Assembly (NCBI GenBank): GCA_965203355.1
Contig: OZ241889.1
Coordinates: 3,296,001 to 3,360,000, forward strand
Reading direction: 5' to 3'
Origin: Candidatus Latescibacterota bacterium
GTDB lineage: Bacteria > Latescibacterota > UBA2968 > UBA8231
Length of the DNA: 64,000 nucleotides
The notes below the pieces were generated by a model. The model made no database searches and was not told the origin of the DNA. It worked only from the letters and a program-made list of their open reading frames with translations. Position 1 is the first letter of the stretch. Every line of letters starts with the position of its first letter. The translations under genes and the position numbers were made by a program. Positions 1-64,000 of the stretch are shown here, in pieces.

Positions 1-1113
1 TTGCCCCATCCTGAACGGCTGCTGACCCATGCCCTGCAAAAGGCCGGTTACACCACGGCCCTGGCCGGCCTCCAGCACGTGGTCGCGGACATTAACGACG
101 CCGGCTTCACCCGCCTATTGCCCCAAGAAGCACCCGATGTCCAGACCGAGGACCGGGCCGCGGCCTTCTTAGCCGAAGATCATCGCACCCCGTTCTATTT
201 AGACGTGGGCTTTGGCGAAACCCACCGCCAGCGGCGCGGTTTCGCGCCCCAGCCCCACGACGAGGCCCCCACCGATCCGCGCTATGTGCGTCCAGCCGCG
301 CCTTTCCCGGATACCCCCGAGACGCGCCGCGACATGGCCGCCTACATGGATGCGGCCCGCACCCTCGACGCCAAAATGGGCTGCGTCTTCGCCGCCCTGC
401 AAGACCACGGCCTGGCCGACAATACCCTCGTCATTTGCACCACCGACCACGGCATTGCCTTCCCGACCATGAAGTGCAACCTCACCGACCACGGCCTGGG
501 CGTCATGCTAGTCATGCGCGGCCCAAGCGGCTTTAGCGGCGGCCAAGTACTCGATGCCTTAGTCAGCCAAGTCGATATCTATCCAACGGTCTGCGCCCTA
601 GCCGGCATTGCATCGCCCGATCGCGTACAAGGCACCTCGATCCTGCCCCTGATAAACGGCCAAGCGCACGCAATCCGCCGCGAAATTTTCGCCGAAGTGA
701 ACTACCACACCTACTACGAACCCCAGCGCTGCATCCGCACCGCGCGCTTCAAGTACATCCGCCGCTTTGACGCGCGTCAGTACCCGGTCATGCCCCACTG
801 CGACGACAGCCCGACCAAAGACTATTTTATCGACCAAGGTTGGCGGCAACGCCCGCTAGCGCGCGAACAACTCTACGACTTAGTGTTCGACCCGCACGAA
901 ACCCATAACTTGGCCGCAGACCCCCATTGTCAAGCTCGGCTAGCCGGGCTGCGCCAACGCCTCGACCAATGGATGCAAGACACCGACGATCCCCTAGCCC
1001 ACGGACGCCCCGTAGTGCCGCCCGTTACGGCGGTAGTCAACGATCCCGATGCCCGTTCAGCCTCGGAGCCGCACCACCCGGCCCGCGAATTTTTGGGCAT
1101 TTATCCAGCGTGA
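1..1113 (+). CDS. Sulfatase (sulfamidase/N-sulfoglucosamine sulfohydrolase-like), 5'-truncated by window edge
   Basis: GYTTALAG, TTDHG, GLGVMLVMRGP, DIYPT and EQLYDLVFDPHETHNLA are typical sulfatase motifs; the CxPxR motif would lie upstream of the window. Confidence 0.85.
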   Translation: MPHPERLLTHALQKAGYTTALAGLQHVVADINDAGFTRLLPQEAPDVQTEDRAAAFLAEDHRTPFYLDVGFGETHRQRRGFAPQPHDEAPTDPRYVRPAAPFPDTPETRRDMAAYMDAARTLDAKMGCVFAALQDHGLADNTLVICTTDHGIAFPTMKCNLTDHGLGVMLVMRGPSGFSGGQVLDALVSQVDIYPTVCALAGIASPDRVQGTSILPLINGQAHAIRREIFAEVNYHTYYEPQRCIRTARFKYIRRFDARQYPVMPHCDDSPTKDYFIDQGWRQRPLAREQLYDLVFDPHETHNLAADPHCQARLAGLRQRLDQWMQDTDDPLAHGRPVVPPVTAVVNDPDARSASEPHHPAREFLGIYPA

Positions 1114-1139
1114 ATAACGCAATGAGGAGGTTTGTTCCC

Positions 1140-2387
1140 ATGAGTACATTCAGGAAATTCCACATCGTGCTGCTGGCGACTTTCTTCGCAGCGTGCGGCG
1201 AGGACGAACCGCTCGGCTTTGAGGCCGGGCCGCTCGGCGCGGTCGAGGTAGGCGAGGCCGTGCAGATCCGTTCGTTGTTCTCGCTCACGCACGTGTCCTC
1301 GCTCGGCGCGGCGTTGCGGTACGGCGTCGAGTTGGCCGCGCGCGACTTCGGTGCCATCCACAATCGCGCCATCGACCTCGGCGAGTCGCTGGACAGCATG
1401 TGCTCGCCCGAGGGGGGCCGCGCCGGCGCCGAGCAAATCATCGCCGATCCGCAGGTGATAGGGGTCGTCGGCACATCGTGCTCGGCCGCGGCCGTGGCGG
1501 CCTCACCCGTGATCAGCGAGGCGGGCCTGGTGATAATCTCGCCGTCCAACACCTCGCCTTTGCTCACGTCCGACCTCGCCGGCAACGCCAACCCCAACTA
1601 CCACCCCGGCTATTTCCGCACGGCTAACAACGACCTCTATCAGGCGCGCGCCGTCGCCGACTTCGCCTACGGTGAATTGGGCCTGCGGCGCATGGTGGCC
1701 GTTGACGATGGCGATCCGTACACGACAGCTCTCGTCAGCGCGTTTGGCGATGCCTTCCGCGCCCTCGGCGGCGAGATCGCGGCCACCGCCCGCATCGACA
1801 AGGGCACCATGGACGTGACGCCCGTCCTCGCGGCATTCGCGGAAGCCGCGCCAGACGGCATCTTCTTTCCGCTCTTTGAAGCGGAAGGCACGCTTTTCGC
1901 CGAGGCGGCACCCGCGTTCGACGGGCTGGAGGACGCGGTGCTCATTACCGGCGCGGCCCTCTTCGTATCCGGGTTTCTCGGCACACCGCAGTCCGAGGGC
2001 ATGTACTTCGCCGGGCCAGAGGCGGACCACGGCCCCAATGTCAATGGAGCGACCGGCAAAAATGCGGACGAAGTGCTCGCCGCCTATGAAGCCACGTACG
2101 GCGAGTCGCCTACTTCTCCGTACTGGGCGCATGCGTACGACGCCACCACGGTGCTGCTTAGCACCATCCAATCCGTTGCCGTGGAAAAAGACGGGAAGTT
2201 GTATGTGGACCGCGCCGCCCTGCGCGAGGAGCTCGGGGCGACAGCCGGCTTTCAGGGCCTTATCGGCGCACTCTCCTGCGACGATTTTGGCGACTGCGGC
2301 ACCGGACGCATCAACATCTACCACCACGCGGACGCGCGCGTCACCGATCCGGCACAAGTGCCGGTGGTTTACGAGTTTGCGCCCTGA
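1140..2387 (+). CDS. Branched-chain amino acid-type (LivK-like) substrate-binding lipoprotein, no permease adjacent
   Basis: SD GAGGAGG at 1124-1130 before ATG 1140; lipobox FAAC; GVVGTSCS, ISPSNT, YFRTANND, AYDA motifs. Confidence 0.85.
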   Translation: MSTFRKFHIVLLATFFAACGEDEPLGFEAGPLGAVEVGEAVQIRSLFSLTHVSSLGAALRYGVELAARDFGAIHNRAIDLGESLDSMCSPEGGRAGAEQIIADPQVIGVVGTSCSAAAVAASPVISEAGLVIISPSNTSPLLTSDLAGNANPNYHPGYFRTANNDLYQARAVADFAYGELGLRRMVAVDDGDPYTTALVSAFGDAFRALGGEIAATARIDKGTMDVTPVLAAFAEAAPDGIFFPLFEAEGTLFAEAAPAFDGLEDAVLITGAALFVSGFLGTPQSEGMYFAGPEADHGPNVNGATGKNADEVLAAYEATYGESPTSPYWAHAYDATTVLLSTIQSVAVEKDGKLYVDRAALREELGATAGFQGLIGALSCDDFGDCGTGRINIYHHADARVTDPAQVPVVYEFAP

Positions 2388-2393
2388 TGCGGA

Positions 2394-4358
2394 TCAGTAC
2401 AGGTAGCGATCGGCCACGCATTGGACGATCGCGGCCACGGTCGTCTCCGTCCCTTTGATCGCATCGTGTACCCGGTAGTGCCACGGCTCGCCCCCCAAGC
2501 CAGCGCGCCAATCCCGAATGGCCGCGATGTTGTCTTGTCCGGCCTTTTGCAACTGGTCGAGACGGCCGCGCACCAACGCTTGATTTTCCATATCCGCTAG
2601 GTCGAGCGTGGCCATCTGTTCGGCTACCCAATAGACGCTGCGCGCCAATTCCACATAGGAGCGCACCACCCGCGTCTCGTGGGCCAACTCCGCTTCCCCA
2701 AGGCCCTCGACCAGGGCCAAGGCCCGGTCGCAGACCGCGACTTTGGCGTCGAAGTCCTCAGCCGTGAGATAGTAGCGGAACATCCCCTCGCCCAAATAGG
2801 GACGCTGCCGCTGCCGCACCATCTGTGCGGCCTGGCCCCAAGAATAGCATATCGGGAAATCGGAATCGTACACGTCGAATTCCACCGGCCCCATCAAGGT
2901 GGCCCACGCCGCTACGACCGCTGGCTGGGCATAGCCTTCCCGCCGCGCCCACGCCAAGGCGAATTCCGCCTCATCGCGGCCTTGCGCGTTCCAAGCCCAC
3001 TCGGCCAAAGCGTGAATATTAAAACTGCAAATCTGACGCTCTGGGCCGCCCCACGCCATCATGGCGTACGCCCCACTATAGCCCCGCCGCACCAGTTGGC
3101 CGACGTAATCTCTCATGCGGTGAGCCGAGCGCTGCGGCACCTTGAACTCCGGCGTATCCACCCGGCCATTAGCCGCAACGGGCACGTCGTAACTGGCGAT
3201 CCAGCGTCCCTCGGCCGCATAGTGGTCCAGCAGCGGATTGGCCATTAGGTCGCGGGGCCGATGGAGCACTCTTTCGAGTTGTGTGGCGCAGGCCCGCTCG
3301 ATCTTCACGGCTGGGGGCAACTCGTCCAGCACCCGATAGTTGCGCTCGGTGGTGGTGGTCGATAAAAAGATGCGAATCTGCAAGCTGGGATAGCGCTTTT
3401 GCGCCTGCCGCCAAGCCGCGACAAAAGCCCGCGCCTCCAGCACAAACTGCCCCACCGCACGGCATTCAAGGCAGCCACACTGGCCCGGCCGCTCGCTCAA
3501 CCAGCAGCTTACTTCCCCGGCCCCCTGCTCGGCGATATCCTCCATCCACTCTTGTATGATTTGCACCAACAGCGGCTGCGAAGCGCAGGGCACCCGGTGT
3601 TGATTGCCCGCCTTGTGCGCGAAATAACGCCCGGTCAAAGCCGCGTCGCCCTGGCCGGCCAGTTCGGGATAGGCCCTAAAAAGGCCGCACTCGTGCAGGA
3701 AATTGAGGTGCAGGATATAGGGCAGATAATTGAAAGCCCGCTGCCGCGCCGCGCCGAGCTGCGCTCGGTCGATGGTAGCCCGATTGCGCTGACCGCGTTT
3801 GATGGGATGCAGTTGCGTGGAGGCCATTTTGCCGTAGTTCAGTTTGAGCGTGGCCAGCCACGGGATCCAAGTCGCCGGCTCGGGAAAATTCCACAGGCCC
3901 CGCTCGGCCATATCGGGCCAGTCGAGCACCTCGGCCAAGGGGATGTGTACCTGCTCTCGGCTCATTTCGGGTTCGAGCAATTGGATCAGGGTTTGGCAGG
4001 CGTAGTACACGCCGCACTCGTCTAATCCCGTCAGCACCAGACCCGCTCGGCCCCGTGGCTCAATGAGGTACGCTTGGGCCTTGTTCTTCAAGTGCTGTAG
4101 CCGCTCAATGGCCGCGCTGTTTGCCGGGGCCACGCCCAGGTCAATGGTAAAGGAGCCGCCATTGGGCTTTGCTTTTCCCTTTTCAATGAACAGGGCGGCC
4201 AACTCGGCCGCACCTTGCCGCTCAATCGGCCCGGCTTGCTCTCGCAGCGCAATGCCCACTTCGCCCGGCCGACAGCGCACGCTGTCGGCAATGCGAATCT
4301 CGTGCGGCCGGGGCAGCAGATAAGACGTCCACAAGGGCGTTGGGTCAGCGGTGGTCAT
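2394..4358 (-). CDS. Hypothetical protein with N-terminal GH20 domain-2-like fold
   Basis: LLPRP...QAYLI...GVYYACQTLIQL...DWPDMAERG pattern of hexosaminidase domain 2; the remainder is unassigned. Confidence 0.6.
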   Translation of the reverse strand: MTTADPTPLWTSYLLPRPHEIRIADSVRCRPGEVGIALREQAGPIERQGAAELAALFIEKGKAKPNGGSFTIDLGVAPANSAAIERLQHLKNKAQAYLIEPRGRAGLVLTGLDECGVYYACQTLIQLLEPEMSREQVHIPLAEVLDWPDMAERGLWNFPEPATWIPWLATLKLNYGKMASTQLHPIKRGQRNRATIDRAQLGAARQRAFNYLPYILHLNFLHECGLFRAYPELAGQGDAALTGRYFAHKAGNQHRVPCASQPLLVQIIQEWMEDIAEQGAGEVSCWLSERPGQCGCLECRAVGQFVLEARAFVAAWRQAQKRYPSLQIRIFLSTTTTERNYRVLDELPPAVKIERACATQLERVLHRPRDLMANPLLDHYAAEGRWIASYDVPVAANGRVDTPEFKVPQRSAHRMRDYVGQLVRRGYSGAYAMMAWGGPERQICSFNIHALAEWAWNAQGRDEAEFALAWARREGYAQPAVVAAWATLMGPVEFDVYDSDFPICYSWGQAAQMVRQRQRPYLGEGMFRYYLTAEDFDAKVAVCDRALALVEGLGEAELAHETRVVRSYVELARSVYWVAEQMATLDLADMENQALVRGRLDQLQKAGQDNIAAIRDWRAGLGGEPWHYRVHDAIKGTETTVAAIVQCVADRYLY

Positions 4359-4391
4359 CTTTAGGCTCCTCTATTGACTATGACTCTGTAA

Positions 4392-5474
4392 CTATAGCCC
4401 ATAATTCTTCGCGGTCGCACCGCATATCTGCCCGATGGCGTCGCGCTCGGCCGGGCTGAACGATGCTTCGTATTGCGGCTGATACGCGACCTGCTCGGCC
4501 CAACGCTCCACCCAAGCCTCTCCAGCATCCAAGTTGCAAAACGCCAGCAGGTCCGCAATGTTCGGCGCGGCGGCCGCGCACAAGTGCTCAAACGGCACCA
4601 CCAAACAGCGCGTCTTGAGTGCGTCTTGCTGTAGTACCTCCTCGTAGGTCCAAGCGTATATCGCATTCCAGTATTCAGCCCAACCCTCGACATCGCGCCC
4701 GGCGTCCCACAGCGTTTGGATGTGCTGCGTTTTTGCCGAGTCAATGTTGATGGGGAGGCGCTCGCAGCCAAACTCAAAGTGGCCGGCGTTGCGCAGGTAC
4801 TGGCGGTGAGCCGACGATGAGAAGTGGTCCAAGTTGCGCTGGTGCTGGCGCATCATGGACGCGATGTGCGCGGCTGGCTGGCGCACCGCAATGACGAAGC
4901 GCGCCCCTTCGTACAGCTTGGCCAGATACGCGATCCGCGTGATATTGTAGTTGTTTTTGGAGACGATGCGCTCGGCCTGGCGGCCCAGCAGCAGCTTCGC
5001 CAAGGTCGCGGTGTAAAAAGCCTCAAACTCCGGGTGACTGAACCACCTTTCGAGCGCATTGTTTATTATCGGGTGGTGCAGGAAATCGAAAAACTGCATC
5101 CACAGAATTTCTTCCATGGCCTCGGGACTGTATGCGTTGACCAGCACGCCGTCGGCATGAGCACGCTCTTGTTTGTGCGCCGCGCCCAGTCCGGCGGCGC
5201 GGAAGAGGCGGTCGGCCCAAAACGGCGTGAACGCCCCGTAGTAATCGCAGTATTTGAACGAGGTCAGGCGCGGGTGGGACGCCAGTATGTTCAGCAGCAG
5301 CGTCGTGCCGGCCCGCGCCAAGCCCGCGATGTAAATGGGGTCGTGTACCGCCTTGAGCCGCCCTTTGAGCAGCCGCGTCTCCAGCTTGCCCACGTCAATC
5401 CAAAAGTTCGGATGCCCATGCACCAGCCAGCCGCAAAAACGCATCAGCCGCGTTTGATTAAAATTCGTTTCCAT
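4392..5474 (-). CDS. PAPS-dependent sulfotransferase family protein
   Basis: PIYIAGLARAGTTLL 5'-PSB loop, SKNN, VRQPAAHIASM 3'-PB motif, FEHLC. Confidence 0.85.
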   Translation of the reverse strand: METNFNQTRLMRFCGWLVHGHPNFWIDVGKLETRLLKGRLKAVHDPIYIAGLARAGTTLLLNILASHPRLTSFKYCDYYGAFTPFWADRLFRAAGLGAAHKQERAHADGVLVNAYSPEAMEEILWMQFFDFLHHPIINNALERWFSHPEFEAFYTATLAKLLLGRQAERIVSKNNYNITRIAYLAKLYEGARFVIAVRQPAAHIASMMRQHQRNLDHFSSSAHRQYLRNAGHFEFGCERLPINIDSAKTQHIQTLWDAGRDVEGWAEYWNAIYAWTYEEVLQQDALKTRCLVVPFEHLCAAAAPNIADLLAFCNLDAGEAWVERWAEQVAYQPQYEASFSPAERDAIGQICGATAKNYGL

Positions 5475-5542
5475 GACAGTTTAGCAATAAGAAACAACAG
5501 ACGAATACAGGCGCAATGCCCAGCCGCAAAGGAATCATCCCC

Positions 5543-7057
5543 ATGGCACTAGACGATCTAAAAGAAACCATCGCAACGCTTCAGGCGCGCATTCGGGCGC
5601 ATCATGCCTATTTGACCGGCTACGAAACGCGGACGCGGCAGGCACTTATCGATCCGCTCCTGCGCGCTTTAGGCTGGGATGTCGAAGACCCCGATTCAGT
5701 CAAACTCGAATACGGAATCAAGCGAAAGTGGGCTGACTACGCGCTGATGAAAAGCGAGAAACCAATCGCTGTGATCGAGGCCAAGGCGCTAGGGAAGGCA
5801 CTGCAATACGACGAGAAAATGCAGGCACTCAACTACGCGAACATGGAGGGCATTGACTACATGGCCGTCACCAACGGCGACCATTGGCAGCTATTCGACG
5901 TGTTTGCGAGAGGTCCGCTCGACGAGCGCATTCTGATGAAATTCCAATTGGCGCAAGACGAGCCGTATGCTTGCGCGTTGCAGGCTTTAGCGCTATGGCG
6001 ACCGAATTTGGCGAGCGGCAAGCTGAAGGAAGCGGCGACACCCGTAACGATAAAATCCGCGCCCGAAGAATCAACGCCAGCACCAAGCAGCCCACAGCAG
6101 ACCGCCACCGTCCGCGTCAACACCACTAATTTGGCGAGTGGCAATCTGGCAGCGGCGATACCAGAATCAAGCAGCCCACAGCAGACCAGTGGCGAGTGGC
6201 AGGCACTTACTGAGTTGCAAGTAACAAGAGGACAGCGAGCACCAACATTCGTCCAGTTTCCAAATTCAAGTCCAAAACCACTCGGTTCTTGGGTCGATCT
6301 GTGGGTACGTGTTGCCGAGTATTTGGTGGAAACGGGCAAAATTTCAGAACGGAATTGCCCAATAAAAACGGAGCGATCAAAATCCAAATACCTTTTACAC
6401 ACGGAGCCGAAACACGCAAACGGCAGGGAGTTCATGAGCAAACGAAAAGTCGATAATCTATGGTTAGATACTTTTGTCGGCTCAACCAGCACTTGGCGAA
6501 AATCACGCTGGCTCCTCAAAAAATTCAGCGTCGACCCCGCCACCGTCTTCGTCAGCACCACTAATTTGGCGAGTGGCAATCTGGCAGCGGCGATACCTGT
6601 AACGATAAAATCCGCGCCCGAAGAATCGACGCCAGCACCAATCAGCCCACAGCAGAGCAGCGACGGTTGGCAGGCACTTACTGAGTTCCACGTCGAAAAA
6701 GGGCAGCGAGCACCAGCATCCATCCAGTTTCCAAATTCAACTCCAAAACCGCTCAGTTCTTGGGTCGATCTGTGGGCAAGTGTTGCCGAGTATTTGGTGG
6801 AAACGGACAAAATCTCAGAACGGGATTGTCCAATAAAAATGGAGCGACCAAAATCCTACTACCTTTTACACACGGAGCCGAAACACCCAAACGGCAAGCC
6901 GTTTTATACCAAACGAAAAATCGGGAATCTATTATGGTCGGATGGCTATTTTAATAATAGCAACTACCCAGAGGCAGCTACGGAACGCTCACGCTGGCTG
7001 CTCGAAAAGTTCGGCGTCGACCCCGCCACCGTCCGCGTCAACACCAACCAAAGCTAG
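5543..7057 (+). CDS. HsdR-N-like PD-(D/E)xK nuclease with duplicated C-terminal domain
   Basis: ETRTRQALIDPLLRALGWD, ADYAL, VIEAK, QALNYA, VTNGDHW; two ~130-aa repeats follow; no helicase domain. Confidence 0.75.
   Translation: MALDDLKETIATLQARIRAHHAYLTGYETRTRQALIDPLLRALGWDVEDPDSVKLEYGIKRKWADYALMKSEKPIAVIEAKALGKALQYDEKMQALNYANMEGIDYMAVTNGDHWQLFDVFARGPLDERILMKFQLAQDEPYACALQALALWRPNLASGKLKEAATPVTIKSAPEESTPAPSSPQQTATVRVNTTNLASGNLAAAIPESSSPQQTSGEWQALTELQVTRGQRAPTFVQFPNSSPKPLGSWVDLWVRVAEYLVETGKISERNCPIKTERSKSKYLLHTEPKHANGREFMSKRKVDNLWLDTFVGSTSTWRKSRWLLKKFSVDPATVFVSTTNLASGNLAAAIPVTIKSAPEESTPAPISPQQSSDGWQALTEFHVEKGQRAPASIQFPNSTPKPLSSWVDLWASVAEYLVETDKISERDCPIKMERPKSYYLLHTEPKHPNGKPFYTKRKIGNLLWSDGYFNNSNYPEAATERSRWLLEKFGVDPATVRVNTNQS
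6121..7045 (+). repeat. Intragenic tandem duplication (~6121-6556 and ~6557-7045)
   Basis: caccactaatttggcgagtggcaatctggcagcggcgata at 6121 and 6557; tggcaggcacttactgagtt, tgggtcgatctgtggg and cgtcgaccccgccaccgtc are each present twice. Confidence 0.9.
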
Positions 7058-7079
7058 CCCATGTCCTCCCGTCCCTGAT

Positions 7080-7201
7080 AGTGGCCGGTGGCCAGTGGTC
7101 AGTGGCCTGTCCCGACCCGGCCCTGATAGAGCGGGGAAACTAACCACTGACCACTGACCACTAACCACTGACCACTAACCACTGACCACTGACCCCTGAC
7201 C
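7080..7201. repeat. Inverted heptamer tandem arrays: 4x RGTGGYC facing 9x ACTRACC
   Basis: 7080-7107 agtggcc-ggtggcc-agtggtc-agtggcc; 7139-7201 nine ACT(A/G)ACC units (last one cctgacc); the arms are reverse-complementary. Confidence 0.9.
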
Positions 7202-7204
7202 CCC

Positions 7205-8530
7205 ATGCCGTCTTTCCTCCACAAAACCTACATCGCCACCCTCATCTGCTGCCTCCTATTCCTCGCGTACATCACCGGCGTAGTGTCGGCGATCTTCCAC
7301 CTCGCTCCCGCTCCCGACATCCGCATCCACGCCGTCAACGCCTACGGCCACCTCGCCTATCTCTACGAAGACCTCACCGACACCAAAAACCAATTCACCA
7401 GCACCATGTGGTTTGAAGACGCCAGCGAGCTATCCGGGGCCATCATCCACAACGCCGCCGCCATGCAGCCCGGGCTGACGCTCGTCTCCAAAAACGCCAC
7501 CGCGGCCGTGCTCATGGACTCGCTCGGCAACGTGGTCCACCAGTGGCAATGCGACTTTGCTGAAGCCTTTGACGAAGACGACTTCGCCGCCTTCCCACAG
7601 CAACCCGACATGTTGCACTGGCACCGCACGCATCTGTATCCCAACGGCGACCTCCTGGCCAACCACGACTACGTCGATCACTACCCTTACGGCTACGGCC
7701 TCGTCAAACTCGACAAAAACTCACAGGTCATCTGGAAATACACCGGCACGGCCCACCACGACTTCGACTTGGACGATCAAGGCAACATCTACACCCTCGT
7801 CCAAGAAATCGGCACCGCGCCCATCGGCGACATCCAACCCCCATACATCGAAGATTTTGCCGTGGTCATCGACGGCGTAACCGGCCAAGAGAAGCGGCGC
7901 TTTTCCCTTTTCCGCGCCCTGCAAAACTCGCCGTATCGCAGCGTATTCGACCGCTGGCAAACCACCCGCCACAGCGAAGTCACCCACACCAACGCCATTC
8001 GCGTCATCCCGCCCGATTGGGCCGCAGCCGCTCACATCCCGCGCGTCAAAGCTGGCGACCTGCTCATCTCCTTGCGCAACCCCAACGCCCTCATCATCGT
8101 CGATCCCACCGAGCAACAAGTGATTTGGTACGGGGAAGGAATCTGGAAACAGCAGCACGACCCAGACCTGCTGCCCAACGGCCTCGTCCTGCTCTTCGAC
8201 AACCAAGGCTTGCGCGGCCACCCCTTCGGCCAAAGCCGCGTCCTCGAAATCGATCTATTTACGCACGAAGTGTACTGGGAGTACAAGGGCACCAGCGCCG
8301 ATCAGACTTTTGACAGTTGGATCCGCGGCGCCCAACAGCGGCTACCCAACGGCAACACCCTCATCACAGAATCGCAACGCGGCCGCTTGCTCGAAGTCAC
8401 GCCAGCCGGCGAAATCGCGTGGGAATACTACAACCCGGACCGCGCCGAATATCAAGGCAAACCCCTGCGCGGCATGATGACCCAAGCCCAGAGGATCCCC
8501 CCAGATGCCCTGTCCTTTCTCGAAAATTAG
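7205..8530 (+). CDS. Arylsulfotransferase (ASST) family beta-propeller, membrane-anchored
   Basis: AHHDFD, THTNAI, LISLRN, QQHDP, LFDN, GAQQRLPNGNTLITES motifs; N-terminal TM segment. Confidence 0.8.
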   Translation: MPSFLHKTYIATLICCLLFLAYITGVVSAIFHLAPAPDIRIHAVNAYGHLAYLYEDLTDTKNQFTSTMWFEDASELSGAIIHNAAAMQPGLTLVSKNATAAVLMDSLGNVVHQWQCDFAEAFDEDDFAAFPQQPDMLHWHRTHLYPNGDLLANHDYVDHYPYGYGLVKLDKNSQVIWKYTGTAHHDFDLDDQGNIYTLVQEIGTAPIGDIQPPYIEDFAVVIDGVTGQEKRRFSLFRALQNSPYRSVFDRWQTTRHSEVTHTNAIRVIPPDWAAAAHIPRVKAGDLLISLRNPNALIIVDPTEQQVIWYGEGIWKQQHDPDLLPNGLVLLFDNQGLRGHPFGQSRVLEIDLFTHEVYWEYKGTSADQTFDSWIRGAQQRLPNGNTLITESQRGRLLEVTPAGEIAWEYYNPDRAEYQGKPLRGMMTQAQRIPPDALSFLEN

Positions 8531-8732
8531 CCTCGTCGGCGCACTCTTGCTTTTGTGGAGCAGCACCGCCCACGCCTACATCGGCCCCATTATCATCATC
8601 GGTGCCATCGGCAGCATGTTCGGCTGGGTCGCCGCGGTGATCCTGGCGGCCGCGCTCGTCGCCTCGTACCCCTTTTACGTGCTGTACCGTCGCAAAAATA
8701 AACGCCGACAAAGCAAGGAAGATATATCCTAG
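8505..8732 (+). CDS. Small membrane protein with AHA-YIGP motif
   Basis: Signal-like N-terminus ending AHA, then YIGP, one TM helix and a basic tail; overlaps the ASST stop. Confidence 0.6.
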   Translation: MPCPFSKISLVGALLLLWSSTAHAYIGPIIIIGAIGSMFGWVAAVILAAALVASYPFYVLYRRKNKRRQSKEDIS

Positions 8733-9451
8733 CGCCCGTGCTCCCGTAGCAGCCGCATCCCGTGCGCCAACGCGCCAGGCGTATCCACATCCTGCCACCA
8801 AGCCGCGCCAATATCCCAAGCGCGCAACCGGCCTTGCGCTATCAGGGCCCGCATCCCATCGGTCAAGCTGCAATCGCCGCGCCGCGCCTTTACCTCGCTG
8901 AGCCGTGCCACCAGCGCGTTGCTGCAAGCAAACAGTCCGGTATCAACGGCGTTGAAATCCGTCAGTTCCTTGCCAATCGCCGCAATGCGTTGGCCGGCTA
9001 ATCGCACCTTAGTCGCATCGTCCATGTCGTAAATCGCCGCCAATTTGCGGTCCACGGCCAACACCACCTCGCCGGGGCTTGGACGCACGCGCCGCATGGC
9101 CGCGATCAGCGCCGGATCGAAGAGATGATCGGCCATGAGTAGCATGAATTGATCGGCCAGCATCTCGGTCGCCGCCAACACTGAAATCCCATTGGCTAGC
9201 CGCCATTGCGCATTCTCGACAAACCGCAGCCCGACTCCCAAACCACGCGCCCGGTTCAACGCCGCACACACGTCCGCGCCGCAATGCCCAGTGACCACGA
9301 CAATCTCCTTTAGACCGCTCTGCTCCAGCATCCGGCAGGTGCGCACCAACAGAGGCTCACCGGCTATTTGCACTAGCGCTTTGTGCGTTACCGGGACGTG
9401 ATCGCGCAAACGCGAGCCATGCCCGGCCGCCAAAATGAGCGCTTGATCCAT
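8729..9451 (-). CDS. NTP transferase (phosphocholine/inositol-1-phosphate cytidylyltransferase-like)
   Basis: LILAAGHGSRL, NGISV, MADH, DDATKV, AVDTGLF, WQDVDT; SD GAGGAG before ATG 9451. Confidence 0.85.
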   Translation of the reverse strand: MDQALILAAGHGSRLRDHVPVTHKALVQIAGEPLLVRTCRMLEQSGLKEIVVVTGHCGADVCAALNRARGLGVGLRFVENAQWRLANGISVLAATEMLADQFMLLMADHLFDPALIAAMRRVRPSPGEVVLAVDRKLAAIYDMDDATKVRLAGQRIAAIGKELTDFNAVDTGLFACSNALVARLSEVKARRGDCSLTDGMRALIAQGRLRAWDIGAAWWQDVDTPGALAHGMRLLREHGR

Positions 9452-9494
9452 CACAAAATCTCTCCTCAAGGGCGCCCGAGGAACGCCCTTACAA

Positions 9495-11636
9495 TTAACC
9501 GATGATAAACACTACATTGCCGGTCTTGCCGGTACAGTAGTCAATGACGACCCACAGGCCGTTGCACAAGGTCTCGCCCATAATCAGCCCCAGAAAAAAG
9601 CGCACACTCGTCGCGTAGATCGCCGGGCCACCAAAGCGCAACACAACTAGCTTGATCGCCCAAGCCACGAAGACGCTGAACCAGATCTTGTCCATCAGGT
9701 GATTGGCCGCCACCGCAAAGCCCAGCGGGTGCAAAGGCCACCAGAGCAGGTGCTGCCGCGCCCACATCAGCAGGAGCATCGCAGCAGCACCCCCAGCGAA
9801 AAAACCCCACCCATCCCAGGCGACGCCGGCGGGTTCCAGCCCGCGTACCGCGTAGTTGTACACGGTCGCAGGTCCGCCCTTGAACAGCCAGCCGACCAAA
9901 TTGATCCCACCGTGGCGGTAGGCCATTTGCAACACCATCCAGCACGAGCCGACCGCGCCGATCAAGATCGCCAAATACACTCCCCACAACACCAGCCGAC
10001 GGCTCCGGCGGTCCAAGTCCTCGATCAGCTTCAGCCCATTGACCAGCAGCGCCATGACGAAGATGCGGATATCGGCGCACCAAATATAGGCCAGCGACAG
10101 ATTGAACACCCCGCTGGTGCCGACCAGATTGGCACCCAGCCCTTGGATCATCAAGTCCGGCGCGATCATCGGCGAGCGCACCGCCGCCAACCCAGCCTCG
10201 GCCACCACCCGACTGATCCCGATAAAAATCAACAGTGCCAGCCCTATAAACACCGCCGCCACCCACCAATACACGCCCATCAGCCACAGCCAACCCACCA
10301 TGACCCCAAAGCCGATTAGCAGGCCGCAGACCGCACTGCGATAGGTCGTGATCTCGTCGCCGTCATCCACATCGCGCCCGCCCCCAAATGCCTTGCGGAA
10401 CACCTCGCCAATGTGTTCCCGTCCCACCCACAACCCGACCAGCACCATCGCAATCAACGCCCCCCCACCTTGATACGCCAGATAGGGCTGCCCGGCAATC
10501 CCGTAGACGAACTTCTGCTTCGAGACGGCCCCCATCAGGATCAGGACCTCGGACTCGGCCTTGGCGATCAGTTGGAACACCCACAGCCCGGCCGAGATGC
10601 TCGTGTTGATCAAATAGGAAAAGCCAATGAGCGCGAAGAGGACCCGCAACTGCAACACTTGGCTACCCACGTAGGGCACCCCCCAGCTTAAATCAAAGGC
10701 GGGCAGCGCTGGATCGTAGTGATGCAGCGCCTTGAGCGAGCCGAAAAACAGGGGAATGGCGCAGCCGCACCACATCGCCCGGCTGGTAAAAAAGCGGTTG
10801 AGCAACCCCTCGCTCTCCCCCTGCACCATCGCCCGCCCGACTTGGGTAATCGGGTAGGCCAACCGCTCGCGGTCCATCCATTGTCGCCGCAAAATCACCG
10901 CCAGCGAGACCATCGCCACGTAAAGCGCACTGAGAAACACCACCCACCACGCCAGCGGCTCGACCCAAGCTCCGTAGGAAATTTCGCCTCCCTCGAAAAA
11001 GGCGCGATTGTCCGCGCCGTCATCGACCAAAATGGCGCGCTCGGGCAAGAGCGCCCGCAGCTTTTCCTCCCATTGGTTCTGCGGCGTGGCATAGTAGAAA
11101 AACGCAGCGATGATCGGCAGTAACTGCTGGCTCATGCCCATGGTACACACAGCCGAGACCATCAACAGCATGATGTACACTAGCACCAGATCGGCGCGGT
11201 TGAGTGCCAGCGAGCCGCCGCGCAGGGCCACGCCGAGGTTGAGCAGGGCCGAGGCCACCAAAAAGGAAGCCAACCACCAGCCCGGATCGCTCACGTCAAA
11301 TGGCGGCGCCAGGGAGTGCGCCAGATAGGCGACCAGCGCCACCACAGCCAGCCCTAGCGCCCAGCCCCGATTCCGCGCGGCCACCTTAAAGAGGACGTTT
11401 AGTAGGCCGATTAGAACTAAAAACAGAAAAATGGCGCCCGGGGTGTTAAAATCCCACGCCATGAACGTCGCGTGCATGGCCGTATTGGCATACGGCGCGC
11501 CAAGGGCCAAAAAGAAGCTCAGAAAGACCCCGGTCCAAAAGCCGCGCCAAGTAATGCCGGTGTGCCCCGCTAACTTCGGCGTCGCCGGGCCGGATTCGAG
11601 GTGGTCGGCAAATGTAGCGGGAATCAAGCGCTGCAA
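9495..11636 (-). CDS. DUF6785/DUF6784-type polytopic membrane protein
   Basis: YYATPQNQW, LRRQWMDRERLAYPI, RVVAEAG, YRHGG, WWPLHPLGF, FFLGLIMG; paralogous to 58358-60298; start uncertain (TTG). Confidence 0.75.
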   Translation of the reverse strand: MQRLIPATFADHLESGPATPKLAGHTGITWRGFWTGVFLSFFLALGAPYANTAMHATFMAWDFNTPGAIFLFLVLIGLLNVLFKVAARNRGWALGLAVVALVAYLAHSLAPPFDVSDPGWWLASFLVASALLNLGVALRGGSLALNRADLVLVYIMLLMVSAVCTMGMSQQLLPIIAAFFYYATPQNQWEEKLRALLPERAILVDDGADNRAFFEGGEISYGAWVEPLAWWVVFLSALYVAMVSLAVILRRQWMDRERLAYPITQVGRAMVQGESEGLLNRFFTSRAMWCGCAIPLFFGSLKALHHYDPALPAFDLSWGVPYVGSQVLQLRVLFALIGFSYLINTSISAGLWVFQLIAKAESEVLILMGAVSKQKFVYGIAGQPYLAYQGGGALIAMVLVGLWVGREHIGEVFRKAFGGGRDVDDGDEITTYRSAVCGLLIGFGVMVGWLWLMGVYWWVAAVFIGLALLIFIGISRVVAEAGLAAVRSPMIAPDLMIQGLGANLVGTSGVFNLSLAYIWCADIRIFVMALLVNGLKLIEDLDRRSRRLVLWGVYLAILIGAVGSCWMVLQMAYRHGGINLVGWLFKGGPATVYNYAVRGLEPAGVAWDGWGFFAGGAAAMLLLMWARQHLLWWPLHPLGFAVAANHLMDKIWFSVFVAWAIKLVVLRFGGPAIYATSVRFFLGLIMGETLCNGLWVVIDYCTGKTGNVVFIIG

Positions 11637-11639
11637 ACT

Positions 11640-13490
11640 TCAAGGCTCCACGTGGATGTCGGCCAGCGCGGGCGTCTGGGCGATCAAGGTACGCACGCGA
11701 TGCAGATGCCGCTGCCCAGCCTGGCTCAGCGCGGCCTCGCCCCGGACCAGCAAATCGCGCTGCTCCAGCGCATCGGTCGCCAAGTCGAACAACATGGAGC
11801 CGCGCCAACTATAGTTGATGTACTTCCAATCGTCGGCCACAATCGCATAGCCTTTGCGCGACCACTGCACGTGTTCGTCCGTGTTGACCACCACGATCAG
11901 ACGCTCGGGCTCCAGCGGACGCAGGAGCGAGCAGCCGTCCAGTCGCTCCTGCCACGCAACGACCAAGGAATCCGCCGACAGCCCGAGGAGGTCCAGCGCA
12001 GTTGGCACCAAGTCCGTCAGTGCCACCCGCCTCGGCGCGTTCTGACGCAACTGATCCCAACCCGCCCCCAACCGCTGCCGCTGCCGCTCGGGCACGACAG
12101 CAAAAAACGGAACGGCAATCGCCGGCTGATAATACGAATCCGTGCGGTGGAGTTTGTGGACGCCGTCGAGATCTTCGCCGTGGTCGGCCACAAAGAGCAC
12201 CATCGTATTCGCGGCGAGGCCCGCTGCGGCGAGGTAGTCAAACAGCCGTCCGAGCAGATGATCCATGTAGGCCACTGCATTATCATAGCGCCCGTCCGGC
12301 CACGCCTGCCAATCCGGCGGCGCGTAGCCCGGATAATGCGTGCAGTTGAATTGCAGGGCCACCACAAACGGGCCGTGCGCGGCAAAGCGGTCGATGGTTG
12401 CGAGAGTCTCGGCCATCATCCGGCGGTCATCCATCCCCTCGGAGTTGACGATCTCGGCGTCTGAACGCTCCAGCGTAAACACGTGATCGAGCGCGTCATC
12501 GACGAAAAAGCCTTCGAGATTGTTCCAAGCATAGCTCTGCGCCGAGATCAGCGCGGTCTGGTAGCCAGCGGCGTGGGCGTAGTGCCACAGCAGCGGGAAG
12601 GTGTGCTGCTCCACCGGTGGGCGCGACGGGAACAGGCCAGTCAGCATGGCGGGCAGGGCCACTTTAGTCGCCGTGGCATTGGACACGGCCTTTTCCATCT
12701 GTACCCAATCGGCGGGCCGCGCCTGGCGCAATGCCGCCAGCCGGGGCGTGGTTTGCCGCTCGTACCCGTAGATCCCCAGGCGGCTAAACGCAACGCTTTC
12801 CCCAATCACCACGATGAGGTTGGGCGCACTCGCATCTACGGGCGTCCCGCTATAAATCGCCGCCGCCCCCGGGCGGCTCGCTTGCAACAAACGCCCGTGT
12901 ACCCCGCCGACGAGCGCGTGAACGGCCAAGTCAACGGCCAGCTTGGCGGCCGCGGCATCCGGCACCATGATGCTCGCGTGGCGATGCACCGCGCCAAAGG
13001 CCACCACCCCGGCCAAGCCCAGCGCGGCCACCAGGCGACCGGGCACGGGCTGGCCGCCCGGCCGCAACTTGTAGCGCCACCAACCCACCACGAAAACCAC
13101 CACTACCACCCAGACGCCCGCGTCCCCCCAATCGACCTCATTGAGGATATACCCCCAAGCCTCGCGTGGATGGCTGGCCGAATGCACGAGCGCGTAGGCC
13201 GTCGGCCAGCAGTAAAACACGCGGTGAAAGCCAAGCCAAGCCATCGCCAGCCCCGCGACTATCGCGCCGACGCCGAGGACAAACGCGGTTTGCCAGCGCG
13301 GACGCAATCGGCCGCTAAGCGCGAAAAGAGCCTGCCACATCACCAGCGAAAACGCCACCGACAGCCCCCACCACGCCCACTGCATCAAGCGCAAGTCGAG
13401 CGTCGGTCGCAGCCACAGATCGACGGCCACGCCCAATAAGGTGATGGGCAACAAGGGCAACATTTGCTTTCGCCCGGCGAAATCGTCCAT
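11640..13490 (-). CDS. Phosphoethanolamine transferase/LTA synthase-like membrane protein (alkaline phosphatase superfamily)
   Basis: N-terminal TMs; VIGES, YGYERQTTPRL, SNATATKVALP (Thr nucleophile), YDNAVAYMD, ADHGE. Confidence 0.75.
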   Translation of the reverse strand: MDDFAGRKQMLPLLPITLLGVAVDLWLRPTLDLRLMQWAWWGLSVAFSLVMWQALFALSGRLRPRWQTAFVLGVGAIVAGLAMAWLGFHRVFYCWPTAYALVHSASHPREAWGYILNEVDWGDAGVWVVVVVFVVGWWRYKLRPGGQPVPGRLVAALGLAGVVAFGAVHRHASIMVPDAAAAKLAVDLAVHALVGGVHGRLLQASRPGAAAIYSGTPVDASAPNLIVVIGESVAFSRLGIYGYERQTTPRLAALRQARPADWVQMEKAVSNATATKVALPAMLTGLFPSRPPVEQHTFPLLWHYAHAAGYQTALISAQSYAWNNLEGFFVDDALDHVFTLERSDAEIVNSEGMDDRRMMAETLATIDRFAAHGPFVVALQFNCTHYPGYAPPDWQAWPDGRYDNAVAYMDHLLGRLFDYLAAAGLAANTMVLFVADHGEDLDGVHKLHRTDSYYQPAIAVPFFAVVPERQRQRLGAGWDQLRQNAPRRVALTDLVPTALDLLGLSADSLVVAWQERLDGCSLLRPLEPERLIVVVNTDEHVQWSRKGYAIVADDWKYINYSWRGSMLFDLATDALEQRDLLVRGEAALSQAGQRHLHRVRTLIAQTPALADIHVEP

Positions 13491-13553
13491 CAGAACCTAG
13501 CGATCATCGCGTTCTCCCGCTTCGCCGCAGTTTATTCGGGGTTACAAGAAGCC

Positions 13554-14669
13554 TTAGTGCGCGACCGAGCCGTCGGCGTGGAAATGGCCCTTAATCGCCC
13601 AGCGCTCGTACGGGTATTTCGCCAGCGCATCCTCGACTATTTCAATCCCGATCCCCGGCCGATTGGTCAATAGCCGATAGCCGCCCTCGACCCGTAGTTG
13701 CTCATCGACGATCTCGGCCAGCGGCCCGTTGAGGGCATTGTGCTCGGTGTGCGTGTAGTTGGGAATGGCCGCGGCCAGGTGCGCGAAAGCCGCGTTGTTG
13801 ATGGGGCTACCCATCAGATGCGGAAAAATGCCCACAAAAGCCGCCTCGGCCAGCGCGGCAATTTTCTTCACCTGTGTGAATCCGCCCGCCAACGACACGT
13901 CTGGCCGAATCAGACTGACCACCTGGCGGTCGATCAGATCCTTGAACTGAAAAATGTTGTAACACCGCTCGCCGGTGGCGATGGGGATGTTGATGTGGCG
14001 GGCGACGTATTCTAACGCCTCCAAGCTCTGCGGCGCCAATGGGTCTTCGTAGTACAGTATTTTGAACGGCGCCAATTCGGTCGCCAAGACAATGGCTTCC
14101 TCCGGCCGCAAGTTCCGGTGGATCTCCAACCCCAAATCCACCTCATCCCCAAGCACCTCGCGCGCCGCCGCGACCAATTCCACGGCCAGCGAAATGTTGG
14201 CCGTGCTGGTGCGTTGCTCAAACCCGCGGACAAACGGCGTCATCCGCAATGACGTAAACCCCTGCGCCATCCGCTGCTGCGCACACGCCCGCACTTCCGC
14301 AGCCGTATCCCCGCTGATATTCTCGAACAACTTTACCTTGTCGCGGCACTTGCCGCCCAGCAATTGGTACACGGGCAAACCCATGGCCTGGCCGAATAGA
14401 TCCCACAGCGCAATGTCGATCGCACTCAGCGCCGCACTCAGCGCCGCCCCCATGAAGTGCGCGGACCGCGACACCACCTGATAGTGGTGCTCCATGTGCA
14501 GCGGATCCTTGCCCACGTAGTAATCGCTCAACTCGTCCAGTGCTTCTTTCACCACCCGGTGATGCGCCCACAACCCAGCTTCCCCATTGCCGACGATTCC
14601 TTCGTCTGTATAGACCCGCACCAACAAAAACCGGCCCACCAAAAACGCCCGAATCTCCGTGATTTTCAT
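13554..14669 (-). CDS. Mandelate racemase/enolase-superfamily acid-sugar dehydratase (DgoD-like)
   Basis: MKITEI, VYTDEGIVGNGE, SAIDIALWD, PVYQLLGGKCRD, YEDP, IATGER; SD GAGGA upstream of 14669. Confidence 0.85.
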   Translation of the reverse strand: MKITEIRAFLVGRFLLVRVYTDEGIVGNGEAGLWAHHRVVKEALDELSDYYVGKDPLHMEHHYQVVSRSAHFMGAALSAALSAIDIALWDLFGQAMGLPVYQLLGGKCRDKVKLFENISGDTAAEVRACAQQRMAQGFTSLRMTPFVRGFEQRTSTANISLAVELVAAAREVLGDEVDLGLEIHRNLRPEEAIVLATELAPFKILYYEDPLAPQSLEALEYVARHINIPIATGERCYNIFQFKDLIDRQVVSLIRPDVSLAGGFTQVKKIAALAEAAFVGIFPHLMGSPINNAAFAHLAAAIPNYTHTEHNALNGPLAEIVDEQLRVEGGYRLLTNRPGIGIEIVEDALAKYPYERWAIKGHFHADGSVAH

Positions 14670-14679
14670 TTTCATTTCC

Positions 14680-15438
14680 TCAAGCCTTTTGGGCCGCGTC
14701 AAAAAGCGAGGGCCGTGCATGGAAATACGGCGGCTCAAAAAGCAACCCCTGCCGCTCGGTCAAGGCCACGCCCGCTGGCGGCGCAATGTGGTGTTTAGAC
14801 CACGACTGCTGCCCTGGACTGTACTTGAACAACAGCGAGCGCCGCTGATGTGCAGCTCGCCACGGTGCCGTGCCGTGCGTCAGTGCCTCGGTAAAAATTA
14901 CCACGGACCCGGCTTTTGCCTCCGGCACTACGACGCACCCGGCCTCGACATGAGCCTCGCGGATTTCCTGCGGACAGGGGTAGTTGACCTTGTGGCTGCC
15001 CGGAATACAGCAAAAACCACCCTGTACTGGCCCGGTGTCGGCCAAGTTCCAAGAAACCACTGTCAGCCCATTGTACATCTTTCCATTGCGGAAGTGGTAG
15101 TACTCTGGCGGGTCATAGGGCGTGTTGCCGCCGTGCAACCCGAGCCGCTCAGCACCGGCCTTTAGGTAGATCGCATAGTAGTGATCAAGCCGGAAGCCGT
15201 CGCCTAAAATCACTTTGAGCAGGGGCATGACGCGCTCGTGGTCCAGCAAATCGACAAAGGGCTGGCCCCACGTCAAAAAGCCGCCGGTGTGCAGCCGCCC
15301 TCGCGCCTGTTCGACATCCGCGTCCATCGCTTGAGCGTCAATCAGCCGATTTAGCTCGGCGACAGCTTGGGCGTCCAACACGTCTTCGATGATCAGATAA
15401 CCCTGAAGGTCAAACAGATATTGCTCTACTTCGGTCAT
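14680..15438 (-). CDS. Phytanoyl-CoA dioxygenase (PhyH) family protein
   Basis: YLFDLQGYL, LHGG, GGFCCIPGSHK, AGSVVIFTEALTHG. Confidence 0.85.
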   Translation of the reverse strand: MTEVEQYLFDLQGYLIIEDVLDAQAVAELNRLIDAQAMDADVEQARGRLHTGGFLTWGQPFVDLLDHERVMPLLKVILGDGFRLDHYYAIYLKAGAERLGLHGGNTPYDPPEYYHFRNGKMYNGLTVVSWNLADTGPVQGGFCCIPGSHKVNYPCPQEIREAHVEAGCVVVPEAKAGSVVIFTEALTHGTAPWRAAHQRRSLLFKYSPGQQSWSKHHIAPPAGVALTERQGLLFEPPYFHARPSLFDAAQKA

Positions 15439-15626
15439 GGATAGTGGCTCCTGGTTGGGTGGTCATGTGAGCGGGACGCATGCGTGCGACTATGACGGGT
15501 TCGTTAGGAGGTAGGGGTGTGATTTAAGCGGGCTTAAGATACAGCGGACGGACCCTCAGAATTCCCTATGGTATTAGGCCGTAGAACACATATACAAGGC
15601 AGTCTATCCGACTCCCGGCAACCCCT

Positions 15627-16094
15627 CTATCGAACAGGTGTTTCTGCGGCATTTTGTTCCCGTTCGGCGCGGCGTGAACGAGAGCCATACACGAAACATC
15701 CGGCCAATCCAACAAGGTCCAGTCCTACAAGCACCCCTCCTGCCCAATCATGCCCATTGTCAATAATATAAATGCCACCAAGAAGCCCCGTCATCGAGAG
15801 TATGAAGCCAAAAACTAGCCCCAGATGACTCCGTCGAGAGTCCCCTGTAATAACTGTTTTTTCTATTTGGATACGATGCGCTGTTTGTCCTTCAGCCATC
15901 TCCAAGATTCTATTCGCCGCACCTGGGACTAGATCTTCATATTTTTGCAACACTTCCGGCGGCGGGATAGGGCCTGCCCAGACTTCAGTGGCACTAACAG
16001 TCATCTGCGTCTGTTTGTCTTGAGACGCAACGGAATTAGTCTGCCGCTCAGCAGGCCGACTCTTGGTTTTGCTCCTTTGCTTTCTTTTACTCAT
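15627..16094 (-). CDS. DUF2335-type membrane protein
   Basis: WAGPIPPPEVLQKYEDLVPGAANRILEMAE signature plus two TM helices. Confidence 0.8.
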   Translation of the reverse strand: MSKRKQRSKTKSRPAERQTNSVASQDKQTQMTVSATEVWAGPIPPPEVLQKYEDLVPGAANRILEMAEGQTAHRIQIEKTVITGDSRRSHLGLVFGFILSMTGLLGGIYIIDNGHDWAGGVLVGLDLVGLAGCFVYGSRSRRAEREQNAAETPVR

Positions 16095-16123
16095 TCTGTC
16101 CTACCGTGCCAGCGGCCCCTGCT

Positions 16124-16381
16124 CTATTCGCCGACCGAAACGCCTTCCTCCTCAATCGCAAGATCGGGGCAATGTTCGGCCTCTGCTGCCTCAAATTCGG
16201 CGACCGCGTTACGAAAGTCCAAGCCAATCATAGCCCAGTCCCTTGCTATAGCGGCATAGTCCGCTTCCGCACCGCTTGAATACGATTTGTACTCATTTAG
16301 ACTGTTGCCGAAGTCCATAAGACGCGCTATCCCCTCCAGAAATGACGGCCTCGGACCTAAGCAATAACTATACCGCTCCAT
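16124..16381 (-). CDS. Small hypothetical protein upstream of the DUF2335 gene
   Basis: PSFLEGIARLMDFG...ADYAAIARDWAMIGLDFRNA, a pattern recalled for the small partner of DUF2335 genes. Confidence 0.55.
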   Translation of the reverse strand: MERYSYCLGPRPSFLEGIARLMDFGNSLNEYKSYSSGAEADYAAIARDWAMIGLDFRNAVAEFEAAEAEHCPDLAIEEEGVSVGE

Positions 16382-16552
16382 TTTATAACTCCCTATTCTT
16401 ACAGTGTTTATGCGTTAGCTACAGGCTTATTTCAAGTAATTCATACTACTTTTTCGCTTGCCACCTGTCAAGCGCGGTCTCGTTTTGCCTCATCGCTGCC
16501 AATGATGGGGGCCAACTCGATCAGACTCTATAGAAAATCACAGATATGGTGG

Positions 16553-16918
16553 TCAATTATCGCTCAAGGACTTCTCAAGATCTTCTACTGCTTCTATTGC
16601 CTCGGCAATCTCTTTCTTGACCGGATTGATAGTACTGTCGTGGCTGAGCGGATTTAAAATGATCTTTCGGTACAGTTCAATCTTTTCAATGAGTTCTTTT
16701 TTTAATAAACCTTTGCATTTTATCGGACGCCAAAAATCTTCAAATTGGTGAGAGCTGACGGCGGATTCCAAGAATAGCTTCAACGCCATATACAGCGATG
16801 ACTTTCCACTACCGTTTTCACCGTAAATGAGCAGGTTCTTTCCAGCCTTGTGTAGGTTGATTTGGTACGACCCGTAGAAGGCTCTGAAGTTTTTAATTTC
16901 AATCTCTGTAATTCTCAT
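16553..16918 (-). pseudogene. Internally deleted ABC/AAA ATPase with HEPN-like tail
   Basis: MRITEIEIKNFRAF and Walker A GENGSGKSS run almost directly into a RKIILNPLSHD tail in only 121 aa; no signature or Walker B; ATGA overlap with the RM gene. Confidence 0.7.
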
Positions 16919-18047
16919 GTCTTGCCCTCAATGATGCGAATGATTTCCAAACTATCGAGAAAGAAAAGATTCTTCCTCACGGGATGCTCTTTGTCAAACA
17001 GCCGCTCAAAAATATCGCGTAGCGCGGGCATCTTATCGTCAGCCATATCCTCGATTGAAGGAAGTTTTTCGTCCAATAGCGGCTTGGAGAAGTACTTGCC
17101 GGCACTATGGAGTTCATCCATCAGATAGAGTTCGTAAACCAACCCGTCAATGATCTGCTCAAAGTACTTGACCATGAGATAATCGCGGGCGTGGGATAGA
17201 TTTTTGCCGTCAGTGCATGGCTGCTGCTGCTTGAGATAGATGATGTAATCCACCATATTAACGATGGGATGTTGATGAGAGCCTTCTAAATTTGGAAATT
17301 TTAATGAGTTCAATTCTCCTGCGGATACTTGGGTATTGCTGTTGATATGTCTAAAAACGAAGTCAGTAAACTTCGAGTTCAAAATTCCCAGCACGAATTT
17401 CAAGGATACGTCTTTGGTTTGTGTAATTAGATAGGATGTATGGTTCTCTGTCTGAATAGGATAACCAAAAGTGTGAGGCGAAAATAAGTGAGCAATTATA
17501 CGTCGCTCTTGTTCCACAGAAGTAGTTCTTTGTACGATGATAGTATCATGCGTAATGGGCTGATGTTTTTCTAGTCGTTCGTTTATATAGATTCTATCTG
17601 CTCGTTTTCTCGCTTCACTATAACAATATCGTTGAACGTTTTCAGCCCAGATAAGTCGTGTCGAGATAGAAAGCGGAGTATCTCCCAAAACAGACTTGTA
17701 TAAATCCCACTGTATCTTCCCTGTTGTAAAAGATAAGCTATATTCTTTGAGGGATTTGAGTTTTCTAAGTCTTTTAAAAACTTCATATACTTGGTAGTTA
17801 TTCCCAACGATGAACAACGGGGTATTGTTTTGAGAATATAAAAAATCCTCTTGCGAAACTTCTATCCAATTTTTTTCTGAAATATCTTCTTTCCTTAATA
17901 TACTTTTCACTCTGATCGGATCGATAATACCCGTATTCTGAAAGCTGTTCACAATACAAGACTGCAATACGGACTTAAATACATTTCGACGATCGACAAT
18001 ATTCAAAATAGATCTAATTTGGCTGTGTTTCAAGACAAAAGTTCTAA
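16915..18047 (-). pseudogene. 3' part (target recognition/TaqI-C-like) of IS-disrupted type IIG RM gene
   Basis: FVLGILNSK, HPIVNMVDYII, IDGLVYELY; joins in frame with the 5' part when the IS is removed. Confidence 0.85.
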
Positions 18048-18975
18048 GAAGCGTTTTTAAAATTCATTTTTTTTAGCGATTCGCTTGAGTATCAAATGGA
18101 TCATCGCGATTTGGATAAAGGCTTCACTATTGCAAGTTAGGTGCTCGTAGTCTTTGGCATGGACTCGATAGTTGAGTAGCCAAGCAAACGTTCGTTCGAC
18201 GACCCAACGACGAGGGAGCACCTCAAAGCCGGAGCCTTGTCTGGATACGACTTCAAGGTCTATTTTGTGCGTTTTTTTTTTGAGCCACCCATTGCCTAAG
18301 CGGCGCGCCTTTATAGGCTCCATCCACCCACAGCTTGCGTAACCTTTGTACCGTGGGTGAAAAGTAGGTTTTCAACAAGGTCTTCAAGCCGTCGGCATCC
18401 GAGGTCGAAGCAGCGGTCACCACACACTCAATCAGACGACCCTCGGTGTCGACCAACAGATGGCGTTTGCGTCCTTTAACCTTCTTGCCGGCATCGTATC
18501 CAACACTTTTACCTTGGGTGGCCGTGGTAACGCTCTGCGCGTCCACGATCCCCGCCGACGGGGTCGGTGCCCGGCCGTGCTGGATGCGATCCTGCCTGGT
18601 TAGGGCGTCGAGTATCTGTGGCCAAACCCCTTGTTGACGCCAGCGATTGAAGTAGCCATACACCGTTTGCCAAGGCCCAAAACACCGCGGCAGCATCGGC
18701 CAAGGACACCCGGTTTTAGCCCGATACAGTAGACCATTCATCACCAAACGCACCGCCCGAGGTGGCCGACCCGGACCCCCTTGACGCCAACGGCCCCGAG
18801 GCAGCAGACGAGCAAGTAACAGCCATTGTGCATCGGTCAAATCCGTCGCATATTCTACACCGGGCGTACCCATATATAACCCCCCTTTCAGGCTTTGTGA
18901 TGAAACCTAAAGGTCGGTTCATGGGTACGTCCTTTCAAGGGAAAATCAACTAAAAGTGAATTTTAAAAAGGCTTC
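18048..18975 (-). mobile_element. IS5-family insertion sequence (IS1031-like), 928 bp
   Basis: 19-bp TIRs GAAGC(G/C)TTTTTAAAATTCA at 18048-18066 and 18957-18975 (18/19 match); TAA duplication at 18045-18047 and 18976-18978. Confidence 0.95.
18057..18873 (-). CDS. IS5-family DDE transposase, split across two frames at an A10 tract
   Basis: [40 protein letters not shown] in ORF 18253-18873; [10 protein letters not shown] in ORF 18057-18323; T10 on + strand at 18272-18281. Confidence 0.9.
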
Positions 18976-21481
18976 TAAGTGCTGAGCAATAACTATCGGT
19001 AAGCAATGTTCTTGGGTTAATAAAAATCAACATCCCATTGTTCGCTAACAAATCACTCAACCCACGGTGAATAAAATAGCCATAAAGATTGGGACGACCA
19101 TAGACACTTTCGCTATAAATTTTGCGCAACTTTTTGTCTTTACTCACCACGTAAGGCGGATTACCAATCACCACATCAAATCCATCAGCAACCCCAAACA
19201 TGTACTCAGCATCAAACCAATCGGCCTTATCATTTTGATTATAGGGGTTCCAATGGGCGATCTTGTCCGCGTCATCTAGGGGAAGCCCGGCCGATTTTAG
19301 TTCCCTCGCCAGCATCCCGCGCAACCGCTTGTCCTCGCTTCTGCAAGCTAATTTCTTCCGGCGCGTGGTCGCGTGAAAATGCTGCTCTCGATTGTCTCCT
19401 AGCTTCTTTTTTAGCTCCTCAATCTGTTGGCGGAATAAGTCCAGTTGATCTGCTTCTTCGATCCTCAACAGCGTGTTCGCCGCCACAAAGCGCGTCTCCA
19501 AGTTCGGCAATGGCTTGATGCCAAAATTCTCCGCGTTGAGATCGCGATCCTGCTCAATCGCTAGCGAAATGAAAAAGCGCAACTTGGCGATCTGGCAGGC
19601 GATAGGCTGAATATCCACGCCGAAAATGCTGTTCTGAATGAGATACAGCTTGCGTCCGAAATCTCCTGAATACCGCGCAAAAGTTTCGCTAATATCCAAC
19701 AACTCCGCATCTCGTTCCTGCTGATCTCGATCCTCAAACGCCTGGATCGCCCGTTCTTTGGCTCGCTCCTTTTGCAGTGCTTCCCAGCGTTCATTGTCAG
19801 GGTCGATTCGCTGCAACGCCAAAGTCAGCTTATGCAGTACGCCCATGGGAAATGCACCGGTGCCAACAGCCGGGTCCAGCACTTTGACCTCGGCAATCGC
19901 CTGTACAAGACACTCTGATTCTTCTTCCTCAAAAAGCTCGTTGGCGTCGTCGAATGTATCCTCATAATCCAGCAGATAATGCAAGCGTTCTTTCCAGAAG
20001 GCCATGTCACCATCGTTCGGATAGCATTTTTCTGCCAAGGTCGCCACTAACGCTTCTTCCGCCATATAATCCACGACGACACGCGGTGTGTAGTACGATC
20101 CAGTCTGCTTGCGGGCTGTCTCACGTGTTTCTGGATTGTATGTTGCCAGCAAGTTCTCAAAGATATTGCCGAGTAATTCCGGATCCAGAGCGACTTCTTG
20201 CTCTATGGGCGTGTTCTCCTCCACCGTGAACTTGTACTTGTTGAATAAGGTGATTAGCCCCTCGGTGCCGAAAAACAAGCGATTGGGAACGGATAGCAAC
20301 TTGCGATGACTCGGATTGTCGGAAAAGCAGTCGATGCGGTAGCCACCATCGCCGGTCGCCGCTTCACTGTCGAGGCAGTCAAACAAGCCGCCGTTGATGA
20401 AAGGGGTCTGAGCAAACAAGTCCAATAGCGCATCGGGATCGTTGATTTCTTTTTTATAGCGATAGCGAGAAAAATTGCGGTGTGTAGTGTTGCTTACTTT
20501 GCTAAAGTCGCGCTTGCTAATTTCCGTGTTCAGGGTGGCGAAAAACAGATTTTGCAACACGGCGCGGTAATAAGAATCCCCGGTGTCGCGGTCGTAATTT
20601 TTCAGCAGTTGGCCGATTTGTTTCTCAACGAATAGCTCTTCGGCGACCAGCCCTTTTTCTTTAATGAACCAGACAAAGAGCAGACGGGTAATGAGGCGAA
20701 TGACGTGTTCCTCCGGCGGGAGCGTTCGCTGCTGATTGTTCGGAAAAGTCGCCTGACTGACAGCACGCTCAAACCAAGCGAATAGGTCTTGGTAGAACTT
20801 CCGGTTCAGTTCCTCAGTGTCCAGCGCGTCCAACCAAGCAGCTAGCAACCCGTCAAAATTCATTGGATGGCCGTTGTCACCCATCCAATGCAGCCGTTTT
20901 TCCAACACAAGGTCGCCGAGAATTTCCAAGTGAGCGCGATGCGGATCGCTCAAATCTATCTGCCGCACGAGCGCAACGCTGCCGAGCACATCGCGCTCCG
21001 GGTTGCGCTTGTTCTCGCGGCGATAGACAAAAGCGAGCGTCAGCAGATCGCTGGTGGTCTTGAATAGAACGACGGTGGGTATGAGAAATCGCTTGTTGAT
21101 CTCGCGCGTGAACAGGGCATACTCGCTGCGAGCGTAATTCGCCCCGCTCAACTCCACTGCCACAAAGAGAAAGCTCTTGCTGTTGCCGCTATCAAAATCG
21201 TCGATTGTAGGCCCACTCCCCCCAGCCGCGATTTCCGCGTCCGTTAGCTGAAAGACGATATGCGCGGATGCAGCACTGCTGCGAAACGCCGCCTCTGACT
21301 GCGTGTTGGGTGTTGTGGATGGCAGCGCGGCGAGAAAAGCATCTACATCGCCGGAAAGCGGAATCGTCTTCGCGCTCTCGTAGCCCAGCGCATTAAGCAA
21401 CTTCTGCGTTGCCGCCATGAAGTCGGTCTCTAGCATGGCGGCCAGCGCAGCCGTAATTCGGTTTATGCTCGAGTCATTCAT
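18976..21481 (-). pseudogene. 5' part of Eco57I-like type IIG restriction-modification/N6-adenine methyltransferase gene
   Basis: RLITRLLFVWF, PFINGGLF, DPELLGNIFE, GSYYTP, LDPAVGTGAF (motif I), FDVVIGNPPY (motif IV). Confidence 0.9.
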
Positions 21482-21538
21482 TGTCTATAATACGCTCAGC
21501 CAATATGGACTAGGACAAATTGCACACCAAGCCGCCAA

Positions 21539-21566
21539 TTGACAAGAATTAGCTACGCGCTTTAAT
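21539..21566 (+). promoter_or_regulatory. Sigma70-type promoter of the large cluster
   Basis: TTGACA (21539-21544), 16 bp, TTTAAT (21561-21566), upstream of SD AAGGA and GTG 21615. Confidence 0.6.
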
Positions 21567-21614
21567 GTACTTAAAACGTTCAACCTCCACTTCTTCCCTA
21601 TTTAAGGACTAGCC

Positions 21615-23780
21615 GTGTCCAACCTCCGCCTGCAATTTCCCGGTGCCTTGCTTAGCCTCCTGTTCGCCGCTTCCAGTGCCGACCCAGCCGACTGGCCTTC
21701 TTGGCGCGGACCAACGCAAAACGGCGTCTCCGCAGAAACCGACCTCGTCGAATCCTGGTCGCCGGTCTGGCACGCCGCATTCACCGGACGCTCGACCCCC
21801 ATCGTCCTCAACGGACGAGTATTCGTCATGGGTCGCCGCGGCGAGGGTATCGAGCACGAGGGCGTCGTCGCCGCCTTTGACGCCCAAGACGGCACCCTAC
21901 TCTGGGAGCACACCCACAACATCTTCCACACCACCATCCCCTTCAACCGCGTCGGCTGGGCCAGCCTCGCTGGCGACCCAGAGACCGGCTACATCTACGC
22001 CCATACCGTCAGCGGACTGTTCCTTTGTTTTGACCGCGATGGCGAGGTGGTCTGGTCGCGCTCGCTGACCGAGGAGTTCGGGCGCATCTCCGGCTACGGC
22101 GGCCGCGTCCACACGCCCGTCGTCGATGAAGATCTCGTCATCATCAGCTATCTCAGTTCCAACTGGGGCCATCACACCCCGGGCCGCCACCGCTACTTCG
22201 CCTTTGACAAGCGCAGCGGCGAAGTCTTCTGGATCGCCACCCCGGGCGGCCGACCGCTCGACACCACGTACTCGGTGCCGGTCGTCGCCACCATCAACGG
22301 CGTCCGCCTGCTCATTGGCGGCAACGCCGACGGCTCCATCTACGCCCTGAAAATCCGCACCGGCGAAAGCGCGTGGGGCTTCAAGCTCAGTCGGCGCGGC
22401 ATCAACGCTTCGGTCGTCGTCGCGGGCGACAAGGTGTACGCCGCCCACAGCGAGGAAAATCTCGACAACACCGCCCTCGGCCGCGTCGTGTGCATCAACG
22501 CCACCGGCCAAGGCGACGTCACCAACACCCACGAGGTCTGGCGCTACGACGGCGTTTTCGCCGGTTATAGCAGTCCAGTTGTCGGCGATGGCCGCTTGTA
22601 CATCATCGACAACTCGGCCAACATCCACGCGCTCGACGCCGCCACCGGCCAAGTCCACTGGATCCACAACATCGGCACCGTCGGCAAAGGATCGCCCGTG
22701 CTGGCCGACGGGCGGCTCTACGCGCCAGAAGTCAACGGCCGCTTCGCCATCGTCGCCCCGGGTCCCGACGCGGCCGAGACCCTGGACCTCGCCGAGATTG
22801 CCATGCCCGACGGACGCCCGGCCGAACTGTTCGGCTCGCCAGCCGTAGCGTATGGCCGCATCTACCTTTCCACCGAGGCCGGCGTTTACTGCCTCGGCGA
22901 CCCGGCCGCGCCGTTTGCGGTCGCAGCGACCGCCGCCGACTATCCACGCGAGCCAGCACCCGCAGACGCCACCCCGGCGCATCTGCAAATCACGCCCGCC
23001 GAAGTAGTAGCCCAGCCCGGCGCCAGCCTAGCGCTTCGCGCCCGAGCCTTCGACGCAAACGGGCGGCTCATCGGCCCAGTCGCAGCCGAGTGGTCGCTCG
23101 CCGGTCCGGTCGGCCAACTCGACGGCCATACGCTCGTCCTCGCGGACGCACCCGGCGGCGGCAAAATCGTCGCCCGCGCCGGCGAACTGGTCGCCGAGGC
23201 GCGCATTGCCGTGCTGCCGCCGCCGACCTACAGCGCGGACTTTGAGGAATTCGCCGTTGACGCCGCGCCAGCTTGGGTCGGCATAGGCCGCAAGTTCACG
23301 GTGCGCGAAGTGGCAGGCAACAAGGTGCTGGTCAAGCCACCCGCCGCCCGCGGCCTGCACCGCGCCAACACCTACCTCGGCGCCCCGGACATGGCCGGCT
23401 ACACCATCCAAGCCGATCTGCTCGGCACCAAGAAGCGCCGCGCTGTCCCGGATCTCGGCCTGATTGCCCAGCGCTACACTCTCGACCTGATGGGCTACCA
23501 CCAGCAGTTGCAGATCCGCACTTGGGCCGCCGAGCTGCGGATGGCCAAGACCGTGCCCTTCGCTTGGGAAACCGGCGTCTGGTACACCATGAAGATGCAG
23601 GTGGAAATCGCCGGCGATACCGCCCACATTCGCGGCAAGGTCTGGCCCCGCGACGCGCCAGAGCCAGCCGCGTGGAGTATCGAGGCGGTCGATCCCCGAC
23701 CCAACCGCAGCGGCAGCCCCGGACTCTACGGATATTCTCCCGCTGAAATCTACTACGACAACCTGAAAGTTTGGCCATGA
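21615..23780 (+). CDS. Secreted PQQ-like beta-propeller protein with C-terminal Ig-like and beta-sandwich domains
   Basis: Signal peptide, DWPSWRGP, repeated AFD..DG..LW and SP(V/A) blades. Confidence 0.8.
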   Translation: MSNLRLQFPGALLSLLFAASSADPADWPSWRGPTQNGVSAETDLVESWSPVWHAAFTGRSTPIVLNGRVFVMGRRGEGIEHEGVVAAFDAQDGTLLWEHTHNIFHTTIPFNRVGWASLAGDPETGYIYAHTVSGLFLCFDRDGEVVWSRSLTEEFGRISGYGGRVHTPVVDEDLVIISYLSSNWGHHTPGRHRYFAFDKRSGEVFWIATPGGRPLDTTYSVPVVATINGVRLLIGGNADGSIYALKIRTGESAWGFKLSRRGINASVVVAGDKVYAAHSEENLDNTALGRVVCINATGQGDVTNTHEVWRYDGVFAGYSSPVVGDGRLYIIDNSANIHALDAATGQVHWIHNIGTVGKGSPVLADGRLYAPEVNGRFAIVAPGPDAAETLDLAEIAMPDGRPAELFGSPAVAYGRIYLSTEAGVYCLGDPAAPFAVAATAADYPREPAPADATPAHLQITPAEVVAQPGASLALRARAFDANGRLIGPVAAEWSLAGPVGQLDGHTLVLADAPGGGKIVARAGELVAEARIAVLPPPTYSADFEEFAVDAAPAWVGIGRKFTVREVAGNKVLVKPPAARGLHRANTYLGAPDMAGYTIQADLLGTKKRRAVPDLGLIAQRYTLDLMGYHQQLQIRTWAAELRMAKTVPFAWETGVWYTMKMQVEIAGDTAHIRGKVWPRDAPEPAAWSIEAVDPRPNRSGSPGLYGYSPAEIYYDNLKVWP

Positions 23781-25198
23781 CGCAAACCATTTGCAGCCTC
23801 ATCCTCGCCCTCGCCGCGGCCGCCGGCGCCCAAACCGCAATGTGGGGCGGCTCGCCCGGGCGCAATCCGGTCTCGGACGAGCAAAACCTGCCCACCACTT
23901 GGGACGTCGAGACCGGCGCAAACGTCAAGTGGCGGGCCACGCTCGGCTCGCAGACCTACGCCGGGCCCCTAATCGCCGGCGACAAAATTTTCGTCGGCAC
24001 CAACAACCAAGCCGAGCGCGATCCCAGCCATAAGGGAGACCGCGGCGTAGTCATGGCCTTTTCCCTAGCAGACGGTGCTTTCCTCTGGCAAATCGCCCAC
24101 CCCAAGCTGCCGGCTGGCCGCGTCAACGACTGGCCGCAACAGGGCGTCTGCTCCACTCCTTTTGTCCACGGCGATCGCCTCTACTACGTCTCCAACCGCG
24201 CCGAAGTCGTCTGCCTCGACACCGAGGGCTTCCGCGATGGCGAGAACGACGGCCCCATCGCCGACGAAACCGCCACCGCGCCCACCAATGCGGATCTGAT
24301 CTGGAAATTCGACATGATCGCCGAGTTGGACGTCTTCCCCCACAACCTCGCCACCAGCTCGCCACTCGGCGTGGACGGTCGCCTCTTTGCCCTGACCAGC
24401 AACGGCGTGGACGAGGGCCACATCCACATCCCGGCCCCCTTTGCCCCCAGCTTCATCGCCCTCGACATGCAGACCGGCCAGCTCCTCTGGGACAGCGCCC
24501 TGCCCGGCGACCAAATTCTGCACGGCCAGTGGTCCAACCCGGCCTATGGCGAGGCCGGGGGCCGCAAGCAGGTCGTCTTCCCCGGCGGCGACGGCTGGGT
24601 CTATGCCCTCGCGCCCGACACCGGCGAGTTGATCTGGAAATTCGACTGCAACCCCAAGGATTCGGTGTGGGAATTGGGCGGGCGTGGCACCCGCAACAAC
24701 CTCGTCTCCACGCCCGTCTTTTACGACGGCAAGGTCTATATCGGCGTCGGCCAAGACCCGGAGCACGGCGAAGGCGAGGGTCACCTATGGGCCATTGACG
24801 CCAGCGGCACCGGCGACATCACCGAGACGGGCGCAATCTGGCACTTCGGCGACAAAAACTACAACCGCACCATCTCCACGGTCGCCATTGCCGACGGCCT
24901 GCTCTACGCCGCCGACCTGAGTGGCTTTGTCTATTGCCTCGACGCCAAGACCGGCACCCACCACTGGACCCACGACACCTTCGCCGCGATCTGGGGCTCG
25001 CCCTTTGTCGCCGACGGCAAGGTCTATATCGGCGACGAAGACGGCGACGTCGATGTGCTCAAGGCCGGCAAAACGCTCGCAGTACTACACGAGACGAACT
25101 TGGGCAGCGCCGTGTACACCACCCCAGTCGCCCGCGACGGCGTCTTGTACATCGCCTCGCGCAACACCCTCTTCGCCATCGCGGCGGCAAGCCAATGA
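23777..25198 (+). CDS. Secreted PQQ-like beta-propeller protein
   Basis: Signal peptide, LPTTWD..NVKW, CLDAKTG..HW, WGSPFVADGKVY; ATGA overlap with the upstream gene. Confidence 0.8.
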   Translation: MTQTICSLILALAAAAGAQTAMWGGSPGRNPVSDEQNLPTTWDVETGANVKWRATLGSQTYAGPLIAGDKIFVGTNNQAERDPSHKGDRGVVMAFSLADGAFLWQIAHPKLPAGRVNDWPQQGVCSTPFVHGDRLYYVSNRAEVVCLDTEGFRDGENDGPIADETATAPTNADLIWKFDMIAELDVFPHNLATSSPLGVDGRLFALTSNGVDEGHIHIPAPFAPSFIALDMQTGQLLWDSALPGDQILHGQWSNPAYGEAGGRKQVVFPGGDGWVYALAPDTGELIWKFDCNPKDSVWELGGRGTRNNLVSTPVFYDGKVYIGVGQDPEHGEGEGHLWAIDASGTGDITETGAIWHFGDKNYNRTISTVAIADGLLYAADLSGFVYCLDAKTGTHHWTHDTFAAIWGSPFVADGKVYIGDEDGDVDVLKAGKTLAVLHETNLGSAVYTTPVARDGVLYIASRNTLFAIAAASQ

Positions 25199-26271
25199 GC
25201 GTCTCACCCGATAAAATCGCCGCGGCCCGCCGCGACCTCGACGCGCACGTCCGCGCCATCGTCGAGTGGCACTTCAACCCCGCAACCGGCTGCCCGTTCT
25301 GGCTTGCCTACGCGCAACAACTCGATTTCGACCCGCGCGAGCAAATCCGCTCCTATGACGATTTGGCCCGGCTCGGCCACTTTGAGGACGAGTGGCTGCG
25401 CGGCGGCCCGGTGCGTCAGTGGGTGCCCAAAGCCTATGCTGACGAGCCGATTTGCGTTTTTGAGACCGGCGGCTCCACGGGCTTGCCCAAATACCGCATC
25501 AACATCCGCGACTTCCAAGCCGACTACGCGCTCTACAGCGAGAGCCTGCCCGAGGAGGGTTTTCCCCAGGGCGCCGACTGGCTGATGCTCGGGCCTTCGG
25601 GGCCCCGCCGCCTGCGCTTGGCCATCGAGTATCTCGCCCAGCTACGCGGCGGCTTGTGCTTTCTGGTAGATCTCGACCCCCGCTGGGTCAATGAACTCAT
25701 CCGCGACGGCAAGATGCGCGAGTTAGACGCCTACAAAGCCCACGTCGTCAATCAGGCGCTCAAAATCCTCAAGGCCCACGACAACGTGCAGTGCGTCTTC
25801 ACCACGCCCCGCCTCCTTGAAGCCCTCTGCGAAAAAGTCTCCCTGCCCAAGCTCGGCATTAAGGGCATCTTCTGTGGCGGCACGGAAATGAACGCCCAGT
25901 TCCATCGCTTCGCCCGCGAGGAGTTGGTGCCCGGCCTCGCCTTTGTCCCCACCTACGGCAACACCCTAATGGGCCTCGCCTGCCCTAAACCCTTTGACCC
26001 AGCCGACGAATACGCCATCGCGTATTACCCACCGCAGCCACGCGCCGTCATCGAGTTGGTCGATCCCAAAGATCCCACGCGCAAGGTCGGCTACGGCGAG
26101 ACCGGCCGCGTCATGCTCACCACCCTGACCGAGGAATTTTTCATGCCCCGCTTCCTCGAACGCGACGAAGCCGAACGCACCGCGCCGATTGAGGCGTATC
26201 CGTGGGATGGCGTTAAAAATTTGCGACTGCTGACCGAGTTGCAGGAGGCGGTGGTGGTGGGGGTGTATTGA
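25195..26271 (+). CDS. EhpF/EsmD2-like short adenylate-forming enzyme
   Basis: WHFNPATGCPFWL, FDP, ETGGSTGLPK, VDLDPRWV, GGTE, YGNT, ERD and C-terminal GVY match recalled EhpF motifs; ATGA overlap fixes the start at 25195. Confidence 0.8.
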   Translation: MSVSPDKIAAARRDLDAHVRAIVEWHFNPATGCPFWLAYAQQLDFDPREQIRSYDDLARLGHFEDEWLRGGPVRQWVPKAYADEPICVFETGGSTGLPKYRINIRDFQADYALYSESLPEEGFPQGADWLMLGPSGPRRLRLAIEYLAQLRGGLCFLVDLDPRWVNELIRDGKMRELDAYKAHVVNQALKILKAHDNVQCVFTTPRLLEALCEKVSLPKLGIKGIFCGGTEMNAQFHRFAREELVPGLAFVPTYGNTLMGLACPKPFDPADEYAIAYYPPQPRAVIELVDPKDPTRKVGYGETGRVMLTTLTEEFFMPRFLERDEAERTAPIEAYPWDGVKNLRLLTELQEAVVVGVY

Positions 26272-26328
26272 GAGAACAGCTTATCACTTATAGCTTGCAA
26301 CACTTCATCGCCAACCCAAAACCCAACC

Positions 26329-27726
26329 ATGCACCTACCCATCCTCCGCGCCGGCCAGCCCTACACCAGCCTCGACCGCCTCACCATCGCCCACATCGCC
26401 ACCGGCCAACCTGTGGCCCAAGTCAGCCAAGCCAACCGCGGCCTCATTGCCCGCGACTTAGCCGCCCAAGAGCGCAACTACCACGCCCTGCAAGCGCTCC
26501 CGGTCGCCGAACTAGTCGCCATCGGCCAACGCGCCGCCGACCTTTTCTTGCGCGCCGAGCTACCTTTAGGCGACCGCCGCCAAACCCCGGACGACTACGT
26601 CGCGCAAGTCTCGGCCACCACCGGCTTGCCGCAGTCGCTGGCCCGCGCCAACATGGACAAAATCCACCGCGTCGGCAGCGAAATGCCCGCCGTACTCAGC
26701 GGCCTGACCCGAGGCCTAGACCTGGCCACCCTCGACGACGGCCCCAGTCCGCTCCATTTCGCGCCCCATGCTCAAGCCCTCGGCTGCATCCTGCCGAGCA
26801 ACTCCCCCGGCGTCCACGCCCTGTGGCTGCCAGCCATCCCGCTCAAAATCCCGCTGGTGCTCAAGCCGGGCCGCGAAGAGCCGTGGACGCCCTACCGCAT
26901 CGCCCAAGCCCTGGCCGCAGCCGGCTGTCCACCCCAAGCCCTGAGCTACTACCCAACCGACCACGGCGGCAGCACCGAGATTCTGCTCGGCTGCGGGCGG
27001 TCGCTGCTATTCGGCGGCGGTTCTACAGTCGCCCCTTGGCGCGACGATCCCCGCATCCAACTACACGGACCAGGGCGCAGCAAGATCATCATCGGCGCGG
27101 ACCAAATCGACCGCTGGGAACACTATCTCGACTTGATGGTCGCCTCAATCGCCGCCAACGGAGGCCGCTCCTGCCTCAACGCCTCGGGCGTCTGGGTGCC
27201 CGCCCATGGCCGCGCCATTGCCGCCGCCCTCGGCGAGCGCCTGAGCCAAATCCAAGCCCGCCCCCTCGACGACCCTCAAGCCCAAATCGCCGCCTTCCCC
27301 AAGCCGGCCGTAGCGCGTCAGATCGCCGCCCTCATCGACGGCCAACTCGGCGACAAAGCGCAAGACACCGCGAGAGGACCTGCCGAGCGCGTCGCCGAGA
27401 TCGATGGCTGCACCTTCCTCAACCCGACCTTAATCCACGCCCCGGACTGGCAACATCCGCTGGCCAATACCGAATATCTCTTTCCGTTTGCCTCGGTAGT
27501 AGAAGTCCCGCAAGAAGAAGTGGTCGCACGCATCGGCCCGACGCTGGTGGCCACCGCCCTCACCGAGGACGAGCGCCTAACGCGCCAACTGCTCGCCGCC
27601 CCCCACATCGAACGCCTCAACCTCGGCCCGATCCCCACCCACGAGATCGCGTGGGATCAGCCGCACGAGGGCAACCTCTTCGACTTCCTCTACCAGCAGC
27701 GCGCCTTGCAGCGCCGGGCCGGATGA
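26329..27726 (+). CDS. ALDH-superfamily acyl reductase (EhpG-like)
   Basis: LPSNSPGVHALW, LKPGREEPWTPYR, catalytic Cys in NGGRSCLNAS, EYLFPF; LHGPGRSK in place of canonical ELGGK. Confidence 0.75.
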   Translation: MHLPILRAGQPYTSLDRLTIAHIATGQPVAQVSQANRGLIARDLAAQERNYHALQALPVAELVAIGQRAADLFLRAELPLGDRRQTPDDYVAQVSATTGLPQSLARANMDKIHRVGSEMPAVLSGLTRGLDLATLDDGPSPLHFAPHAQALGCILPSNSPGVHALWLPAIPLKIPLVLKPGREEPWTPYRIAQALAAAGCPPQALSYYPTDHGGSTEILLGCGRSLLFGGGSTVAPWRDDPRIQLHGPGRSKIIIGADQIDRWEHYLDLMVASIAANGGRSCLNASGVWVPAHGRAIAAALGERLSQIQARPLDDPQAQIAAFPKPAVARQIAALIDGQLGDKAQDTARGPAERVAEIDGCTFLNPTLIHAPDWQHPLANTEYLFPFASVVEVPQEEVVARIGPTLVATALTEDERLTRQLLAAPHIERLNLGPIPTHEIAWDQPHEGNLFDFLYQQRALQRRAG

Positions 27727-28850
27727 CCCCCTTCGACTTTGATCCATCCACCCGCGTAGTCTTTGGCGCCGGAACCCTCGGCCAGCTAGGCACCCTCGCC
27801 AGCGCGTTGGCCGGCCCGCGCATCCTGCTCGTAACCGATCCCGGCCTCGTCCAAACGGGCCTCGCCGCCCAAGCCCGTCGCGCCCTACAAAACGCCGGCC
27901 TCAAGACAACCACTTTTTCCGCCGTAGCAGAAAATCCCACAACCGACCACGTAGCCGCTGGCGCCGACCACGCCCGCACCCACGGCCCCATCGACCTCAT
28001 CGTCGCCTTGGGCGGCGGCAGCGCCATGGACTGCGCCAAGGGCATCAACTTCCTGCTGACCAACGGCGGCCCGATGCACTTCTACCAAGGCTACGGCAAA
28101 GCCACCCGACCCATGCTGCCTTCCATCGGCATCCCCACCACCGCCGGAACGGGTAGCGAGGCCCAATCCTACGCCCTGCTTACCTGCGCCAACACCGGCG
28201 CGAAAATGGCCTGCGGCGACCGCAAAGCGCGCTTCCACATCGCCATCCTCGACCCAAACGCGCTGACCAGCGTCCCCCACCGCGTCCGCGCCGATGCCGG
28301 TATCGACGCCCTCGCCCACGCGGTCGAAAGCTACGTCTGCACCTGCCGGACGCCGCTGTCCCAGATGTTCGCCCGCCAAGCCTGGCGGCTGCTCGCACCC
28401 CACTACGCAGCCGCTGTCGCCGATCCGCAAAACGCGACCGCCGCTCTGCTTTTAGGTGCTCATCTGGCTGGCATGGCCATCGAAAACTCCATGCTCGGCG
28501 CCGCTCACGCCACCGCCAATCCGCTCACCGCCCACTACGCACTCACCCACGGCCGCGCCGTAGCCCTGATGCTGCCGCACGTGATCCGGTTGAACAGCCA
28601 AGCGGTGGACGAGCTATACGGCGAACTTTGCGCCGACATCCAACTCAACGGCCGGGGCCGCGCACTCGCCGCCCACCTCGAAAAATTGTGCGCCACAGCC
28701 GGCCTACCACGCCGACTCGCCGATTGTCAGGTCGCCGAAAATGATCTGCCTACCATGGCCCGAGCAGCCGCTGGTCAGTGGACCGGGACCTTCAACCCGC
28801 TTCCCTTGCAAGAAGCCGACTTCCTGCGGCTTTACGAGGCGGCGTTTTGA
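27723..28850 (+). CDS. Iron-containing alcohol dehydrogenase
   Basis: GGGSAMDCAK, IPTTAGTGSE, DALAHAVE, AHATA, THG; ATGA overlap gives start 27723. Confidence 0.9.
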   Translation: MTPFDFDPSTRVVFGAGTLGQLGTLASALAGPRILLVTDPGLVQTGLAAQARRALQNAGLKTTTFSAVAENPTTDHVAAGADHARTHGPIDLIVALGGGSAMDCAKGINFLLTNGGPMHFYQGYGKATRPMLPSIGIPTTAGTGSEAQSYALLTCANTGAKMACGDRKARFHIAILDPNALTSVPHRVRADAGIDALAHAVESYVCTCRTPLSQMFARQAWRLLAPHYAAAVADPQNATAALLLGAHLAGMAIENSMLGAAHATANPLTAHYALTHGRAVALMLPHVIRLNSQAVDELYGELCADIQLNGRGRALAAHLEKLCATAGLPRRLADCQVAENDLPTMARAAAGQWTGTFNPLPLQEADFLRLYEAAF

Positions 28851-29139
28851 TGGACAACTTTCGACTGAAACCAAATGCGATATGTAAAATTATCCTTCAG
28901 GCGTGCGGAGAAATTGCACTTCGCTCCTTGCTTCCGCTCCCTACGCCGAGCAACAAGCGCGAATGCGTCACAAGCAAGCTATTCAGAACGGAGAACATTT
29001 CATCCGGCAATTCCAAGGTGACTTTAGTCATAATCAACGTTCTGATTTCTCACACTCGGTTAAGGCTGGTGTCTGTCACCAAATCAGCAAAATGTCACTT
29101 CTCTTTTAATTTCGTCCACAATCCCCCAACCAACAGAAT

Positions 29140-30228
29140 ATGCCACTCTACTTCTTAACCGCGTTCCTCGCCACCGCGGCTACGGCCGACACTTGGAACA
29201 CCTTTCGCGGCAACCCCCAACTCACCGGCGTCGCCTCCGCCGAGCTCGCCCCACCCCTAACGCTGCGCTGGGCCTACGCCACCCAAGACGCCATCGAATC
29301 CACGGCCGCCATACACAAAGGCACGGTGTACGTCGGCTCACTCGACGGACAACTCTATGCACTCGACTTGCACACGGGCGCGTTGGTCTGGCAGTACCAA
29401 GCCGACGGCGAGATCAAGTCGTCGCCCACGGTAGCCGACAGCACCGTGTACTTCGGCGACGAAGCCGGCACCTTCCACGCCGTCGCCATTGAAAACGGCC
29501 AGCGCCGCTGGACCTTCACGGCCGACGCGGGCATCATCTCCGCGGCCAACTACGCGGATGGCCGTCTTTACTTCGGCAGCTATGACCAGCACCTATACTG
29601 CCTCGGCGCAACCGCCGGGACCCTGATTTGGAAAATCGCCACAGAGGGGTATATTCACAGTACGCCGGCATTGTACGAACATCGCGTCGCCGTGGCGGGT
29701 TGCGACGGCTACTTGCGGCTTTTGGACCGCGCCGACGGCACCGAGCACCAGCGGCTTGAGCTGGGTGGATACGCAGCCTCCAGCGCCGCCATCCACGCGG
29801 GAAGCGCGTACTTAGGCACTTTTGGCAACGAAGTACTAGGCGTCGATTTAGGCGCGGGAGCCATTCGCTGGCGCTACGCCCACGCGGTGCGGAAATTTCC
29901 GTTTTACTCGTCGCCCGCTGTCGCCGACCAAGCAGTCGTCATCGGCGGCCGCGACAAACTCGTCCACGCGCTCGACCCACAAACCGGCCAATCCTTGTGG
30001 ACTTTTGCCGCGGGCATACGGGTGGATTCCTCGCCGGTCATTGCTGGTGCCTATGTGTACGTAGGGGCCCGGGCGATCATCGCCATTGCCATCGCCTCGG
30101 GCGCGGAAGTCTGGCGCTTTGACCCGGGCGCAGCCATCACCGCTTCGCCCGCTATCGCCGCGGACCGACTCGTCCTGGGTGCCACCGACGGCGTGCTGTA
30201 TTGCTTTGCCAAAGAAGTCAAACCATGA
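29140..30228 (+). CDS. Secreted PQQ-like (BamB/AfsK-type) beta-propeller protein
   Basis: WNTFRGN, VYVGSLDGQLYALD..TG..VW repeats. Confidence 0.8.
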   Translation: MPLYFLTAFLATAATADTWNTFRGNPQLTGVASAELAPPLTLRWAYATQDAIESTAAIHKGTVYVGSLDGQLYALDLHTGALVWQYQADGEIKSSPTVADSTVYFGDEAGTFHAVAIENGQRRWTFTADAGIISAANYADGRLYFGSYDQHLYCLGATAGTLIWKIATEGYIHSTPALYEHRVAVAGCDGYLRLLDRADGTEHQRLELGGYAASSAAIHAGSAYLGTFGNEVLGVDLGAGAIRWRYAHAVRKFPFYSSPAVADQAVVIGGRDKLVHALDPQTGQSLWTFAAGIRVDSSPVIAGAYVYVGARAIIAIAIASGAEVWRFDPGAAITASPAIAADRLVLGATDGVLYCFAKEVKP

Positions 30229-31574
30229 GTGATGCTAAGTCCCAACCGAGCAACGACCCCGCGACCACCCGCGCCGACCGCACCGCCACCGAGGTCGGCA
30301 GCGTCTTTGTCTCCAACTATCCCGCCTATTCGTTCTGGGGCGAGGAAGACGTCCCGCAAGCACACCGCGCACTCGCCGAGCCACCGCGGCCCGGCACTCA
30401 GCTCGGCCTCTACCTCCACATCCCCTTCTGCCGCAAGCGCTGCAAGTTCTGTTACTTCCGCGTCTATACGGACAAAAACAGCCAGCAAATCCAGACCTAT
30501 CTCGACGCCCTCGCCCGCGAAGTGGAACACTACGCGCAACAGCCAGCCATCCAAGACCGGCCCCTGCACTTTATCTACTTTGGCGGCGGCACGCCCTCTT
30601 ACATCAGTTCGCGGCATCTCCGCGCGTTGGCAGCACGCCTCCAAGACGCCATGCCTTGGGACCACGCCGACGAAATCGCCTTCGAGTGCGAGCCGGGCAC
30701 CCTGACCCAAGCCAAGTTAGAAGCCATCCGCGCCATCGGCGTCACCCGCCTCAGCTTGGGTATAGAAAACCTCGACGACGAAATTCTGCGCCACAACGGC
30801 CGCGCCCACGTCAGCCAGGAAATCTACCAAGTCGTGCCCTGGATCCACGCGCTCGACTTCGAGCAGGTCAACGTCGATCTGATCGCCGGCATGGTCGGCG
30901 AAACCTGGCCGAGCTGGCGGCAGACCGTGCAAAAGACCGTCGAGCTCAATCCGGACAGCGTCACCGTTTATCAGCTCGAGTTGCCCTACAACACGGTCTA
31001 TTCCAAGGACCTACTCGCTGGCGACCGCACGCCGCTGGCCCTGGCCGACTGGCAGACCAAACGCGCCTGGCACGCCTATGCCTTCGAGCAGCTAGCCGCC
31101 GCTGGCTACGTGCGTTCGAGCGCCTACACCATGACGAAAACGCCGGGCGCCCGCTTCGCGTACCGCGACGCCGTGTGGACCGGCCAAGACCTGCTCGGCA
31201 CCGGCGTGGCCTCCTTCTCGCACCTGAGCGGCGTCCACTACCAGAACGCGCCCAACTGGGACGAGTACCTCGCCGCCTGCGAGCGCGGCGAACTCCCCAT
31301 CCACCGCGCCTTTGCCACCAACCGCGAAGAGCAACTCACGCGCGAGGTGATCCTCCAGCTCAAGTTAGGCGCGTTGGATCCCGCGTATTTTCGCGCCAAA
31401 TTCGGGGTCGATATCGCGGCCCATTTCGCGGCGGCACTCAGCGGCCTGCGCGACGAGGGCATGCTCCAATTCGATGCCAACGCGATTGCGCTGACCAGCG
31501 AGGGCCTCCTGCGCGTCGATCAGCTGCTGCCCGACTTCTACCAAACCCAATACCGCAACGCACGCTACACCTAA
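30225..31574 (+). CDS. HemN-like (class C) radical SAM enzyme
   Basis: LYLHIPFCRKRCKFCYF (CxxxCxxC), YFGGGTPS, RLSLG, NVDLIAG; N-terminal SNYPAYSFW; ATGA overlap. Confidence 0.85.
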   Translation: MSDAKSQPSNDPATTRADRTATEVGSVFVSNYPAYSFWGEEDVPQAHRALAEPPRPGTQLGLYLHIPFCRKRCKFCYFRVYTDKNSQQIQTYLDALAREVEHYAQQPAIQDRPLHFIYFGGGTPSYISSRHLRALAARLQDAMPWDHADEIAFECEPGTLTQAKLEAIRAIGVTRLSLGIENLDDEILRHNGRAHVSQEIYQVVPWIHALDFEQVNVDLIAGMVGETWPSWRQTVQKTVELNPDSVTVYQLELPYNTVYSKDLLAGDRTPLALADWQTKRAWHAYAFEQLAAAGYVRSSAYTMTKTPGARFAYRDAVWTGQDLLGTGVASFSHLSGVHYQNAPNWDEYLAACERGELPIHRAFATNREEQLTREVILQLKLGALDPAYFRAKFGVDIAAHFAAALSGLRDEGMLQFDANAIALTSEGLLRVDQLLPDFYQTQYRNARYT

Positions 31575-31587
31575 ATGGGAGGTACCC

Positions 31588-32832
31588 TTGAAAACCACCA
31601 TCGCACTTCTGCTCTGCTGGACCGCCGCGGCCCAAGCGGCCGACTGGCCTCAATGGCGCGGCCCTCAGCGCGACGGCATCTCCAGCGAAACCGGCCTCTT
31701 TAAGGCCGAGCAACCTTTTGCGGAAGCATGGCGCGTCCCGCTCGGCTCGGGCTTCTCCGGCATCGCTATCGCCGACGGCCGGGTCTTCACCATGTTCGCC
31801 CAAGGCCAAGACGAATTCGCCATCTGCCTCGATGAACAAACCGGCGCAGAACGCTGGCGGCACCGCACCGGCCCTTACTACCGGGAGACCCAAGGGGGCG
31901 ACGGCCCGCGCGCGACGCCCACCGTCGATGGCGAAGTCGTCTATGTACTCGGGGCCACCGGCGCGTTGTTCGCGCTCGACGCCGCGCGTGGTGCGCTGAT
32001 CTGGGAAAAGGATCTGGTCGCTGAATTTAACAGCGAAGTGCCCAGGTGGGGCTTTAGCACCTCGCCTTTAGTCGAGGGCAATCTGCTGCTCGTCGAAGCG
32101 GGCGGCGTCAATGGCAACTTCCTCGTCGAAATGGTCGTCGATCACCGGGCCGCGGCCACGGTCGTCGCCCTCGACAAGGCCAGCGGCCAAACCGTTTGGA
32201 CCGCGCTCGACGACAAAATGGGGTACTCGTCGCCGATCGCCTGTACCGTCAACGGCCAGCGGCAGCTCGTCTTCTTCACCGCGTACTCCCTGATCGGCTT
32301 GGCGCCAACCACCGGCCAAACCCTCTGGACCTATCCGTGGCAGACGCGCTACGACGTCAACGCCGCCACCCCGGTTTTCATCCCACCCAACCGCGTCTTT
32401 ATCTCCTCGGCCTACGACAAGGGCGCCGCGGTCGTGCAGATTGGCGCGGACGCGGCCATCGAGGAGGTCTGGCGCAACAAAGAAATGCAGAACCAATTCA
32501 GCACTTCGGTGTACCTCCAAGACCATCTCTACGGCTTTGACAAAACGATCCTCAAGTGCATCGACGCCCGCACCGGCGCGGAAAAGTGGAAGACCCGGGG
32601 CTACGGCAACGGCTCCCTAATCGCGGCCGACGGGCACCTCATCCTGTTGGGCGAAAAAGGCAACCTCGGCCTCGCCCAGGCCTCCCCCGAAGGCTTTGTC
32701 GAAAAGGCCAGCTATCCCGCCTTTGACAGCCGCTGCTGGACCGCTCCTTCGCTGGCCAATGGCCGTCTCTACCTGCGCGACGAAAGCGAAATGGTCTGCG
32801 TGAACATACACTCAGTGGGAGCGGATCAATGA
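31588..32832 (+). CDS. Secreted PQQ-like beta-propeller protein
   Basis: SD GGAGG with TTG start; ADWPQWRGP, GPRATPTVDG, GYSSP, WTAPSLANGRLYLR. Confidence 0.8.
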   Translation: MKTTIALLLCWTAAAQAADWPQWRGPQRDGISSETGLFKAEQPFAEAWRVPLGSGFSGIAIADGRVFTMFAQGQDEFAICLDEQTGAERWRHRTGPYYRETQGGDGPRATPTVDGEVVYVLGATGALFALDAARGALIWEKDLVAEFNSEVPRWGFSTSPLVEGNLLLVEAGGVNGNFLVEMVVDHRAAATVVALDKASGQTVWTALDDKMGYSSPIACTVNGQRQLVFFTAYSLIGLAPTTGQTLWTYPWQTRYDVNAATPVFIPPNRVFISSAYDKGAAVVQIGADAAIEEVWRNKEMQNQFSTSVYLQDHLYGFDKTILKCIDARTGAEKWKTRGYGNGSLIAADGHLILLGEKGNLGLAQASPEGFVEKASYPAFDSRCWTAPSLANGRLYLRDESEMVCVNIHSVGADQ

Positions 32833-34964
32833 GCAATTTTCGCGGCATCCTGTTGATTTTTGCCTGGTTGCCAGCTACCCCCCTCGTCCACGCCCAAAGT
32901 GCCGACGACTCCCTCCACGTCGTCGACGAAACCATCGTCACCGGCGCGCGGCTGGCCATCCCCCGCGCCAACGCCATCGCCACCAAAATGCCCCTGCCCC
33001 TGCACAAAACGCCCCTAAGCGTCGGCATCGTCCCCCAGGCCCTAATCGAGACCCAAGACGGAGCGACCCTCAGCGACGCCCTGGCCCATGTCAGCGGCGT
33101 CGGCGTCCACACCAACTTTGGCGTCCACGACCTGTTCTACCTGCGCGGCTTCGACTCGCTCGCCAACGGCTTGGTGCTCTCGGACGGAGCACCCGAGCCC
33201 GAAGCTACCTTCTACCAACTCTACAACGTCGAGCGCGTCGAGGTCCTCAAAGGGCCCGGGGCCTTCCTCTACGGCGGCAACCCGCTGTCGGGCACCATCA
33301 ACCTCGTCCGCAAACGGCCCACCCCGGCGCGCGACTTTGCCCGCGTCAACGCCTCAATAGGCCGCTTCTCCACGTACCGCGCCACCCTCGACGCCAGCCG
33401 CGCCCGGCCCGAGCACAATCTCGCTTGGCGTCTCAACGCGCTGTGGCAGGACGCAGCCGGCTACCGCGACGACAAACACAGCGCCATCATCGCCGTAAAC
33501 CCAACGCTGCGGCTGGACCTCGGCGCGCGGGCGACACTACACCTCGACTTTGAGTATTTGACGAGCGAACATCGCTCGGACTCCGGGCTGCCCATCGTCG
33601 CGGGCGCCTTGCCCGAGGTGCCGCGCACCCGTTCATACCAATCGCCCTTTGATATTTCCGAGCAGACCATCCTGCGCTTTCGCGCCGACTATGAATGGCA
33701 TTTAGGGCCCCATTTCACTTTGCGCGACAAACTCTACTACACCAGCCTCGACTGGCCCTCGCAGGGCACCCTGTTCAACGGAGTTTTTCCCACCGCGGCC
33801 GGTTCGCTTAACCTCGCCCGTACCCTGCTCGACCTCGACGACCAGCAGTGGATCGTCGGCAACCAACTCGAGGGCCTCCTAAAACTTCAAACCGGCGATA
33901 TTGAACACCAGTTGCTCTTTGGCCTAGAGGTCGCCAACCACGCCGACGACTTCACCCTAAACGTGGCCTTGCTTTCGCAGGTCGATCTGTTCACTCTCGA
34001 CGCAACGTTGCCCCCGAGTCTGGCCTCCTTCATGCCAGCCGCCGCCGGGACCGATTCCCTTTTGGTCCCCCTGCCCGACCAAGCCACCGCCGCCCAAGCC
34101 GCCGCGCAAACATGGGCGCCGTACTTTGTCGATCGCCTAATTTTCAGCCCCCACTTTGAGCTGTTGCTCGGGGGCCGCTTTGACAGGATCCACTACGAGG
34201 ACGATTTCACCGCCACCCAGCGCGATTACCGCCAGTTAAGTCCGCTGATCGGGGCCACTTTCGCGCCCACTCAGGCCCTCTCGCTCTACGCCAATGCGGG
34301 CCGCGCTTTTGCCCCGCCTTCCTCCCAAGTCGCTGGCGACCGCCAACCCGAAGAAAGCACCCAGCGCGAAATCGGCGCCAAAGCCGCGCTGCTCAACGGC
34401 CAACTCACCGCCAACCTCGCCCTCTTCAGCCTCGACAAAGAGCACATCGCCATCCCCGACGATAATGGAGTCACCCGGCAGCTCGGCAACCAGCGTGCCC
34501 GGGGCCTAGAGGTGGAACTGGCCGCGCGGCTGGCCCAAGGCTGGTACGCCCAAGGCACCTACGCCTTTTTAGACGCCGAGCTGACGCACTTCAACGAATC
34601 GGTGTTGGTCCCCACCGCCGATGGCTTGGTCCCCCAGGTCTTTGACCGCACCGGCAAGGTGCCGGCCTTCGCGCCCGAACACCTTTTGACGCTGTGGGCC
34701 GCCCGCGACCTAGGCGCGAACCTCACCTTGGCGGCCGGCATCCGCTACGTCGGTAGCCAGTTCGTGGCCGAGGACAATGTCTATGCGATCGACCGGGTGC
34801 TGACGCTCGACTGCGGGCTGACCTATCGGCGAGGTCCCGGGCGGCTGCGGATAAATCTCAAGAACGCGACCAACAGCGAATACGAGACCCGCGGCTTCGG
34901 GGCCACTTCGGTCATCCCGGCGGCCCCTTTCTCCTTTAAGGCGTCCCTAGGGTATTCGCTGTGA
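32829..34964 (+). CDS. TonB-dependent receptor (siderophore-receptor-like)
   Basis: ETIVTG, ATKMPLPL..TPLSV, LRGF, ERVEVLKGPGAFLYG, GTINLVRK, RGLEVE, KNATN..Y, C-terminal beta strand. Confidence 0.9.
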   Translation: MSNFRGILLIFAWLPATPLVHAQSADDSLHVVDETIVTGARLAIPRANAIATKMPLPLHKTPLSVGIVPQALIETQDGATLSDALAHVSGVGVHTNFGVHDLFYLRGFDSLANGLVLSDGAPEPEATFYQLYNVERVEVLKGPGAFLYGGNPLSGTINLVRKRPTPARDFARVNASIGRFSTYRATLDASRARPEHNLAWRLNALWQDAAGYRDDKHSAIIAVNPTLRLDLGARATLHLDFEYLTSEHRSDSGLPIVAGALPEVPRTRSYQSPFDISEQTILRFRADYEWHLGPHFTLRDKLYYTSLDWPSQGTLFNGVFPTAAGSLNLARTLLDLDDQQWIVGNQLEGLLKLQTGDIEHQLLFGLEVANHADDFTLNVALLSQVDLFTLDATLPPSLASFMPAAAGTDSLLVPLPDQATAAQAAAQTWAPYFVDRLIFSPHFELLLGGRFDRIHYEDDFTATQRDYRQLSPLIGATFAPTQALSLYANAGRAFAPPSSQVAGDRQPEESTQREIGAKAALLNGQLTANLALFSLDKEHIAIPDDNGVTRQLGNQRARGLEVELAARLAQGWYAQGTYAFLDAELTHFNESVLVPTADGLVPQVFDRTGKVPAFAPEHLLTLWAARDLGANLTLAAGIRYVGSQFVAEDNVYAIDRVLTLDCGLTYRRGPGRLRINLKNATNSEYETRGFGATSVIPAAPFSFKASLGYSL

Positions 34965-36238
34965 GCCACGGCGAACATCTCAGCCGCGACGCGCTGGCCG
35001 AGCACCAACTTCAACGGCTGCACACCCTGCTGGGCCAAGTGCTGGAGACGAACCCATTTTACCGCCAGAAGCTCAACGCGGCCGGGATCGCCCAGGCCGA
35101 GGACATCGCCGATCTGGACGACTTGGCCCGCCTTCCCTTTACCACCCGCGCCGAGCTTTCGGCCAACCAAGTCGCGCATCCGCCCTACGGCACGAACCTC
35201 ACCTATCCGCCCCAATGCTACACCCGCATCCACCAAACGTCCGGCACCACCGGCCAGCGTTTGCGCTGGCTCGATACGGCCGCAAGCTGGGGCTGGTGGG
35301 GGCGCTGCTGGGCGCAAGTCTATCGCGCCGTTGGCGTCAGCGGCCGGGACCGCATTTTTTTCGCGTTCTCGTTTGGCCCGTTCATCGGCTTCTGGAGCGG
35401 ACACCAAGGAGCCAGCCACCTTGGCGCCTTGATCGTCCCGGGCGGTGGCATGTCGTCGGCGCAGCGTCTAGACGCCATCGTCGAAAACGAAATCACCGTC
35501 CTCGTTTGTACCCCGACGTATGCCTTGCACTTGGGCGAAGTGGCCCGCGCGCGCGGCCTCGATCTGGCCGCAAGCAGCGTACACACGACCATCCACGCGG
35601 GCGAGCCGGGCGCGAACCTCCCGGCTACCCGCGCCCAACTCGAGCGCATTTGGGGGGCCCGCTGTGCCGACCACGCCGGAGCCACCGAAGTCGGCGCTTG
35701 GGGTTTTGACTGCCGCGAACAGGCCGGCCTGCACCTCAACGAGCGCGAGTTCATCTGCGAGATCGTCGATCCGCAAAGCGGCGCACCGGCCGACGAGGGC
35801 GAGCTGGTCATCACCAATCTCGGCCGCCCGGGGATGCCCGTCATCCGCTACCGCACCGGCGACCGCGTCGCCCGCAATCGCACGCCCTGTGCTTGTGGCC
35901 GCACCTTTCAACGGCTGCGCGGCGGCGTCATCGGTCGCCTCGACGATGCCCTGCTCATCCGCGGCGTGGTCGTCTATCCCAGTGCCATTGAAAACGTCGT
36001 GCGCCAGTTCCCGGCCGTCGCCGAATTTGCCGTTGACATCTATCGGCGCAAAGCACTCGACGAGTTGGAGGTGCGCCTAGAACTCAACGGCCAGGCCAAC
36101 GACACCGCCGACCAAGTGGCACGCGCCCTCGCCCACCGGCTGGGGCTGCGCGCCGACATCCAAATGGCCGCGCCGAACACCTTGCCGCGCTTTGAACTCA
36201 AAGCCCGGCGCTTCACCGATCACCGGAGCAAATCGTGA
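34961..36238 (+). CDS. Phenylacetate-CoA ligase (PaaK)-like AMP-binding enzyme
   Basis: LPFTT, HQTSGTTG, CTPTYA, AGEPG, GATEVG, GELVIT, IRYRTGD, GRLDD; GTGA overlap. Confidence 0.85.
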   Translation: MSHGEHLSRDALAEHQLQRLHTLLGQVLETNPFYRQKLNAAGIAQAEDIADLDDLARLPFTTRAELSANQVAHPPYGTNLTYPPQCYTRIHQTSGTTGQRLRWLDTAASWGWWGRCWAQVYRAVGVSGRDRIFFAFSFGPFIGFWSGHQGASHLGALIVPGGGMSSAQRLDAIVENEITVLVCTPTYALHLGEVARARGLDLAASSVHTTIHAGEPGANLPATRAQLERIWGARCADHAGATEVGAWGFDCREQAGLHLNEREFICEIVDPQSGAPADEGELVITNLGRPGMPVIRYRTGDRVARNRTPCACGRTFQRLRGGVIGRLDDALLIRGVVVYPSAIENVVRQFPAVAEFAVDIYRRKALDELEVRLELNGQANDTADQVARALAHRLGLRADIQMAAPNTLPRFELKARRFTDHRSKS

Positions 36239-37491
36239 GCGACGTCATCGTCATCGGCGGCGGCCCGGCGGGCAGTACCGTAGCGGCCCTCGTCGCCGCC
36301 ACCGGCCGCTCAGTCCAGATCTTCGAGCGGGCGCAGTTCCCCCGCTTCGCCATCGGCGAGTCGCTCATGCCAGCGACCTACTGGACGTTCAAACGGCTCG
36401 GGGTGCTCGACCAACTCAGAGACAGCGCCTTCCCCCGCAAACACAGCGTGCAGTTTTTCGGCCCGTCCGGGCGCGGCTCAACGCCCTTTTACTTTTCCGC
36501 CACCAATCCCCACGAGAGCGCGGTAACTTGGCAGGTCTTGCGCGGCCCATTCGACGAGATGCTCCTCGACAACGCCCGCGCCAAAGGGGCCCAAGTGCAT
36601 CAAGGGGCCCGCGTTCTCAAAGTGCTATTCGCCGGCGATCGCGCCCTGGGCGTACGCGCCCAACTCGCCAACGGCCAAACGCGCGATTTTACGGCACAAG
36701 TAGTAGTAGATGCCACCGGCCAGAGTGCGCTGCTGGGCCGCAAGCTCAAGCTGACCCAGCCCGAGCCTGCGCTGAAAAAAGCCTCGATCTACACCCACTA
36801 TCGCGGCGGCCAGCGCGACGAAGGCATGGACGCGGGCGCGACCTTGATCCTCCACACCGAGCAGCGGGATTCCTGGTTCTGGTACATTCCCCTGCCCGAC
36901 GACCGAGTCAGCGTCGGCGTGGTCGGCGCGATTTCCTATTTGGTTCAAGGCCGCCGCGAAAACGCCCAAGCTATCTTCGAGCAAGAGTTGGCCAAGTGCC
37001 GCCCCATGCAGGCGCGCTTGCAACGCGCCGAACCACTCTTTCCGGTCAAAACCACCAAGGACTTCTCCTATCGCGCCAACCGCATCGCCGGCCAAGGCTG
37101 GGTGCTAGTCGGCGATGCGTTCTGTTTTCTCGACCCGATGTACTCTTCGGGCGTGTACCTAGCCCTCAAGTCCGGCGAAATGGCGGCCGACGCCATTGCC
37201 GCGGCTTTTGCCAAAGGCGACTTTTCGGCCGCGCAGTTGGGCGGTTTCGGTCCCGAGCTGGTGCGCGGCATGGAGGCGGTGCGCAAAATGGTGTACGCCT
37301 TCTACGCCAAGGACTTCAGCTTCGCCGAATTCCTCAAGCGCCATCCCGAATGCAAACAGGGGGTCATCGACGTACTCAGCGGCAACCTCTTTAGCGCGCG
37401 CGTCGAGTCCATTTTCGGGCCGATGAGCGAGGTGTGCCCGATGCCGGCCGCGGTCCCCTTAACCCTACAACCTTCAGGAGCGACCCCATGA
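36235..37491 (+). CDS. FAD-dependent halogenase-like oxidoreductase
   Basis: GGGPAG, FPRFAIGESL, FPRK, WFWYIP (WxWxIP), GDAFCFLDPMYSSGV; GTGA overlap. Confidence 0.8.
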   Translation: MSDVIVIGGGPAGSTVAALVAATGRSVQIFERAQFPRFAIGESLMPATYWTFKRLGVLDQLRDSAFPRKHSVQFFGPSGRGSTPFYFSATNPHESAVTWQVLRGPFDEMLLDNARAKGAQVHQGARVLKVLFAGDRALGVRAQLANGQTRDFTAQVVVDATGQSALLGRKLKLTQPEPALKKASIYTHYRGGQRDEGMDAGATLILHTEQRDSWFWYIPLPDDRVSVGVVGAISYLVQGRRENAQAIFEQELAKCRPMQARLQRAEPLFPVKTTKDFSYRANRIAGQGWVLVGDAFCFLDPMYSSGVYLALKSGEMAADAIAAAFAKGDFSAAQLGGFGPELVRGMEAVRKMVYAFYAKDFSFAEFLKRHPECKQGVIDVLSGNLFSARVESIFGPMSEVCPMPAAVPLTLQPSGATP

Positions 37492-37715
37492 ACGCCACCG
37501 GCCGCCGACTCCTCTACTTGGGGCTTCTGGTCCTCTATTTCCTGCACAATGATCTCTGGCTCTGGGACGATCCGCGCATCGTCTGGGGGCTGCCCATCGG
37601 CTTGCTCTATCACATCGGCTTCTGCTTGGCCGCGACCGGGCTGATGGTCTTGCTGGTCAACTACGCTTGGCCGTCCGAGCTGGACGCCGAGAGCGAGGAG
37701 CAGCAATCGGCATGA
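37488..37715 (+). CDS. Small membrane partner of SSS transporter (DUF3311-like)
   Basis: LHNDLWLWDD..VWGLPIGLLYH; two TMs; ATGA overlaps on both sides. Confidence 0.7.
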   Translation: MNATGRRLLYLGLLVLYFLHNDLWLWDDPRIVWGLPIGLLYHIGFCLAATGLMVLLVNYAWPSELDAESEEQQSA

Positions 37716-39166
37716 CTACAATCATCATCTTCTGCTACCTAGGCCTAGTACTCGGCATCGGCGTCCTCTCCAATCGCTTCTTTCGCGGCACCGGCGAGGA
37801 CTACTTCGTCGCCAGTCGCTCCATTGGCCCTTTCCTATTGCTGATGTCGCTGTTTGGCACCAACATGACCGCATTCGCCATTTTGGGCGCCTCCGGCGAA
37901 GCCTATCACGCCGGGATTGGCGTCTTCGCCCTGATGCCTTCAGGGGCCGCCCTGATCATCCCGGCGGTCTTTTTCTTCATTGGTACGCGCGTCTGGGCAC
38001 TCGGCAAACGCCACAACTTGCTCACGCAGGTCCAGTACTTTCGCCGCCGCTGGGAATCCGACGACTTGGGCCTGCTGCTCTTCGCGGTCATGATCGCGCT
38101 GCTGATTCCCTACCTGCTCATCGGCGTCATGGGCGGCGGCCTCACGCTCGCTCAAATTACCAAGGGGCAGATCCCCCAGTGGGTCGGCGGCCTGTTGATC
38201 TGCTTGGTGGTGCTGACCTACGTCAGTTTCGGCGGCATGAGGAGCACCGCTTGGGCCAACGCCTTTCAAACCCTAATTTTTATGATCCTCGGCGGCGCGA
38301 CCTTCTTCGTCATCGTCGATAAGTTAGGTGGGTTGGGCAGCGCACTCGCGCAAGTCGCCGCCGCGCACCCCGAGCTGCTGATCAGAGGCGACCTTGTCAG
38401 TCCGCTCAAACTGTTGACCTATACCTGCATCCCCCTGTCGGTCGGCATGTTCCCCCACCTTTTCACCCACTGGCTCACCGCCCAAAGTGCCCGCACCTTT
38501 CGCTATCCCCTAATGCTGTACCCGCTGTGCATAGCCATCGTCTGGATTCCCAGCGTGTTGTTGGGGATCTTCGGCACGATTGACTTTCCCGGCCTCAAGG
38601 GCGCGGCCGCCAACTCGGTGCTGGTCAAGATGATCGACCTACACGCCCCGAATGCGCTGGCCGGCTTGCTGGCCGCCGGGGTCTTTGCCGCCATCATGTC
38701 CTCGCTCGACTCGCAGGTGCTGTCTATCAGCAACATGTTCACCCAAGACATCGTCCGCCACTATCGCAAGGGCGAAGAGTTGAGCGAAAAGGCCCAAGTC
38801 CTGTGGGGTCGCCTCTTCGTGGCGGCCGTCTTAGCCGTTACCTACGTGCTGTCGCTGATCTCGGCCCGCAGCATCTTCTCCCTCGCCATCTGGTCTTTCA
38901 CCGGCTTTGCCGCGCTCTTTCCGGTGATCGTCGCCGCCCTGTTCTGGAAGCGCAGCACCCAGTACGGCGCCTTTGCCTCGGTGCTCACGGTGGCCGTGCT
39001 GTGGTGCTATTTCTTCTTTCAGGGGTGGAAAATTCCCGGCTATACCGTCGGCATGACCGGGGTGATGCCGGTGGTGGTGATCCTAGCGGCTTCTACCGCC
39101 GCCATGATCGTCGGCTCGCTGCTGACCAAGCCACCCGCCAAAAGCACCGTCGATACCTTTTTCTAG
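37712..39166 (+). CDS. Sodium:solute symporter family protein
   Basis: DYFVASRSIG, GGMRSTAWANAFQ, AAIMSSLDS. Confidence 0.9.
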   Translation: MTTIIIFCYLGLVLGIGVLSNRFFRGTGEDYFVASRSIGPFLLLMSLFGTNMTAFAILGASGEAYHAGIGVFALMPSGAALIIPAVFFFIGTRVWALGKRHNLLTQVQYFRRRWESDDLGLLLFAVMIALLIPYLLIGVMGGGLTLAQITKGQIPQWVGGLLICLVVLTYVSFGGMRSTAWANAFQTLIFMILGGATFFVIVDKLGGLGSALAQVAAAHPELLIRGDLVSPLKLLTYTCIPLSVGMFPHLFTHWLTAQSARTFRYPLMLYPLCIAIVWIPSVLLGIFGTIDFPGLKGAAANSVLVKMIDLHAPNALAGLLAAGVFAAIMSSLDSQVLSISNMFTQDIVRHYRKGEELSEKAQVLWGRLFVAAVLAVTYVLSLISARSIFSLAIWSFTGFAALFPVIVAALFWKRSTQYGAFASVLTVAVLWCYFFFQGWKIPGYTVGMTGVMPVVVILAASTAAMIVGSLLTKPPAKSTVDTFF

Positions 39167-39168
39167 CA

Positions 39169-40473
39169 ATGCGTGTCGCCTACATCACGGCTGGTGCCGC
39201 CAGCATGTACTGCGGCAGCTGCATCCACGACAACGCGCTCGCCGCCGCCCTAACGCGCCGCAACGCCGAGGTCGCCCTGATCCCGACCTACACCCCGCTG
39301 CGCACGGACGAGGAAAACGTTGCGCTGGACCGCGTCTTCTACGGCGGCGTCAGCATCTTCCTGCAACAGCAGTGGTCGTTTTTTCGCCGCACGCACCGCC
39401 TCTTTGACCGCGTGCTCGACTCGCCGCTGCTGATCCGCCTGCTCGCGCGCTTTGGCTCGGCTACCAACGCCCGCGACTTAGGGCCGCTCACCGTCTCCAT
39501 CCTCGCCGGCGAAGCGGGCAACCAACAAAAGGAACTCGCCCGCCTCATCGCCTATCTCCAGCGCGACTTCAAACCCGACCTCATCCAGCTAACCAACGCC
39601 CTGTTCGTCGGCATGGCCCGCCAATTAAAAGCACAACTCAGCGTCCCGGTCCTCTGCGCCCTCCAAGGCGAGGACCTGTTCTTAGACGGCCTAGTTGAAC
39701 CCTACAAGACCCAGGCCCTCGACATCCTGCGCCAGCGCGCCCAAGACATCGACGCCTTCATCGCTCCGTGTGCGTATTACCAAGATCACATGGCCGAATA
39801 TCTACAAGTGCCGCGCGGCAAAATCCACGTGGTGCCGCTCGGCCTCAATCTAAGCGGCCACGGCCAAGCACCCGGGCCGGCCGACAGCCCCTATAAAATC
39901 GGCTACCTCGCCCGCATCTGCCCGGAAAAGGGCTTTCACCTGCTCGTCGATGCCTTCCGACAACTAAAAGAACAACCCGAATTTGCCTCCCTGCGCCTCG
40001 AAGCGGCTGGCTACCTCAGCGCGTACGACAAGCCTTACTTCGCCGAGCAAGTGCAAAAAATCCGCCGCTGGGGGCTAGCCGACTCGTTCACCTACCACGG
40101 CGAGGTCGATCGCCGCGAAAAAATTCGCTTCCTCTGTTCGCTACACGTCTTTTCGGTACCTTCGGTTTACCCCGATCCCAAAGGGCTGTCTATCCTCGAA
40201 GCCCTAGCCAACGGCACTCCGGTCGTCCAACCTAACCACGGCGCGTTCCCCGAGCTGATCGCATCCACTGGCGGCGGTATCCTCGTCGACCCCCATTCCC
40301 CGGCGAGCCTAGCCAACGAACTGGCCGCCTTGCTGCGCGACAAAAAGCGGCGATGCCAACTCGGACAAACCGGCCAAGCGGCGGTCCACAGTCGCCGCCA
40401 CGCCGACGCCATGGCCGCGGCGACGCTCGCCGTGTACCGGTTCAGTTTGACTCAATGCGAGGGCAGCAAATAA
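39169..40473 (+). CDS. Glycosyltransferase family 4 with N-terminal MYCGSC motif
   Basis: IGYLARICPEKG, PKGLSILEALANGTPVV, GAFPELI. Confidence 0.85.
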   Translation: MRVAYITAGAASMYCGSCIHDNALAAALTRRNAEVALIPTYTPLRTDEENVALDRVFYGGVSIFLQQQWSFFRRTHRLFDRVLDSPLLIRLLARFGSATNARDLGPLTVSILAGEAGNQQKELARLIAYLQRDFKPDLIQLTNALFVGMARQLKAQLSVPVLCALQGEDLFLDGLVEPYKTQALDILRQRAQDIDAFIAPCAYYQDHMAEYLQVPRGKIHVVPLGLNLSGHGQAPGPADSPYKIGYLARICPEKGFHLLVDAFRQLKEQPEFASLRLEAAGYLSAYDKPYFAEQVQKIRRWGLADSFTYHGEVDRREKIRFLCSLHVFSVPSVYPDPKGLSILEALANGTPVVQPNHGAFPELIASTGGGILVDPHSPASLANELAALLRDKKRRCQLGQTGQAAVHSRRHADAMAAATLAVYRFSLTQCEGSK

Positions 40474-40485
40474 ACGCGGGGGATT

Positions 40486-40514
40486 TTGACAAATTTACGA
40501 TTCAATCGTAAATT
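40486..40514 (+). promoter_or_regulatory. Promoter overlapped by a perfect 23-bp palindromic operator
   Basis: TTGACA 40486-40491, 17 bp, TAAATT 40509-40514; AATTTACGATT-C-AATCGTAAATT at 40492-40514; ATG at 40521. Confidence 0.75.
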
Positions 40515-40520
40515 CGCCAC

Positions 40521-41062
40521 ATGATCAAGCGAACCCTACAACAGTATCTTTTGCGCGATGCCCGCTTGTACCCGGTACTCACCCTCACCGGCCCACGCCA
40601 AGCTGGCAAGACGACTTTCTGCTACCGCCACATCACCGCAACTTCAGCAAGCGGCTGATCAAAAGTCCCAAGCTGTACTTCTACGACACCGGCCTCGCCT
40701 GTTATTTGCTGGGCATAAAAGACCCCCAAGTGCTGCCCACCCATCCGTTGCGCGGCGCCCTTTTTGAAAATTATCAAGTCGCCGAGGTCGCCAAAGCCTT
40801 CTACCACCATCGCCAGCAGCCCCCGCTGTATTTTTGGCGCGACCGCACCGGCCACGAGGTCGATCTACTGGTGGAACAGGGATCGGCGCTCTACCCGATT
40901 GAGATCAAGTCTGGACAAACGGTCAGTTCGGATGCGTTCACGGCCCTTGCTTGGTGGAGCCGCACGGCCGGACAGGACCTGGCGAATGCTTCGCTGATCT
41001 ACGGCGGCGACCGCGCACACCGGCAGAGCCGAGTGGCGGTGCGGCCGTGGTTTGCCGTTTGA
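40521..41062 (+). pseudogene. AAA+ ATPase/DUF4143 protein with large internal deletion and frameshift
   Basis: MIKR...LTGPRQAGKTT switches frame at ~40617 into KRLIKSPKLYFYDTG...FENY...YFWRD...EVD...IEIK. Confidence 0.85.
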
Positions 41063-41109
41063 ACGGGATCACACGTTGGGGTTGGGGGTTGCGTCAACCT
41101 GCGGTCGTG

Positions 41110-43020
41110 CTACCGCAGCAGGATGAGCTTGCGCTTTGCGACAACCTGGTCCGTCGTCAGCCGATAGAGGTACACGCCGCTGGCCACCCGGGCCCCAGCG
41201 GCGTCCCGACCGTCCCAGTGCAGCCGGTGGTAGCCAGCCGACTGCGGCCCTTCGGACAACACCGCCACCCGTTGGCCGCTCAGCGCGAACACTTCCAGCC
41301 GCACCAGACCCGGCTCCAGCAGAAAATACGAAACAACGGTCTCGCTGTTGAACGGATTGGGTGCGTTTTGCCGCAGCTCGGTGCGGCTGGGCCGGGCCAC
41401 CCGTTTGCCGTCGAAGCCCGCGTATTCCGACGCTTGTCCCGTGGCCGTAAAGGTGAGCACCGTGTCGACATTAGCGACCGTGGCCGCCACCATGTTCGGC
41501 CCCGGCTTGGGGCCGAGCCGCAGAGAGTTTCTGGCGCGTCCCGTGGCATCGGTGGTGGCGGTGGCAGCCGACAGCGTCCCGCCGCCGGCCGCAATGGAAA
41601 AGCGGACGACCACTCCGGCCTTAGCCGAGCCGTTTTGGTCCAAGGCCGCAACGACAAACGGCTCGGCTAAGGCCGCACCCACTAGCCCTTGCTGCTCGTC
41701 GCCGGATATTTTTTTCAGGGTGGAAGGCTTCGCTCCGTTCGAGGTTGCGGCCAGCGCATTGGCCGGACTTGGGCTAACAAAGGCGCGCCCGGTTTTTTCC
41801 TCCGCTCGAAACACGACTAGGTCCTTGTCGTATTGATCTTTGACTAACCAGATGTGACCAATCAAGGTCTGTATAATGTGATGTCCGAAGGCGAGGCGGC
41901 CGCGGTATCGCTCCGCACCATTAGGCGCTAGCCAATAGTAGGTGATCGGGGCGGCCGTGTTATTTATCAAGACGATCTCTGTTTCGCCCATTTCGCTACT
42001 TAGGCTTCTTAGGCTTGAAAGCTGACTCGGATCATACAGCGTCAAATTCACCCACTTATCGCCGCCGTCGCTGGCTGGATCAAACAATTGCTTAAAACAC
42101 GCGACTAACTCCGGCGGCCATGCAAACGTTGGCGAATACTGCGGGTCAAATCCTTGCAGATGCGGCAGTTGGGTGCGCGTTGTAGCCGGTGTGTAGCGCC
42201 AGTCTGTATCGCCAAAGACCTCGGTAATCAACTCGGCCAGCACGGGGTCGTAATCTTTTAACTTGGCCCGAGTGTTAATGCCAAAGAATGCAAACTGTGC
42301 GTCGAACCAAACTTGTACCCCTTCAGCCCAGTACTCATTCTTGTTTGTAGAAGCATAAGTGCCTTTCCACAATCCCTGGGCTATGGCCGAGTCAAACGCC
42401 TCTCCCAGCCGATCATCAAAATCCGGATCGACCGTATTCAATCCATACCGATGCACGCTATGACTGAACTCGTGAATCAGAACGTTGTACCCGTCGTAGG
42501 GATCGCCCGGATAATTCAGCAAGTTTTCCTCGCCGCAACTCGATTCTCGGGTCCCCAAACCGCGCGCCCGGCGATCCCAAAAAAAACTAGGGCGGAGATA
42601 AGCGTATTCGGGAATCTGCGTTAGCATTTCGCTATATGCGATCACGGAAAAACTAGCCCTGTTTTGCACCATCGCCTGTAGCACCGCTGGGCGATGGCTC
42701 ATTAGCTGCCAAATCAGCCATGCCGCTTCTTTTACGGCGGATGGATTCACGTTCTCTGATGCTACAACCGGGAATCCTTCCACATCGATCCATTGCTGGT
42801 AAAACGACGTCAGCTCGAAAGCAGCCCGAACCGCTGGTGAAGGCGCGCGGATGAGGAAGTCTTCGCTGCTGGGGGGTGTCGTCTCGGCAAGTCGCTTGGC
42901 GGCCGGGTGCGCGAAAGGTAGGTGGCAAGCTGGCGAGGGCAACGCATAAGCCACGGCCAGCGGCCAAAGCACGCAGCCGATTAACGCAAAAAGGACCGCG
43001 CGAAAAACGGATGTTTTCAT
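41110..43020 (-). CDS. Secreted multidomain protein: zincin (HExxH), VHL-beta-like, Big-1 and FlgD-Ig tail
   Basis: Signal peptide from MKTSV; IHEFSHSVH...EYWAEG; INNT..ITYYWL..G...QT..GHIWLVKD; ISGDEQQG..PFVV..TDATG; QNAPNPFN...WDGRD..G..VASGVYLYRL. Confidence 0.75.
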   Translation of the reverse strand: MKTSVFRAVLFALIGCVLWPLAVAYALPSPACHLPFAHPAAKRLAETTPPSSEDFLIRAPSPAVRAAFELTSFYQQWIDVEGFPVVASENVNPSAVKEAAWLIWQLMSHRPAVLQAMVQNRASFSVIAYSEMLTQIPEYAYLRPSFFWDRRARGLGTRESSCGEENLLNYPGDPYDGYNVLIHEFSHSVHRYGLNTVDPDFDDRLGEAFDSAIAQGLWKGTYASTNKNEYWAEGVQVWFDAQFAFFGINTRAKLKDYDPVLAELITEVFGDTDWRYTPATTRTQLPHLQGFDPQYSPTFAWPPELVACFKQLFDPASDGGDKWVNLTLYDPSQLSSLRSLSSEMGETEIVLINNTAAPITYYWLAPNGAERYRGRLAFGHHIIQTLIGHIWLVKDQYDKDLVVFRAEEKTGRAFVSPSPANALAATSNGAKPSTLKKISGDEQQGLVGAALAEPFVVAALDQNGSAKAGVVVRFSIAAGGGTLSAATATTDATGRARNSLRLGPKPGPNMVAATVANVDTVLTFTATGQASEYAGFDGKRVARPSRTELRQNAPNPFNSETVVSYFLLEPGLVRLEVFALSGQRVAVLSEGPQSAGYHRLHWDGRDAAGARVASGVYLYRLTTDQVVAKRKLILLR

Positions 43021-43112
43021 GGAATCAGTCTTCTGTGTGGGATCGGCGTTGGCATCGACCGGGGCCAAAACAAGGTCGATTTTGGTGCGGCTGTCAAAAT
43101 CGCGCCGCCGCG

Positions 43113-44006
43113 TTAAATTTTCCCGGCCGCGACAAACTCCCGCAAGAGTGCCAAGAAAGCCTCGGTCGCGGGCGCACGCCGGCGGCCCCGGTGCTCGATG
43201 AGACCTATTTGGCGTTTGGCCAATCCATGGACCGGTATGGCGCACACTTTTCCGGCGGCGACTTCTGCTTCCACGGCCACCGCTGGCACCAGCGCGACCC
43301 CCAACCCAATCTCCACATAGCGCTTGATAATCTCGATCCCGCCGAGCGTCATTTCAACCTGCAACGCCAAGCCCTCCTGCTGAAAAATCTCGTCGAGCAA
43401 ATGCCGACTCGTGCTCCCGCGCTCCAAGACCAGAAACGGATATTGGGCAAGCTGTTTGAGCCGTATCCTGCGCCTTTTGCTCAGCGCGTGGTTCCGGGGA
43501 CAAATGAGCACATCCCGCCGCGCAAAAAGCGGCGCGCTGACCAAATCGCGGTGCTTGACCGGCAAGGTCGCCAACCCGAATTCCACCTCGTCGTTGAGCA
43601 CTAGCTTGCTCACCTCCGGCGACATTCGATTGCGGATGTCCAACTCGACCGCCGGGTAGCGCGCGCGGAACTCGGCGAGCACGTTGGGCAAAACATAGGT
43701 GCAGTTGGTATCGCTCGTCCCGATGGCCAGCCGCCCCCGCAAAATCTGCTTGAGCGCCGCAATATCGTCGCGCGCCTGCTCCAGCCGGGCGAGCACCTCC
43801 TTCGCCTGAGCAAAGAGGATCTCGCCGGCGGGCGTCAGACGGAGCTGCCGCCGATTGCGCTCGAGTAGGAGCGCGTCCAGTTCGCTCTCCAATGCCTTGA
43901 TCTGAAGGCTAAGGGCCGGCTGCGTCAGAAAGAGCTTGTCGGCCGCCCGCGTAAAGCTCTGCTCGCGGACGATTTCGTAGAAACTACGCAGTTGGTAGAG
44001 GTCCAT
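43113..44006 (-). CDS. LysR-family transcriptional regulator
   Basis: QLRSF...SFTRAADKLFLTQPALSLQIKALE, LTPAG, effector-binding domain. Confidence 0.95.
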   Translation of the reverse strand: MDLYQLRSFYEIVREQSFTRAADKLFLTQPALSLQIKALESELDALLLERNRRQLRLTPAGEILFAQAKEVLARLEQARDDIAALKQILRGRLAIGTSDTNCTYVLPNVLAEFRARYPAVELDIRNRMSPEVSKLVLNDEVEFGLATLPVKHRDLVSAPLFARRDVLICPRNHALSKRRRIRLKQLAQYPFLVLERGSTSRHLLDEIFQQEGLALQVEMTLGGIEIIKRYVEIGLGVALVPAVAVEAEVAAGKVCAIPVHGLAKRQIGLIEHRGRRRAPATEAFLALLREFVAAGKI

Positions 44007-44018
44007 TCCGAGTCTTTC

Positions 44019-44068
44019 ATTTATAAAACTTATGCTAAGAATAAGATATATAAATTTTCATTATGCTA
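44019..44068. promoter_or_regulatory. LysR T-N11-A boxes in the divergent lysR/purA-like promoter
   Basis: ATAA-N7-TTAT at 44050-44064; second T-N11-A at 44020-44032; TTATGCTA repeated at 44030 and 44061. Confidence 0.6.
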
Positions 44069-44126
44069 CAATTTCGCTTATCATCAGCGGTGTCAACCTA
44101 TTCACGCTTTGCAATGGAGGTGCGTT

Positions 44127-45146
44127 ATGAGCGCCATCATCGTCGTCGACGCCTTCTGGGGCGATTCGGGTAAAGGCAAGGTCGCCGCCTTCCTCGCGCA
44201 AAAACACCAAGCGGCTTACAGCGTCCGAGCGGGAGTCGGCACTAACGCTGGGCACAGCATTCTCTTTGCCGACGGCCGCGCAATCCGCACTCAGCAGTTG
44301 CCCTGCGGCTTTCTCCATCCCCGTACGCAACTGCGCGTGGGCAGCGGCGTCGCCGTTGATCCCGAGCTGTTCTTCGCCGAACTCGACGCGCTAGACCCGA
44401 GCTATGGGCTGCGCGAGCGCACCCGCGTTGATTACCGCTGCCCACTGATTCTGCCCGAGTACCGCCAACGCGAAGCGGCCGACGTCTTTCTGCAAGAACG
44501 CGGCACCACCGCCAGCGGCAGCGGTGTCGCCCACGCTGAATTTGCCCTGCGCCAAGCGCGACAAGCCCGCGACGAGCCTACCCTCGCCGATTACACCGCC
44601 GACGTGGCCCGCGAGCTCAACGAGAGCGGCCTGCGCGGTGAAACCATCGTCGTCGAGGGCAGCCAAGGCACCCACCTGTCGCTAGCCCTGAGCGACGACT
44701 ATCCCGACTGCACCGCGGACAACTGCACCACGGCCGCCTTGGCCGATGACGTCGGACTCAACTGGCGTCATATTGAAGAAGTCTACTTGGTGGTCAAAGC
44801 ACTGCCAAGCCGCGTCGGCACCGGCCCGCTCCCCCGGCAATTGACGCCGGCCGAAGAAGACCGCCGCGGCCTGGTCGAATACGGCGTGGTGACCGGGCGA
44901 CGGCGGCGCAAAGCCGCGGGCATCTCTTGGCCCCATTTGGAAACCGCCGTCCTACTCAATGGGCCCACCCAGTTGGCTCTGACCTTCTGCGACCACCTCG
45001 ACCCGGCGGTCGCCGGGGCGCGTCAGCACCGTGCCTTGACCGCGCCCGTCCGTCAGCTCATCGACGAACTGGAGACGCGATTCAACATTCCCGTATCGCT
45101 CTGCGATTGTGGGGTACACTTCGAGCATCTCATCGAGCGTGCGTGA
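44127..45146 (+). CDS. Short (339 aa) archaeal-type adenylosuccinate synthetase homologue, divergent
   Basis: SD GGAGG; WGDSGKGK, GVGTNAGH, VDYRC, EGSQG, SRVG.GP, EYGVVTGRRRR. Confidence 0.85.
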   Translation: MSAIIVVDAFWGDSGKGKVAAFLAQKHQAAYSVRAGVGTNAGHSILFADGRAIRTQQLPCGFLHPRTQLRVGSGVAVDPELFFAELDALDPSYGLRERTRVDYRCPLILPEYRQREAADVFLQERGTTASGSGVAHAEFALRQARQARDEPTLADYTADVARELNESGLRGETIVVEGSQGTHLSLALSDDYPDCTADNCTTAALADDVGLNWRHIEEVYLVVKALPSRVGTGPLPRQLTPAEEDRRGLVEYGVVTGRRRRKAAGISWPHLETAVLLNGPTQLALTFCDHLDPAVAGARQHRALTAPVRQLIDELETRFNIPVSLCDCGVHFEHLIERA

Positions 45147-45212
45147 CCTCTCGACAGCAGCGAGTCTGCTAGCCACATTATGGGCAAACGCGCAAGCGAA
45201 AGGATTACCTCC

Positions 45213-45683
45213 ATGACTTGGCTCGTCTTCGCCCTGCTCACGGTCGCTAGCTGGGGCTGCTACGGCGTCCTGCTGCACACCGGCCAGCTCGCCATGGCCG
45301 ACCCGGTACACGGCCGCTACAAAGCCTTCCTCTTTGTCGGCTTGGCCTATCTCCTCACGGCGGTTTTCGGCTCGCTGATCGTCCTCGCCTACCACGGCGC
45401 GAGCGGGCTCTATCCGGCCAAAGGCGTCTTTTGGTCCACGGCCGCTGGCATCGCCGGGGCCATCGGCGCGTTGGGCGTCCTCCTCGCCTTCGGGGCCAAG
45501 GGGACGCCAGCCGTGGTCATGTCCATCGTCTTTGCCGGTGCTCCCATCGTCAACGCGGTCGTCGCCGTGCTATTGCATCCGCCCGCTGGCGGCTGGGCTA
45601 CCGTGCGCTGGCCCTTTGTCCTCGGCATCGTCTTAGCCGCTGTGGGGGGCTGCCTAGTGACCTTCTTCCGCCCGGGCAACTGA
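45213..45683 (+). CDS. DMT/EamA-like small membrane protein
   Basis: About five TMs; WG.YG, VMSIVFAGAPIVNA. Confidence 0.6.
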   Translation: MTWLVFALLTVASWGCYGVLLHTGQLAMADPVHGRYKAFLFVGLAYLLTAVFGSLIVLAYHGASGLYPAKGVFWSTAAGIAGAIGALGVLLAFGAKGTPAVVMSIVFAGAPIVNAVVAVLLHPPAGGWATVRWPFVLGIVLAAVGGCLVTFFRPGN

Positions 45684-45684
45684 C

Positions 45685-46101
45685 GTGTCCGTCGAATTCC
45701 GCACCCGCCGCCGCATTGAGTGGGCCGATACCGATCCGGCCGGCATCGTCCACTTTGCCCGCTTCTTCGTCTTTATGGAAGCGGCCGAGCACGCCTGCTG
45801 GCGCAGCCTCGGCCTGAGCGTCCACAGCCAATGCAACGGCGACATCATTAGCTGGCCCCGGGTCGTCGCCGAATGCGAGTACTTCCGCCCGGTCTCCTTT
45901 GAAGAGGTCCTCGACATCCACGTACGCCTCGAAGAGCAGGGCGAGAAATCCCTCTGTTTTCGCTTCGACTTTCACTGCGGCGGCACGCACATAGCCCAAG
46001 GCCGACTCAAGATCGCCTGCTGCGTCTGCAATCCGGGCGAAGCCATCCGCGCCATCCCCATCCCGGACTTTATCACCGGCAAACTGGCGGCCTCCCCGTG
46101 A
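45685..46101 (+). CDS. 4HBT/YbgC-type acyl-CoA thioesterase
   Basis: WADTDPAGIVHFARFFVFME.AE hot-dog fold motif. Confidence 0.9.
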   Translation: MSVEFRTRRRIEWADTDPAGIVHFARFFVFMEAAEHACWRSLGLSVHSQCNGDIISWPRVVAECEYFRPVSFEEVLDIHVRLEEQGEKSLCFRFDFHCGGTHIAQGRLKIACCVCNPGEAIRAIPIPDFITGKLAASP

Positions 46102-46775
46102 ACGCAGCCCCGGCCCTGGTCGCCACTGGTGTCTGCAAGCACTTCGCCCGCGGCGGCCAGACCATCGAAGTGCTGCGCGGGGTCTCCCTGTGCGCCGCGG
46201 TGGGCCAATCCCTGGCACTCATCGGCCCGTCCGGCTCGGGCAAGAGCACCTTGCTGCACCTGCTCGGCACCCTCGAACCCCCAACCGCCGGCCAAATCGC
46301 CATCCGGGGCCAAGACCCGCTAGCCCTCCCGGAACCGCAACTCGCCCGCTTCCGCAACCAGCACATCGGCTTCGTTTTCCAAAACCACCACCTGCTGCCC
46401 CAGTATTCGGCCCTCGAAAACGCCCTAATCCCCACCCTCGCCTTTCCCCAAGCCGACCGCCGCGCCCGCGCCCGCGACCTTTTGCAGGCGGTCGGTTTAG
46501 CAGAACGCCTCGACCACCGGCCGGCCGAGCTTTCCGGCGGCGAGTGCCAGCGCGTGGCTGTGGCGCGGGCCTTGATCAACCAGCCCGGGCTCTTGCTCTG
46601 CGACGAACCGACCGGCAGCCTCGACCGCCAGACCGCCACCACCGTCGCGGACCTGCTCTTCGCGCTGCACCGCGCCGAGCCAGCGGCCCTCGTCATCGCA
46701 ACCCACGACCTGGAGCTAGCGGCGCGTTGCGACCGCCGCCTGCTCCTGCGCGAGGGAACGTGCGTCCCAGCCTAA
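46098..46775 (+). CDS. LolD/MacB-type ABC ATP-binding protein
   Basis: GPSGSGKST, IGFVFQ, LSGGECQRVAVARAL, CDEPTG, ATHD; GTGA overlap. Confidence 0.95.
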   Translation: MNAAPALVATGVCKHFARGGQTIEVLRGVSLCAAVGQSLALIGPSGSGKSTLLHLLGTLEPPTAGQIAIRGQDPLALPEPQLARFRNQHIGFVFQNHHLLPQYSALENALIPTLAFPQADRRARARDLLQAVGLAERLDHRPAELSGGECQRVAVARALINQPGLLLCDEPTGSLDRQTATTVADLLFALHRAEPAALVIATHDLELAARCDRRLLLREGTCVPA

Positions 46776-49700
46776 TCTACTACTGGCGGGTCCACGTAGG
46801 GCTGCTGCTGGGGACCGCGGTCGCCACAACCGCCCTGACCGGGGCCCTCCTAGTCGGCGACTCCATGCGCGGCAGTTTGCGCGACTTGGCTTTGGAGCGT
46901 CTAGGCCGCATTGACTACGCGCTACTGGCCGAGCATTTCTTCCGCAGCGACTTGACCACCGAACACGCGCCGGTCATCCTCCTCAACGGCAGTGCCCGCC
47001 ACGCCGCCACCCAAGCGCTCGCCCGTGGCGTACAAATCCAAGGCATTGACGCCCGCTTTGCCGCGCTCTTTCCCGCCAGCGACCCCACCTGGCGCGCCGC
47101 CCTCAAACCAACGCCCGAGTCGCCGTTTCCCGCCCTCGTGGTCAGTGCTTCGCTGCAACGCGCCCTCGGCCTCGCACTGGGCGACGCGGTCCTGCTCTCG
47201 CTGGAACGCCCCAGCCCAACGTACCGCGAATCCCTCTTTGGCCGCCGTGCCACCGACGATCTCGTCGCCACGCTGCGCGTGGTGCTCACCGGCGTCTTGC
47301 CCGACCAAGGGGCCGGACGCTTCGGCCTGCGACCGCACCAGCACCTGCCGCTCAACGCCTACCTCGACCTCCAAACCCTCCAGCGCGCACTCGACCAACC
47401 CGATCGCGTCAACGCCCTGCTCATCGCCGCGCCCAACAGCCAGCCTCAAGACCTGCGGCACGCGCTCGTCCAGCAGCTTACGCTCGCCGATCTGGGGCTG
47501 GACCTCGCGCTGCACGCCCATTACATCGAACTCACCAGCACCCGCTTCGTCCTCGACGACTCGACCCGCGCGGCCGCTCTGGCCAGCGCGGCCGCCCTAC
47601 AGCTCAAAACCGCGACCTTTTCGACTTATCTAGCCAACGCCCTGGCCGGCAACGGTCGCCAAGTCCCCTACTCAACCGTTACCGCCCTCGACGATCCCAC
47701 CGGCCTCTACCTCACCGACGGACAGCCCGCGCCGCCCCTCGCCCCGGACGCCCTCTACCTCGACGCTTGGACGGCCCAAGAACTGGCCGCCGCCCCCGGG
47801 GACTCCATATCGCTGACCTATTACGAGGTCGGCCCGCGCCACACCCTGCGAACCGAGCAAGCCCACTTCCGGCTCCAAGGGATTGTGCAGATGCGCGGCT
47901 TAGCTATTGACCCAACCCTCACGCCCGAATATCAAGGGTTGCAGGAAGAAGGCGACATGGCGGCTTGGGACGCGCCCTTCCCCATCGATCTGGGGCAAAT
48001 CCGCCCGCAGGACGAAGCCTACTGGGACCAGTACGGAGCCGCACCCAAAGCCTTCGTCGCCGCCCATGCGGGACAGCGCCTATGGGGCAGCCGCCACGGT
48101 GCGCTGACCGCCATCCGCTTCTATGCGGCTTCGCCCGCCCAGTACGAGCCTCTGCGCCAAGATCTGCTGGCGCGCCTGTCCCCAGCGGCACCTAATTTTT
48201 CTTTGCGTCCGGTCCGCCAAGAGGCCCGGTTAGCAGCAACCGGCGCCACGGATTTCAGCGGCCTCTTCATCGGCTTCAGCCTCTTCCTCATCGCCGCGGC
48301 CGCGCTATTAGTAGTTTTGCTGTGCAAGTTCGGCCTCGAACAACGCACGGGCGAAGCCGGGCTGCTGCTCGCCACCGGCTACGCACGCGCGGCAGTGCGC
48401 CGCCGCTTCTTGGGCGAGGGCCTGATATTAGCCGCGCTGGGCGCCCTACTCGGCCTAGCGGGTGCTCCGCTCTACGCCTATTTGATGTTGGTCGGCTTGC
48501 ACACCTGGTGGCTGGAGGCTATCGGCACGCCTTTTCTCTCTCTCCACGTTAGCGGATTGAGTTTAGGCGTGGGCTATCTAGCGACCTTGCTACTGGTCTC
48601 GCTCGCACTGTGGCGCACCGGGCAGCACTTCCAGCGGCTACCCATCCGCGCCCTACTCGCCGGCCCCCTCGACACGGCACCGCGACGGCCGCGCCGCCGC
48701 AGCACCATGCTGGCCGCGCTCGGCTTGGTCCTCGCCCTGGCCTTAAGCGCCCTCGCCCGTACGGCCGACGCCGGCCCGGCCGCCGCGCTTTTCTTCGGCA
48801 GCGGCACCGCCGCCCTGTTGGCTCTGTTGGCCCTGTTCGCGGCATGGTTGCGCCCTCGGGCATCGCGCCGCCTCCGCTCCAGTTTTGGCTTAGGCCTACT
48901 CAACAGTGCCCGCAAGCCCAGCCGCAGCACCCTCTGCACATCCCTCGTTGCGGGCGCCACCTTTGTCATCGTCGCCGCCGGAGCCCACCGACACGTCGAG
49001 TGGTCAGACGATTCGGGCACGGGCGGCTTCTCGCTCGTCGCCGAGGCCGAGATTCCCCTGCACCAAAGCCTCAACAGGGCGGACGGTCGCTTTGAATTGG
49101 GGTTGTCGGCAGGCTTGGGCACCGCGCGCTTTTTTCCCTTTCGCGTCCTGCCCGGCGACGATGTGAGCTGCCTCAACCTCTACATACCCCAAACCCCGCG
49201 CGTCCTCGGCGCCCCGGCCGAATTCATCCAGCGCGGCGGCTGGTCCTTCCGCCAGACCCTCCCCCTGACGCCGGACGAGCGCGCCAATCCCTGGCGCTTG
49301 CTCCAGCGCGATTTGGGGCCGGGCGTCGTCCCAGCCATTGGCGATTTTAATTCGGCGCAGTGGATTTTGCACAAGCGTCTAGGCGACGACATTCCCATTG
49401 CCGAGGGCTTGGCCGGGCGGTTGGTCGGGCTGTTGGACGGCAGCCTGTTCCAGAGCGAGTTGCTCATTGCCGAAGATCGCTTCGCCGCGTACTTCCCGGC
49501 CCGCGAAGGCTACGGCTACTTCCTCGTCGAAACGGAACGACCAGCCGCCATCGCCGCCGCGCTCGAAAAGGGGCTAGCAGCCTACGGTCTCGACGCCACC
49601 TTGAGCGCCGAGCGCCTCCGCGGCTACCGCGCCGTTGAAAACACGTACCTCGCGACCTTTCAGACTTTGGGCTTGCTTGGCTTGCTTTTGGGGACGCTCG

Positions 49701-50020
49701 GTTTGGGGATTCTCATGCTGCGCAACGTCCTCGAGCGCCGGGGCGAGTTGGCGGCTTTGAGTGCCTGTGGCTTTCGCCGGGCCCGCCTAGGGGCGATGCT
49801 GCTCTGCGAACACGGTTTCCTCCTGCTGGCCGGCGAAGGGATCGGCAGCGTCGCCGCCCTCATCGCCGTGGCCCCCCGCGTCTTCGACCCAACCCCCTTG
49901 CCTTGGGCTTCGCTGCTCGTTTCGCTCGGCTTGGTCTTGGCCGCCGGCCTGTTGGCGTGTGCCGCCGCCAGTCACGCGGCCCTGCGCCGCCCCCTACTCG
50001 CAGCACTCAAGGCCGAGTGA
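46760..50020 (+). CDS. Large FtsX/MacB-type ABC permease with two periplasmic domains
   Basis: GTG start after GAGGGA; YYWR, GALLVGDSMRGSL, EQR..E.GLL.A.G and ERRGELA.L.A.GF motifs. Confidence 0.85.
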   Translation: MRPSLIYYWRVHVGLLLGTAVATTALTGALLVGDSMRGSLRDLALERLGRIDYALLAEHFFRSDLTTEHAPVILLNGSARHAATQALARGVQIQGIDARFAALFPASDPTWRAALKPTPESPFPALVVSASLQRALGLALGDAVLLSLERPSPTYRESLFGRRATDDLVATLRVVLTGVLPDQGAGRFGLRPHQHLPLNAYLDLQTLQRALDQPDRVNALLIAAPNSQPQDLRHALVQQLTLADLGLDLALHAHYIELTSTRFVLDDSTRAAALASAAALQLKTATFSTYLANALAGNGRQVPYSTVTALDDPTGLYLTDGQPAPPLAPDALYLDAWTAQELAAAPGDSISLTYYEVGPRHTLRTEQAHFRLQGIVQMRGLAIDPTLTPEYQGLQEEGDMAAWDAPFPIDLGQIRPQDEAYWDQYGAAPKAFVAAHAGQRLWGSRHGALTAIRFYAASPAQYEPLRQDLLARLSPAAPNFSLRPVRQEARLAATGATDFSGLFIGFSLFLIAAAALLVVLLCKFGLEQRTGEAGLLLATGYARAAVRRRFLGEGLILAALGALLGLAGAPLYAYLMLVGLHTWWLEAIGTPFLSLHVSGLSLGVGYLATLLLVSLALWRTGQHFQRLPIRALLAGPLDTAPRRPRRRSTMLAALGLVLALALSALARTADAGPAAALFFGSGTAALLALLALFAAWLRPRASRRLRSSFGLGLLNSARKPSRSTLCTSLVAGATFVIVAAGAHRHVEWSDDSGTGGFSLVAEAEIPLHQSLNRADGRFELGLSAGLGTARFFPFRVLPGDDVSCLNLYIPQTPRVLGAPAEFIQRGGWSFRQTLPLTPDERANPWRLLQRDLGPGVVPAIGDFNSAQWILHKRLGDDIPIAEGLAGRLVGLLDGSLFQSELLIAEDRFAAYFPAREGYGYFLVETERPAAIAAALEKGLAAYGLDATLSAERLRGYRAVENTYLATFQTLGLLGLLLGTLGLGILMLRNVLERRGELAALSACGFRRARLGAMLLCEHGFLLLAGEGIGSVAALIAVAPRVFDPTPLPWASLLVSLGLVLAAGLLACAAASHAALRRPLLAALKAE

Positions 50021-50026
50021 CCAACG

Positions 50027-51307
50027 CTACAGACCGATGCAGTACAGATGCGACTCCGTCCGCAGAAAAATCCGCCCCCCGGCCAAGGCTAGCGACGACA
50101 GCGTATAGCTGCCATCAAGTTCGTTAGTCGCCAGCACCTGGTACTCGGGCCCGGCCTGTAGCACGGTCGTCACCGCATTTTCATTGACCACGTAGAGCTT
50201 GCCGTCGGCCAGCACCAGCGAGGCACTGACCGTCCCTTGGGCCGTGCGTTCCGGCCCCCACACCACCACACCCGTCTTGGCATTGAGACAGGTGACTCGC
50301 CCGCGGTCATCCACCATGTAGAAGTAGCGGCCATCAGCAACGGCCGAAGGCACGTCCGGCCCGCCCGCTCCCGTCCACTTCCACGCCAAGTGACTCTCGC
50401 TAATATCTCCGGTGCCACCGGCGCGGAACGCCAACACTGGATTGCGGCGACTGGTCGCGTACACCATGCCGGCAACCACAACCGGCGACCCGACCACCCG
50501 GTAATTCCGCTCCTTCTCCGGATTCAAACCACCCGCCCGCCAAACCTCCTCGCCGGTGGCGGGATCGTGGCCCGTGAGATAGTCGCCGCCGGAGACGACG
50601 ATTTGCGTCTGACCGTCGTGTTCGAGCACCACGGGCGTGGTATAGGCGTCCGGCGATTCGCCCACTGCGTCGGTGGGCCGTTCCCGCCGCCACGCCACTT
50701 CCCCAGTAGCCGCGTCAAAGGCAATCAGGTAGGAAGGATCGTCCGTGTTCATCCCGTGCAGGACCTCGACGAAGAGCTGGCCATCGTAGAGCAAGGGCGA
50801 AGAGGCGTAGCCCCACATCAGGCCGAAGGGCCCGTGCTCGGCCTGCAAGTCGTAGTGCCACAGTTCTCGACCTTCCATATCAAAGGCCCGGATCATCCCC
50901 GTACCCGCAACGGCCAACACGCGCTCGCCATCCGTGACCGGCGAGGGCGAAGTGTTGTTGTGCTTGCGCCAATAGGCATTGCCCTCGTCGAGCGTACGCT
51001 GCCACAACACGCGGCCATCGGCCGTTGACAAACAGCCCAAAAGCAGTTTTTCGCCGCCTTGGATCGCCTCGCCTGAATTGGGCGATGTCAAAAAGATCCG
51101 CGCGCCCCACACCACCGGCGTGCTCCCGCTCCAAGAGGGCAGTTTTCTGCTCCAGATCACGTTCTCGCTCGTGCTCCAAGTCGCCGGTAGATTCACCGCC
51201 GCGCTGACCCCGTTGTGGCTGGGGCCGCGCCACTGGGGCCAATGCTCTTCAGCATTGGCGTACCACGCGGCCAAAAGCAGCAGTGAGACGATGGTGTATT
51301 TTTTCAT
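50027..51307 (-). CDS. Secreted PQQ-like beta-propeller protein
   Basis: Signal peptide, HWPQWRGP, LPATWS..NVIW, SPSPVTDG, GYASSP. Confidence 0.8.
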   Translation of the reverse strand: MKKYTIVSLLLLAAWYANAEEHWPQWRGPSHNGVSAAVNLPATWSTSENVIWSRKLPSWSGSTPVVWGARIFLTSPNSGEAIQGGEKLLLGCLSTADGRVLWQRTLDEGNAYWRKHNNTSPSPVTDGERVLAVAGTGMIRAFDMEGRELWHYDLQAEHGPFGLMWGYASSPLLYDGQLFVEVLHGMNTDDPSYLIAFDAATGEVAWRRERPTDAVGESPDAYTTPVVLEHDGQTQIVVSGGDYLTGHDPATGEEVWRAGGLNPEKERNYRVVGSPVVVAGMVYATSRRNPVLAFRAGGTGDISESHLAWKWTGAGGPDVPSAVADGRYFYMVDDRGRVTCLNAKTGVVVWGPERTAQGTVSASLVLADGKLYVVNENAVTTVLQAGPEYQVLATNELDGSYTLSSLALAGGRIFLRTESHLYCIGL

Positions 51308-51474
51308 GGTTGGCTCCTCTCTATTATCGACAAAAGTACACCCTAAGCCGCCAGTTGAATGGTTGGTCTCCTTGTTTTTGTAGCTAAAAATAAATGGAGA
51401 TTGAGTTCGATCCCAATGACCGGCAAAGTTTGCTCAAGCCCCTGTTCAGCAAGGCCGAACGGAGGCCACCCCTT

Positions 51475-52476
51475 TTACTGATCCGTTATCCGCCGCAACT
51501 GGTTGGCCCTCTCAATAAGTTGGGGATTGGGCCAATCCGCTTTATTCGTCGGCAAGTGTATTTGAGAGTCCAAGTAACCGCGCAAATCGTCGAGGCCGTC
51601 GTCGAGTCGCTGGCTTTTTAATTCATCCGCTTTCTGTTTATTGAGCCGCATGTAGTATGTTGTATCGAGATAAATCAAACTGCTGTCGTACGCTCGATGT
51701 ATGGTCGGCGACAGTGCGATGCCATTAGAAATATCATCTGTTCCCTGGGCACCTACTGGCACAATGTGGGCGGCATCAACGAGATTGAGTTGTGCTCTCG
51801 TCACCGCACAGCGGCGCGCATAAGCATTCATAACTTGCCGCCGAAAACTCGACGTACGCGCATAGAAACTTATCGATTCGACGATTCTTTGCCGCTCTTT
51901 CGCCAGTTTCCCCATTTCTTGCGGCCTTATTTCCTCCAACTGAGCCGCCTTTCGCAAGAGGGTGTATGTCGAAAGATCGCCTCCGTATTGATGCAGAGAG
52001 ACCGCATTAAACACGTAATTCAGAAATTGATCTGGACGAATCCCAACGGCTATTTCTTGGTTGTCTTTGCGAGAAAAAGCCAAGCCGTCTCCAAGAGCCG
52101 TGTGAATAGCTCCTATATCGACCTGAACAGAGGGCGAACCTGCTGTGAATGTGTGATGTTTATCTATGTCAAAACCTGCAAACATATCGCTCTCAGCGTG
52201 ATAACCCAGTAACACAGTATGACCGCTTGGATTGATCGCTAGTGGAGCGGAAATCGAAGTCATCTGAATTCTGTACTCGTCCGGTAAAGACTGCCGACCG
52301 CCGTGAGTGAGTGTCCAGATATAGACCCAAAGTGAAATGGTATCGTCGCCATATTGAACCAAAAATTCTCTAGGATGAGTGGCTAGTTGCTCAGACATAT
52401 AGAAACCACTACCACCCGACATTTGTATGGCGCGAAGAATGGCATCAACGAGTTGAGTAGGTGGAACAGCAGGCAT
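51475..52476 (-). CDS. HNH endonuclease with N-terminal methylase-associated domain
   Basis: C-terminal FR..V..AY..RCAVT...DAAHIVP...NGIALSPTIHRAYD; N-terminal VYIWTLTHGG...EYRIQ. Confidence 0.8.
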   Translation of the reverse strand: MPAVPPTQLVDAILRAIQMSGGSGFYMSEQLATHPREFLVQYGDDTISLWVYIWTLTHGGRQSLPDEYRIQMTSISAPLAINPSGHTVLLGYHAESDMFAGFDIDKHHTFTAGSPSVQVDIGAIHTALGDGLAFSRKDNQEIAVGIRPDQFLNYVFNAVSLHQYGGDLSTYTLLRKAAQLEEIRPQEMGKLAKERQRIVESISFYARTSSFRRQVMNAYARRCAVTRAQLNLVDAAHIVPVGAQGTDDISNGIALSPTIHRAYDSSLIYLDTTYYMRLNKQKADELKSQRLDDGLDDLRGYLDSQIHLPTNKADWPNPQLIERANQLRRITDQ

Positions 52477-52482
52477 AGTTTC

Positions 52483-53481
52483 CTAGGTCGCTTTTTTGTT
52501 TTTAGGTCTTTTCTTGCCCCCATCGTCCGACAGGGCTTCTTCACCATCGGTTCCATTCCACATCGCCGCAGGGTGGCAAAGGCTGTAAGAAGGCACTTTC
52601 TTTTTGCCTTTATGTTTGGTCTCAAACCTAAAAAGACTGCCGGCAAGGTATTCTTTGACGAGATCACAGCAGAGCCATTTGCGCTGCAATCGCTCGGCAA
52701 CTTCTCCCGTTACACAAGAACCCGCTAAAGGGTCGAACACTAAGTCGCCCTTATCGGTGAGCATCCTAATAAAGTACTCGGGCAATTCAGCCGGGAAGCG
52801 CGCGGGATGCGGTTTTATATCGTGCTCCTTGCAAAGTCGCAAGTAGTTGGAATTGCTCTCGGTGTTGGGAATTGCGATGAGATTGGGCGGAATAGAAGCA
52901 CCATTATCAATGTTAAACTTTTCACTAATATCGTGCCCACTCGGCCTCAGCTTGGCTTTATATCCACTTTTGAGCAATCCTTTCATTGAATTGCTATAGG
53001 GAATCAGAACCCGGCGATTGCTAGCTTTCGGCCAAGGAGTTGGCGAAAGCCACCAGACGCAATTGACTGCATCTTTAACTCGAACTCGCCGGATGTTCAC
53101 CCACTCGGCTGGCGTAGGCAATTTTGAAGGATTCCACCAGAAGAATTCTTGGGCGAGATGAAAATCGAATTCCCGACAAAGCATAATCAAAAGCTCGTAG
53201 TGATAAAGAGAGCGAGTCGGTTGCCCTGGAATCCAAGCACCACCAATGTCAATGACCAGCGAGCCATTGTCCTTGAGGATGCGTATAAATTCTTTGGCAA
53301 AGGGCCGAAACCAGTCGAGGTATTGATCCGCATCGACATTGCCGTAGTCTTTTTTGCGGACCAAGCCAAATGGCGGGGACGTCATAATCAGATTAACGCT
53401 TTTATCCCCAACACCCACCATGAGATCGAGTGCGTCGCCCCAGTAGATTTCCCCTAAATCGGTTTTGTAAAATAGTTCCAT
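52483..53481 (-). CDS. N4-cytosine DNA methyltransferase, M.PvuII-like (beta class)
   Basis: TSPPF..RKK.YGN, NPSKLP.P.EWVN.R..RVKDAVN, RPSGHDI, IPPNL, HPARFP, DPLAGS. Confidence 0.9.
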   Translation of the reverse strand: MELFYKTDLGEIYWGDALDLMVGVGDKSVNLIMTSPPFGLVRKKDYGNVDADQYLDWFRPFAKEFIRILKDNGSLVIDIGGAWIPGQPTRSLYHYELLIMLCREFDFHLAQEFFWWNPSKLPTPAEWVNIRRVRVKDAVNCVWWLSPTPWPKASNRRVLIPYSNSMKGLLKSGYKAKLRPSGHDISEKFNIDNGASIPPNLIAIPNTESNSNYLRLCKEHDIKPHPARFPAELPEYFIRMLTDKGDLVFDPLAGSCVTGEVAERLQRKWLCCDLVKEYLAGSLFRFETKHKGKKKVPSYSLCHPAAMWNGTDGEEALSDDGGKKRPKNKKAT

Positions 53482-53509
53482 ATCTCAAATAACCTCCTAA
53501 TTTGAGATA
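53481..53509 (-). promoter_or_regulatory. 10-bp inverted repeat enclosing the methylase Shine-Dalgarno
   Basis: TATCTCAAAT 53481-53490 and ATTTGAGATA 53500-53509; the loop reads TAGGAGGTT on the - strand. Confidence 0.7.
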
Positions 53510-53634
53510 AAAATTTACTCCGCTCCTTAGCCAACGGCACCCCGGATTGCCGGACTCGTTGTCAACCCAATCCCGGCGTAGTAGCGACTTCAATATACGA
53601 CAATCCCCTCACCCACGCTGCCGGCGGGGCTCCC

Positions 53635-55113
53635 CTACGGCTGCGGCATCAGTTGCTCCTCCACGATCCGCAAAAAACGCGCCACCGGTCCAACCTCGGC
53701 CCCCACCAAGCGCGCATATTCCCGCGCATCCTCTGCCCGCCCAGCCCAAACCAATTCAGACGCCAACGCCTGAAACAAACTCAACGCATAGCGACGGCGA
53801 AAATCCTCAACCCAAAAAGCGCGTTCCAAGTGCAACAAGGCCAAATCGCGCTCGCCAAGCAAATGATAGAACTGGCCCTGGGCGAAATCGACAAAAGACG
53901 CGCCCACCGCTGGATCGCGTGCGAGAAATTCCGCCTGTTTCAGGGCGGCTCGCAGCGCGTGCCGCTGCTCATCGGTAAGCGCCATCCCCTGCATCTTGAG
54001 GCACCACCCCCACTGAACCGCCGCCCACAACCCACGCCGCGTAAACGGCACCTCGCGGAGCGCCGCCGCGTAGTGAGCCTGTGCCCGCGCAAAATCCCGC
54101 GCAGTGAAAAGCTGATCCGCGACCGCGAGCACCAACGGCCCCTGCCGCCCCTGCTCAACCCACTGCTCAACGCCGCGCCATTCGGCCGGCGACAACCGCT
54201 GTCTCTCCATGACCGCCAGTTGTTTGAGATAGCGCGCATTGTGCCCATTGTATTGGTGCAAGGGTGCTTGTGCGAGCATCGCCCCCATCTTGTTGTACGC
54301 CACCACGCGCTCCACCGGCAGATCGCCCAAATCGCGCCGATACGCCGCCTCACTCCGCAATAACGCCAAGTCAATCGCCTCCAACGCGGCGATACGGCCC
54401 AGAACGGTCCGCGCCAACAAAGCCTGCCCAGCAACCGAGAAGTGAACGTGATCCACCATCCACTCCCAACCCACGCCCGACGCGGGTGCCGCCGCGCCAA
54501 ACGCAGCCTCCACATCCGCCAAAACCGCCCCATGCTCGGCCGCGACAGCGCGGATCACCGCATTGTGGGCGGTGGGAGCGCGCCACGGCATGGTGTCCAA
54601 ATCCCGCGCCTTGCGAAAGGCGCGCGTGAAAAAGCGGATTCGATCGACCGCAAACAAGCCGCCGAGATCGAACAACAAGGTTTTGCCAAACCGCAAATCA
54701 TCCCCCACGTTCACCCGATTGGACCCCTTCTCTTCGTAATAGGCTGTCGCGGGATCGCCGTCGTGGACCAAGTTGGTGTCATCGGTTTCGATCCAGGCTT
54801 GAAAGCCCTGGGTATGTAGATAGCCGCCGCGATCATGGACCGTCGTCGCGATATTGACATCCGCCGGAAAGAACAAGGGCGCAATGCCATCGGGCGCAAT
54901 CGTCAGGGATTCGCTTGCTCCCTGCAAGTCAGCATCGAGTTCGGCCCAGCTAAATTGGACGAAATCGGCTTGTCCGCTGGCCACCTCGGGCGGCACCGGC
55001 AAGCCCTCGCCGCCCAGGCGATAGACGGTCAATCCCGCCGCCGGCATGCTGCTGACGGCCAACAAAAACGCGGCGCAACAACCGCTAAATGCGACCATGC
55101 TCACTTCTCCCAA
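53635..55113 (-). CDS. Probable chimeric ORF: secreted-protein N-terminus fused to SGNH/TPR C-terminus
   Basis: TVYRLGG...DGDPAT...FDLGGLFAVDRIRFF is abruptly followed by KARDLD.MPWRA...DHVHF..G..LLA and helical repeats. Confidence 0.55.
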   Translation of the reverse strand: MGEVSMVAFSGCCAAFLLAVSSMPAAGLTVYRLGGEGLPVPPEVASGQADFVQFSWAELDADLQGASESLTIAPDGIAPLFFPADVNIATTVHDRGGYLHTQGFQAWIETDDTNLVHDGDPATAYYEEKGSNRVNVGDDLRFGKTLLFDLGGLFAVDRIRFFTRAFRKARDLDTMPWRAPTAHNAVIRAVAAEHGAVLADVEAAFGAAAPASGVGWEWMVDHVHFSVAGQALLARTVLGRIAALEAIDLALLRSEAAYRRDLGDLPVERVVAYNKMGAMLAQAPLHQYNGHNARYLKQLAVMERQRLSPAEWRGVEQWVEQGRQGPLVLAVADQLFTARDFARAQAHYAAALREVPFTRRGLWAAVQWGWCLKMQGMALTDEQRHALRAALKQAEFLARDPAVGASFVDFAQGQFYHLLGERDLALLHLERAFWVEDFRRRYALSLFQALASELVWAGRAEDAREYARLVGAEVGPVARFLRIVEEQLMPQP

Positions 55114-55130
55114 AGGGAAGAACTTAACGC

Positions 55131-55172
55131 AGAAATCCGAAGGGGAGATGCACGAGACACCTCCCCTTCGGA
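55131..55172 (-). terminator. Intrinsic terminator-like hairpin
   Basis: TCCGAAGGGGAG 55136-55147 and CTCCCCTTCGGA 55161-55172, followed by TTTCT on the - strand, downstream of 55210-56163. Confidence 0.65.
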
Positions 55173-55209
55173 GACTACGGTTTACTGATAGTTGGGAACG
55201 AGAAGCGAG

Positions 55210-56163
55210 CTACTGGATATAGGCCGCCTTGATGCGTCCCCAGCTTTCTTCTTCTACCGCGGTTTCAATGCGGCTGAAATCCACGCGCGGATCGATCGGG
55301 GCCAGCAGGAAGTCCGAGCAGTTGACGCAGTCGAACCACATCTGGATGTTGGGATTGATGCCCCAGCCGCCGTCGCTGGCTCCGCCATTGTCCTCTTCGG
55401 CCGAGTCCATGTCGTGGACGACCCAGCCCATACCGATGGTATGGCCTTCGGTAAAGGTGTGGATCTGGCTCTCGTCCGGGCCGACCCAGTGAAAGTCGTC
55501 CCAAGCGACCGTCATCACCTCAATCCGCGCTGTAACCTCGCCGGAGTTGACTTCGCCATCGAGCTGAAAACCGTAATCGCCCCACGGAGGCACATCGTGC
55601 CAAGTGGACTTGCTGTTGAAGAACCACTTCCAGCCGACGGCCCGGTTGGCGTCGGGCATTTCGGGCCAGACGTAGTGGGCGTTCTGGGCAAAACGGCCTT
55701 GGTTGCGCTGGCGCTCGTCTTCGTCTTCGTAATCTTCGGGCAGGGCAAAATGCCGGTCGCCACCGTGGTCGGCGTCGATCATGATTTCCCAGCTATCATC
55801 GCCCGCGGCGACCGCGCCAACGCCATTGCGATCCCAGTAGTTGTCAAAGCGCTCCATCATCAGATAGAGGCGGTTGGTCCCGGCGCTCCAAGAACCCACC
55901 ACCCGAAACGACAGATTGCTCTCGTCGTTTTCGTGGCCCAAGCCGAGATAGTACTCGAAGTGCGAGTCAAAGGGAACGTAGTAGTCCTCGGGGACGATAT
56001 CCCATTCAGAAAGGTCGCCATCCAAGGTCGGCTCCTGGCCAGCCGGCCACTGGAAAAGCGTGCCGGAGTCGATGCCGGGGATCGGCACGTGCGCCGATAC
56101 CGCGCTGGCCTGCAACAGGATGCCCAAGGCCAAGATACTCGCGATGCTCAAAATCTTCTTCAT
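55210..56163 (-). CDS. Secreted acidic CBM9/DOMON-like protein with C-terminal TAVE..SWGRIK motif
   Basis: SD GAGGTG before MKKILS; PTLDGDLSEW, DSWEIMIDAD, IGMGWVVHDMD. Confidence 0.65.
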   Translation of the reverse strand: MKKILSIASILALGILLQASAVSAHVPIPGIDSGTLFQWPAGQEPTLDGDLSEWDIVPEDYYVPFDSHFEYYLGLGHENDESNLSFRVVGSWSAGTNRLYLMMERFDNYWDRNGVGAVAAGDDSWEIMIDADHGGDRHFALPEDYEDEDERQRNQGRFAQNAHYVWPEMPDANRAVGWKWFFNSKSTWHDVPPWGDYGFQLDGEVNSGEVTARIEVMTVAWDDFHWVGPDESQIHTFTEGHTIGMGWVVHDMDSAEEDNGGASDGGWGINPNIQMWFDCVNCSDFLLAPIDPRVDFSRIETAVEEESWGRIKAAYIQ

Positions 56164-56327
56164 AATGCGATTCACCTCATGGGTTCGTGGTTTGAACATT
56201 CGTCAAAAAACAAAGGGTGCTTCTGACGCCTACAACAGCTTTTCTTTACCTCCTTTCAACAGCGCTTAAATGGCCAAATATCCATAAGAATTCAGCACAG
56301 TATATAAAAAGGAACGGCAAGAGACAA

Positions 56328-58322
56328 CTACCTCGGCCGCGCAACGCCCCCGGCCAAATACCAAGTCTCTGGATAGTACGGCCACGTCCACCGCGAATCC
56401 CAACCCCAATAGCCCTGGAGCGGCACGTTCCGCAGCGTGCGGCTGACCACGACCGGATGCGGTCCTAGGCCAATGACGCCAAGGGCCCACAGGTTGTCGG
56501 CCTGGCTGCGGAGAATCTTCTTGCCCATCGCAATGCGCTCCTTTTCGTCCGTAGTGCGGCGCAAGGTCTCCCACCAGCCGATCAGCTCCTTGATCGGCGC
56601 GGGCGGCTCCCACCCGAGCGCACCATCGGAAAGGTACCACCGCGTCCACTTGGACCACTGACTCTGCTCCCAGCCGCCATTGGTCGGCACGTACCAATAA
56701 GGCTCAATGGGAAAGAGAATATCCGCGTTGCGGTCCGCGTGCCAGATGGTCATGTCCATCAAGCCCGCCCTAGCGCGGATCCGTTGCAGCGTGCCGCTAA
56801 TCTGTTTGAGATGGACGCTTATCCCTACCTCGCGCCAGTGCGCCGCGACCAAGTCCAAGGTAACCTGCTTGGGCGTCTCGCCGATCATGTACTCCAAGGT
56901 GATTTGCAATGGCTCGCCATCGAGCCGCTCGCGCCGGCCATCTCCGTCGCGATCGACAAGCCCCATCTCGTCGAACAGAGCCTGGGCCCACGCCGGATCA
57001 AACTCCGCCCACGCCGCGGCAAATTCCGGCTCGAAGTAGCGGCTCGAAGGCACCACCGTCAACTGGCGCGGCACCCCATAACCGAAATAAACGATGTCGT
57101 TAATTTCCGCTCGATTGATGGCCAGCGACATCGCCCGGCGGAAGCGCACGTCCGCAAAAATCTGCCGCAGTCCTTCGTCGGGATGGTTCAAATTGAACTG
57201 CAACACCACGTCCGAGCCGTACGGCCGCGGCCAGACATACGTGGAATAGCCGTTGTGCGGCTCAAAGCGCTTAAACAGCGGAATATCGGCCGTCATAAAC
57301 TGCCGCCCGGCAAAGTCGACCTGTCCGGTCGAGGCTTTGGCGGCCATAATCTCGGGGCTATCGACCCGCTGCACCTCCAGATAGTCGATATAGGGCAGTT
57401 GGTTGCCTTGGGGATCCACCTTGAAATAGTACGGGTTGCGGCGCAACCGGGCGCGCGTCGAAGTCCGGCTGGTCAATACGTAGGCCGTCAGCACCGGGCG
57501 GTTGAAGTGAATCAGATCGGTCGTGCTGTTCACCGCTCCGAAATAGGTGAGCCAGTCCTGCAAACCCAACGCGGCGGCTTCGCGCTCCAATTGCGCGGGA
57601 TCGGTAAAGGCCGGGTGGTAGCGGCGCATGAAGTGCGCTGGCATCACCAAGCGCGCACTATTGTGGGCGAGGTGATTGACAAACAGCGGCATGGGCTGGG
57701 GAAAGTGATAACTGAAGCTATGCGCGTCGTGCTTTTCGATGCGCGCGCCCTTGAACCGCGGCTCCACTACCGGCGTGAGTTCCTCGTTCATCAGCACGTG
57801 GTCGAACCAGAATACATAGTCGTCGGCCGTCACGGGATGGCCGTCGGACCACTTGTGGCCGGGACGCAGGGTGATCCGCAAGGTGCGCGCGCCGTTGCGG
57901 TATTCGGCCTTGGCCGCAAAATTCGGCAGGTTCAACCGCATTTGTGGCCCCGGACGCAGCACGCCTTCGGGCACGTTGATCAGGCTTTCACCCGCAAAAA
58001 ACAGCCGGGCCGTCCCCCCGTAGCGGCCAATTTCGCCGTAGGGTTCGACCACCACCGGGTCGTCGGGCAGGCGCTCGGCAACCGGCGGCAAGGCCCCGGA
58101 CGCCACCCATTCATCGAGCACGGGCGATTGGCGGAAGGTCTGCAATCCCACAACCGCCGCCGTGGCCGGTGGCCGGAACCAAGACGCTGGCCACGCGCTC
58201 GGCGGAATGTCGCCCGTCGGCACGGCGGACGGCACGCCCGAGTGCTCGGTTTCGACCGGCGCACAGCCCAACCACGCGGCCGCACCTACGCGCCACACCA
58301 TCCTGCAATTCAGCACTGACAC
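56328..58322 (-). CDS. Family 5 (Opp/Dpp-type) substrate-binding lipoprotein, no ABC permease adjacent
   Basis: GALPPVAERLP..P, IGRYGG, LRPGHKWSDGHPVTADD, RNPYYFKVD..GNQLPYID, FRRAMSLAINR; start uncertain. Confidence 0.85.
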   Translation of the reverse strand: MSVLNCRMVWRVGAAAWLGCAPVETEHSGVPSAVPTGDIPPSAWPASWFRPPATAAVVGLQTFRQSPVLDEWVASGALPPVAERLPDDPVVVEPYGEIGRYGGTARLFFAGESLINVPEGVLRPGPQMRLNLPNFAAKAEYRNGARTLRITLRPGHKWSDGHPVTADDYVFWFDHVLMNEELTPVVEPRFKGARIEKHDAHSFSYHFPQPMPLFVNHLAHNSARLVMPAHFMRRYHPAFTDPAQLEREAAALGLQDWLTYFGAVNSTTDLIHFNRPVLTAYVLTSRTSTRARLRRNPYYFKVDPQGNQLPYIDYLEVQRVDSPEIMAAKASTGQVDFAGRQFMTADIPLFKRFEPHNGYSTYVWPRPYGSDVVLQFNLNHPDEGLRQIFADVRFRRAMSLAINRAEINDIVYFGYGVPRQLTVVPSSRYFEPEFAAAWAEFDPAWAQALFDEMGLVDRDGDGRRERLDGEPLQITLEYMIGETPKQVTLDLVAAHWREVGISVHLKQISGTLQRIRARAGLMDMTIWHADRNADILFPIEPYWYVPTNGGWEQSQWSKWTRWYLSDGALGWEPPAPIKELIGWWETLRRTTDEKERIAMGKKILRSQADNLWALGVIGLGPHPVVVSRTLRNVPLQGYWGWDSRWTWPYYPETWYLAGGVARPR

Positions 58323-58357
58323 AACACCTTCTCGTTTTTTTAGTATTTTATTAGTTC

Positions 58358-60298
58358 ATGTCTTCATTGCCACCCCAGCCGCCCACCTTTTCCCTGCGCG
58401 CTGTCCTCACCGGCCTGCTCCTCGTCGGAGCAATCAGCGTACTCAGCCCTTGGGGTATCCTCATCGTCAAGGGATCGCAAATCACCAGCAATGCCATCCC
58501 CCTCATCGCCGTTCTCTTCCTCTTTCTGCTGACGGCCGCGGCCCTGCCCCTGCTGAAGATGCTGGGCCGCGCCTGGGCCTTTTCCCGCGCCGAACTCATC
58601 GCGGTGTACGCCATGATGCTGGTCGGCTCGGTGGTGGTCACCACCGGCTTCACCGGCAGTTTCCTGTCGGTCATCACCGGAGCCGCGTACTACGCTACGC
58701 CGGAAAATGCTTGGCAGGAGCTTTTCGTCGAATACATCCATCCTTGGCTGGCTCCCACCGACGCCGAGGCCGTGCGCCTGTTCTACGAAGGGCTACCCCA
58801 AGGCAGCACCATACCATGGGCTGCTTGGACCCGCCCGCTAGTCGCTTGGCTCGGCTTTCTCTTCACCTTCTACTGGGTCCTCTTTTGCCTCGGCGTGCTG
58901 CTCCGAGGTCAGTGGGTGGCCAACGAGCGGCTCGGCTTCCCCCTCACTCGCCTGCCGCTTGCCATGCTCGAAGATGCGGACTCTCCGTCCTTTTTCGGCA
59001 ACTTGTTCAAAAACCGCCTGCTGTGGCTGGGCTTTGCCGTGCCGCTCTTGATCCACTCGTGGAACTCGCTCAACTACTACCACGACGCCTTCCAACCCAT
59101 CGCCCTCAACGGCAGCCTGTCCCTGCTGCAAGGCAGCGTCGGCCTGCCTTGGCGGATCAACCTGCCGATCTTGGGCCTAGCCTACCTGATGGCACTCAGC
59201 GTCTCCTTTAGCATCTGGTTTTTCTTTTTGTTCTACACCGTAGAAAAACTCGTTTTCGCCCGCATCGGCCTCGTCCTTGGCGGGAGCGATATCTGGACCT
59301 CGAGCGGCGGGTCGGTCCCGGTTTCCCATCAGCAGGCCGGCGGCCTTTTGGTGCTCGCCCTCTTCGTGCTTTGGACCGCCCGCTCCCACCTGCGCCGCCT
59401 GTGGCGCCAAGCACTAAAAGGCGCGCCCGCGCCCGGCGAACTCATGGCCCCGCGCACGGCCTTTGGCGGCCTAGCGGTCGGCGTGGCACTCATGGTCGCT
59501 TGGCTGACCCTCACCGGCCTCTCCCTGTACGCCGCCGTGCTGCTAGTGGTGGGAGCACTCATCGTCTTTATCGGCCTGTCGCGCATCGTCTGTGAGGCCG
59601 GCATCCCCGGCTGCCAGACGCCCATGGCCCCGCAGGCGTTTATCACCCGCGGCATAGGCCCCGAGCCCCTCGGCCTCGGCAACATGACCGGCTTGGGCCT
59701 GAGCACGGTGTGGATGGGCGAGACCGCGGCCAACATGATGAACGCAGTCATGCACAGCCTCAAGCTCACCTCCGGCGACTCGCCCGCGTCGCGCTGGCTG
59801 CCTTGGGCCTTGTTTGCCGCCATCGCCGTCGGCCTGTTCGGCTCGATCTGGTTCACCATGACCCTCGCCTACACCTACGGCGGCATCAACCTGCACGATT
59901 GGTACTTCAGCGGCGCACCGCGCTGGCCCTTCATTTACATGGCCTCGGTGTACAATGCGCCCGAGCCGTCGTTTGCCCCGCGCCTCGCCTTCACCGCCAG
60001 CGGGAGCTTCGTCATGGCCGCCCTGCTTTTTTTGCGCCAGCGCTTTGCGTGGTGGCCACTGCATCCGTTGGGTTTTCCCATCGCCTCCACCTTTACCATT
60101 GTTCACTACGGCTGGCTGTCCATCTTTTTAGCTTGGCTACTCAAGGCGACCATCCTGCGCTACGGCGGGGTGCGGGCCTACCGCGTCTTGCTGCCGTTCT
60201 TTTTGGGCCTGATCCTCGGCGATTTCACCACGGCTTGCCTGTGGCTTTTCATCGACGGAGCCTACGGCGTGGAGGGCAACATGATCTTCAACTTTTGA
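58358..60298 (+). CDS. DUF6785/DUF6784-type polytopic membrane protein
   Basis: YYATPENAW, QWVANERLGFPL, RIVCEAG, YTYGG, WWPLHPLGF, FFLGLILG. Confidence 0.75.
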   Translation: MSSLPPQPPTFSLRAVLTGLLLVGAISVLSPWGILIVKGSQITSNAIPLIAVLFLFLLTAAALPLLKMLGRAWAFSRAELIAVYAMMLVGSVVVTTGFTGSFLSVITGAAYYATPENAWQELFVEYIHPWLAPTDAEAVRLFYEGLPQGSTIPWAAWTRPLVAWLGFLFTFYWVLFCLGVLLRGQWVANERLGFPLTRLPLAMLEDADSPSFFGNLFKNRLLWLGFAVPLLIHSWNSLNYYHDAFQPIALNGSLSLLQGSVGLPWRINLPILGLAYLMALSVSFSIWFFFLFYTVEKLVFARIGLVLGGSDIWTSSGGSVPVSHQQAGGLLVLALFVLWTARSHLRRLWRQALKGAPAPGELMAPRTAFGGLAVGVALMVAWLTLTGLSLYAAVLLVVGALIVFIGLSRIVCEAGIPGCQTPMAPQAFITRGIGPEPLGLGNMTGLGLSTVWMGETAANMMNAVMHSLKLTSGDSPASRWLPWALFAAIAVGLFGSIWFTMTLAYTYGGINLHDWYFSGAPRWPFIYMASVYNAPEPSFAPRLAFTASGSFVMAALLFLRQRFAWWPLHPLGFPIASTFTIVHYGWLSIFLAWLLKATILRYGGVRAYRVLLPFFLGLILGDFTTACLWLFIDGAYGVEGNMIFNF

Positions 60299-60381
60299 TT
60301 TGGCCCCGTAATATACAGGTAATTTGACTCAACAAGCCAAATGCCAGACACTTGGCACGGATTTAAGCCAAAGGAGCCCCC

Positions 60382-60696
60382 ATGATCCGCAAAGCCTTTG
60401 TCATGCAGGTTAATCCCGACCAACACGCCGAATACGAAAAGCGCCACAACCCCATCTGGCCCGAGCTGGAGCAGACCCTCGTGGAACACGGCGTCCACAA
60501 CTATTCCATCTTCCTCAATGCAGACACCCACCAACTTTTTGCCTACGTGGAAATTGAAGACGAGGCGCGCTGGCATCGCATCGCCGAGACGCCGGCCTGC
60601 CGCCGGTGGTGGGCCTACATGAAGGACATCATGGCCACCAACCCGGACGACAGCCCCCGCGCCCAAGACCTGCGCGAGGTATTCCACATCGACTGA
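60382..60696 (+). CDS. rhaM: L-rhamnose mutarotase
   Basis: [46 protein letters not shown]...L.EVFH. Confidence 0.9.
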
Positions 60697-60742
60697 GCGG
60701 GCGATAAGGGCAAACTTCGCTGCGGAAATGGCCTGAAAAACC

Positions 60743-62086
60743 ATGCACATTTTGGTCATCGGTGCCGGCGCTATCGGCTTCCAGTTGAGCAAGCAACTGA
60801 GCCAAGACGGGCACGATATTACCCAGATTGACACCGATCCCAGCCGCGTCAAGCGCGTCAGCGAACAGCTCGACATCATCGTGGCCGAGGGCAATGGCAC
60901 CAGTTTGCGGGACTTGCGCGGGCTCGGCATTGAGCAGGTGGATCTCGTCGCCGCCATGACCACCAACGACGAGGTCAATTTGCTCGCCTGTAGAATGGCC
61001 AAGAAGCTAGGCGTCCCAGCGGCCATCGCCCGCATCCGCAATCCCGAGTTCACCGCCCCGGACTTTATCTTCAGCCCCCAAGAGCTTGGCATCGATCAGT
61101 TCATTCACCCGGAAAAAGAAACCGCCGACGCCATCGTCCGCCTCATCCGCCAGTCCAGTGCCACCGATCTAGTCGAGTTCGCCGAGGGCAAACTCGTCCT
61201 GCTTGGCATGCGTTTGGACCCCCAGTCCTCCCTACTCCACGCGCCCTTGAGCAAACTAGGGCAGCAGTTTGCCGACATTCCCATGCGCATCGTCGCCATC
61301 CAGCGCAAGCAGCAGACCTTGATCCCGCGAGGCAACACCACGCTGCTGCCAGAGGACCGGATTTTCGTCATCAGCGATCCCGACTTCATTCCCTCGGTGA
61401 TCACCTTGACCGGCCTAGTCGACCACCGCATCAACGACATCGCGATTCTCGGCGGCGGCCTCATCGGTCAATTCGTCGCCCAAGCGCTCTCCTCGCAGAT
61501 GCGCGTCAAACTCATCGAAAGCCAAGCCGAAAAATCTCGGCAAATCGCCGACCACCTCGCCAACGTCCTGGTCATCCAAGGCGACGGCACGGACTACGAC
61601 CTGTTGGCTGTCGAGGGCCTCTCCGACATGGACGCCTTCATCGCCGTCACGGGCAATGACGAGGTCAACATCATCTCGACGCTGGTGGCCAAGCACCTCG
61701 AAGTACCGCGCGCCATCGCCTTGGTAAATAACGTCGATTACATGCCCATCACCCCGGCCATCGGCCTCGACTCGGTGTTGAGCAAACAGCTCCTGACCGT
61801 CAACGCCGTCCAGCACTACGTGCGGCACCAGCGCGTCGCCTCCATCGCCAGCCTGCCCGGCCTCGACGTGGAAGCCGTCGAGTACATCGCCCACGGCGGC
61901 AGCAAAATAACCCAAAAACCCCTCGTCTCCATCCGCTTGCCGCCGGATTCGATCATCGGCGCGGTCGTCCACGGCGATCGCGTGGTCATCCCGCGCGGCG
62001 AGACGCGCATCCAGCCCGGCGACAAAGCCGTGGTTTTCGCCCGGCACTACGTCCACGCGGAAGTGACAAAGATCTTCGGGGGATAA
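60743..62086 (+). CDS. trkA: Trk potassium uptake NAD-binding subunit
   Basis: Two RCK units (GAGAIG, GGGLIG), DEVNL, GDGTD, IPRG. Confidence 0.9.
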   Translation: MHILVIGAGAIGFQLSKQLSQDGHDITQIDTDPSRVKRVSEQLDIIVAEGNGTSLRDLRGLGIEQVDLVAAMTTNDEVNLLACRMAKKLGVPAAIARIRNPEFTAPDFIFSPQELGIDQFIHPEKETADAIVRLIRQSSATDLVEFAEGKLVLLGMRLDPQSSLLHAPLSKLGQQFADIPMRIVAIQRKQQTLIPRGNTTLLPEDRIFVISDPDFIPSVITLTGLVDHRINDIAILGGGLIGQFVAQALSSQMRVKLIESQAEKSRQIADHLANVLVIQGDGTDYDLLAVEGLSDMDAFIAVTGNDEVNIISTLVAKHLEVPRAIALVNNVDYMPITPAIGLDSVLSKQLLTVNAVQHYVRHQRVASIASLPGLDVEAVEYIAHGGSKITQKPLVSIRLPPDSIIGAVVHGDRVVIPRGETRIQPGDKAVVFARHYVHAEVTKIFGG

Positions 62087-62096
62087 ACAGGCGCGC

Positions 62097-63545
62097 ATGC
62101 ACATCGCCGTTGCATTTCGGGTACTGGGCATTCTGCTGACGCTTTTCAGCGTTACCATGCTAGTACCCGCTGGCGTATCCCTCCTCTACCGCGACGGAGC
62201 GGCCCATGCCTTTCTGTTGGCCTTTGCCATCACGCTCGGCACCGGGCTGGCGTGCTGGCTACCTCTACGCAAGCAACACGCCGAATTGCGGATCCGCGAC
62301 GGCTTTTTGATAACGGTCTTGTTCTGGGTTGTCTTGGGCTTTTACGGCTCTTTTCCGCTGGTGTTGTCCGACCAGCCGCACCTGAGCTTTACCGACGCCG
62401 TATTCGAATCCCTGTCGGGCTTGACCACGACCGGGGCCACGGTCATCCAAGGGCTAGACGACCTGCCCCGTTCCATTTTATTGTACCGCCAGCAACTCCA
62501 GTGGTTGGGCGGCATGGGCATCATCGTCCTCGCCATTGCCGTATTGCCCATGCTCGGCATCGGCGGCATGCAGCTTTTTCGCGCCGAGATCACCGGCCCC
62601 ATCAAGGATTCCAAGCTGACGCCGAGGATCACCCAGACCGCCAAGGCCCTTTGGTACATCTACTTGAGCCTAACCGCAGCCTGTGCTGCGGCCTATTGGC
62701 TGGCCGGCATGGAACCTTTCGACGCCATCGCCCACAGCTTCTCAACGGTTGCCATCGGCGGTTTTTCAACCCACGACGCCAGTATCGGCTTTTTTAACAA
62801 CCCAGCCATCGAGCTGGTCGCCGTCTTTTTCATGGTATTATCGGGTATCAGCTTCGCGTTGCACTTCTACGCCTTTCGCCAGCGGTCCCTGCATCCGTAC
62901 CGCACCGACCCCGAGTGCGGCACTTACCTAGTCATTTTGCTAATCACCATCCTAATCGCTTGGCTGATCCTCTTTACGCACGACGAGCACGACGCTGTCG
63001 CGTCCCTGCGCTACGGCCTCTTTGCCACCGCCTCCATTGTCACCACCACCGGGTTCAGCATTGCCGACCATTCGATCTGGCCGAGCGTACTGCCATTTTT
63101 GTTGTTCCTCGGCTCCTTCGTCGGTGGCTGCGCTGGCTCGACGGCCGGAGGCATAAAAGTGATGCGTCTGTTGCTCATTCTAAAGCAAGGCAGCCGAGAA
63201 ATCACGCGCCTGATCCATCCCAACGCCGTCCTCCCCATCAAGGTGGGGCAACGGGCTGTTCCCGATCGGGTCATGGAAGCGGTGTGGGGGTTTTTCTCGG
63301 TGTACGTGTTGATGTTCACGATCATGTTCCTCGCCGTGCTCGCCACCGATTTAGACTTTACTACTTCCTTTTCAGCGGTAGCCGCCTGCATCAATAACTT
63401 AGGACCGGGCCTCGGGGAAGTGGCTCTGCACTATGGCGACATCAGTTCGGTCGCCAAGTGGATCCTGTGCTTTGCCATGCTGATTGGGCGGCTGGAGGTT
63501 TTTACGCTCTTGGTGCTGTTCAGTCCGGCGTTTTGGCGCAAGTAG
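62097..63545 (+). CDS. trkH: Trk potassium uptake membrane subunit
   Basis: FESLSGLTTTGAT, QWLGGMGII, AIGGFS, TTTGF, GSTAGGIK, NNLGPG, GRLEVFT. Confidence 0.95.
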   Translation: MHIAVAFRVLGILLTLFSVTMLVPAGVSLLYRDGAAHAFLLAFAITLGTGLACWLPLRKQHAELRIRDGFLITVLFWVVLGFYGSFPLVLSDQPHLSFTDAVFESLSGLTTTGATVIQGLDDLPRSILLYRQQLQWLGGMGIIVLAIAVLPMLGIGGMQLFRAEITGPIKDSKLTPRITQTAKALWYIYLSLTAACAAAYWLAGMEPFDAIAHSFSTVAIGGFSTHDASIGFFNNPAIELVAVFFMVLSGISFALHFYAFRQRSLHPYRTDPECGTYLVILLITILIAWLILFTHDEHDAVASLRYGLFATASIVTTTGFSIADHSIWPSVLPFLLFLGSFVGGCAGSTAGGIKVMRLLLILKQGSREITRLIHPNAVLPIKVGQRAVPDRVMEAVWGFFSVYVLMFTIMFLAVLATDLDFTTSFSAVAACINNLGPGLGEVALHYGDISSVAKWILCFAMLIGRLEVFTLLVLFSPAFWRK

Positions 63546-63583
63546 CGAGTGCGACCGTAGCGCGAAACCAGACGGTGGATGAC

Positions 63584-64000
63584 ATGAGAGACAAAACGCC
63601 GATAGTTATTTCCCTCACCAAGCAGGAAACAGAATCGCAGTGCATGAGTCCCGAGCCGCTCAATCAGGCGGTGGAAGCGATCCGGCGGGACGGGTGTGTC
63701 GTCATCGAAAACGCGGTTCCCCATGATCCGCTCGATATGCTCCGGGAGAAGATGGATCAGGATTCCAAGGTCTTGATCGCTCGGGCGCTGTGGGGCGGAG
63801 CCGGCGGTATCAAAGGTCACCTGCAACAGGGACCGCCTCCGTTTGCTCCCTTTGTCTTTCGCGAGATTGTCGCCAATCCGTTTGCGATTCAAGTCAACAC
63901 CGCCCTCTTAGGCGAGGGAATCTTCAACAGCTTTTTCAACGGGAACACCAATTGTCCCGGCAGCGGCACCCAACCGTTGCATCGGGACGCGCCTCATCTA
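63584..64000 (+). CDS. PhyH-family dioxygenase, 3'-truncated by window edge (absent from ORF track)
   Basis: Manual translation MRDKTPIV...IRRDGCVVIENAV...GHLQQGPPP...GNTNCPGSGTQPLHRD contains the HxD iron ligands. Confidence 0.8.
   Translation, partial: MRDKTPIVISLTKQETESQCMSPEPLNQAVEAIRRDGCVVIENAVPHDPLDMLREKMDQDSKVLIARALWGGAGGIKGHLQQGPPPFAPFVFREIVANPFAIQVNTALLGEGIFNSFFNGNTNCPGSGTQPLHRDAPHL

Follow-up and report, generated by a model that had tools for sequence, protein, structure and literature searches.

A conserved cluster of halogenase, radical SAM, carboxylate-activating and propeller genes in sponge-associated Latescibacterota, Poribacteria and Acidobacteriota

PQQ serves quinoproteins and haem d1 serves the NirS, NirF and NirN propellers; in both the PQQ and haem d1 (nir) systems, a cofactor operon lies beside the periplasmic eight-bladed propellers that use the cofactor. 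Siderophore clusters classically bring an exporter and a receptor together with the biosynthetic genes, and pyoverdine-type logistics involve periplasmic maturation, MacB-type export by PvdRT and a TonB receptor. In the qhp operon, QhpG, QhpD and QhpF modify quinohemoprotein amine dehydrogenase. In the phenazine pathway to D-alanylgriseoluteic acid of Pantoea agglomerans, the EhpF/EhpG pair reportedly acts on phenazine-1,6-dicarboxylate, turning one of its carboxylates into an aldehyde by reduction.

Gene content similar to that analysed here has been reported for the “Halo_AMP” pseudoclass, which combines a flavin-dependent halogenase with an AMP-binding enzyme (Loureiro et al., bioRxiv 10.64898/2026.08.03.742642). 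In the portion of the preprint drawn on here, these clusters carry radical SAM (rSAM), glycosyltransferase (GT), thioesterase (TE), TonB and ABC transporter genes with frequent PQQ-like domains, originate from sponge Acidobacteriota, Latescibacterota and Poribacteria, have no MIBiG relative and are sorted into 20 connected components. The same text classes halogenase plus adenylase clusters as biosynthetic and uncharacterised. Given these clusters, the gene set described below, a candidate undescribed pathway in the initial annotation, is not wholly undescribed.

The window is the whole 64,000-nucleotide stretch of Candidatus Latescibacterota DNA analysed. Pfam, NCBIfam and refined open reading frames (ORFs) confirmed that positions 21615-51307 hold 14 co-directional genes, a second block and a convergent propeller, with the domains initially assigned:

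21615-40473, plus strand: first block, 14 co-directional ORFs
21615..23780, plus strand: P1, secreted eight-bladed-type propeller (PQQ_2; PF13360, E 1.8e-40)
23777..25198, plus strand: P2, propeller (PF13360, E 9e-28)
25195..26271, plus strand: EhpF-type short ANL adenylating enzyme (PDB EhpF 3l2k/3hgu, E 1.8e-43, full length)
26329..27726, plus strand: ALDH-family reductase (PF00171, E 5e-15)
27723..28850, plus strand: group III iron alcohol dehydrogenase, Fe-ADH (PF00465, PF25137)
28851..29139, no strand: intergenic gap, 289 bp, 45% GC
29140..30228, plus strand: P3, compact eight-bladed BamB/YxaL-like propeller (PF13570, 196.5 bits, above cut-off)
30225..31574, plus strand: HemN-like (class-C-type) rSAM enzyme (PF04055; PF06969, HemN_C)
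31588..32832, plus strand: P4, secreted propeller (PF13360, E 2.4e-32)
32829..34964, plus strand: TonB-dependent receptor (TBDR), siderophore-receptor type (TIGR01783, 248.3 bits against a cut-off of 223.5)
34961..36238, plus strand: PaaK-type aryl/arylacetate-CoA ligase (PF14535; PDB PaaK 4r1l, E 3.9e-56)
36235..37491, plus strand: flavin-dependent halogenase (PDB halogenases, E 7e-61 to 1e-45)
37488..37715, plus strand: DUF3311 small membrane partner of the symporter (PF11755, E 1.1e-7)
37712..39166, plus strand: sodium:solute symporter (SSS), 12 hydrophobic segments (PF00474, E 4.6e-42)
39169..40473, plus strand: GT4 glycosyltransferase (PF00534, PF13439)
40706..45146, no strand: lineage-specific insertion splitting the cluster
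40706-41062, plus strand: DUF4143 fragment (insertion)
41110-43020, minus strand: Ig-like/T9SS-tail secreted protein (insertion)
43113-44006, minus strand: LysR regulator (insertion)
44124-45146, plus strand: PurA-family paralogue (insertion)
45180-50020, plus strand: second block
45180..45683, plus strand: half-size EamA/DMT-like membrane protein, 5 hydrophobic segments
45685..46101, plus strand: 4HBT (hotdog) acyl/aryl-CoA thioesterase (PF03061, PF13279)
46098..46775, plus strand: LolD/MacB/YbbA-type ABC ATPase (PF00005)
46760..50020, plus strand: duplicated FtsX-type permease (PF02687, two stretches)
50027..51307, minus strand: P5, secreted propeller, convergent (PF13360, E 6.2e-40)

Two ORFs of the mechanical list each comprise two genes: 26268-28850 holds the ALDH-family (26329-27726) and Fe-ADH (27723-28850) genes, and 46190-50020 the ABC ATPase (46098-46775) and the FtsX permease (from about 46760). 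The GT4 gene starts at ATG 39169 and does not lie within the SSS gene. As first noted, most first-block genes are joined by ATGA/GTGA overlaps: 4-nt overlaps occur at 9 of the 13 junctions (7 ATGA, 2 GTGA), the remaining four being gaps of 57, 289, 13 and 2 bp. The single sigma-70-like promoter proposed for the block was not recovered, with no such site in 21481-21614 and 3 sites in the scan overall against 3.1 expected. The 289-bp gap is a possible internal promoter or 5′ leader; it contains a dispersed repeat of ~60 nt (28989-29052), its final ~100 nt are about 80% conserved among Latescibacterota loci, and it gave neither an Rfam match nor a conserved ORF. In agreement with the initial annotation, none of the ORFs scanned carried a PKS, NRPS, terpene, phz or pqq domain. 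The insertion is found in the window and in one related genome (G001, locus L087) and is missing from two others (G004 and G005); in these the EamA gene comes right after GT4, and GT4-EamA-TE-ABC-FtsX are contiguous. Because GT4 leads directly into the second block in these relatives, the two blocks are one system, divided in the window by the insertion.

The nearest relatives of the locus lie in Latescibacterota MAGs, not in the Planctomycetota-like genomes first guessed; one (L001) carries all 14 genes at 87-94% identity. Absence of co-conservation had been named beforehand as the result that would count against a shared pathway. The genes recur together, in conserved order, in at least three phyla: Latescibacterota (the window's own lineage), Poribacteria and Acidobacteriota. 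Gene order is unchanged in Poribacteria and in a second Latescibacterota type (50-75% identity), and cross-phylum identity is 46-75% for cluster proteins against 35-45% for the window's TrkH, a single baseline gene. The set consists of roughly 20 genes common to several unrelated groups of sponge-dwelling bacteria, and the retention of gene order between phyla puts their arrangement far beyond what chance would give. Of the words sampled, 37% were in runs labelled “sponge metagenome”.

Within 10 kb of the rSAM gene, the 32 acidobacterial loci contain P3 (32), P2 and Fe-ADH (31 each), a TBDR (30), halogenase (28), SSS and GT4 (27 each), ABC (22) and FtsX (17), the permease directly following GT4-ABC. 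Their TBDR is a different one, which in 30/32 separates rSAM from halogenase and is encoded on the minus strand. Acidobacterial genomes carry the EhpF-like gene at a second locus (5/5, 60-62% identity), as they do the ALDH (3/3 regions fetched, 46-47%), and four of five have a PaaK-like match (48-51%), a putative orthologue. Retention together even where the cluster is split is also seen at genome level, for rSAM, halogenase, EhpF-like enzyme, ALDH and P2. An rSAM orthologue occurs in 96/167 Latescibacterota species genomes and, as a single-copy trait, in 156/176 (89%) of those from Poribacteria. Among the 167 Latescibacterota genomes, 94 have both P2 and rSAM, two rSAM only, two P2 only and 69 neither, the two genes often being unlinked and >1 Mb apart. 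Vicinamibacteria that have only a P450-rSAM-halogenase-ligase locus keep one P2 orthologue elsewhere in 3/3 cases.

RefSeq labels homologues of the short adenylase as “arylcarboxylate reductase” or as “phenazine biosynthesis protein”. The assignment fits a putative activating half of an aryl-carboxylate reductase, with the ALDH as an EhpG-like partner. Since identity to the annotated homologues is only 37-38%, its substrate is probably different from that of EhpF. The best plasmid homologue of the ALDH (29% identity, 99% coverage) lies within a Streptomyces phenazine-type cluster, and the organism tallies of plasmids with EhpF-like and with ALDH homologues coincide. Fe-ADH matches methanol, 1,3-propanediol and lactaldehyde dehydrogenases in the PDB (E 6e-57 to 1e-46). 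The PaaK-type ligase falls under the NCBIfam cut-offs for PaaK, FlxY and BagE, and the 4HBT thioesterase scores 63 bits against YbgC/FadM TIGR00051 (cut-off 68.7).

The best PDB matches of the halogenase (8zop, ChlB4, 5buk, PltA, 3e1t, CmlS and 5bva) are pyrrole/phenol-type enzymes, a group represented by PltA, Bmp2/Mpy16, ChlB4, CndH and CmlS. Like these it keeps GxGxxG, the catalytic Lys, WxWxIP and FxxPxxSxG, as GGGPAG, K69, WFWYIP and FLDPMYSSG. K69, WxWxIP and the fourth-motif F-D-P-Y-S-G positions are invariant in 57/57 orthologues, and the GxGxxG glycines in all 51 rows covering that motif. PltA, Bmp2, Mpy16 and ChlB4 halogenate carrier-protein-bound substrates, whereas the window cluster has no carrier protein gene.

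The rSAM enzyme shares a radical SAM core and HemN_C domain with NosN/NocN, ChuW/HutW and HemN (PDB matches: HemN 1olt, E 1.6e-37; NocN, E 1.8e-27); MenK/MqnK are presumably further comparable class C methyltransferases. Unlike these enzymes it falls under every curated cut-off, scoring 201 bits with the hemN model and 200 bits with HutW, and staying under the HemW cut-off as well. CxxxCxxC is invariant in 78/78 sequences. The fourth Cys of HemN has a role in coproporphyrinogen oxidase function, and because it is replaced by Phe in 78/78 the enzyme is unlikely to be such an oxidase.

Signal peptides of the five propellers were assigned by eye from the N-termini; in P1, P4 and P5 a W-P-x-W-R-G-P motif follows directly. 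P1 orthologues in related loci share 48-92% identity, and the C-terminal extension of P1 (~290 aa; 292 aa searched) matched no Pfam family. P2 is the most conserved, at 55-95% identity across phyla (also counted as 55-73%), with many invariant polar residues. P4 is tandemly expanded in relatives, with arrays in Latescibacterota loci and up to 4 matches per locus. The P5 orthologue adjoins P1 in L050/L091 (63-68% identity), lies upstream of P1 and divergent in G004, and is 93% identical in G001. AF2 models of P2 (pLDDT 82, eight-bladed) and P3 (pLDDT 94.4) resemble BamB/YxaL more than PQQ dehydrogenases: the nearest folds to P2 are BamB, with PQQ dehydrogenases first at rank 25, and P3 has Foldseek matches to Cake8, BamB, tetrathionate hydrolase and YxaL, the matches listed (to rank 50) including no PQQ dehydrogenase.

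Of the envelope proteins, the SSS symporter is 63-70% identical across phyla. ESM Atlas places the EamA-like protein nearest clusters named “putative EamA domain-containing protein” (score 0.97). The ABC ATPase scores 242.9 bits for LolD, 218.4 for YbbA and 179.5 for MacB, all under cut-off, and the permease combines about 10 hydrophobic segments with a pair of large loops in the periplasm. The PDB sequences nearest to GT4 are MshA, a sucrose-phosphate-synthase-like protein and Alr3699.

We tentatively favour, at a little short of even chances, a system of ~20 genes in sponge-associated Latescibacterota, Poribacteria and Acidobacteriota that produces a small aromatic compound bearing halogen and C-methyl groups and moves this product through the cell envelope. 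The starting point would be an aromatic or arylacetic acid, perhaps taken in via the TonB receptor and DUF3311/SSS symporter, which the PaaK-type ligase would convert to its CoA thioester. On this activated form the halogenase could add Br or Cl and the HemN-like class C rSAM enzyme methylate a ring carbon, before the 4HBT thioesterase releases the acid. The EhpF-type adenylase and ALDH would then reduce a carboxylate to an aldehyde and Fe-ADH the aldehyde to an alcohol, which GT4 may glycosylate. The product might leave the cytoplasm and periplasm through the EamA-like protein and the MacB/YbbP-type ABC-FtsX pump; the secreted propellers, P2 foremost, may bind or act on it at the surface or in the periplasm, after which it or its complex could be re-imported by the TonB receptor. 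The step order is not fixed, because the acidobacterial and Poribacteria versions locally lack some genes. The aromatic-acid chemistry proposed in the initial annotation agrees with the EhpF-type pair, halogenase, class-C-type rSAM, 4HBT and GT4 assignments. Against the favoured reading stand the missing carrier protein and the modelled propeller folds, which offer no catalytic clue, and importer-type parts (siderophore-type TBDR, SSS) exceed what simple export needs. A single-copy trait that 89% of the species genomes of a phylum possess is atypical of a secondary metabolite and more in keeping with a core physiological role.

An alternative is a cofactor or ligand system on the PQQ or haem d1 pattern, in which the enzymes would tailor a small aromatic molecule destined to be the prosthetic group or an obligate ligand of the periplasmic propellers, beginning with P2. 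The near-perfect P2-rSAM co-occurrence even when unlinked (4 discordant genomes), the P2 kept by Vicinamibacteria without the remaining propeller block beside rSAM, the single-copy, lineage-wide distribution and P2's invariant polar residues and cross-phylum identity all point this way. So does a gene of the GSDH family (PF07995, E 2.9e-90), a PQQ-dependent enzyme family, inside the Poribacteria version at 3/8 loci (10-kb flank). We nevertheless consider this unlikely: BamB and YxaL, which P2 and P3 most resemble, are cofactor-less, every quinoprotein model in NCBIfam scores far under its cut-off, and propeller copy number varies through tandem duplication, which is more typical of binding proteins. 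A PqqC search of five genomes gave no match, but with a control search positive in 0/14 genomes this absence carries no information. The TBDR would also suit a metallophore cycle, in which a small aryl chelator matured by the propellers is secreted by the MacB-type pump, as in pyoverdine-type systems, and returns with its metal through the TonB receptor and symporter. TIGR01783 is also the best match for the TBDRs of L041 (222.4) and L056 (156.7), and a TBDR is kept in 20/25 Latescibacterota and 30/32 acidobacterial loci. This cycle, taken as a whole, is likewise improbable, since none of the 8 Poribacteria loci has a TBDR within 10 kb, no catechol, hydroxamate or NIS gene occurs among the window ORFs scanned, and SSS-type inner-membrane siderophore import is not a pattern known to us. 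The preprint text drawn on here also finds the TBDRs “surprising” given missing metallophore features (10.64898/2026.08.03.742642).

The absence of ring-cleavage, beta-oxidation and dehalogenase genes from the cluster, together with the anabolic or tailoring character of intact-motif halogenases, C-methylating-type rSAM, GT4 and MacB-type exporter, makes it quite unlikely that a host- or diet-derived aromatic acid is taken up for salvage, detoxification or catabolism instead of a product being made de novo for export. This idea draws on the receptor, symporter and binding-type propellers, on a CoA ligase and thioesterase that mirror aryl-CoA catabolic logic (as in the 4-chlorobenzoate pathway), on the lack of any aromatic-precursor synthesis gene in the cluster and on a sponge habitat rich in aromatic metabolites. 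Modification by flavoenzyme and rSAM of a Trp/Cys-containing peptide, or of the propellers' N-terminal W-x-x-W-R-G-P before export, seems very improbable. The flavoenzyme does match QhpG (E 2.8e-42), LodB and GoxB maturase models, all under NCBIfam cut-off, rSAM, flavoenzyme, ABC exporter and propeller together are reminiscent of the qhp operon, and the motif sits just past the signal peptide; but the flavoenzyme scores far better on true halogenases, the rSAM is HemN-like and not SPASM-type, the overlapping junctions and the sole large gap leave no fitting precursor-peptide ORF, and two adenylating enzymes, a thioesterase and an ADH point to a small acid. A chance neighbourhood of unrelated operons would suit the heterogeneous functions and the insertion and low-GC mobile/restriction islands around the cluster; contradicted by cross-phylum order and by co-retention of unlinked P2 and rSAM, it can practically be dismissed.

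Several known systems can be compared with the locus. It resembles haem d1 and PQQ systems in placing cytoplasmic tailoring, including a radical SAM enzyme, beside paralogous periplasmic eight-bladed propellers, and in being lineage-wide and single-copy. Unlike them, it has no tetrapyrrole or pqq genes, and apart from the generic propeller neither sequence nor fold ranking links its propellers to NirS/F/N or to quinoproteins. With pyoverdine-type logistics it shares a MacB/YbbA-type ABC-FtsX pump, a siderophore-type TBDR and secreted accessory proteins in one cluster, but NRPS and recognisable chelating chemistry are absent and propellers take the place of Pvd maturation enzymes. The window pair matches EhpF/EhpG in an ANL enzyme of ~360 aa followed by an ALDH-family enzyme of ~460 aa, in adjacency and in gene sizes. 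In contrast to that pathway the window has no phz genes; a PhzA/B search of five related genomes gave no match, the control search being likewise silent. Compared with “Halo_AMP” clusters, the portion of the preprint drawn on here gives no product or EhpF-type reductase assignment, and mentions neither near-universality in Poribacteria nor unlinked propeller-enzyme co-retention; its “CC A” core (A, FDH, rSAM, P450) is matched by the P450-P450-rSAM-halogenase-ligase loci of Vicinamibacteria (10.64898/2026.08.03.742642).

The ORF listing and domain scans returned the content that the initial annotation had described, namely 14 co-directional genes, a second block and a convergent propeller gene. 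P1-P5 denote the five secreted propellers, whose signal peptides were judged by eye.

Genes of the locus, from the ORF listing and domain scans
21615-23780, +, P1 propeller
23777-25198, +, P2 propeller, the most conserved of the five
25195-26271, +, short AMP-binding-like enzyme (EhpF-like)
26329-27726, +, ALDH-family protein
27723-28850, +, Fe-ADH
29140-30228, +, P3 propeller
30225-31574, +, HemN-like radical SAM enzyme (rSAM)
31588-32832, +, P4 propeller
32829-34964, +, TonB-dependent receptor (TBDR)
34961-36238, +, PaaK-like ligase
36235-37491, +, halogenase-like flavoenzyme
37488-37715, +, DUF3311 protein
37712-39166, +, sodium:solute symporter (SSS)
39169-40473, +, GT4 glycosyltransferase
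45180-45683, +, five-segment membrane protein, second block
45685-46101, +, 4HBT thioesterase (TE), second block
46098-46775, +, ABC ATPase, second block
about 46760-50020, +, duplicated FtsX permease, second block
50027-51307, -, P5 propeller, convergent

The stop-start overlaps noted earlier were found as 4-nt ATGA or GTGA overlaps at 9 of the 13 junctions of the first block. The single sigma-70 promoter proposed for these genes was not recovered: a consensus scan gave no site in 21481-21614, and three overall vs 3.1 expected. No PKS, NRPS, terpene, phz or pqq domain occurs in any scanned ORF, as had been stated. Rfam (E up to 0.1, over 15000-55000) and a tRNA scan gave no matches. A small conserved ORF was sought in the sole large gap (28851-29139), between the Fe-ADH and P3 genes, and none was found; the gap shows nucleotide-level conservation of its last ~100 nt and holds one dispersed ~60-nt repeat. 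This repeat (28989-29052), with copies of 87-92% identity at other positions in several Latescibacterota loci (L003, L004, L007, L010 and L011), looks like a dispersed REP/MITE-like element.

The genes had been proposed to form one pathway, and their order is kept in Latescibacterota, Poribacteria and Acidobacteriota, as judged by tblastn of all window proteins against the best 80 of 95 loci. These loci came from a pattern scan for the rSAM in one genome per GTDB species, which returned 116 stretches, 95 of them encoding a relative; locus counts are bounded by the 10-kb flanks and by contig ends. The closest among the matches are metagenome-assembled genomes titled Latescibacterota. At one such locus, L001, all 14 genes are 87-94% identical, and that genome also has a 94% identical counterpart of the TrkH encoded in the window's flank. 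The window is accordingly assigned to a Latescibacterota lineage rather than to Planctomycetota.

Among the best 80 loci, 25 from Latescibacterota (type 1) have the window's order, though P4 can be multiplied there into up to four tandem matches. A second type (L050, L053 and L064) reads P5(-) P1 P2 EhpF-like ALDH FeADH P3 rSAM P4 PaaK-like halogenase ... DUF3311 SSS, followed by a contiguous GT4-EamA-like-TE-ABC-FtsX. Because this series is contiguous there, the two blocks of the window (21615-40473 and 45180-50020) belong to one system. The stretch that separates them, 40706-45146, is an insertion common only to the window and its closest relative, the genome G001, and carries a DUF4143 fragment, an Ig-like protein with a T9SS-type tail, a LysR regulator and a PurA paralogue. 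The eight Poribacteria loci of the 80 read P1-P2-EhpF-like-ALDH-FeADH-P3-rSAM-...-P4-Kelch-HAD-PaaK-like-GSDH-halogenase, the Kelch and HAD genes each lying within the flank in 7/8 and the GSDH gene in 3/8. The extra genes of one of them (L025, 11351-19017) encode a DUF488 protein, a DuOB-domain protein, a Kelch propeller, a HAD hydrolase and a GSDH-family protein, the last belonging to the PQQ-dependent sugar dehydrogenase family.

Acidobacteriota account for 32 of the 80 loci, titled Thermoanaerobaculia, Holophagales and Ca. Multivorans, with the order P2-P2'-FeADH-P3-rSAM-[TBDR, minus strand]-halogenase-DUF3311-SSS-GT4-ABC-FtsX. P3 is present in all 32, P2 and FeADH in 31 each, the TBDR in 30, the halogenase in 28, SSS and GT4 in 27 each, the ABC ATPase in 22 and FtsX in 17. 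A 1399-aa ORF at L056:9787-13986 was dismissed as a spurious high-GC frame with no Pfam family, the real gene being the minus-strand TBDR. Six Vicinamibacteria loci among the 80 hold only P450-P450-rSAM-halogenase-AMP-binding ligase; in one (L042), genes of the steroid 5-alpha-reductase and 3-beta-HSD/epimerase families lie at 17504-19247, about 5 kb from the core.

At the level of whole genomes, a single-copy rSAM orthologue (E <= 1e-100, 59-91% identity) is present in 96 of 167 species genomes of Latescibacterota, the phylum of G001, and an orthologue in 156 of 176 genomes of Poribacteria, the phylum of the relative G003. P2 orthologues (E <= 1e-120) likewise occur in 96 of the 167 Latescibacterota genomes. 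Both proteins are found in 94, rSAM only in two, P2 only in two and neither in 69; kinship between genomes inflates such profiles, so the counts show co-retention rather than independent events. In several complete genomes (e.g. G151, G141, G150, G112 and G062) P2 and the rSAM lie more than 1 Mb apart, and the two are thus co-retained without linkage. Acidobacterial genomes that lack the EhpF-like and ALDH genes in the cluster carry both at a distant second locus: the EhpF-like protein was found there in 5/5 genomes (60-62% identity), adjoined by an ALDH (46-47% identity) in all three regions examined. One PaaK-like gene (48-51% identity) is present in four of the five, and one P2 orthologue (55-56% identity) lies away from the rSAM-halogenase locus in 3/3 Vicinamibacteria genomes.

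Between phyla the cluster proteins are 46-75% identical vs 35-45% for TrkH, the one baseline gene. In a quick, unrooted maximum-likelihood tree of 78 rSAM sequences, the labels Acidobacteriota, Poribacteria and Latescibacterota, which are unreliable submitter labels, each fall in two clades. The tree suggests, but does not prove, that the gene has moved laterally between symbionts living together. In public data, sequencing runs of a single study, labelled ‘sponge metagenome’, contain 37% of the words sampled from an 8.3-kb stretch; none of the listed runs containing such words was an RNA run.

On all sequence criteria tested, the flavoenzyme qualifies as a flavin-dependent halogenase. The halogenase motifs reported for it are all present, as GGGPAG at position 8, K69, WFWYIP at 214 and FLDPMYSSG at 298; GxGxxG, the catalytic Lys, WxWxIP and an FxxPxxSxG-type motif are what we take to be the marks of this family. 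Residues K69, W214, W216, I218, P219, F298, D300, P301, Y303, S304 and G306 are invariant in 57/57 orthologues, and the GxGxxG glycines in all 51 rows covering that stretch. The best PDB matches are the halogenases 8zop, ChlB4, 5buk, PltA, 3e1t, CmlS and 5bva (E 7e-61 to 1e-45).

The assignment of the rSAM to class C also held, with CxxxCxxC, GGGTP and HemN_C all present. Its domains are PF04055 (E 3e-21) and PF06969 (HemN_C; E 2.5e-9), and its relatives include HemN (E 1.6e-37) and NocN (E 1.8e-27). C69, C73 and C76 are invariant in 78/78 sequences; in the GGGTP SAM motif, G120-G122 and T123 are found in 78/78 and P124 in 77/78. The protein falls below every curated cut-off tried. Neither HemN itself (TIGR00538, 201.1 bits vs a cut-off of 324.95) nor the haem-degrading methyltransferase ChuW/HutW (TIGR04107, 200.3 bits vs 400) was upheld as an identity. 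At the site of HemN's C-G-C it has C-Y-F, with Phe for the fourth Cys in 78/78 sequences. In HemN a functional role presumably attaches to that fourth Cys, and Phe at this site, we assume, goes with class C methyltransferases and HemW, not with coproporphyrinogen oxidase. We class the enzyme in the HemN-like class C family, as a putative methyltransferase.

The EhpF-like enzyme and the ALDH are predicted to form an EhpF-type aryl-carboxylate reductase pair, the specific role of EhpF and EhpG being, as we understand it, conversion of a carboxylate to the aldehyde. The former is a single-domain ANL protein of about 360 aa, matching PDB EhpF (3l2k/3hgu) over its full length (E 1.8e-43, residues 9-358 on 14-366), and the ALDH-family gene starts 57 bp downstream. 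Plasmid-borne homologues of the EhpF-like protein bear the RefSeq name ‘arylcarboxylate reductase’, and the best ALDH homologue is located in a Streptomyces phenazine-type cluster. The ‘hypothetical protein’ adjoining that homologue proved not to be EhpF-like on comparison; by annotation, the EhpF-like gene of the cluster is probably a nearby one called ‘phenazine biosynthesis protein’. In the accessible text of the sources, phenazine clusters have ehpF and ehpG (ALDH family) side by side, with the same sizes as the window's pair (PMC11278526), and EhpF-O convert phenazine-1,6-dicarboxylate to a hydroxymethyl-bearing antibiotic (PMC3175449). Searches for PqqC (TIGR02111) and PhzA/B (PF03284) gave 0/5 genomes each and were uninformative, as the controls also gave 0/14.

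The PaaK-like ligase is related to PaaK only at the level of the family (PDB 4r1l, E 3.9e-56); as a true PaaK it was rejected (TIGR02155, 230.1 vs 646.3; NF041878, 261.5 vs 700). The Fe-ADH belongs to the group III alcohol dehydrogenases and the thioesterase to the 4HBT/YbgC type, and the nearest solved relatives of the GT4 are MshA-like enzymes.

For the propellers, ‘PQQ-like’ is a label for the fold only, since the quinoprotein and BamB models score far below their cut-offs. As PQQ-dependent quinoproteins all five were rejected (TIGR03075/TIGR03074, 33-68 bits vs a cut-off of 480), as they were as BamB (TIGR03300, 56-139 bits vs 285); there are five paralogues in one locus, and the likeness to BamB is one of fold only. 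AlphaFold models of P3 (pLDDT 94.4) and P2 (pLDDT 82) are both eight-bladed. Foldseek placed the designed Cake8, BamB, tetrathionate hydrolase and YxaL at the top for P3, with no PQQ dehydrogenase among the matches listed to rank 50; for P2, BamB came first and PQQ alcohol dehydrogenases did not appear before rank 25 (TMq 0.53-0.61). For P2, which has unusually many invariant polar residues, the ESM Atlas gave nothing but PQQ_2/PQQ clusters. In the Latescibacterota loci L002-L023, P4 forms arrays downstream of the rSAM gene, each locus having up to four diverging matches; the copies are 72%, 55-59% and 50-55% identical to the window's P4, which, like that of L001, is single. This amounts to rapid turnover of paralogues beside the TonB receptor.

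The TBDR (PF07715 and PF00593) passes the siderophore-receptor model TIGR01783 (248.3 bits vs a cut-off of 223.5); this model is also the best one for the acidobacterial TBDRs, which fall short of its cut-off. The 167-aa membrane protein is EamA-like. The ABC ATPase lies below every cut-off (LolD, 242.9 vs 307.75). The permease, a candidate for the MacB/YbbP type, contains two FtsX stretches, with about 10 hydrophobic segments and a pair of large loops; no gene for an adaptor or outer-membrane partner of the ABC-FtsX pair was seen.

The surroundings of the cluster have features of their own. It is bracketed by stretches of low GC at 16001-22000 (0.42-0.55) and 50001-54000 (0.50-0.59), vs 0.62-0.68 inside, and these carry restriction-modification and mobile genes.

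Genes in the low-GC brackets
16915-18033, TaqI_C-like ORF
18253-18873, IS4/5 transposase
18950-21481, Eco57I-type methylase
51475-52476, MTaX1/HNH protein
52483-53481, N6/N4 DNA methylase

Within the insertion, the truncated DUF4143 ATPase remnant (40706-41062) adjoins the secreted Ig-like protein (41110-43020, -), which has a T9SS-type C-terminal sorting domain (TIGR04183, 34.2 bits vs a cut-off of 23) and a weak, sub-threshold match to ATLF-like metalloproteases; together the two look like an insertion scar. The short PurA-family paralogue (44124-45146) is divergent from LysR (43113-44006, -) and immediately precedes EamA-TE-ABC-FtsX. With the archaeal-type model it reaches 294 bits, below the cut-off, and with PurZ 116 bits. 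In G001 a canonical purA lies elsewhere (518 bits), and the paralogue, below cut-off, is present as well. This paralogue is confined to the window's lineage, where it could add an Asp-ligation-type step. Large DUF6785/DUF6784 membrane proteins are encoded at 9495-11636 (-) and 58358-60298 (+) (E 1e-106 and 1e-121), with sulfatases beside one and an SBP_bac_5 binding protein beside the other. The neighbourhood at 1-13490 encodes a sulfatase, a sulfotransferase, an arylsulfotransferase and a GH20-like protein, in line with the use of sulfated glycans often described for sponge symbionts.

Our tentative and most economical reading is that the cluster encodes a tailoring pathway acting on an aromatic acid. 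The acid would be activated with CoA by the PaaK-like ligase, and the activated ring halogenated and C-methylated; the thioesterase would release the acid, and the EhpF-like enzyme, the ALDH and the Fe-ADH would take a carboxylate to the alcohol. GT4 might then glycosylate the product and EamA with ABC-FtsX export it, while the secreted propellers would act on or bind it and the TonB receptor and symporter would serve for its re-uptake or for import of a precursor. Identity, integrity and co-conservation of these parts are matters of observation; for substrate, step order, product and directions of transport we offer what we infer from them. Against the tailoring reading count the lack of a carrier protein gene in the cluster, the lineage-wide single-copy conservation, which is atypical for secondary metabolism, and the excess of uptake-type parts.

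We consider it rather unlikely that the locus is instead a new small-molecule cofactor or obligate-ligand system. In that case an aromatic acid, once halogenated, methylated, reduced and glycosylated, would be exported by EamA/ABC-FtsX and loaded into a dedicated family of periplasmic eight-bladed propellers (P2 and its paralogues), and the system would have passed between unrelated phyla of sponge symbionts as a trait of the symbiosis. A metallophore cycle has a similarly small chance of being correct, and uptake and conversion of a host-derived acid is if anything a little less probable. Modification of a protein or peptide in the manner of QHNDH seems improbable, and a chance neighbourhood scarcely credible.

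The bacterial origin of the small brominated aromatics of sponges is a long-standing open question. The halogenase-centred set is not strain-specific, being held by most Poribacteria genomes, over half of the Latescibacterota species genomes and many sponge Acidobacteriota, which makes it a concrete and widely available target for heterologous expression and sponge metabolomics. Through co-retention, the secreted ‘PQQ-like’ propellers, a large orphan family, are also connected with a defined enzyme set, a first testable lead to their ligand or function. If the product is a cofactor or metal-binding compound common to the main symbiont phyla, the system would be a core trait of sponge symbiosis and not another antibiotic; the cofactor reading, if true, would give an enzymatic or sensing function to proteins so far filed as eukaryote-like repeat proteins, among which Kamke et al. 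(2014) placed the secreted PQQ-repeat proteins of Poribacteria.

The nearest description is a preprint on ‘Halo_AMP’ clusters in sponge metagenomes (Loureiro et al., 10.64898/2026.08.03.742642); besides it, we found nothing in the literature combining these phyla with a halogenase, a radical SAM enzyme or PQQ in the present sense. The window has the halogenase and AMP-binding enzyme in one neighbourhood that define Halo_AMP, the PaaK-like and halogenase genes overlapping by 4 nt (GTGA) and the EhpF-like gene lying 10 kb upstream. In its accessible text, the preprint assigns such clusters to Acidobacteriota, Latescibacterota and Poribacteria, notes rSAM, GT, TE, TonB and ABC genes in them along with PQQ-like domains that are frequent and left unexplained, and places a MIBiG reference in none of their families (10.64898/2026.08.03.742642). 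Its focus is the P450-containing ‘CC A’, which matches our Vicinamibacteria loci, and it may already draw the exact architecture of the window. New, to our knowledge, are the assignment of the reductase to the EhpF type, the recognition of the two blocks as one unit, the presence of the set in nearly all Poribacteria and in over half of the Latescibacterota species genomes, and the co-retention of the P2 propeller with the enzymes. The system is real and strongly conserved, and is a variant of this recently noticed, uncharacterised class of clusters.

Follow-up and report, generated by a model that had tools for sequence, protein, structure and literature searches.

A probable two-component carboxylate reductase of the EhpF/EhpG kind within a conserved gene cluster of mostly uncultured bacteria

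The window, which is the whole stretch of 64,000 nucleotides of Candidatus Latescibacterota DNA that was analysed, encodes an EhpF-like adenylating enzyme and an EhpG-like protein with an aldehyde dehydrogenase (ALDH) fold, which together are most likely a two-component carboxylate reductase that depends on ATP and NAD(P)H, of the same kind as GriC/GriD and EhpF/EhpG. This assignment, put forward earlier as a split carboxylic acid reductase, is suggested by homology, residue pattern, gene linkage and a predicted complex; the enzyme kind itself is already known from GriC/GriD, whereas the conserved cluster around the pair is undescribed. As an overall explanation we favour, as fairly probable, that this reductase, acting on a non-phenazine substrate, would supply the enzymatic core of a cluster numbering about 18 genes. 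The preliminary description had treated the pair and the following iron-containing alcohol dehydrogenase (Fe-ADH) gene as a three-gene module. That view has to be given up, as the three genes do not stand alone but lie inside a far larger conserved cluster, whose parts are listed here.

21615..23780, + strand, secreted PQQ-like (BamB-like) beta-propeller, 721 aa, with whose gene the co-directional cluster begins (Pfam PQQ_2, 139.5 bits)
23771..25198, + strand, secreted PQQ-like beta-propeller, 475 aa, whose stop overlaps the EhpF-like start (Pfam PQQ_2, 97.9 bits)
25195..26271, + strand, EhpF-family adenylating enzyme, truncated ANL without the C-terminal subdomain, 358 aa (match to EhpF in the PDB)
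26329..27726, + strand, EhpG-family ALDH-fold protein, proposed acyl-adenylate reductase, 465 aa (EhpG homology)
27723..28850, + strand, iron-containing alcohol dehydrogenase, 375 aa, ATGA-coupled to the ALDH-like gene (Pfam Fe-ADH)
29140..30228, + strand, secreted beta-propeller, 362 aa (Pfam Beta-prop_ACSF4, 196.5 bits, cut-off 133; PQQ_2, 143.4 bits)
30201..31574, + strand, HemN-like radical SAM enzyme, 457 aa with an uncertain start (Pfam Radical_SAM, HemN_C)
31588..32832, + strand, secreted beta-propeller, 414 aa (Pfam PQQ_2, 112.9 bits)
32829..34964, + strand, TonB-dependent siderophore-type outer-membrane receptor, 711 aa (NCBIfam TIGR01783; Pfam Plug, TonB_dep_Rec_b-barrel)
34961..36238, + strand, PaaK-like aryl/acyl-CoA ligase, 425 aa (NCBIfam PaaK models, Pfam AMP-binding_C_2)
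36235..37491, + strand, FAD-dependent halogenase/geranylgeranyl-reductase-like flavoenzyme, 418 aa (Pfam Trp_halogenase, 98.5 bits; FAD_binding_3)
37667..39166, + strand, sodium:solute symporter (SSF), 499 aa (Pfam SSF, 144.8 bits)
39169..40473, + strand, GT4 glycosyltransferase, about 434 aa (Pfam Glycos_transf_1, Glyco_transf_4)
45180..45683, + strand, small hydrophobic membrane protein, 167 aa, perhaps a half-size EamA/DMT-type transporter
46098..46775, + strand, LolD/YbbA-like ABC ATPase, 225 aa (NCBIfam LolD 242.9 against 307.75, YbbA 218.4)
46760..50020, + strand, very large FtsX-type permease, about 1086 aa, with two FtsX domains (Pfam FtsX, two stretches)
50027..51307, - strand, secreted beta-propeller, 426 aa, convergent with the permease gene (Pfam PQQ_2, 137.7 bits)

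The EhpF-like and EhpG-like proteins

The EhpF-like protein, whose ATG overlaps the TGA of the upstream propeller gene (ATGA, 25195-25198), aligns with the solved EhpF (3l2k/3hgu), its residues 9-358 of 358 lying opposite 14-366 of 366 (E 1.8e-43, 152 bits), and is 31% identical to Pantoea EhpF (E 8e-47). The motifs WHF, TG.PFWL, E.GG.TG.PK, D.DPRWV and a C-terminal GVY, which had been recognised as EhpF-type, are present in both proteins of this alignment. The P-loop is ETGGSTGLPK, with nine of its ten residues invariant among 15 sequences, and a Pfam scan of the protein finds no AMP-binding C-terminal domain. Its AF2 model is poor (pLDDT 56.7).

The ALDH-like protein is 26% identical to Pantoea EhpG (E 3e-36), with the GPGRSK motif in common, so homology to EhpF and EhpG, for which significant alignment had been named as the test, is not refuted. 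It matches Pfam Aldedh with 55.4 bits (cut-off 23), and its AF2 model (pLDDT 90.1) has an ALDH fold (TM 0.73). The segment LHGPGRSK (residues 245-252) is located at the position of the ALDH Glu motif, opposite LEAGGKSP in the alignment with 6b4r, and Cys282 is aligned to the catalytic Cys of ALDH, which agrees with the earlier reading of an ALDH-fold protein that keeps this Cys and has LHGPGRSK for the hydrolytic Glu motif. All 57 of 57 orthologues keep Cys282, Asn158 and His246, the last in place of the hydrolytic Glu, where Pantoea EhpG has Gln.

The complex predicted for the two proteins scores 0.71, against 0.00 for the best of three controls; of 157 solved complexes 116 reach the mark, as do 2 of 215 mismatched pairs, counts that hold only roughly here because our own alignments were used. 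The contacts agree by at least 92% between runs and the partner has a pLDDT of at least 91. The predicted interface includes the invariant residues E209, Q235, F236 and R238-E243 of the EhpF-like protein and S14, N36 and G38, also invariant, of the EhpG-like protein. Segment 233-243 of the EhpF-like protein shows no conservation in Pantoea EhpF, so the predicted complex may be clade-specific, or wrong.

Proposed reaction and its direction

In the proposed mechanism, the truncated ANL enzyme would adenylate a carboxylic acid, Cys282 of its ALDH-fold partner would take over the acyl group from AMP inside the complex, and hydride transfer from NAD(P)H would free the aldehyde. The thioester would not be hydrolysed, because the general-base Glu of ALDH is replaced by His246. 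In this lineage, the ATGA-coupled Fe-ADH would then convert the aldehyde to an alcohol. The residue pattern fits such an adenylate-then-reduce logic: the P-loop, the Cys and the Asn are kept, the Glu is replaced and the ANL C-terminal domain is absent.

The ATG of the Fe-ADH gene and the TGA that ends the ALDH-like gene overlap (ggATGAcc, 27723-27726), as had been reported, and the protein has both domains in full length (Pfam Fe-ADH, 153 bits; ADH_Fe_C, 126.9 bits) and reaches no NCBIfam equivalog, the best being ErcA (264.6, cut-off 550). Orthologues are found in 15 of 63 related loci (those with at least 3 kb downstream, of 80) and missing from 48, including the second-closest locus (L002, 84% identity), so Fe-ADH is an optional, lineage-specific accessory and alcohol formation is not obligate to the system. 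Of the route from acid through acyl-AMP and aldehyde to alcohol that had been proposed, the adenylation and reduction steps fit the residues and the last step is optional.

An opposite, oxidative direction is quite improbable. Fe-ADH and the ALDH-like protein would then convert an alcohol by oxidation, via the aldehyde, into an enzyme-bound thioester, the acid or acyl group would be handled by the EhpF-like enzyme, which might for instance activate it so that a different acceptor can receive it, and the module would be catabolic or acyl-transferring instead of a reductase. An ADH followed by an ALDH is the commonest catabolic pairing, the cluster has uptake genes (the TonB receptor, with 248.3 bits for NCBIfam TIGR01783 above the cut-off of 223.5, and the SSF symporter), and in a haloarchaeal plasmid an SSF gene is directly 5' of an EhpF/ALDH pair with an IclR regulator nearby. 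However, the Glu that serves as general base in thioester hydrolysis is replaced by His in all 57 orthologues, most loci have no Fe-ADH, and distant EhpF-like domains fused to a class III aminotransferase (P0198) and to a Zn-ADH (P0219) fit aldehyde production. The characterised analogue GriC/GriD is also reductive, according to the available part of PMC10179220. The reductase reading is also favoured by predicted EhpF-ALDH fusions (Aldedh in 8 of 18 longer matches), though each is a singleton.

The gene cluster and its spread

The cluster is shared by hundreds of bacterial species, most of them uncultured, with a relative in at least 594; the carriers are Latescibacterota, Poribacteria, Gemmatimonadota, Acidobacteriota and Phycisphaerales. 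Its constant core is the EhpF/EhpG pair, linked in 58 of the 63 loci. A GT4 orthologue, directly 3' of the pair in Acidobacteriota loci, is found in 36 of 63; the order EhpF-EhpG-GT4-ABC-FtsX is fixed in these Acidobacteriota loci. The window ABC ATPase is 61% identical to the ATPase that follows EhpF-EhpG-GT4 there (29/63 loci), and the permease, for which the GTG at 46760 is the probable start, is 42% identical to the permease of about 1100 aa of related loci (26/63). In the window the GT4 ATG (39169) is 2 nt past the SSF stop.

The propellers recur around the pair. In 29 of 80 loci the EhpF-like gene has just 5' of it an orthologue of the 721-aa protein, whose N-terminus resembles a signal peptide as judged by eye, and orthologues of the 475-aa and 362-aa proteins are found in 30 of 80 and 15 of 63 loci, respectively; the 426-aa propeller is 64% identical to propellers adjoining EhpF-like genes in related loci. 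The HemN-like enzyme (14/63 loci) is assigned to no NCBIfam equivalog, because it scores 201 against 325 for HemN and 200 against 400 for ChuW/HutW; among PDB entries it matches HemN (E 1.7e-37) and the methyltransferase NocN (E 1.9e-27). The PaaK-like ligase has 261.5 and 230.1 bits with the NCBIfam PaaK models, both under the cut-off, and 158.5 with FlxY, and the flavoenzyme is also below every NCBIfam cut-off (CmlS 204.9 against 900, QhpG 145.1 against 240). A YbgC/FadM-type acyl-CoA thioesterase gene lies directly 5' of the ABC genes in the window. The 167-aa membrane protein, with no Pfam or NCBIfam match, has an atlas feature score of 0.97 to clusters automatically named 'putative EamA domain-containing protein' and is up to 59% identical to a protein of nine related loci.

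Because the pair is the core of a cluster with GT4, SSF, TonB receptor, ABC/FtsX and propeller genes, the aldehyde or alcohol probably does not mark the end of the route but is an intermediate in a pathway that is directed to the envelope or linked to import. This mixture of uptake genes (TonB receptor, SSF) with export-type and biosynthetic genes (GT4, ABC/FtsX) counts against our favoured explanation. The substrate may be an imported carboxylate, entering through the TonB receptor and then the SSF symporter and being reduced and modified in the cytoplasm, which we regard as possible but doubtful. The SSF gene is co-operonic in the window and in two related loci (L019, L029), Halalkalicoccus has an SSF-EhpF-ALDH triad, an SSF-EhpF fusion is predicted (P0284; three member sequences, two contigs), and the PaaK-like ligase and the flavoenzyme would suit the handling of aromatic acids. 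Yet, in a 10-kb view, SSF is found in only 2 and the TonB receptor in only 7 of 63 loci, the Acidobacteriota loci have GT4 and ABC/FtsX instead, and the 30% identity (E 1e-56) between the window SSF and that directly 5' of the pair on the Halalkalicoccus plasmid is unspecific.

LuxE and LuxC of bacterial luminescence follow the same logic as the pair, with a short adenylating enzyme and an ALDH-superfamily reductase whose catalytic Cys leads to the aldehyde, and their sizes are close to those of the EhpF-like and ALDH-like proteins. A LuxCDE-like route, in which a fatty acid would be reduced to aldehyde and alcohol, glycosylated by GT4 and sent as a glycolipid to the envelope via the LolD/YbbA-like ABC/FtsX system, is nevertheless unlikely. 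The fixed Acidobacteriota gene order, LolD and YbbA as the nearest relatives of the ATPase and the thioesterase gene before the ABC genes agree with it. The Pfam LuxE and LuxC models have no match at E up to 0.01, however, and neither a LuxD-type transferase nor a luciferase is present in the window; the thioesterase is found in 0 of 80 loci, lipid-synthesis genes are not linked, and aryl acids are the substrates of all relatives characterised in the available parts of the sources.

Comparison with known systems

EhpF and EhpG are said to reduce a phenazine carboxylate. In the Pantoea agglomerans ehp cluster, which makes D-alanylgriseoluteic acid, the two families are adjacent and in the same order as in the window, EhpF aligns over its full length, shares the motifs and is likewise without the ANL C-terminal domain, and EhpG has both the GPGRSK motif and the Cys. 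The low identities given above, the neighbouring genes, which are quite different and include no phz genes, and the tree set the window pair apart: its EhpF-like protein is in a clade of its own (support 100/99), on which the sources offer nothing beyond generic names, and the phz-linked EhpF of Pantoea and Burkholderia form another (94/98).

Ordinary phenazine tailoring, with a phz core operon elsewhere in the genome and the pair reducing a phenazine carboxylate, is accordingly most improbable. The only solved relative, EhpF, is from a phenazine pathway, EhpF/ALDH pairs are located inside phz clusters in Pantoea and Burkholderia plasmids, and the genome is seen over 64 kb only. Against this, Pfam scans find no phz genes among the 42 window ORFs, tblastn (E up to 1e-3) with Pantoea PhzA/B, D, E, F and G has no match in the window and 80 related loci (81 sequences; 1,365,494 bases, 1.37 Mb), and EhpH, K, L and M are also without match there, the conserved neighbours being propellers, GT4 and ABC/FtsX. 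The phyla and order that carry the cluster are not known as phenazine producers. The reported lack of phenazine genes is therefore extended to the related loci; an imported phenazine as substrate, which had also been considered, is unlikely in view of the separate clade and of phz genes in 0 of 81 sequences.

GriC/GriD, which take part in the making of grixazone by Streptomyces griseus, are a two-protein carboxylic acid reductase like that proposed here, in which the AMP-binding GriC makes the acyl-AMP and GriD reduces it to the aldehyde, as stated in the available part of PMC10179220. Their substrate is 3-amino-4-hydroxybenzoate in a small-molecule pathway, unlike the window cluster. We infer their kinship to the window pair solely from NCBI product names: some of the Streptomyces proteins with 34-38% identity to the window EhpF-like protein are named 'arylcarboxylate reductase'. 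These proteins form another separate clade in the tree, and in the two regions inspected their genes adjoin type I PKS genes and no ALDH gene is listed.

One-chain carboxylic acid reductases (A-PCP-R, such as Nocardia CAR) use ATP and NADPH and combine a phosphopantetheinyl carrier domain with a reductase domain of the SDR type. Their net reaction is that proposed for the window pair, which differs in having no carrier domain and a reductase with an ALDH fold. In ProB/ProA (glutamate 5-kinase and gamma-glutamyl phosphate reductase), the reductase, a member of the ALDH superfamily, receives an activated acyl anhydride and forms a Cys thioester without hydrolytic chemistry. The likeness of this system to the window pair is one of chemistry, and its activation is a phosphorylation, whereas that of the window pair would be an adenylation.

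The EhpF-like protein and its family

The interval holds three genes on the + strand, which are real, chance being excluded by statistics.

Genes of the adenylating enzyme, its partner and the dehydrogenase
25195-26271, + strand: EhpF-like protein, 358 aa; its start ATG shares bases with the stop codon of the gene before it
26329-27726, + strand: EhpG-like protein, 465 aa; divergent ALDH-fold protein
27723-28850, + strand: Fe-ADH, 375 aa, complete; its ATG overlaps the TGA of the EhpG-like gene

The EhpF-like protein is similar over its full length to EhpF, an atypical ANL adenylating enzyme of the phenazine (ehp) pathway of Pantoea agglomerans. Its residues 9-358 align with residues 14-366 of the solved EhpF (3l2k_A, entries 3l2k/3hgu; E 1.8e-43 in a PDB sequence search), and it has 31% identity to the EhpF gene of the Pantoea agglomerans plasmid (E 8e-47). 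All EhpF-type motifs that the preliminary description quoted are present in the alignment to the solved EhpF. The P-loop, ETGGSTGLPK, is located at residues 90-99 and nine of its ten residues are invariant in 15 sequences. The sole Pfam match of the 358-aa protein is the AMP-binding core (residues 196-307, 28.4 bits, slightly below the cut-off), and the same scan did not find AMP-binding_C, the C-terminal subdomain of ANL enzymes, so the protein has the P-loop without this subdomain, as do members of the EhpF family. An NCBIfam scan reached no model, and the AF2 model obtained from a 15-row alignment has a pLDDT of 56.7, too poor for a fold search.

The EhpF-like protein has at least 8000 database relatives, the best 120 of which share 73-92% identity with it; the best 120 relatives of the EhpG-like protein share 59-100%, the first being the window's own protein, and in the sources searched the names of both sets are generic only. 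In a library clustered at 50% identity, which gives 1500 matches at E ≤ 1e-3 and 272 at E ≤ 1e-30, the EhpF-like protein falls essentially onto one full-length representative (P0121, 65%), and further full-length representatives fall to 33-46% identity. A scan of one genome per species finds at least 594 relatives. The best 80 of these have 64-93% identity, with a Latescibacterota locus (L001) at the top with 93%, and their record titles name Latescibacterota, Gemmatimonadota, Poribacteria, many Acidobacteriota classes and Phycisphaerales, MAG labels being used as written, a few of which (e.g. L021, L031, L070) resemble binning errors.

A maximum-likelihood tree of 48 rows was built from the window protein, 7 close database matches, 6 locus translations, 5 plasmid-borne homologues, 28 full-length representatives chosen from 150 listed, fragments being excluded, and the PaaK-like protein of the window as outgroup. 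The window protein belongs to a clade of 15 rows with support of 100/99, while the phenazine-linked EhpF of Pantoea and Burkholderia forms a different clade (94/98); the Streptomyces "arylcarboxylate reductase" proteins and a haloarchaeal group are also found in clades apart from that of the window.

The EhpG-like partner and the coupled Fe-ADH

The EhpG-like protein matches Pfam Aldedh with 55.4 bits and has 26% identity (E 3e-36) to Pantoea ehpG, the gene directly after ehpF, with GPGRSK present in both. Its AF2 model has a pLDDT of 90.1, and a fold search with this model finds nothing solved that is closer than ordinary ALDHs, the best neighbours at a TM of about 0.73. The ALDH nucleophile (Cys282) and the oxyanion-hole residue (Asn158) are each invariant in 57 of 57 orthologues from related loci. 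At the position of the ALDH general-base Glu, as placed by alignment to 6b4r, all 57 orthologues have His246 and Pantoea EhpG has Gln. The protein therefore agrees with its earlier reading as an ALDH-fold protein that keeps the catalytic Cys and lacks the hydrolytic Glu, and its EhpG homology, together with its position beside an EhpF-like gene, places it with the EhpG-type ALDH-fold reductases.

The Fe-ADH matches both the N- and C-terminal Pfam domains of its family (153 bits, cut-off 31.3, and 126.9 bits, cut-off 27) and reaches no NCBIfam equivalog in the scan of that library. The ATGA coupling of this gene to the ALDH-like gene, also part of the preliminary description, holds.

Absence of phenazine genes

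No phz genes turned up when 42 ORFs of the 64-kb window were scanned with Pfam. Pantoea PhzA/B, D, E, F and G, as well as the tailoring proteins EhpH, K, L and M, gave no tblastn match at E ≤ 1e-3 in the window and the 80 related loci (81 sequences, 1.37 Mb), while in the same search EhpF matched all 81 sequences and EhpG 65 of them. The earlier statement that phenazine genes are absent is borne out over this range, and the EhpF-like protein has neither linkage to a phenazine core nor a place in the phz-linked clade. By sequence, the pair formed by the EhpF-like and EhpG-like proteins belongs to the EhpF and EhpG families, outside their phenazine-linked branch.

Gene organization and its two layouts

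The pair and the Fe-ADH lie within an unbroken run of 13 co-directional genes (21615-40473), the ends of which mostly overlap or nearly abut. The three genes exist as first described, but comparison of the 80 loci shows that they are not a self-standing module.

Genes of the run 21615-40473
Genes 1-5, + strand: two secreted PQQ-like beta-propellers, EhpF-like, EhpG-like, Fe-ADH
Genes 6-8, + strand: propeller, HemN-like radical SAM enzyme, propeller
Genes 9-11, + strand: TonB-dependent siderophore-type receptor (above the NCBIfam cut-off), PaaK-like ligase, halogenase / geranylgeranyl-reductase-like flavoenzyme
Genes 12-13, + strand: SSF symporter, GT4 glycosyltransferase

Two layouts recur across the 80 loci. 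The first has the gene order of the window and is found in Latescibacterota, Gemmatimonadota, Poribacteria, Thermoanaerobaculia and some unclassified records. The second, found in most Acidobacteriota, consists of EhpF-like, EhpG-like, GT4, a LolD/YbbA-like ABC ATPase, an FtsX permease (about 1100 aa, two FtsX domains), and propellers, often with a small hydrophobic protein. The genes of this second layout are also present in the window, about 5 kb further downstream.

Counterparts of the second layout in the window
45180-45683: small membrane protein, up to 59% identity to its counterpart (Atlas lead EamA-like)
46098-46775: LolD/YbbA-like ABC ATPase, 61% identity to its counterpart
46760-50020: FtsX permease, 42% identity to its counterpart
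50027-51307, opposite strand: propeller, 64% identity to its counterpart in related loci

Neighbours were counted, within flanks of 10 kb, in those 63 loci where the sequence continues downstream of the EhpF-like gene for at least 3 kb. An EhpG-like gene is adjacent to or near the EhpF-like gene in 58 of them (the partner-less loci are L006, L015, L045, L051 and L059), GT4 is found in 36, the ABC ATPase in 29 and the FtsX permease in 26; Fe-ADH (15), the radical SAM enzyme (14) and the TonB receptor (7) are rarer. In the second-closest locus (L002, 84% identity), the ALDH-like gene is followed directly by a propeller, with no Fe-ADH. These counts, together with the latter locus, make the pair the constant core, GT4 the next most constant gene and Fe-ADH a lineage-specific addition. 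Among the 46 loci that extend at least 9 kb to either side, none has both Fe-ADH and ABC genes, a separation that may reflect the viewing range, since the two are about 17 kb apart in the window, past the 10-kb flanks.

Two Blastocatellia loci (L042:969-6201 and L073:1161-6439) have two EhpF-like paralogues each, in the order EhpF, GT4, EhpF, ALDH; these are 66% and about 60% identical to the protein of the window. In 21300-41200, a scan for promoters and terminators gives 3 and 18 candidate sites, respectively, as many as shuffled sequence leads one to expect (3.1 and 18.1), and an Rfam scan of the whole window has no match, so no riboswitch names the ligand. The widest gap within the gene run is the spacer between Fe-ADH and the following propeller (28851-29139, 289 nt), which is AT-richer and without an Rfam match, and whose one promoter-like site (28861-28890) is weak.

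Predicted complex and proposed mechanism

The residue pattern fits a carrier-free carboxylate reductase, which is how the pair most likely works. The EhpF-like protein, a truncated ANL enzyme, would form the acyl adenylate, which it should be able to do because its phosphate loop is kept; the domain whose rotation lets ANL enzymes carry out the second half-reaction, in which a thioester forms, is missing from it. The EhpG-like protein would take the acyl group on Cys282 and release the aldehyde by hydride transfer, and its retained thiol and oxyanion hole together with the absent hydrolysing base are the pattern expected for such steps. The translationally coupled Fe-ADH may, in this lineage, carry the aldehyde on to the alcohol.

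Structure prediction supports direct contact between the two proteins. The predicted complex scores 0.71 against 0.00 for the best control. Of 157 solved complexes, 116 pass the mark that it reaches, as do 2 of 215 mismatched pairs, counts that are only approximate here because the alignments were custom-made. At least 92% of contacts agree between runs, the partner pLDDT is at least 91, and the predicted interface includes residues invariant in both families. We know of no solved complex of the EhpF/EhpG kind, and a PDB sequence search with the EhpF-like protein returned EhpF entries only, so the pass is unlikely to be the memory of a known structure. The pair would then act as an ATP- and NAD(P)H-dependent acid-to-aldehyde reductase that needs both proteins, a reading for which the predicted complex is supportive.

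Distant EhpF-like domains are fused to a class III aminotransferase (P0198, 824 aa) and to a Zn-ADH (P0219, 725 aa), and these fusions are circumstantial support for aldehyde production, both partners using aldehydes. Predicted fusions of EhpF with ALDH (P0272, P0275 and others) and of EhpF, ALDH and Fe-ADH (P0273, the Fe-ADH part of which is patchy) are given little weight; they are single sequences on single contigs and may be artefacts of assembly or gene calling because the genes are adjacent or overlapping. Propeller-EhpF fusions (P0277, P0279, P0281) are likewise given little weight. A singleton, P0274 (634 aa, 65% identical to the EhpF-like protein of the window), joins an EhpF-like domain to a DUF1295 membrane domain.

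Comparison with known carboxylate reductases

According to one paper (PMC10179220), GriC, an AMP-binding protein, and GriD convert 3-amino-4-hydroxybenzoate into acyl-AMP and then into the aldehyde, and together form a carboxylic acid reductase. By analogy the window pair may work alike, the one tie in sequence to GriC/GriD being the NCBI product name "arylcarboxylate reductase", carried by homologues at 34-38% identity to the EhpF-like protein. Canonical CAR enzymes (A-PCP-R) are single-chain and need a carrier domain, whereas the pair is without one and stands outside that group: Pfam found neither the PP-binding carrier domain nor NAD_binding_4, the SDR-type terminal reductase domain, in either protein, and it gave no carrier-domain match in the 18 ORFs of the cluster that were scanned. 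The similarity to LuxE/LuxC appears to be one of logic only, as Pfam LuxE (PF04443) and LuxC (PF05893) have no match at E ≤ 0.01 in the EhpF-like or EhpG-like protein.

Two-protein carboxylate reductases without a carrier are known from only a few antibiotic or pigment pathways. The same chemistry would here belong to a tightly conserved clade, 64-93% identical among the 80 best loci, and at least 594 species have a relative; the carriers belong to several phyla that are largely uncultured. No description of this clade or of the cluster was found in the literature on EhpF/EhpG, griseoluteic acid, split acid reductases or GriC/GriD. We regard the pair as a distinct and strongly conserved subfamily within a known enzyme kind, set in genomic surroundings that are new.

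In two Streptomyces plasmid loci (L082:7944-9029 and L085:7944-9029), EhpF homologues named "arylcarboxylate reductase" are directly upstream of a type I polyketide synthase and no ALDH-like gene is among the listed features, the PLSDB gene tables being incomplete. This arrangement suggests a different use of the adenylating enzyme, perhaps starter-unit loading.

Substrate and possible role

The leads to the substrate diverge between import and export or assembly. Import is indicated by the SSF symporter of the operon and by the TonB receptor. A Halalkalicoccus jeotgali plasmid (L084:5508-9566) has an archaeal SSF gene directly followed by EhpF-like and ALDH-like genes with 36.6% and 27% identity to those of the window. 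The annotated neighbours of this triad include no phz genes, and near it are an IclR regulator and an SDR gene. On the other side, the fixed Acidobacteriota order EhpF-EhpG-GT4-ABC-FtsX, the LolD/YbbA-like ATPase and the secreted propellers suggest a product that is glycosylated and delivered to the envelope. GT4, the radical SAM enzyme and the flavoenzyme reach no specific family assignment that narrows the substrate, nor did searching PDB sequences with GT4 and the radical SAM enzyme point to a particular acceptor or substrate.

A bolder proposal, which we consider rather improbable at present, is that the pair is the catalytic heart of an undescribed envelope pathway of Acidobacteriota, Poribacteria, Latescibacterota, Gemmatimonadota and Planctomycetota, whose product would be an envelope glycoconjugate or metallophore of a new class. 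A common cellular or imported acid would be converted in the cytoplasm into the aldehyde or alcohol and glycosylated by GT4, the giant type VII (FtsX) ABC transporter and the small EamA-like protein would move the product across the inner membrane, and the secreted, cofactor-less PQQ-like beta-propellers would receive it. If so, the conservation of the adenylating enzyme (64-93% in 80 loci of several phyla) would reflect a universal substrate and not a niche antibiotic. If the substrate were identified, a cluster that soil Acidobacteriota and sponge-associated Poribacteria commonly carry could be assigned a function, and biocatalysis would gain a compact carrier-free acid reductase; should the substrate be an ordinary aryl acid, the pair would merely be one more member of the GriC/GriD and EhpF/EhpG kind.

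Surroundings of the cluster

Immediately before the cluster is a low-GC island (16553-21481; 42-55%, compared with about 63% elsewhere), and a second low-GC stretch (51475-53481) begins just past the last propeller gene, thus the cluster is flanked on both sides by islands of the restriction-modification type.

Genes of the low-GC stretches
16915-18033, - strand: ORF without Pfam match, 372 aa (upstream island)
18253-18873, - strand: IS4/5-type DDE transposase (upstream island)
18950-21481, - strand: Eco57I-like restriction-modification methylase, 843 aa (upstream island)
51475-52476, - strand: MTaX1 and HNH endonuclease protein (second stretch)
52483-53481, - strand: N6/N4 DNA methylase (second stretch)

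Between the two halves of the cluster, a 711-aa protein (41110-43245, - strand) combines Ig-like domains with a T9SS type A sorting domain (TIGR04183, 34.2 bits, cut-off 23). An adenylosuccinate-synthetase-like gene (43992-45146) immediately precedes the small membrane protein and the ABC genes. It is below the NCBIfam cut-offs (294.3 against 368; PurZ model 116 against 300), is divergent from a LysR regulator (43113-44006, - strand) and has a counterpart in none of the 80 loci. Paralogous DUF6785 and DUF6784 proteins are encoded at 9495-11636 (- strand) and 58358-60298 (+ strand), the latter adjoining an SBP_bac_5 solute-binding protein (56328-58322, - strand). A sulfur-ester neighbourhood (4392-13490) comprises a sulfotransferase (4392-5474, - strand), an arylsulfotransferase (7205-8530, + strand) and a sulfatase (11640-13490, - strand), and sulfatases also adjoin the cluster in Poribacteria loci, e.g. 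L052:14175-15674.

Follow-up and report, generated by a model that had tools for sequence, protein, structure and literature searches.

The window analysed here is a 64,000-nt stretch of contig OZ241889.1 from a Candidatus Latescibacterota bacterium. Within it, a short gene of the adenylosuccinate synthetase (PurA) family lies opposite a LysR-type regulator gene. The features of this locus are:

43113-44006, minus strand: divergent LysR-type regulator of 297 aa, which adjoins the PurA-like gene across Latescibacterota
44050-44064, no strand assigned: predicted LysR-type operator ATAA-N7-TTAT (T-N11-A), conserved between the LysR and the PurA-like gene
44055-44084, plus strand: sigma-70-like site TTTTCA-18-TATCAT (9/12 matches, a consensus match only), overlapping the operator
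44116-44120, plus strand: ribosome-binding site GGAGG
44127-45146, plus strand: short-clade adenylosuccinate synthetase gene, an open frame of 339 aa (product P0001)
44340-44354 and 44517-44531, plus strand: 15-nt direct repeat pair with a spacing of 177 nt (59 codons), the window copy being intact
45180-46775, plus strand: genes for a membrane protein, a hotdog thioesterase and an ABC ATPase, downstream neighbours outside the conserved unit

The 339-aa frame and all motifs quoted for it in a first-pass annotation, which had been made from the DNA letters, are present at 44127-45146: P0001 displays VDAFWGDSGKGK, GVGTNAGH, DYRC, GTTASGSGV, YPDCTA, RVGTGP, GLVEYG and LTFCDH. The motifs that had been listed as altered relative to PurA were likewise all found in the protein.

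Regulator, operator and neighbouring genes

The operator sequence ATAAATTTTCATTAT at 44050-44064 is the sole T-N11-A box match within the window. Taken alone, such a box is weak, with 0.18 matches expected by chance and a match in 16 of 100 shuffles. The LysR gene adjoins the PurA-like gene in 44/114 family loci and the exact ATAA-N7-TTAT sequence recurs in 33/42 upstream regions examined (41/42 for a looser form), so that the LysR link claimed in the first-pass annotation is conserved. A TrmB-type gene lies directly upstream in 13 loci of the clustered neighbour set. The strict operator form occurs once per genome, at the PurA-like locus, in 5/5 genomes; counts of a looser pattern were close to those of a reversed control in 4/5 genomes, and higher in the genome G532 (55 vs 34). 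This pattern suggests that the LysR regulon may consist of a single gene. A divergent LysR-type regulator with a conserved T-N11-A dyad corresponds to the layout of a classic LysR-regulated pair, and we infer that the PurA-like gene is inducible via LysR. The regulator is the only conserved neighbour of the short-clade gene, and a clade-wide survey showed that the neighbours are mostly not purine genes.

The first-pass annotation had placed the gene in a possible transcription unit with the downstream membrane protein, thioesterase and ABC genes. These stand beside it in 13, 13 and 11 of 114 loci, all from close relatives; other genes are inserted in between at L002 and L096, and the three are absent at L010. 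An operon with the downstream genes as a conserved unit was therefore rejected. In the window strain read-through into these genes may occur, as the 33-nt gap 3' of the PurA-like gene revealed no terminator-like site. The label 'DMT' for the first of them (45180/45213-45683) had to be dropped, as its product gave no match at E<=0.001 in NCBIfam or Pfam and only a weak one to MASE3 (E 0.009).

The surroundings of the gene vary between relatives. At L033:5082-8004 and at L006, L011, L034 and L010, one to four extra genes lie between operator and PurA-like gene; genes inserted behind the operator encode a Cof-type HAD hydrolase, a TehB-like methyltransferase, a NUDIX protein and an alpha/beta hydrolase. 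One Latescibacterota subgroup (L200-L205, L207, L208, L065, L094, L111) has a CrcB/Fluc fluoride-channel gene 3' of the PurA-like gene, and where the latter is lost in that subgroup the channel gene sits directly behind the LysR operator. Behind the LysR gene, window positions 40474-43100 form a variable insertion site with the remnant of an ATPase gene and the gene of a large Big_1/FlgD-domain protein of secreted type, and the counterparts in relatives contain other small genes. Positions 32829-40473 hold a row of genes for a TonB-dependent receptor, an acyl-CoA-ligase-like, a flavin halogenase-like, a sodium:solute symporter and a glycosyltransferase protein, of which the part from the halogenase-like to the glycosyltransferase gene is kept in close relatives. 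Two minus-strand genes at 51475-53481 resemble, on visual inspection, those of an HNH-type nuclease and of a DNA methyltransferase.

A short PurA clade and its active site

P0001 scored 163 bits against the Pfam model PF00709 (cut-off 27) and has the PurA fold. Its top NCBIfam model was the short archaeal PurA (NF003295/PRK04293) with 295 bits, below the cut-off of 368; other short-clade members scored 267-364. The PurZ model NF038379 gave 117 bits, below its cut-off of 300. The closest solved structure by sequence is Pyrococcus horikoshii PurA (E 1.5e-77), and an AlphaFold model of P0001 (pLDDT 89.8) aligned to 5K7X with a TM score of 0.94 and an rmsd of 1.7 Å at 39% identity. An ESM Atlas search revealed PF00709 clusters only.

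A protein search for relatives of P0001 returned 629 matches, and the best 120 of the 629 all showed at least 55% identity. Common to the relatives are the signatures D[AS][FL]WGDSGKGK, YPxxTS[DG]NCT and LTFCDH. Carriers are mostly Latescibacterota, with a full-length copy in 42/167 genomes; copies also occur in 5/401 genomes of Chloroflexota and 5/151 of an actinomycete family, and the clade is found in Planctomycetota, and in metagenome loci which by our own reading of their ORFs are archaeal-like, CPR-like or phage-like in gene content. A quick maximum-likelihood tree of 111 proteins (IQ-TREE, no bootstrap) placed P0001 in a 56-row clade with an SH-aLRT of 100, apart from archaeal-type PurA, long PurA, PurZ, PurZ0 and the enzyme of a 7-deazapurine cluster; the tree supports this split, not the deeper position of the clade relative to PurZ. 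P0001 does not group with archaeal PurA in this tree. Annotated phage and plasmid collections contained no clade match above about 35% identity, and among 50,697 phage records there was no close match to P0001, the best reaching about 31%. No description of the clade was found in the literature covered, which includes few subscription journals, nor in passages of PMC6112128 and bioRxiv 10.1101/2025.10.22.683976. The short clade is a further deep PurA branch, widespread and apparently unstudied.

Several smaller groups were observed among the relatives. In one close subclade the gene stands between proB and proA at L079-L081, follows lysC close to asd at L085, L086 and L135, and precedes hemL at L089. 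A link to amino-acid acyl phosphates, suggested by these placements, was rejected: they are limited to this one subclade, its Asp loop is ordinary and no mechanism was found. A nested subclade (L136-L138, L142, L145, L146, L133, L156, L157) has Gly8/Glu14, NAEHG and a rebuilt aspartate loop, and adjoins GMP-reductase-like or HPRT-type genes, partly on phage-like contigs. A PurZ-like gene (DLQFGSCGKG) with an HD-domain-like neighbour was seen at L169:928-1983, on a small contig of a Planctomycetota bin (G445) which is probably a phage fragment.

P0001 is like archaeal PurA (P. horikoshii, PDB 2D7U/5K7X) in length, fold and both short-form deletions, and also in Asp13, His41, the Asp loop GxVTGR and the GTP-specifying Asp333. 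It differs in its score below the NF003295 cut-off, its separate clade and its Asp8/Ser14 in place of Gly8/Glu14; the short clade further has the signatures LSLALSxDYPxxTSDNCT and LTFCDH and occurs as a regulator-linked second copy in bacteria. P0001 is likely PurA-like in function, yet belongs neither to the archaeal equivalog nor to PurZ.

The 2-aminoadenylosuccinate synthetases PurZ and PurZ0 (PDB 6FM1, 7ODX, 7VF6; NF038379) are short forms as well, and Vibrio phage PurZ and P0001 have in common YPxCT, a Phe at the NTP stacking position and the pair of Asp8 with a small residue 14. According to PMC8342488 (sections 7-8), PurZ reads adenine by residues of its NTP site, has Arg303 displaced and carries an insertion by which the ribose pocket becomes narrower; according to PMC12884076, Ser replaces Asp13 in PurZ and PurZ0. 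By contrast, Asp13 is present in 168/168 clade members; P0001 keeps Arg303 and D333, shows neither the insertion after the RVG loop nor the displaced arginine that serve deoxy-selection, is without the adenine-reading residues, has a GVxTGR rather than a TTVTxK loop and is 27-29% identical to PurZ/PurZ0. The window gene is chromosomal, with no datZ, mazZ, dutZ or dmtZ neighbours within the window; one distant locus (L127) has an NDT-family neighbour. The earlier statement that this is not a canonical PurZ is confirmed, and a PurZ-like role is ruled out by the residues, the score of 117 vs 300 bits and the tree.

Another short PurA, of the type called ToyG, belongs to a toyocamycin-type 7-deazapurine cluster on Rhizobium leguminosarum plasmids (L181, NZ_CP071402.1 202099-215091). 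This toyocamycin/sangivamycin-like gene set comprises folE, short purA, purB, queE, queC, an IMPDH-like gene, nitrile hydratase, HAD and PRTase genes. The cluster enzyme is a paralogue beside a housekeeping copy, as P0001 is, and 35% identical to it; it differs by N38G, Q224N and T239V and belongs to another clade. A linkage to folE, queC, queE, PRTase and purB genes is absent around the window gene and was not seen in the neighbour clusters inspected.

Active-site residues were compared in Salmonella PurA numbering and tallied over 168 full-length clade members. The correspondences between P0001 and enterobacterial PurA are:

P0001 D13, K16, N40, H43, T128, R142, Q180: D13, K16, N38, H41, T129, R143, Q224 of enterobacterial PurA
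P0001 T196, V230, T256, R258, R260, D289: T239, V273, T301, R303, R305, D333 of enterobacterial PurA

Nine residues (D13, K16, N38, R143, Q224, T239, R303, R305, D333) are invariant in 168/168 members; position 301 is T in 152 and S in 16, position 273 V in 164 and I in 4. Besides the invariant set, P0001 keeps H41, T129, V273 and T301. It thus has the catalytic pair Asp13 and His41 (D13, H43), the IMP contacts N38, T129, T239, V273, R303 and R143' together with the IMP-site residue Q224, and the Asp loop T301/R303/R305 with the GTP-specifying D333 (T256, R258, R260, D289). The equivalent H. pylori residues contact IMP and GDP in structures, according to PMC11276676 and PMC11571797.

The standard GDEGKG with Glu14 is not found in the clade: 165 of the 168 members have Ser at position 14 and the other 3 have Ala. 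Among 146 representatives, of which 129 could be parsed, all 30 with Asp8 have a residue other than Glu at position 14; 23 of these fall outside the family filter, and the rows are not phylogenetically independent. The Glu14-to-Ser change looks compensated by Gly8-to-Asp, as a structural swap. The TFCD motif retains the guanine-reading Asp. With catalytic and ligand-binding residues intact, the motif changes flagged in the first-pass annotation are clade signatures and mostly benign.

Across the clade, other positions vary. Position 129 is Val in 60/168 members, and position 300 is T in 90, V in 37, N in 15, A in 14 and R in 10, Val being the archaeal state. His41, a catalytic residue of PurA, is replaced by Ala (TNAGAS) in 23/168 full-length members; the change occurs at 24 metagenome or genome loci and in further Chloroflexota and actinomycete copies. 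In the E. coli enzyme, the Km for IMP reportedly rises when the T129 hydroxyl is lost, and activity is reported to fall strongly without H41. The TNAGAS copies form one branch (SH-aLRT 99) with P0001 outside it, lie mostly behind a TrmB-type gene and show a dN/dS of 0.104, which indicates purifying selection. Loci of this branch are L153:1501-2511, L152, L027, L028, L193-L197 and about 24 metagenome loci. T129V, the variable position 300 and H41A count against a fully ordinary site across the clade.

These variants, the depth of the clade (SH-aLRT 100) and its near-universal retention beside long PurA would suit a ligase for a new substrate: in place of IMP it might take an analogue or a damaged purine nucleotide (7-deaza, deoxy, methylated), or in place of aspartate another amine. 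We consider such an enzyme unlikely, as the base-, ribose-, Asp- and GTP-contact residues checked are all kept in P0001. The short PurA encoded on a plasmid together with folE, queC, queE, purB and nitrile hydratase is a precedent, but it lies outside the clade and carries site changes of its own; in some relatives, genes for HAD, NUDIX, methyltransferase and hydrolase proteins stand between operator and gene, but no partner enzyme is conserved. The H41A branch, under purifying selection as it is, is the strongest reason for keeping the new-substrate case alive.

Second copies, replacement and loss

Paralogy was judged from relatives at about 90% protein identity. A long PurA is also present in 31/34 genomes behind the first loci and in 6/6 actinomycete carriers checked. 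Among full-length Latescibacterota carriers, 41/42 have a second, long-type PurA match, and the exception (G001) is also without purH. The gene had been proposed to be an accessory paralogue, and these counts support the proposal; in the Latescibacterota lineage it is generally not the only purA of the genome. That 41/42 carriers keep both enzymes also fits a non-redundant job.

Two genomes (G024, G435), which are the only ones of one Planctomycetota order and represent one lineage of unstated completeness, revealed no PF00709 match besides the short clade. Both contain purB, purH and purM, and their uppS locus, where purA is found in 8/10 relatives' loci, is contiguous and without purA. Purine genes adjoin the short gene in some members. 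It lies directly behind an IMPDH/GMP-reductase-family gene in the core members L132 and L143, followed in the phage-like L132 by a purB-like gene and thyX; it lies behind HPRT-type genes in the nested relatives L145 and L133, and a methylthioinosine phosphorylase gene is nearby at L106. The products of all these neighbours make or consume IMP. Chloroflexota genomes G183, G207 and G383 are without long PurA and their copies carry H41A; 6/61 related genomes are without any PurA match, and G183 and G215 showed no full purB match. Gap-filling for PurC or ArgG was considered and rejected, since purC was present in 5/5 carriers tested and an ArgG-family match in 5/5 (one weak). This lack of an obvious Asp-ligase gap and the sole-copy genomes G024 and G435 speak against a new substrate.

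The same is true of a replacement found among 36 Latescibacterota genomes chosen for lacking an intact copy, 14 of which keep the LysR gene. In G609 the LysR is 89% identical to that of the window, operator and both flanks match, and the slot is occupied by a long PurA (L212:7574-8857) which scores above both NCBIfam cut-offs. Its GC3 of 0.47 vs 0.70-0.78 shows foreign codon usage; an imported long PurA has replaced the short gene behind the same LysR. This long variant was detected in 5/167 Latescibacterota genomes, none of which has the short gene, and the four placeable ones fall at three positions among the short-gene carriers. Because the G609 variant is itself unusual (EAQLG, R143K, R272C; R272C/S across the variant), the shared function of the slot need not equal the textbook reaction. 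The G609-type site also accepts HAD, methyltransferase, NUDIX and hydrolase genes. In four Latescibacterota the gene of the long variant (loci L212-L217, L219-L222) is followed by a CYTH-domain gene. No viral match to the G609 replacement protein was found in a scan.

The layout of divergent LysR and PurA is shared between the EAQLG long variant and the P0001 gene, and in G609 the slot is the same; the variant differs by its long form and is 25% identical to P0001. Its relatives stand beside purB in Vescimonas and opposite a LysR that is unrelated and not orthologous (25-29% identity) in Plesiomonas, Vibrio, Aeromonas and Photobacterium. A search of E. coli did not find the Plesiomonas LysR/PurA module, and we found no paper on an EAQLG long variant opposite LysR. 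An unrelated PurA opposite an unrelated LysR in these four gammaproteobacterial genera would fit a target-bypass isozyme: an inhibitor of PurA, be it an alarmone, a mimic of aspartate or a nucleotide analogue for the IMP site, would be sensed by the regulator, which would switch on a less sensitive enzyme of the same chemistry. That the gene stands alone and has a regulator of its own, of the LysR or the TrmB type, would fit as well, as would the patchy spread over Latescibacterota, Chloroflexota and the actinomycete family and the variation at the IMP- and Asp-site positions 129, 130 and 300. We regard this reading as distinctly unlikely, since the neighbour survey linked no inhibitor, producer cluster or resistance gene consistently to the gene, purine-salvage neighbours and the sole-copy lineage require no inhibitor, and the literature searched for PurA self-resistance yielded nothing.

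The short gene is dispensable and often deleted in relatives. No trace of it was left in 10/14 LysR-bearing loci of the 36 chosen genomes, and stops, frameshifts or remnants were found in seven genomes (G533, G528, G614, G026, G029, G597, G598). Clean internal in-frame deletions with six junctions occur in 12/23 close-homologue clusters, against 0/12 close LysR clusters. They lie within residues 71-205 at short repeats (P0009, P0012, P0013, P0016, P0045, P0046, P0048, P0056, P0062-P0065), and the 177-nt spacing of the repeat pair in the window matches the in-frame deletion of P0045, P0046 and P0048. Some of the deletions may be artefacts that arose during assembly or amplification, at a hot spot rich in repeats. 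Read mapping in four runs revealed no deletion joint inside the gene; in an RNA run, parts of the gene were covered at low depth by contigs of a relative, possibly derived from DNA.

Broken copies, remnants and deletions of this kind would be expected if the gene were a dispensable passenger, or coded for a nucleotide-binding protein of weak activity, and were decaying in the lineage. This is very unlikely for P0001: both the window copy and a 97%-like copy on an independent sponge metagenome contig are intact, and by member count the deletions, some of which may be artefacts, amount to about 27/295. The dN/dS of intact short copies (0.149) is similar to that of neighbouring genes (0.157 for LysR and 0.162), with 0.094 for long purA; intact short copies are under purifying selection.

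Proposed role and significance

In PurA, Asp13 activates IMP, GTP phosphorylates O6 and aspartate displaces the phosphate. Ordinary chemistry of this kind, with the conditional-isozyme and inhibitor-bypass readings taken jointly, is probable for P0001 because nine site residues are invariant, the PurZ determinants are absent, Asp8 and Ser14 covary and intact copies are under purifying selection, and also because of the sole-copy genomes G024 and G435, the purine-gene neighbours and the long PurA replacement in G609. The altered nucleotide or amino-acid specificity proposed in the first-pass annotation is not supported, in view of the intact catalytic and ligand-binding residues, the sole-copy genomes and the same replacement.

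Within ordinary chemistry, we lean towards a second, conditionally expressed isozyme under a dedicated LysR that provides extra IMP-to-AMP capacity. P0001 would then be an active adenylosuccinate synthetase (IMP + L-Asp + GTP to adenylosuccinate + GDP + Pi), controlled by the divergent LysR through the conserved ATAA-N7-TTAT box, with a housekeeping long PurA alongside. Abundant salvaged purine or a limiting main enzyme would be the trigger, raising the flux from IMP to AMP. It is unlikely, in our view, that the clade is a regulator-switched PurA-fold family off the textbook reaction, which uses another substrate or amine or resists a natural PurA inhibitor, and in which the H41A branch performs a different half-reaction or serves as a nucleotide-binding sensor. 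If this were true, the combination of a regulator with a second PurA would have arisen at least three times (with this LysR, with TrmB and with the gammaproteobacterial LysR) around one purine stress. Should the gene encode no more than a back-up isozyme, what is gained is modest: an annotation, and an example of gene displacement in evolution.

PurA is usually taken for a single-copy housekeeping gene, of which PurZ and the copies in antibiotic clusters are the known offshoots. The short clade is a further deep PurA branch in several bacterial phyla and in archaeal-like and phage-like loci. Its gene can be the only one, can give way to an unrelated PurA under an unchanged regulator, or can lose a catalytic residue. 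The natural E14S/G8D, T129V and H41A variants are ready tests of the accepted catalytic mechanism, and the effector of the LysR would show when cells need a second PurA.
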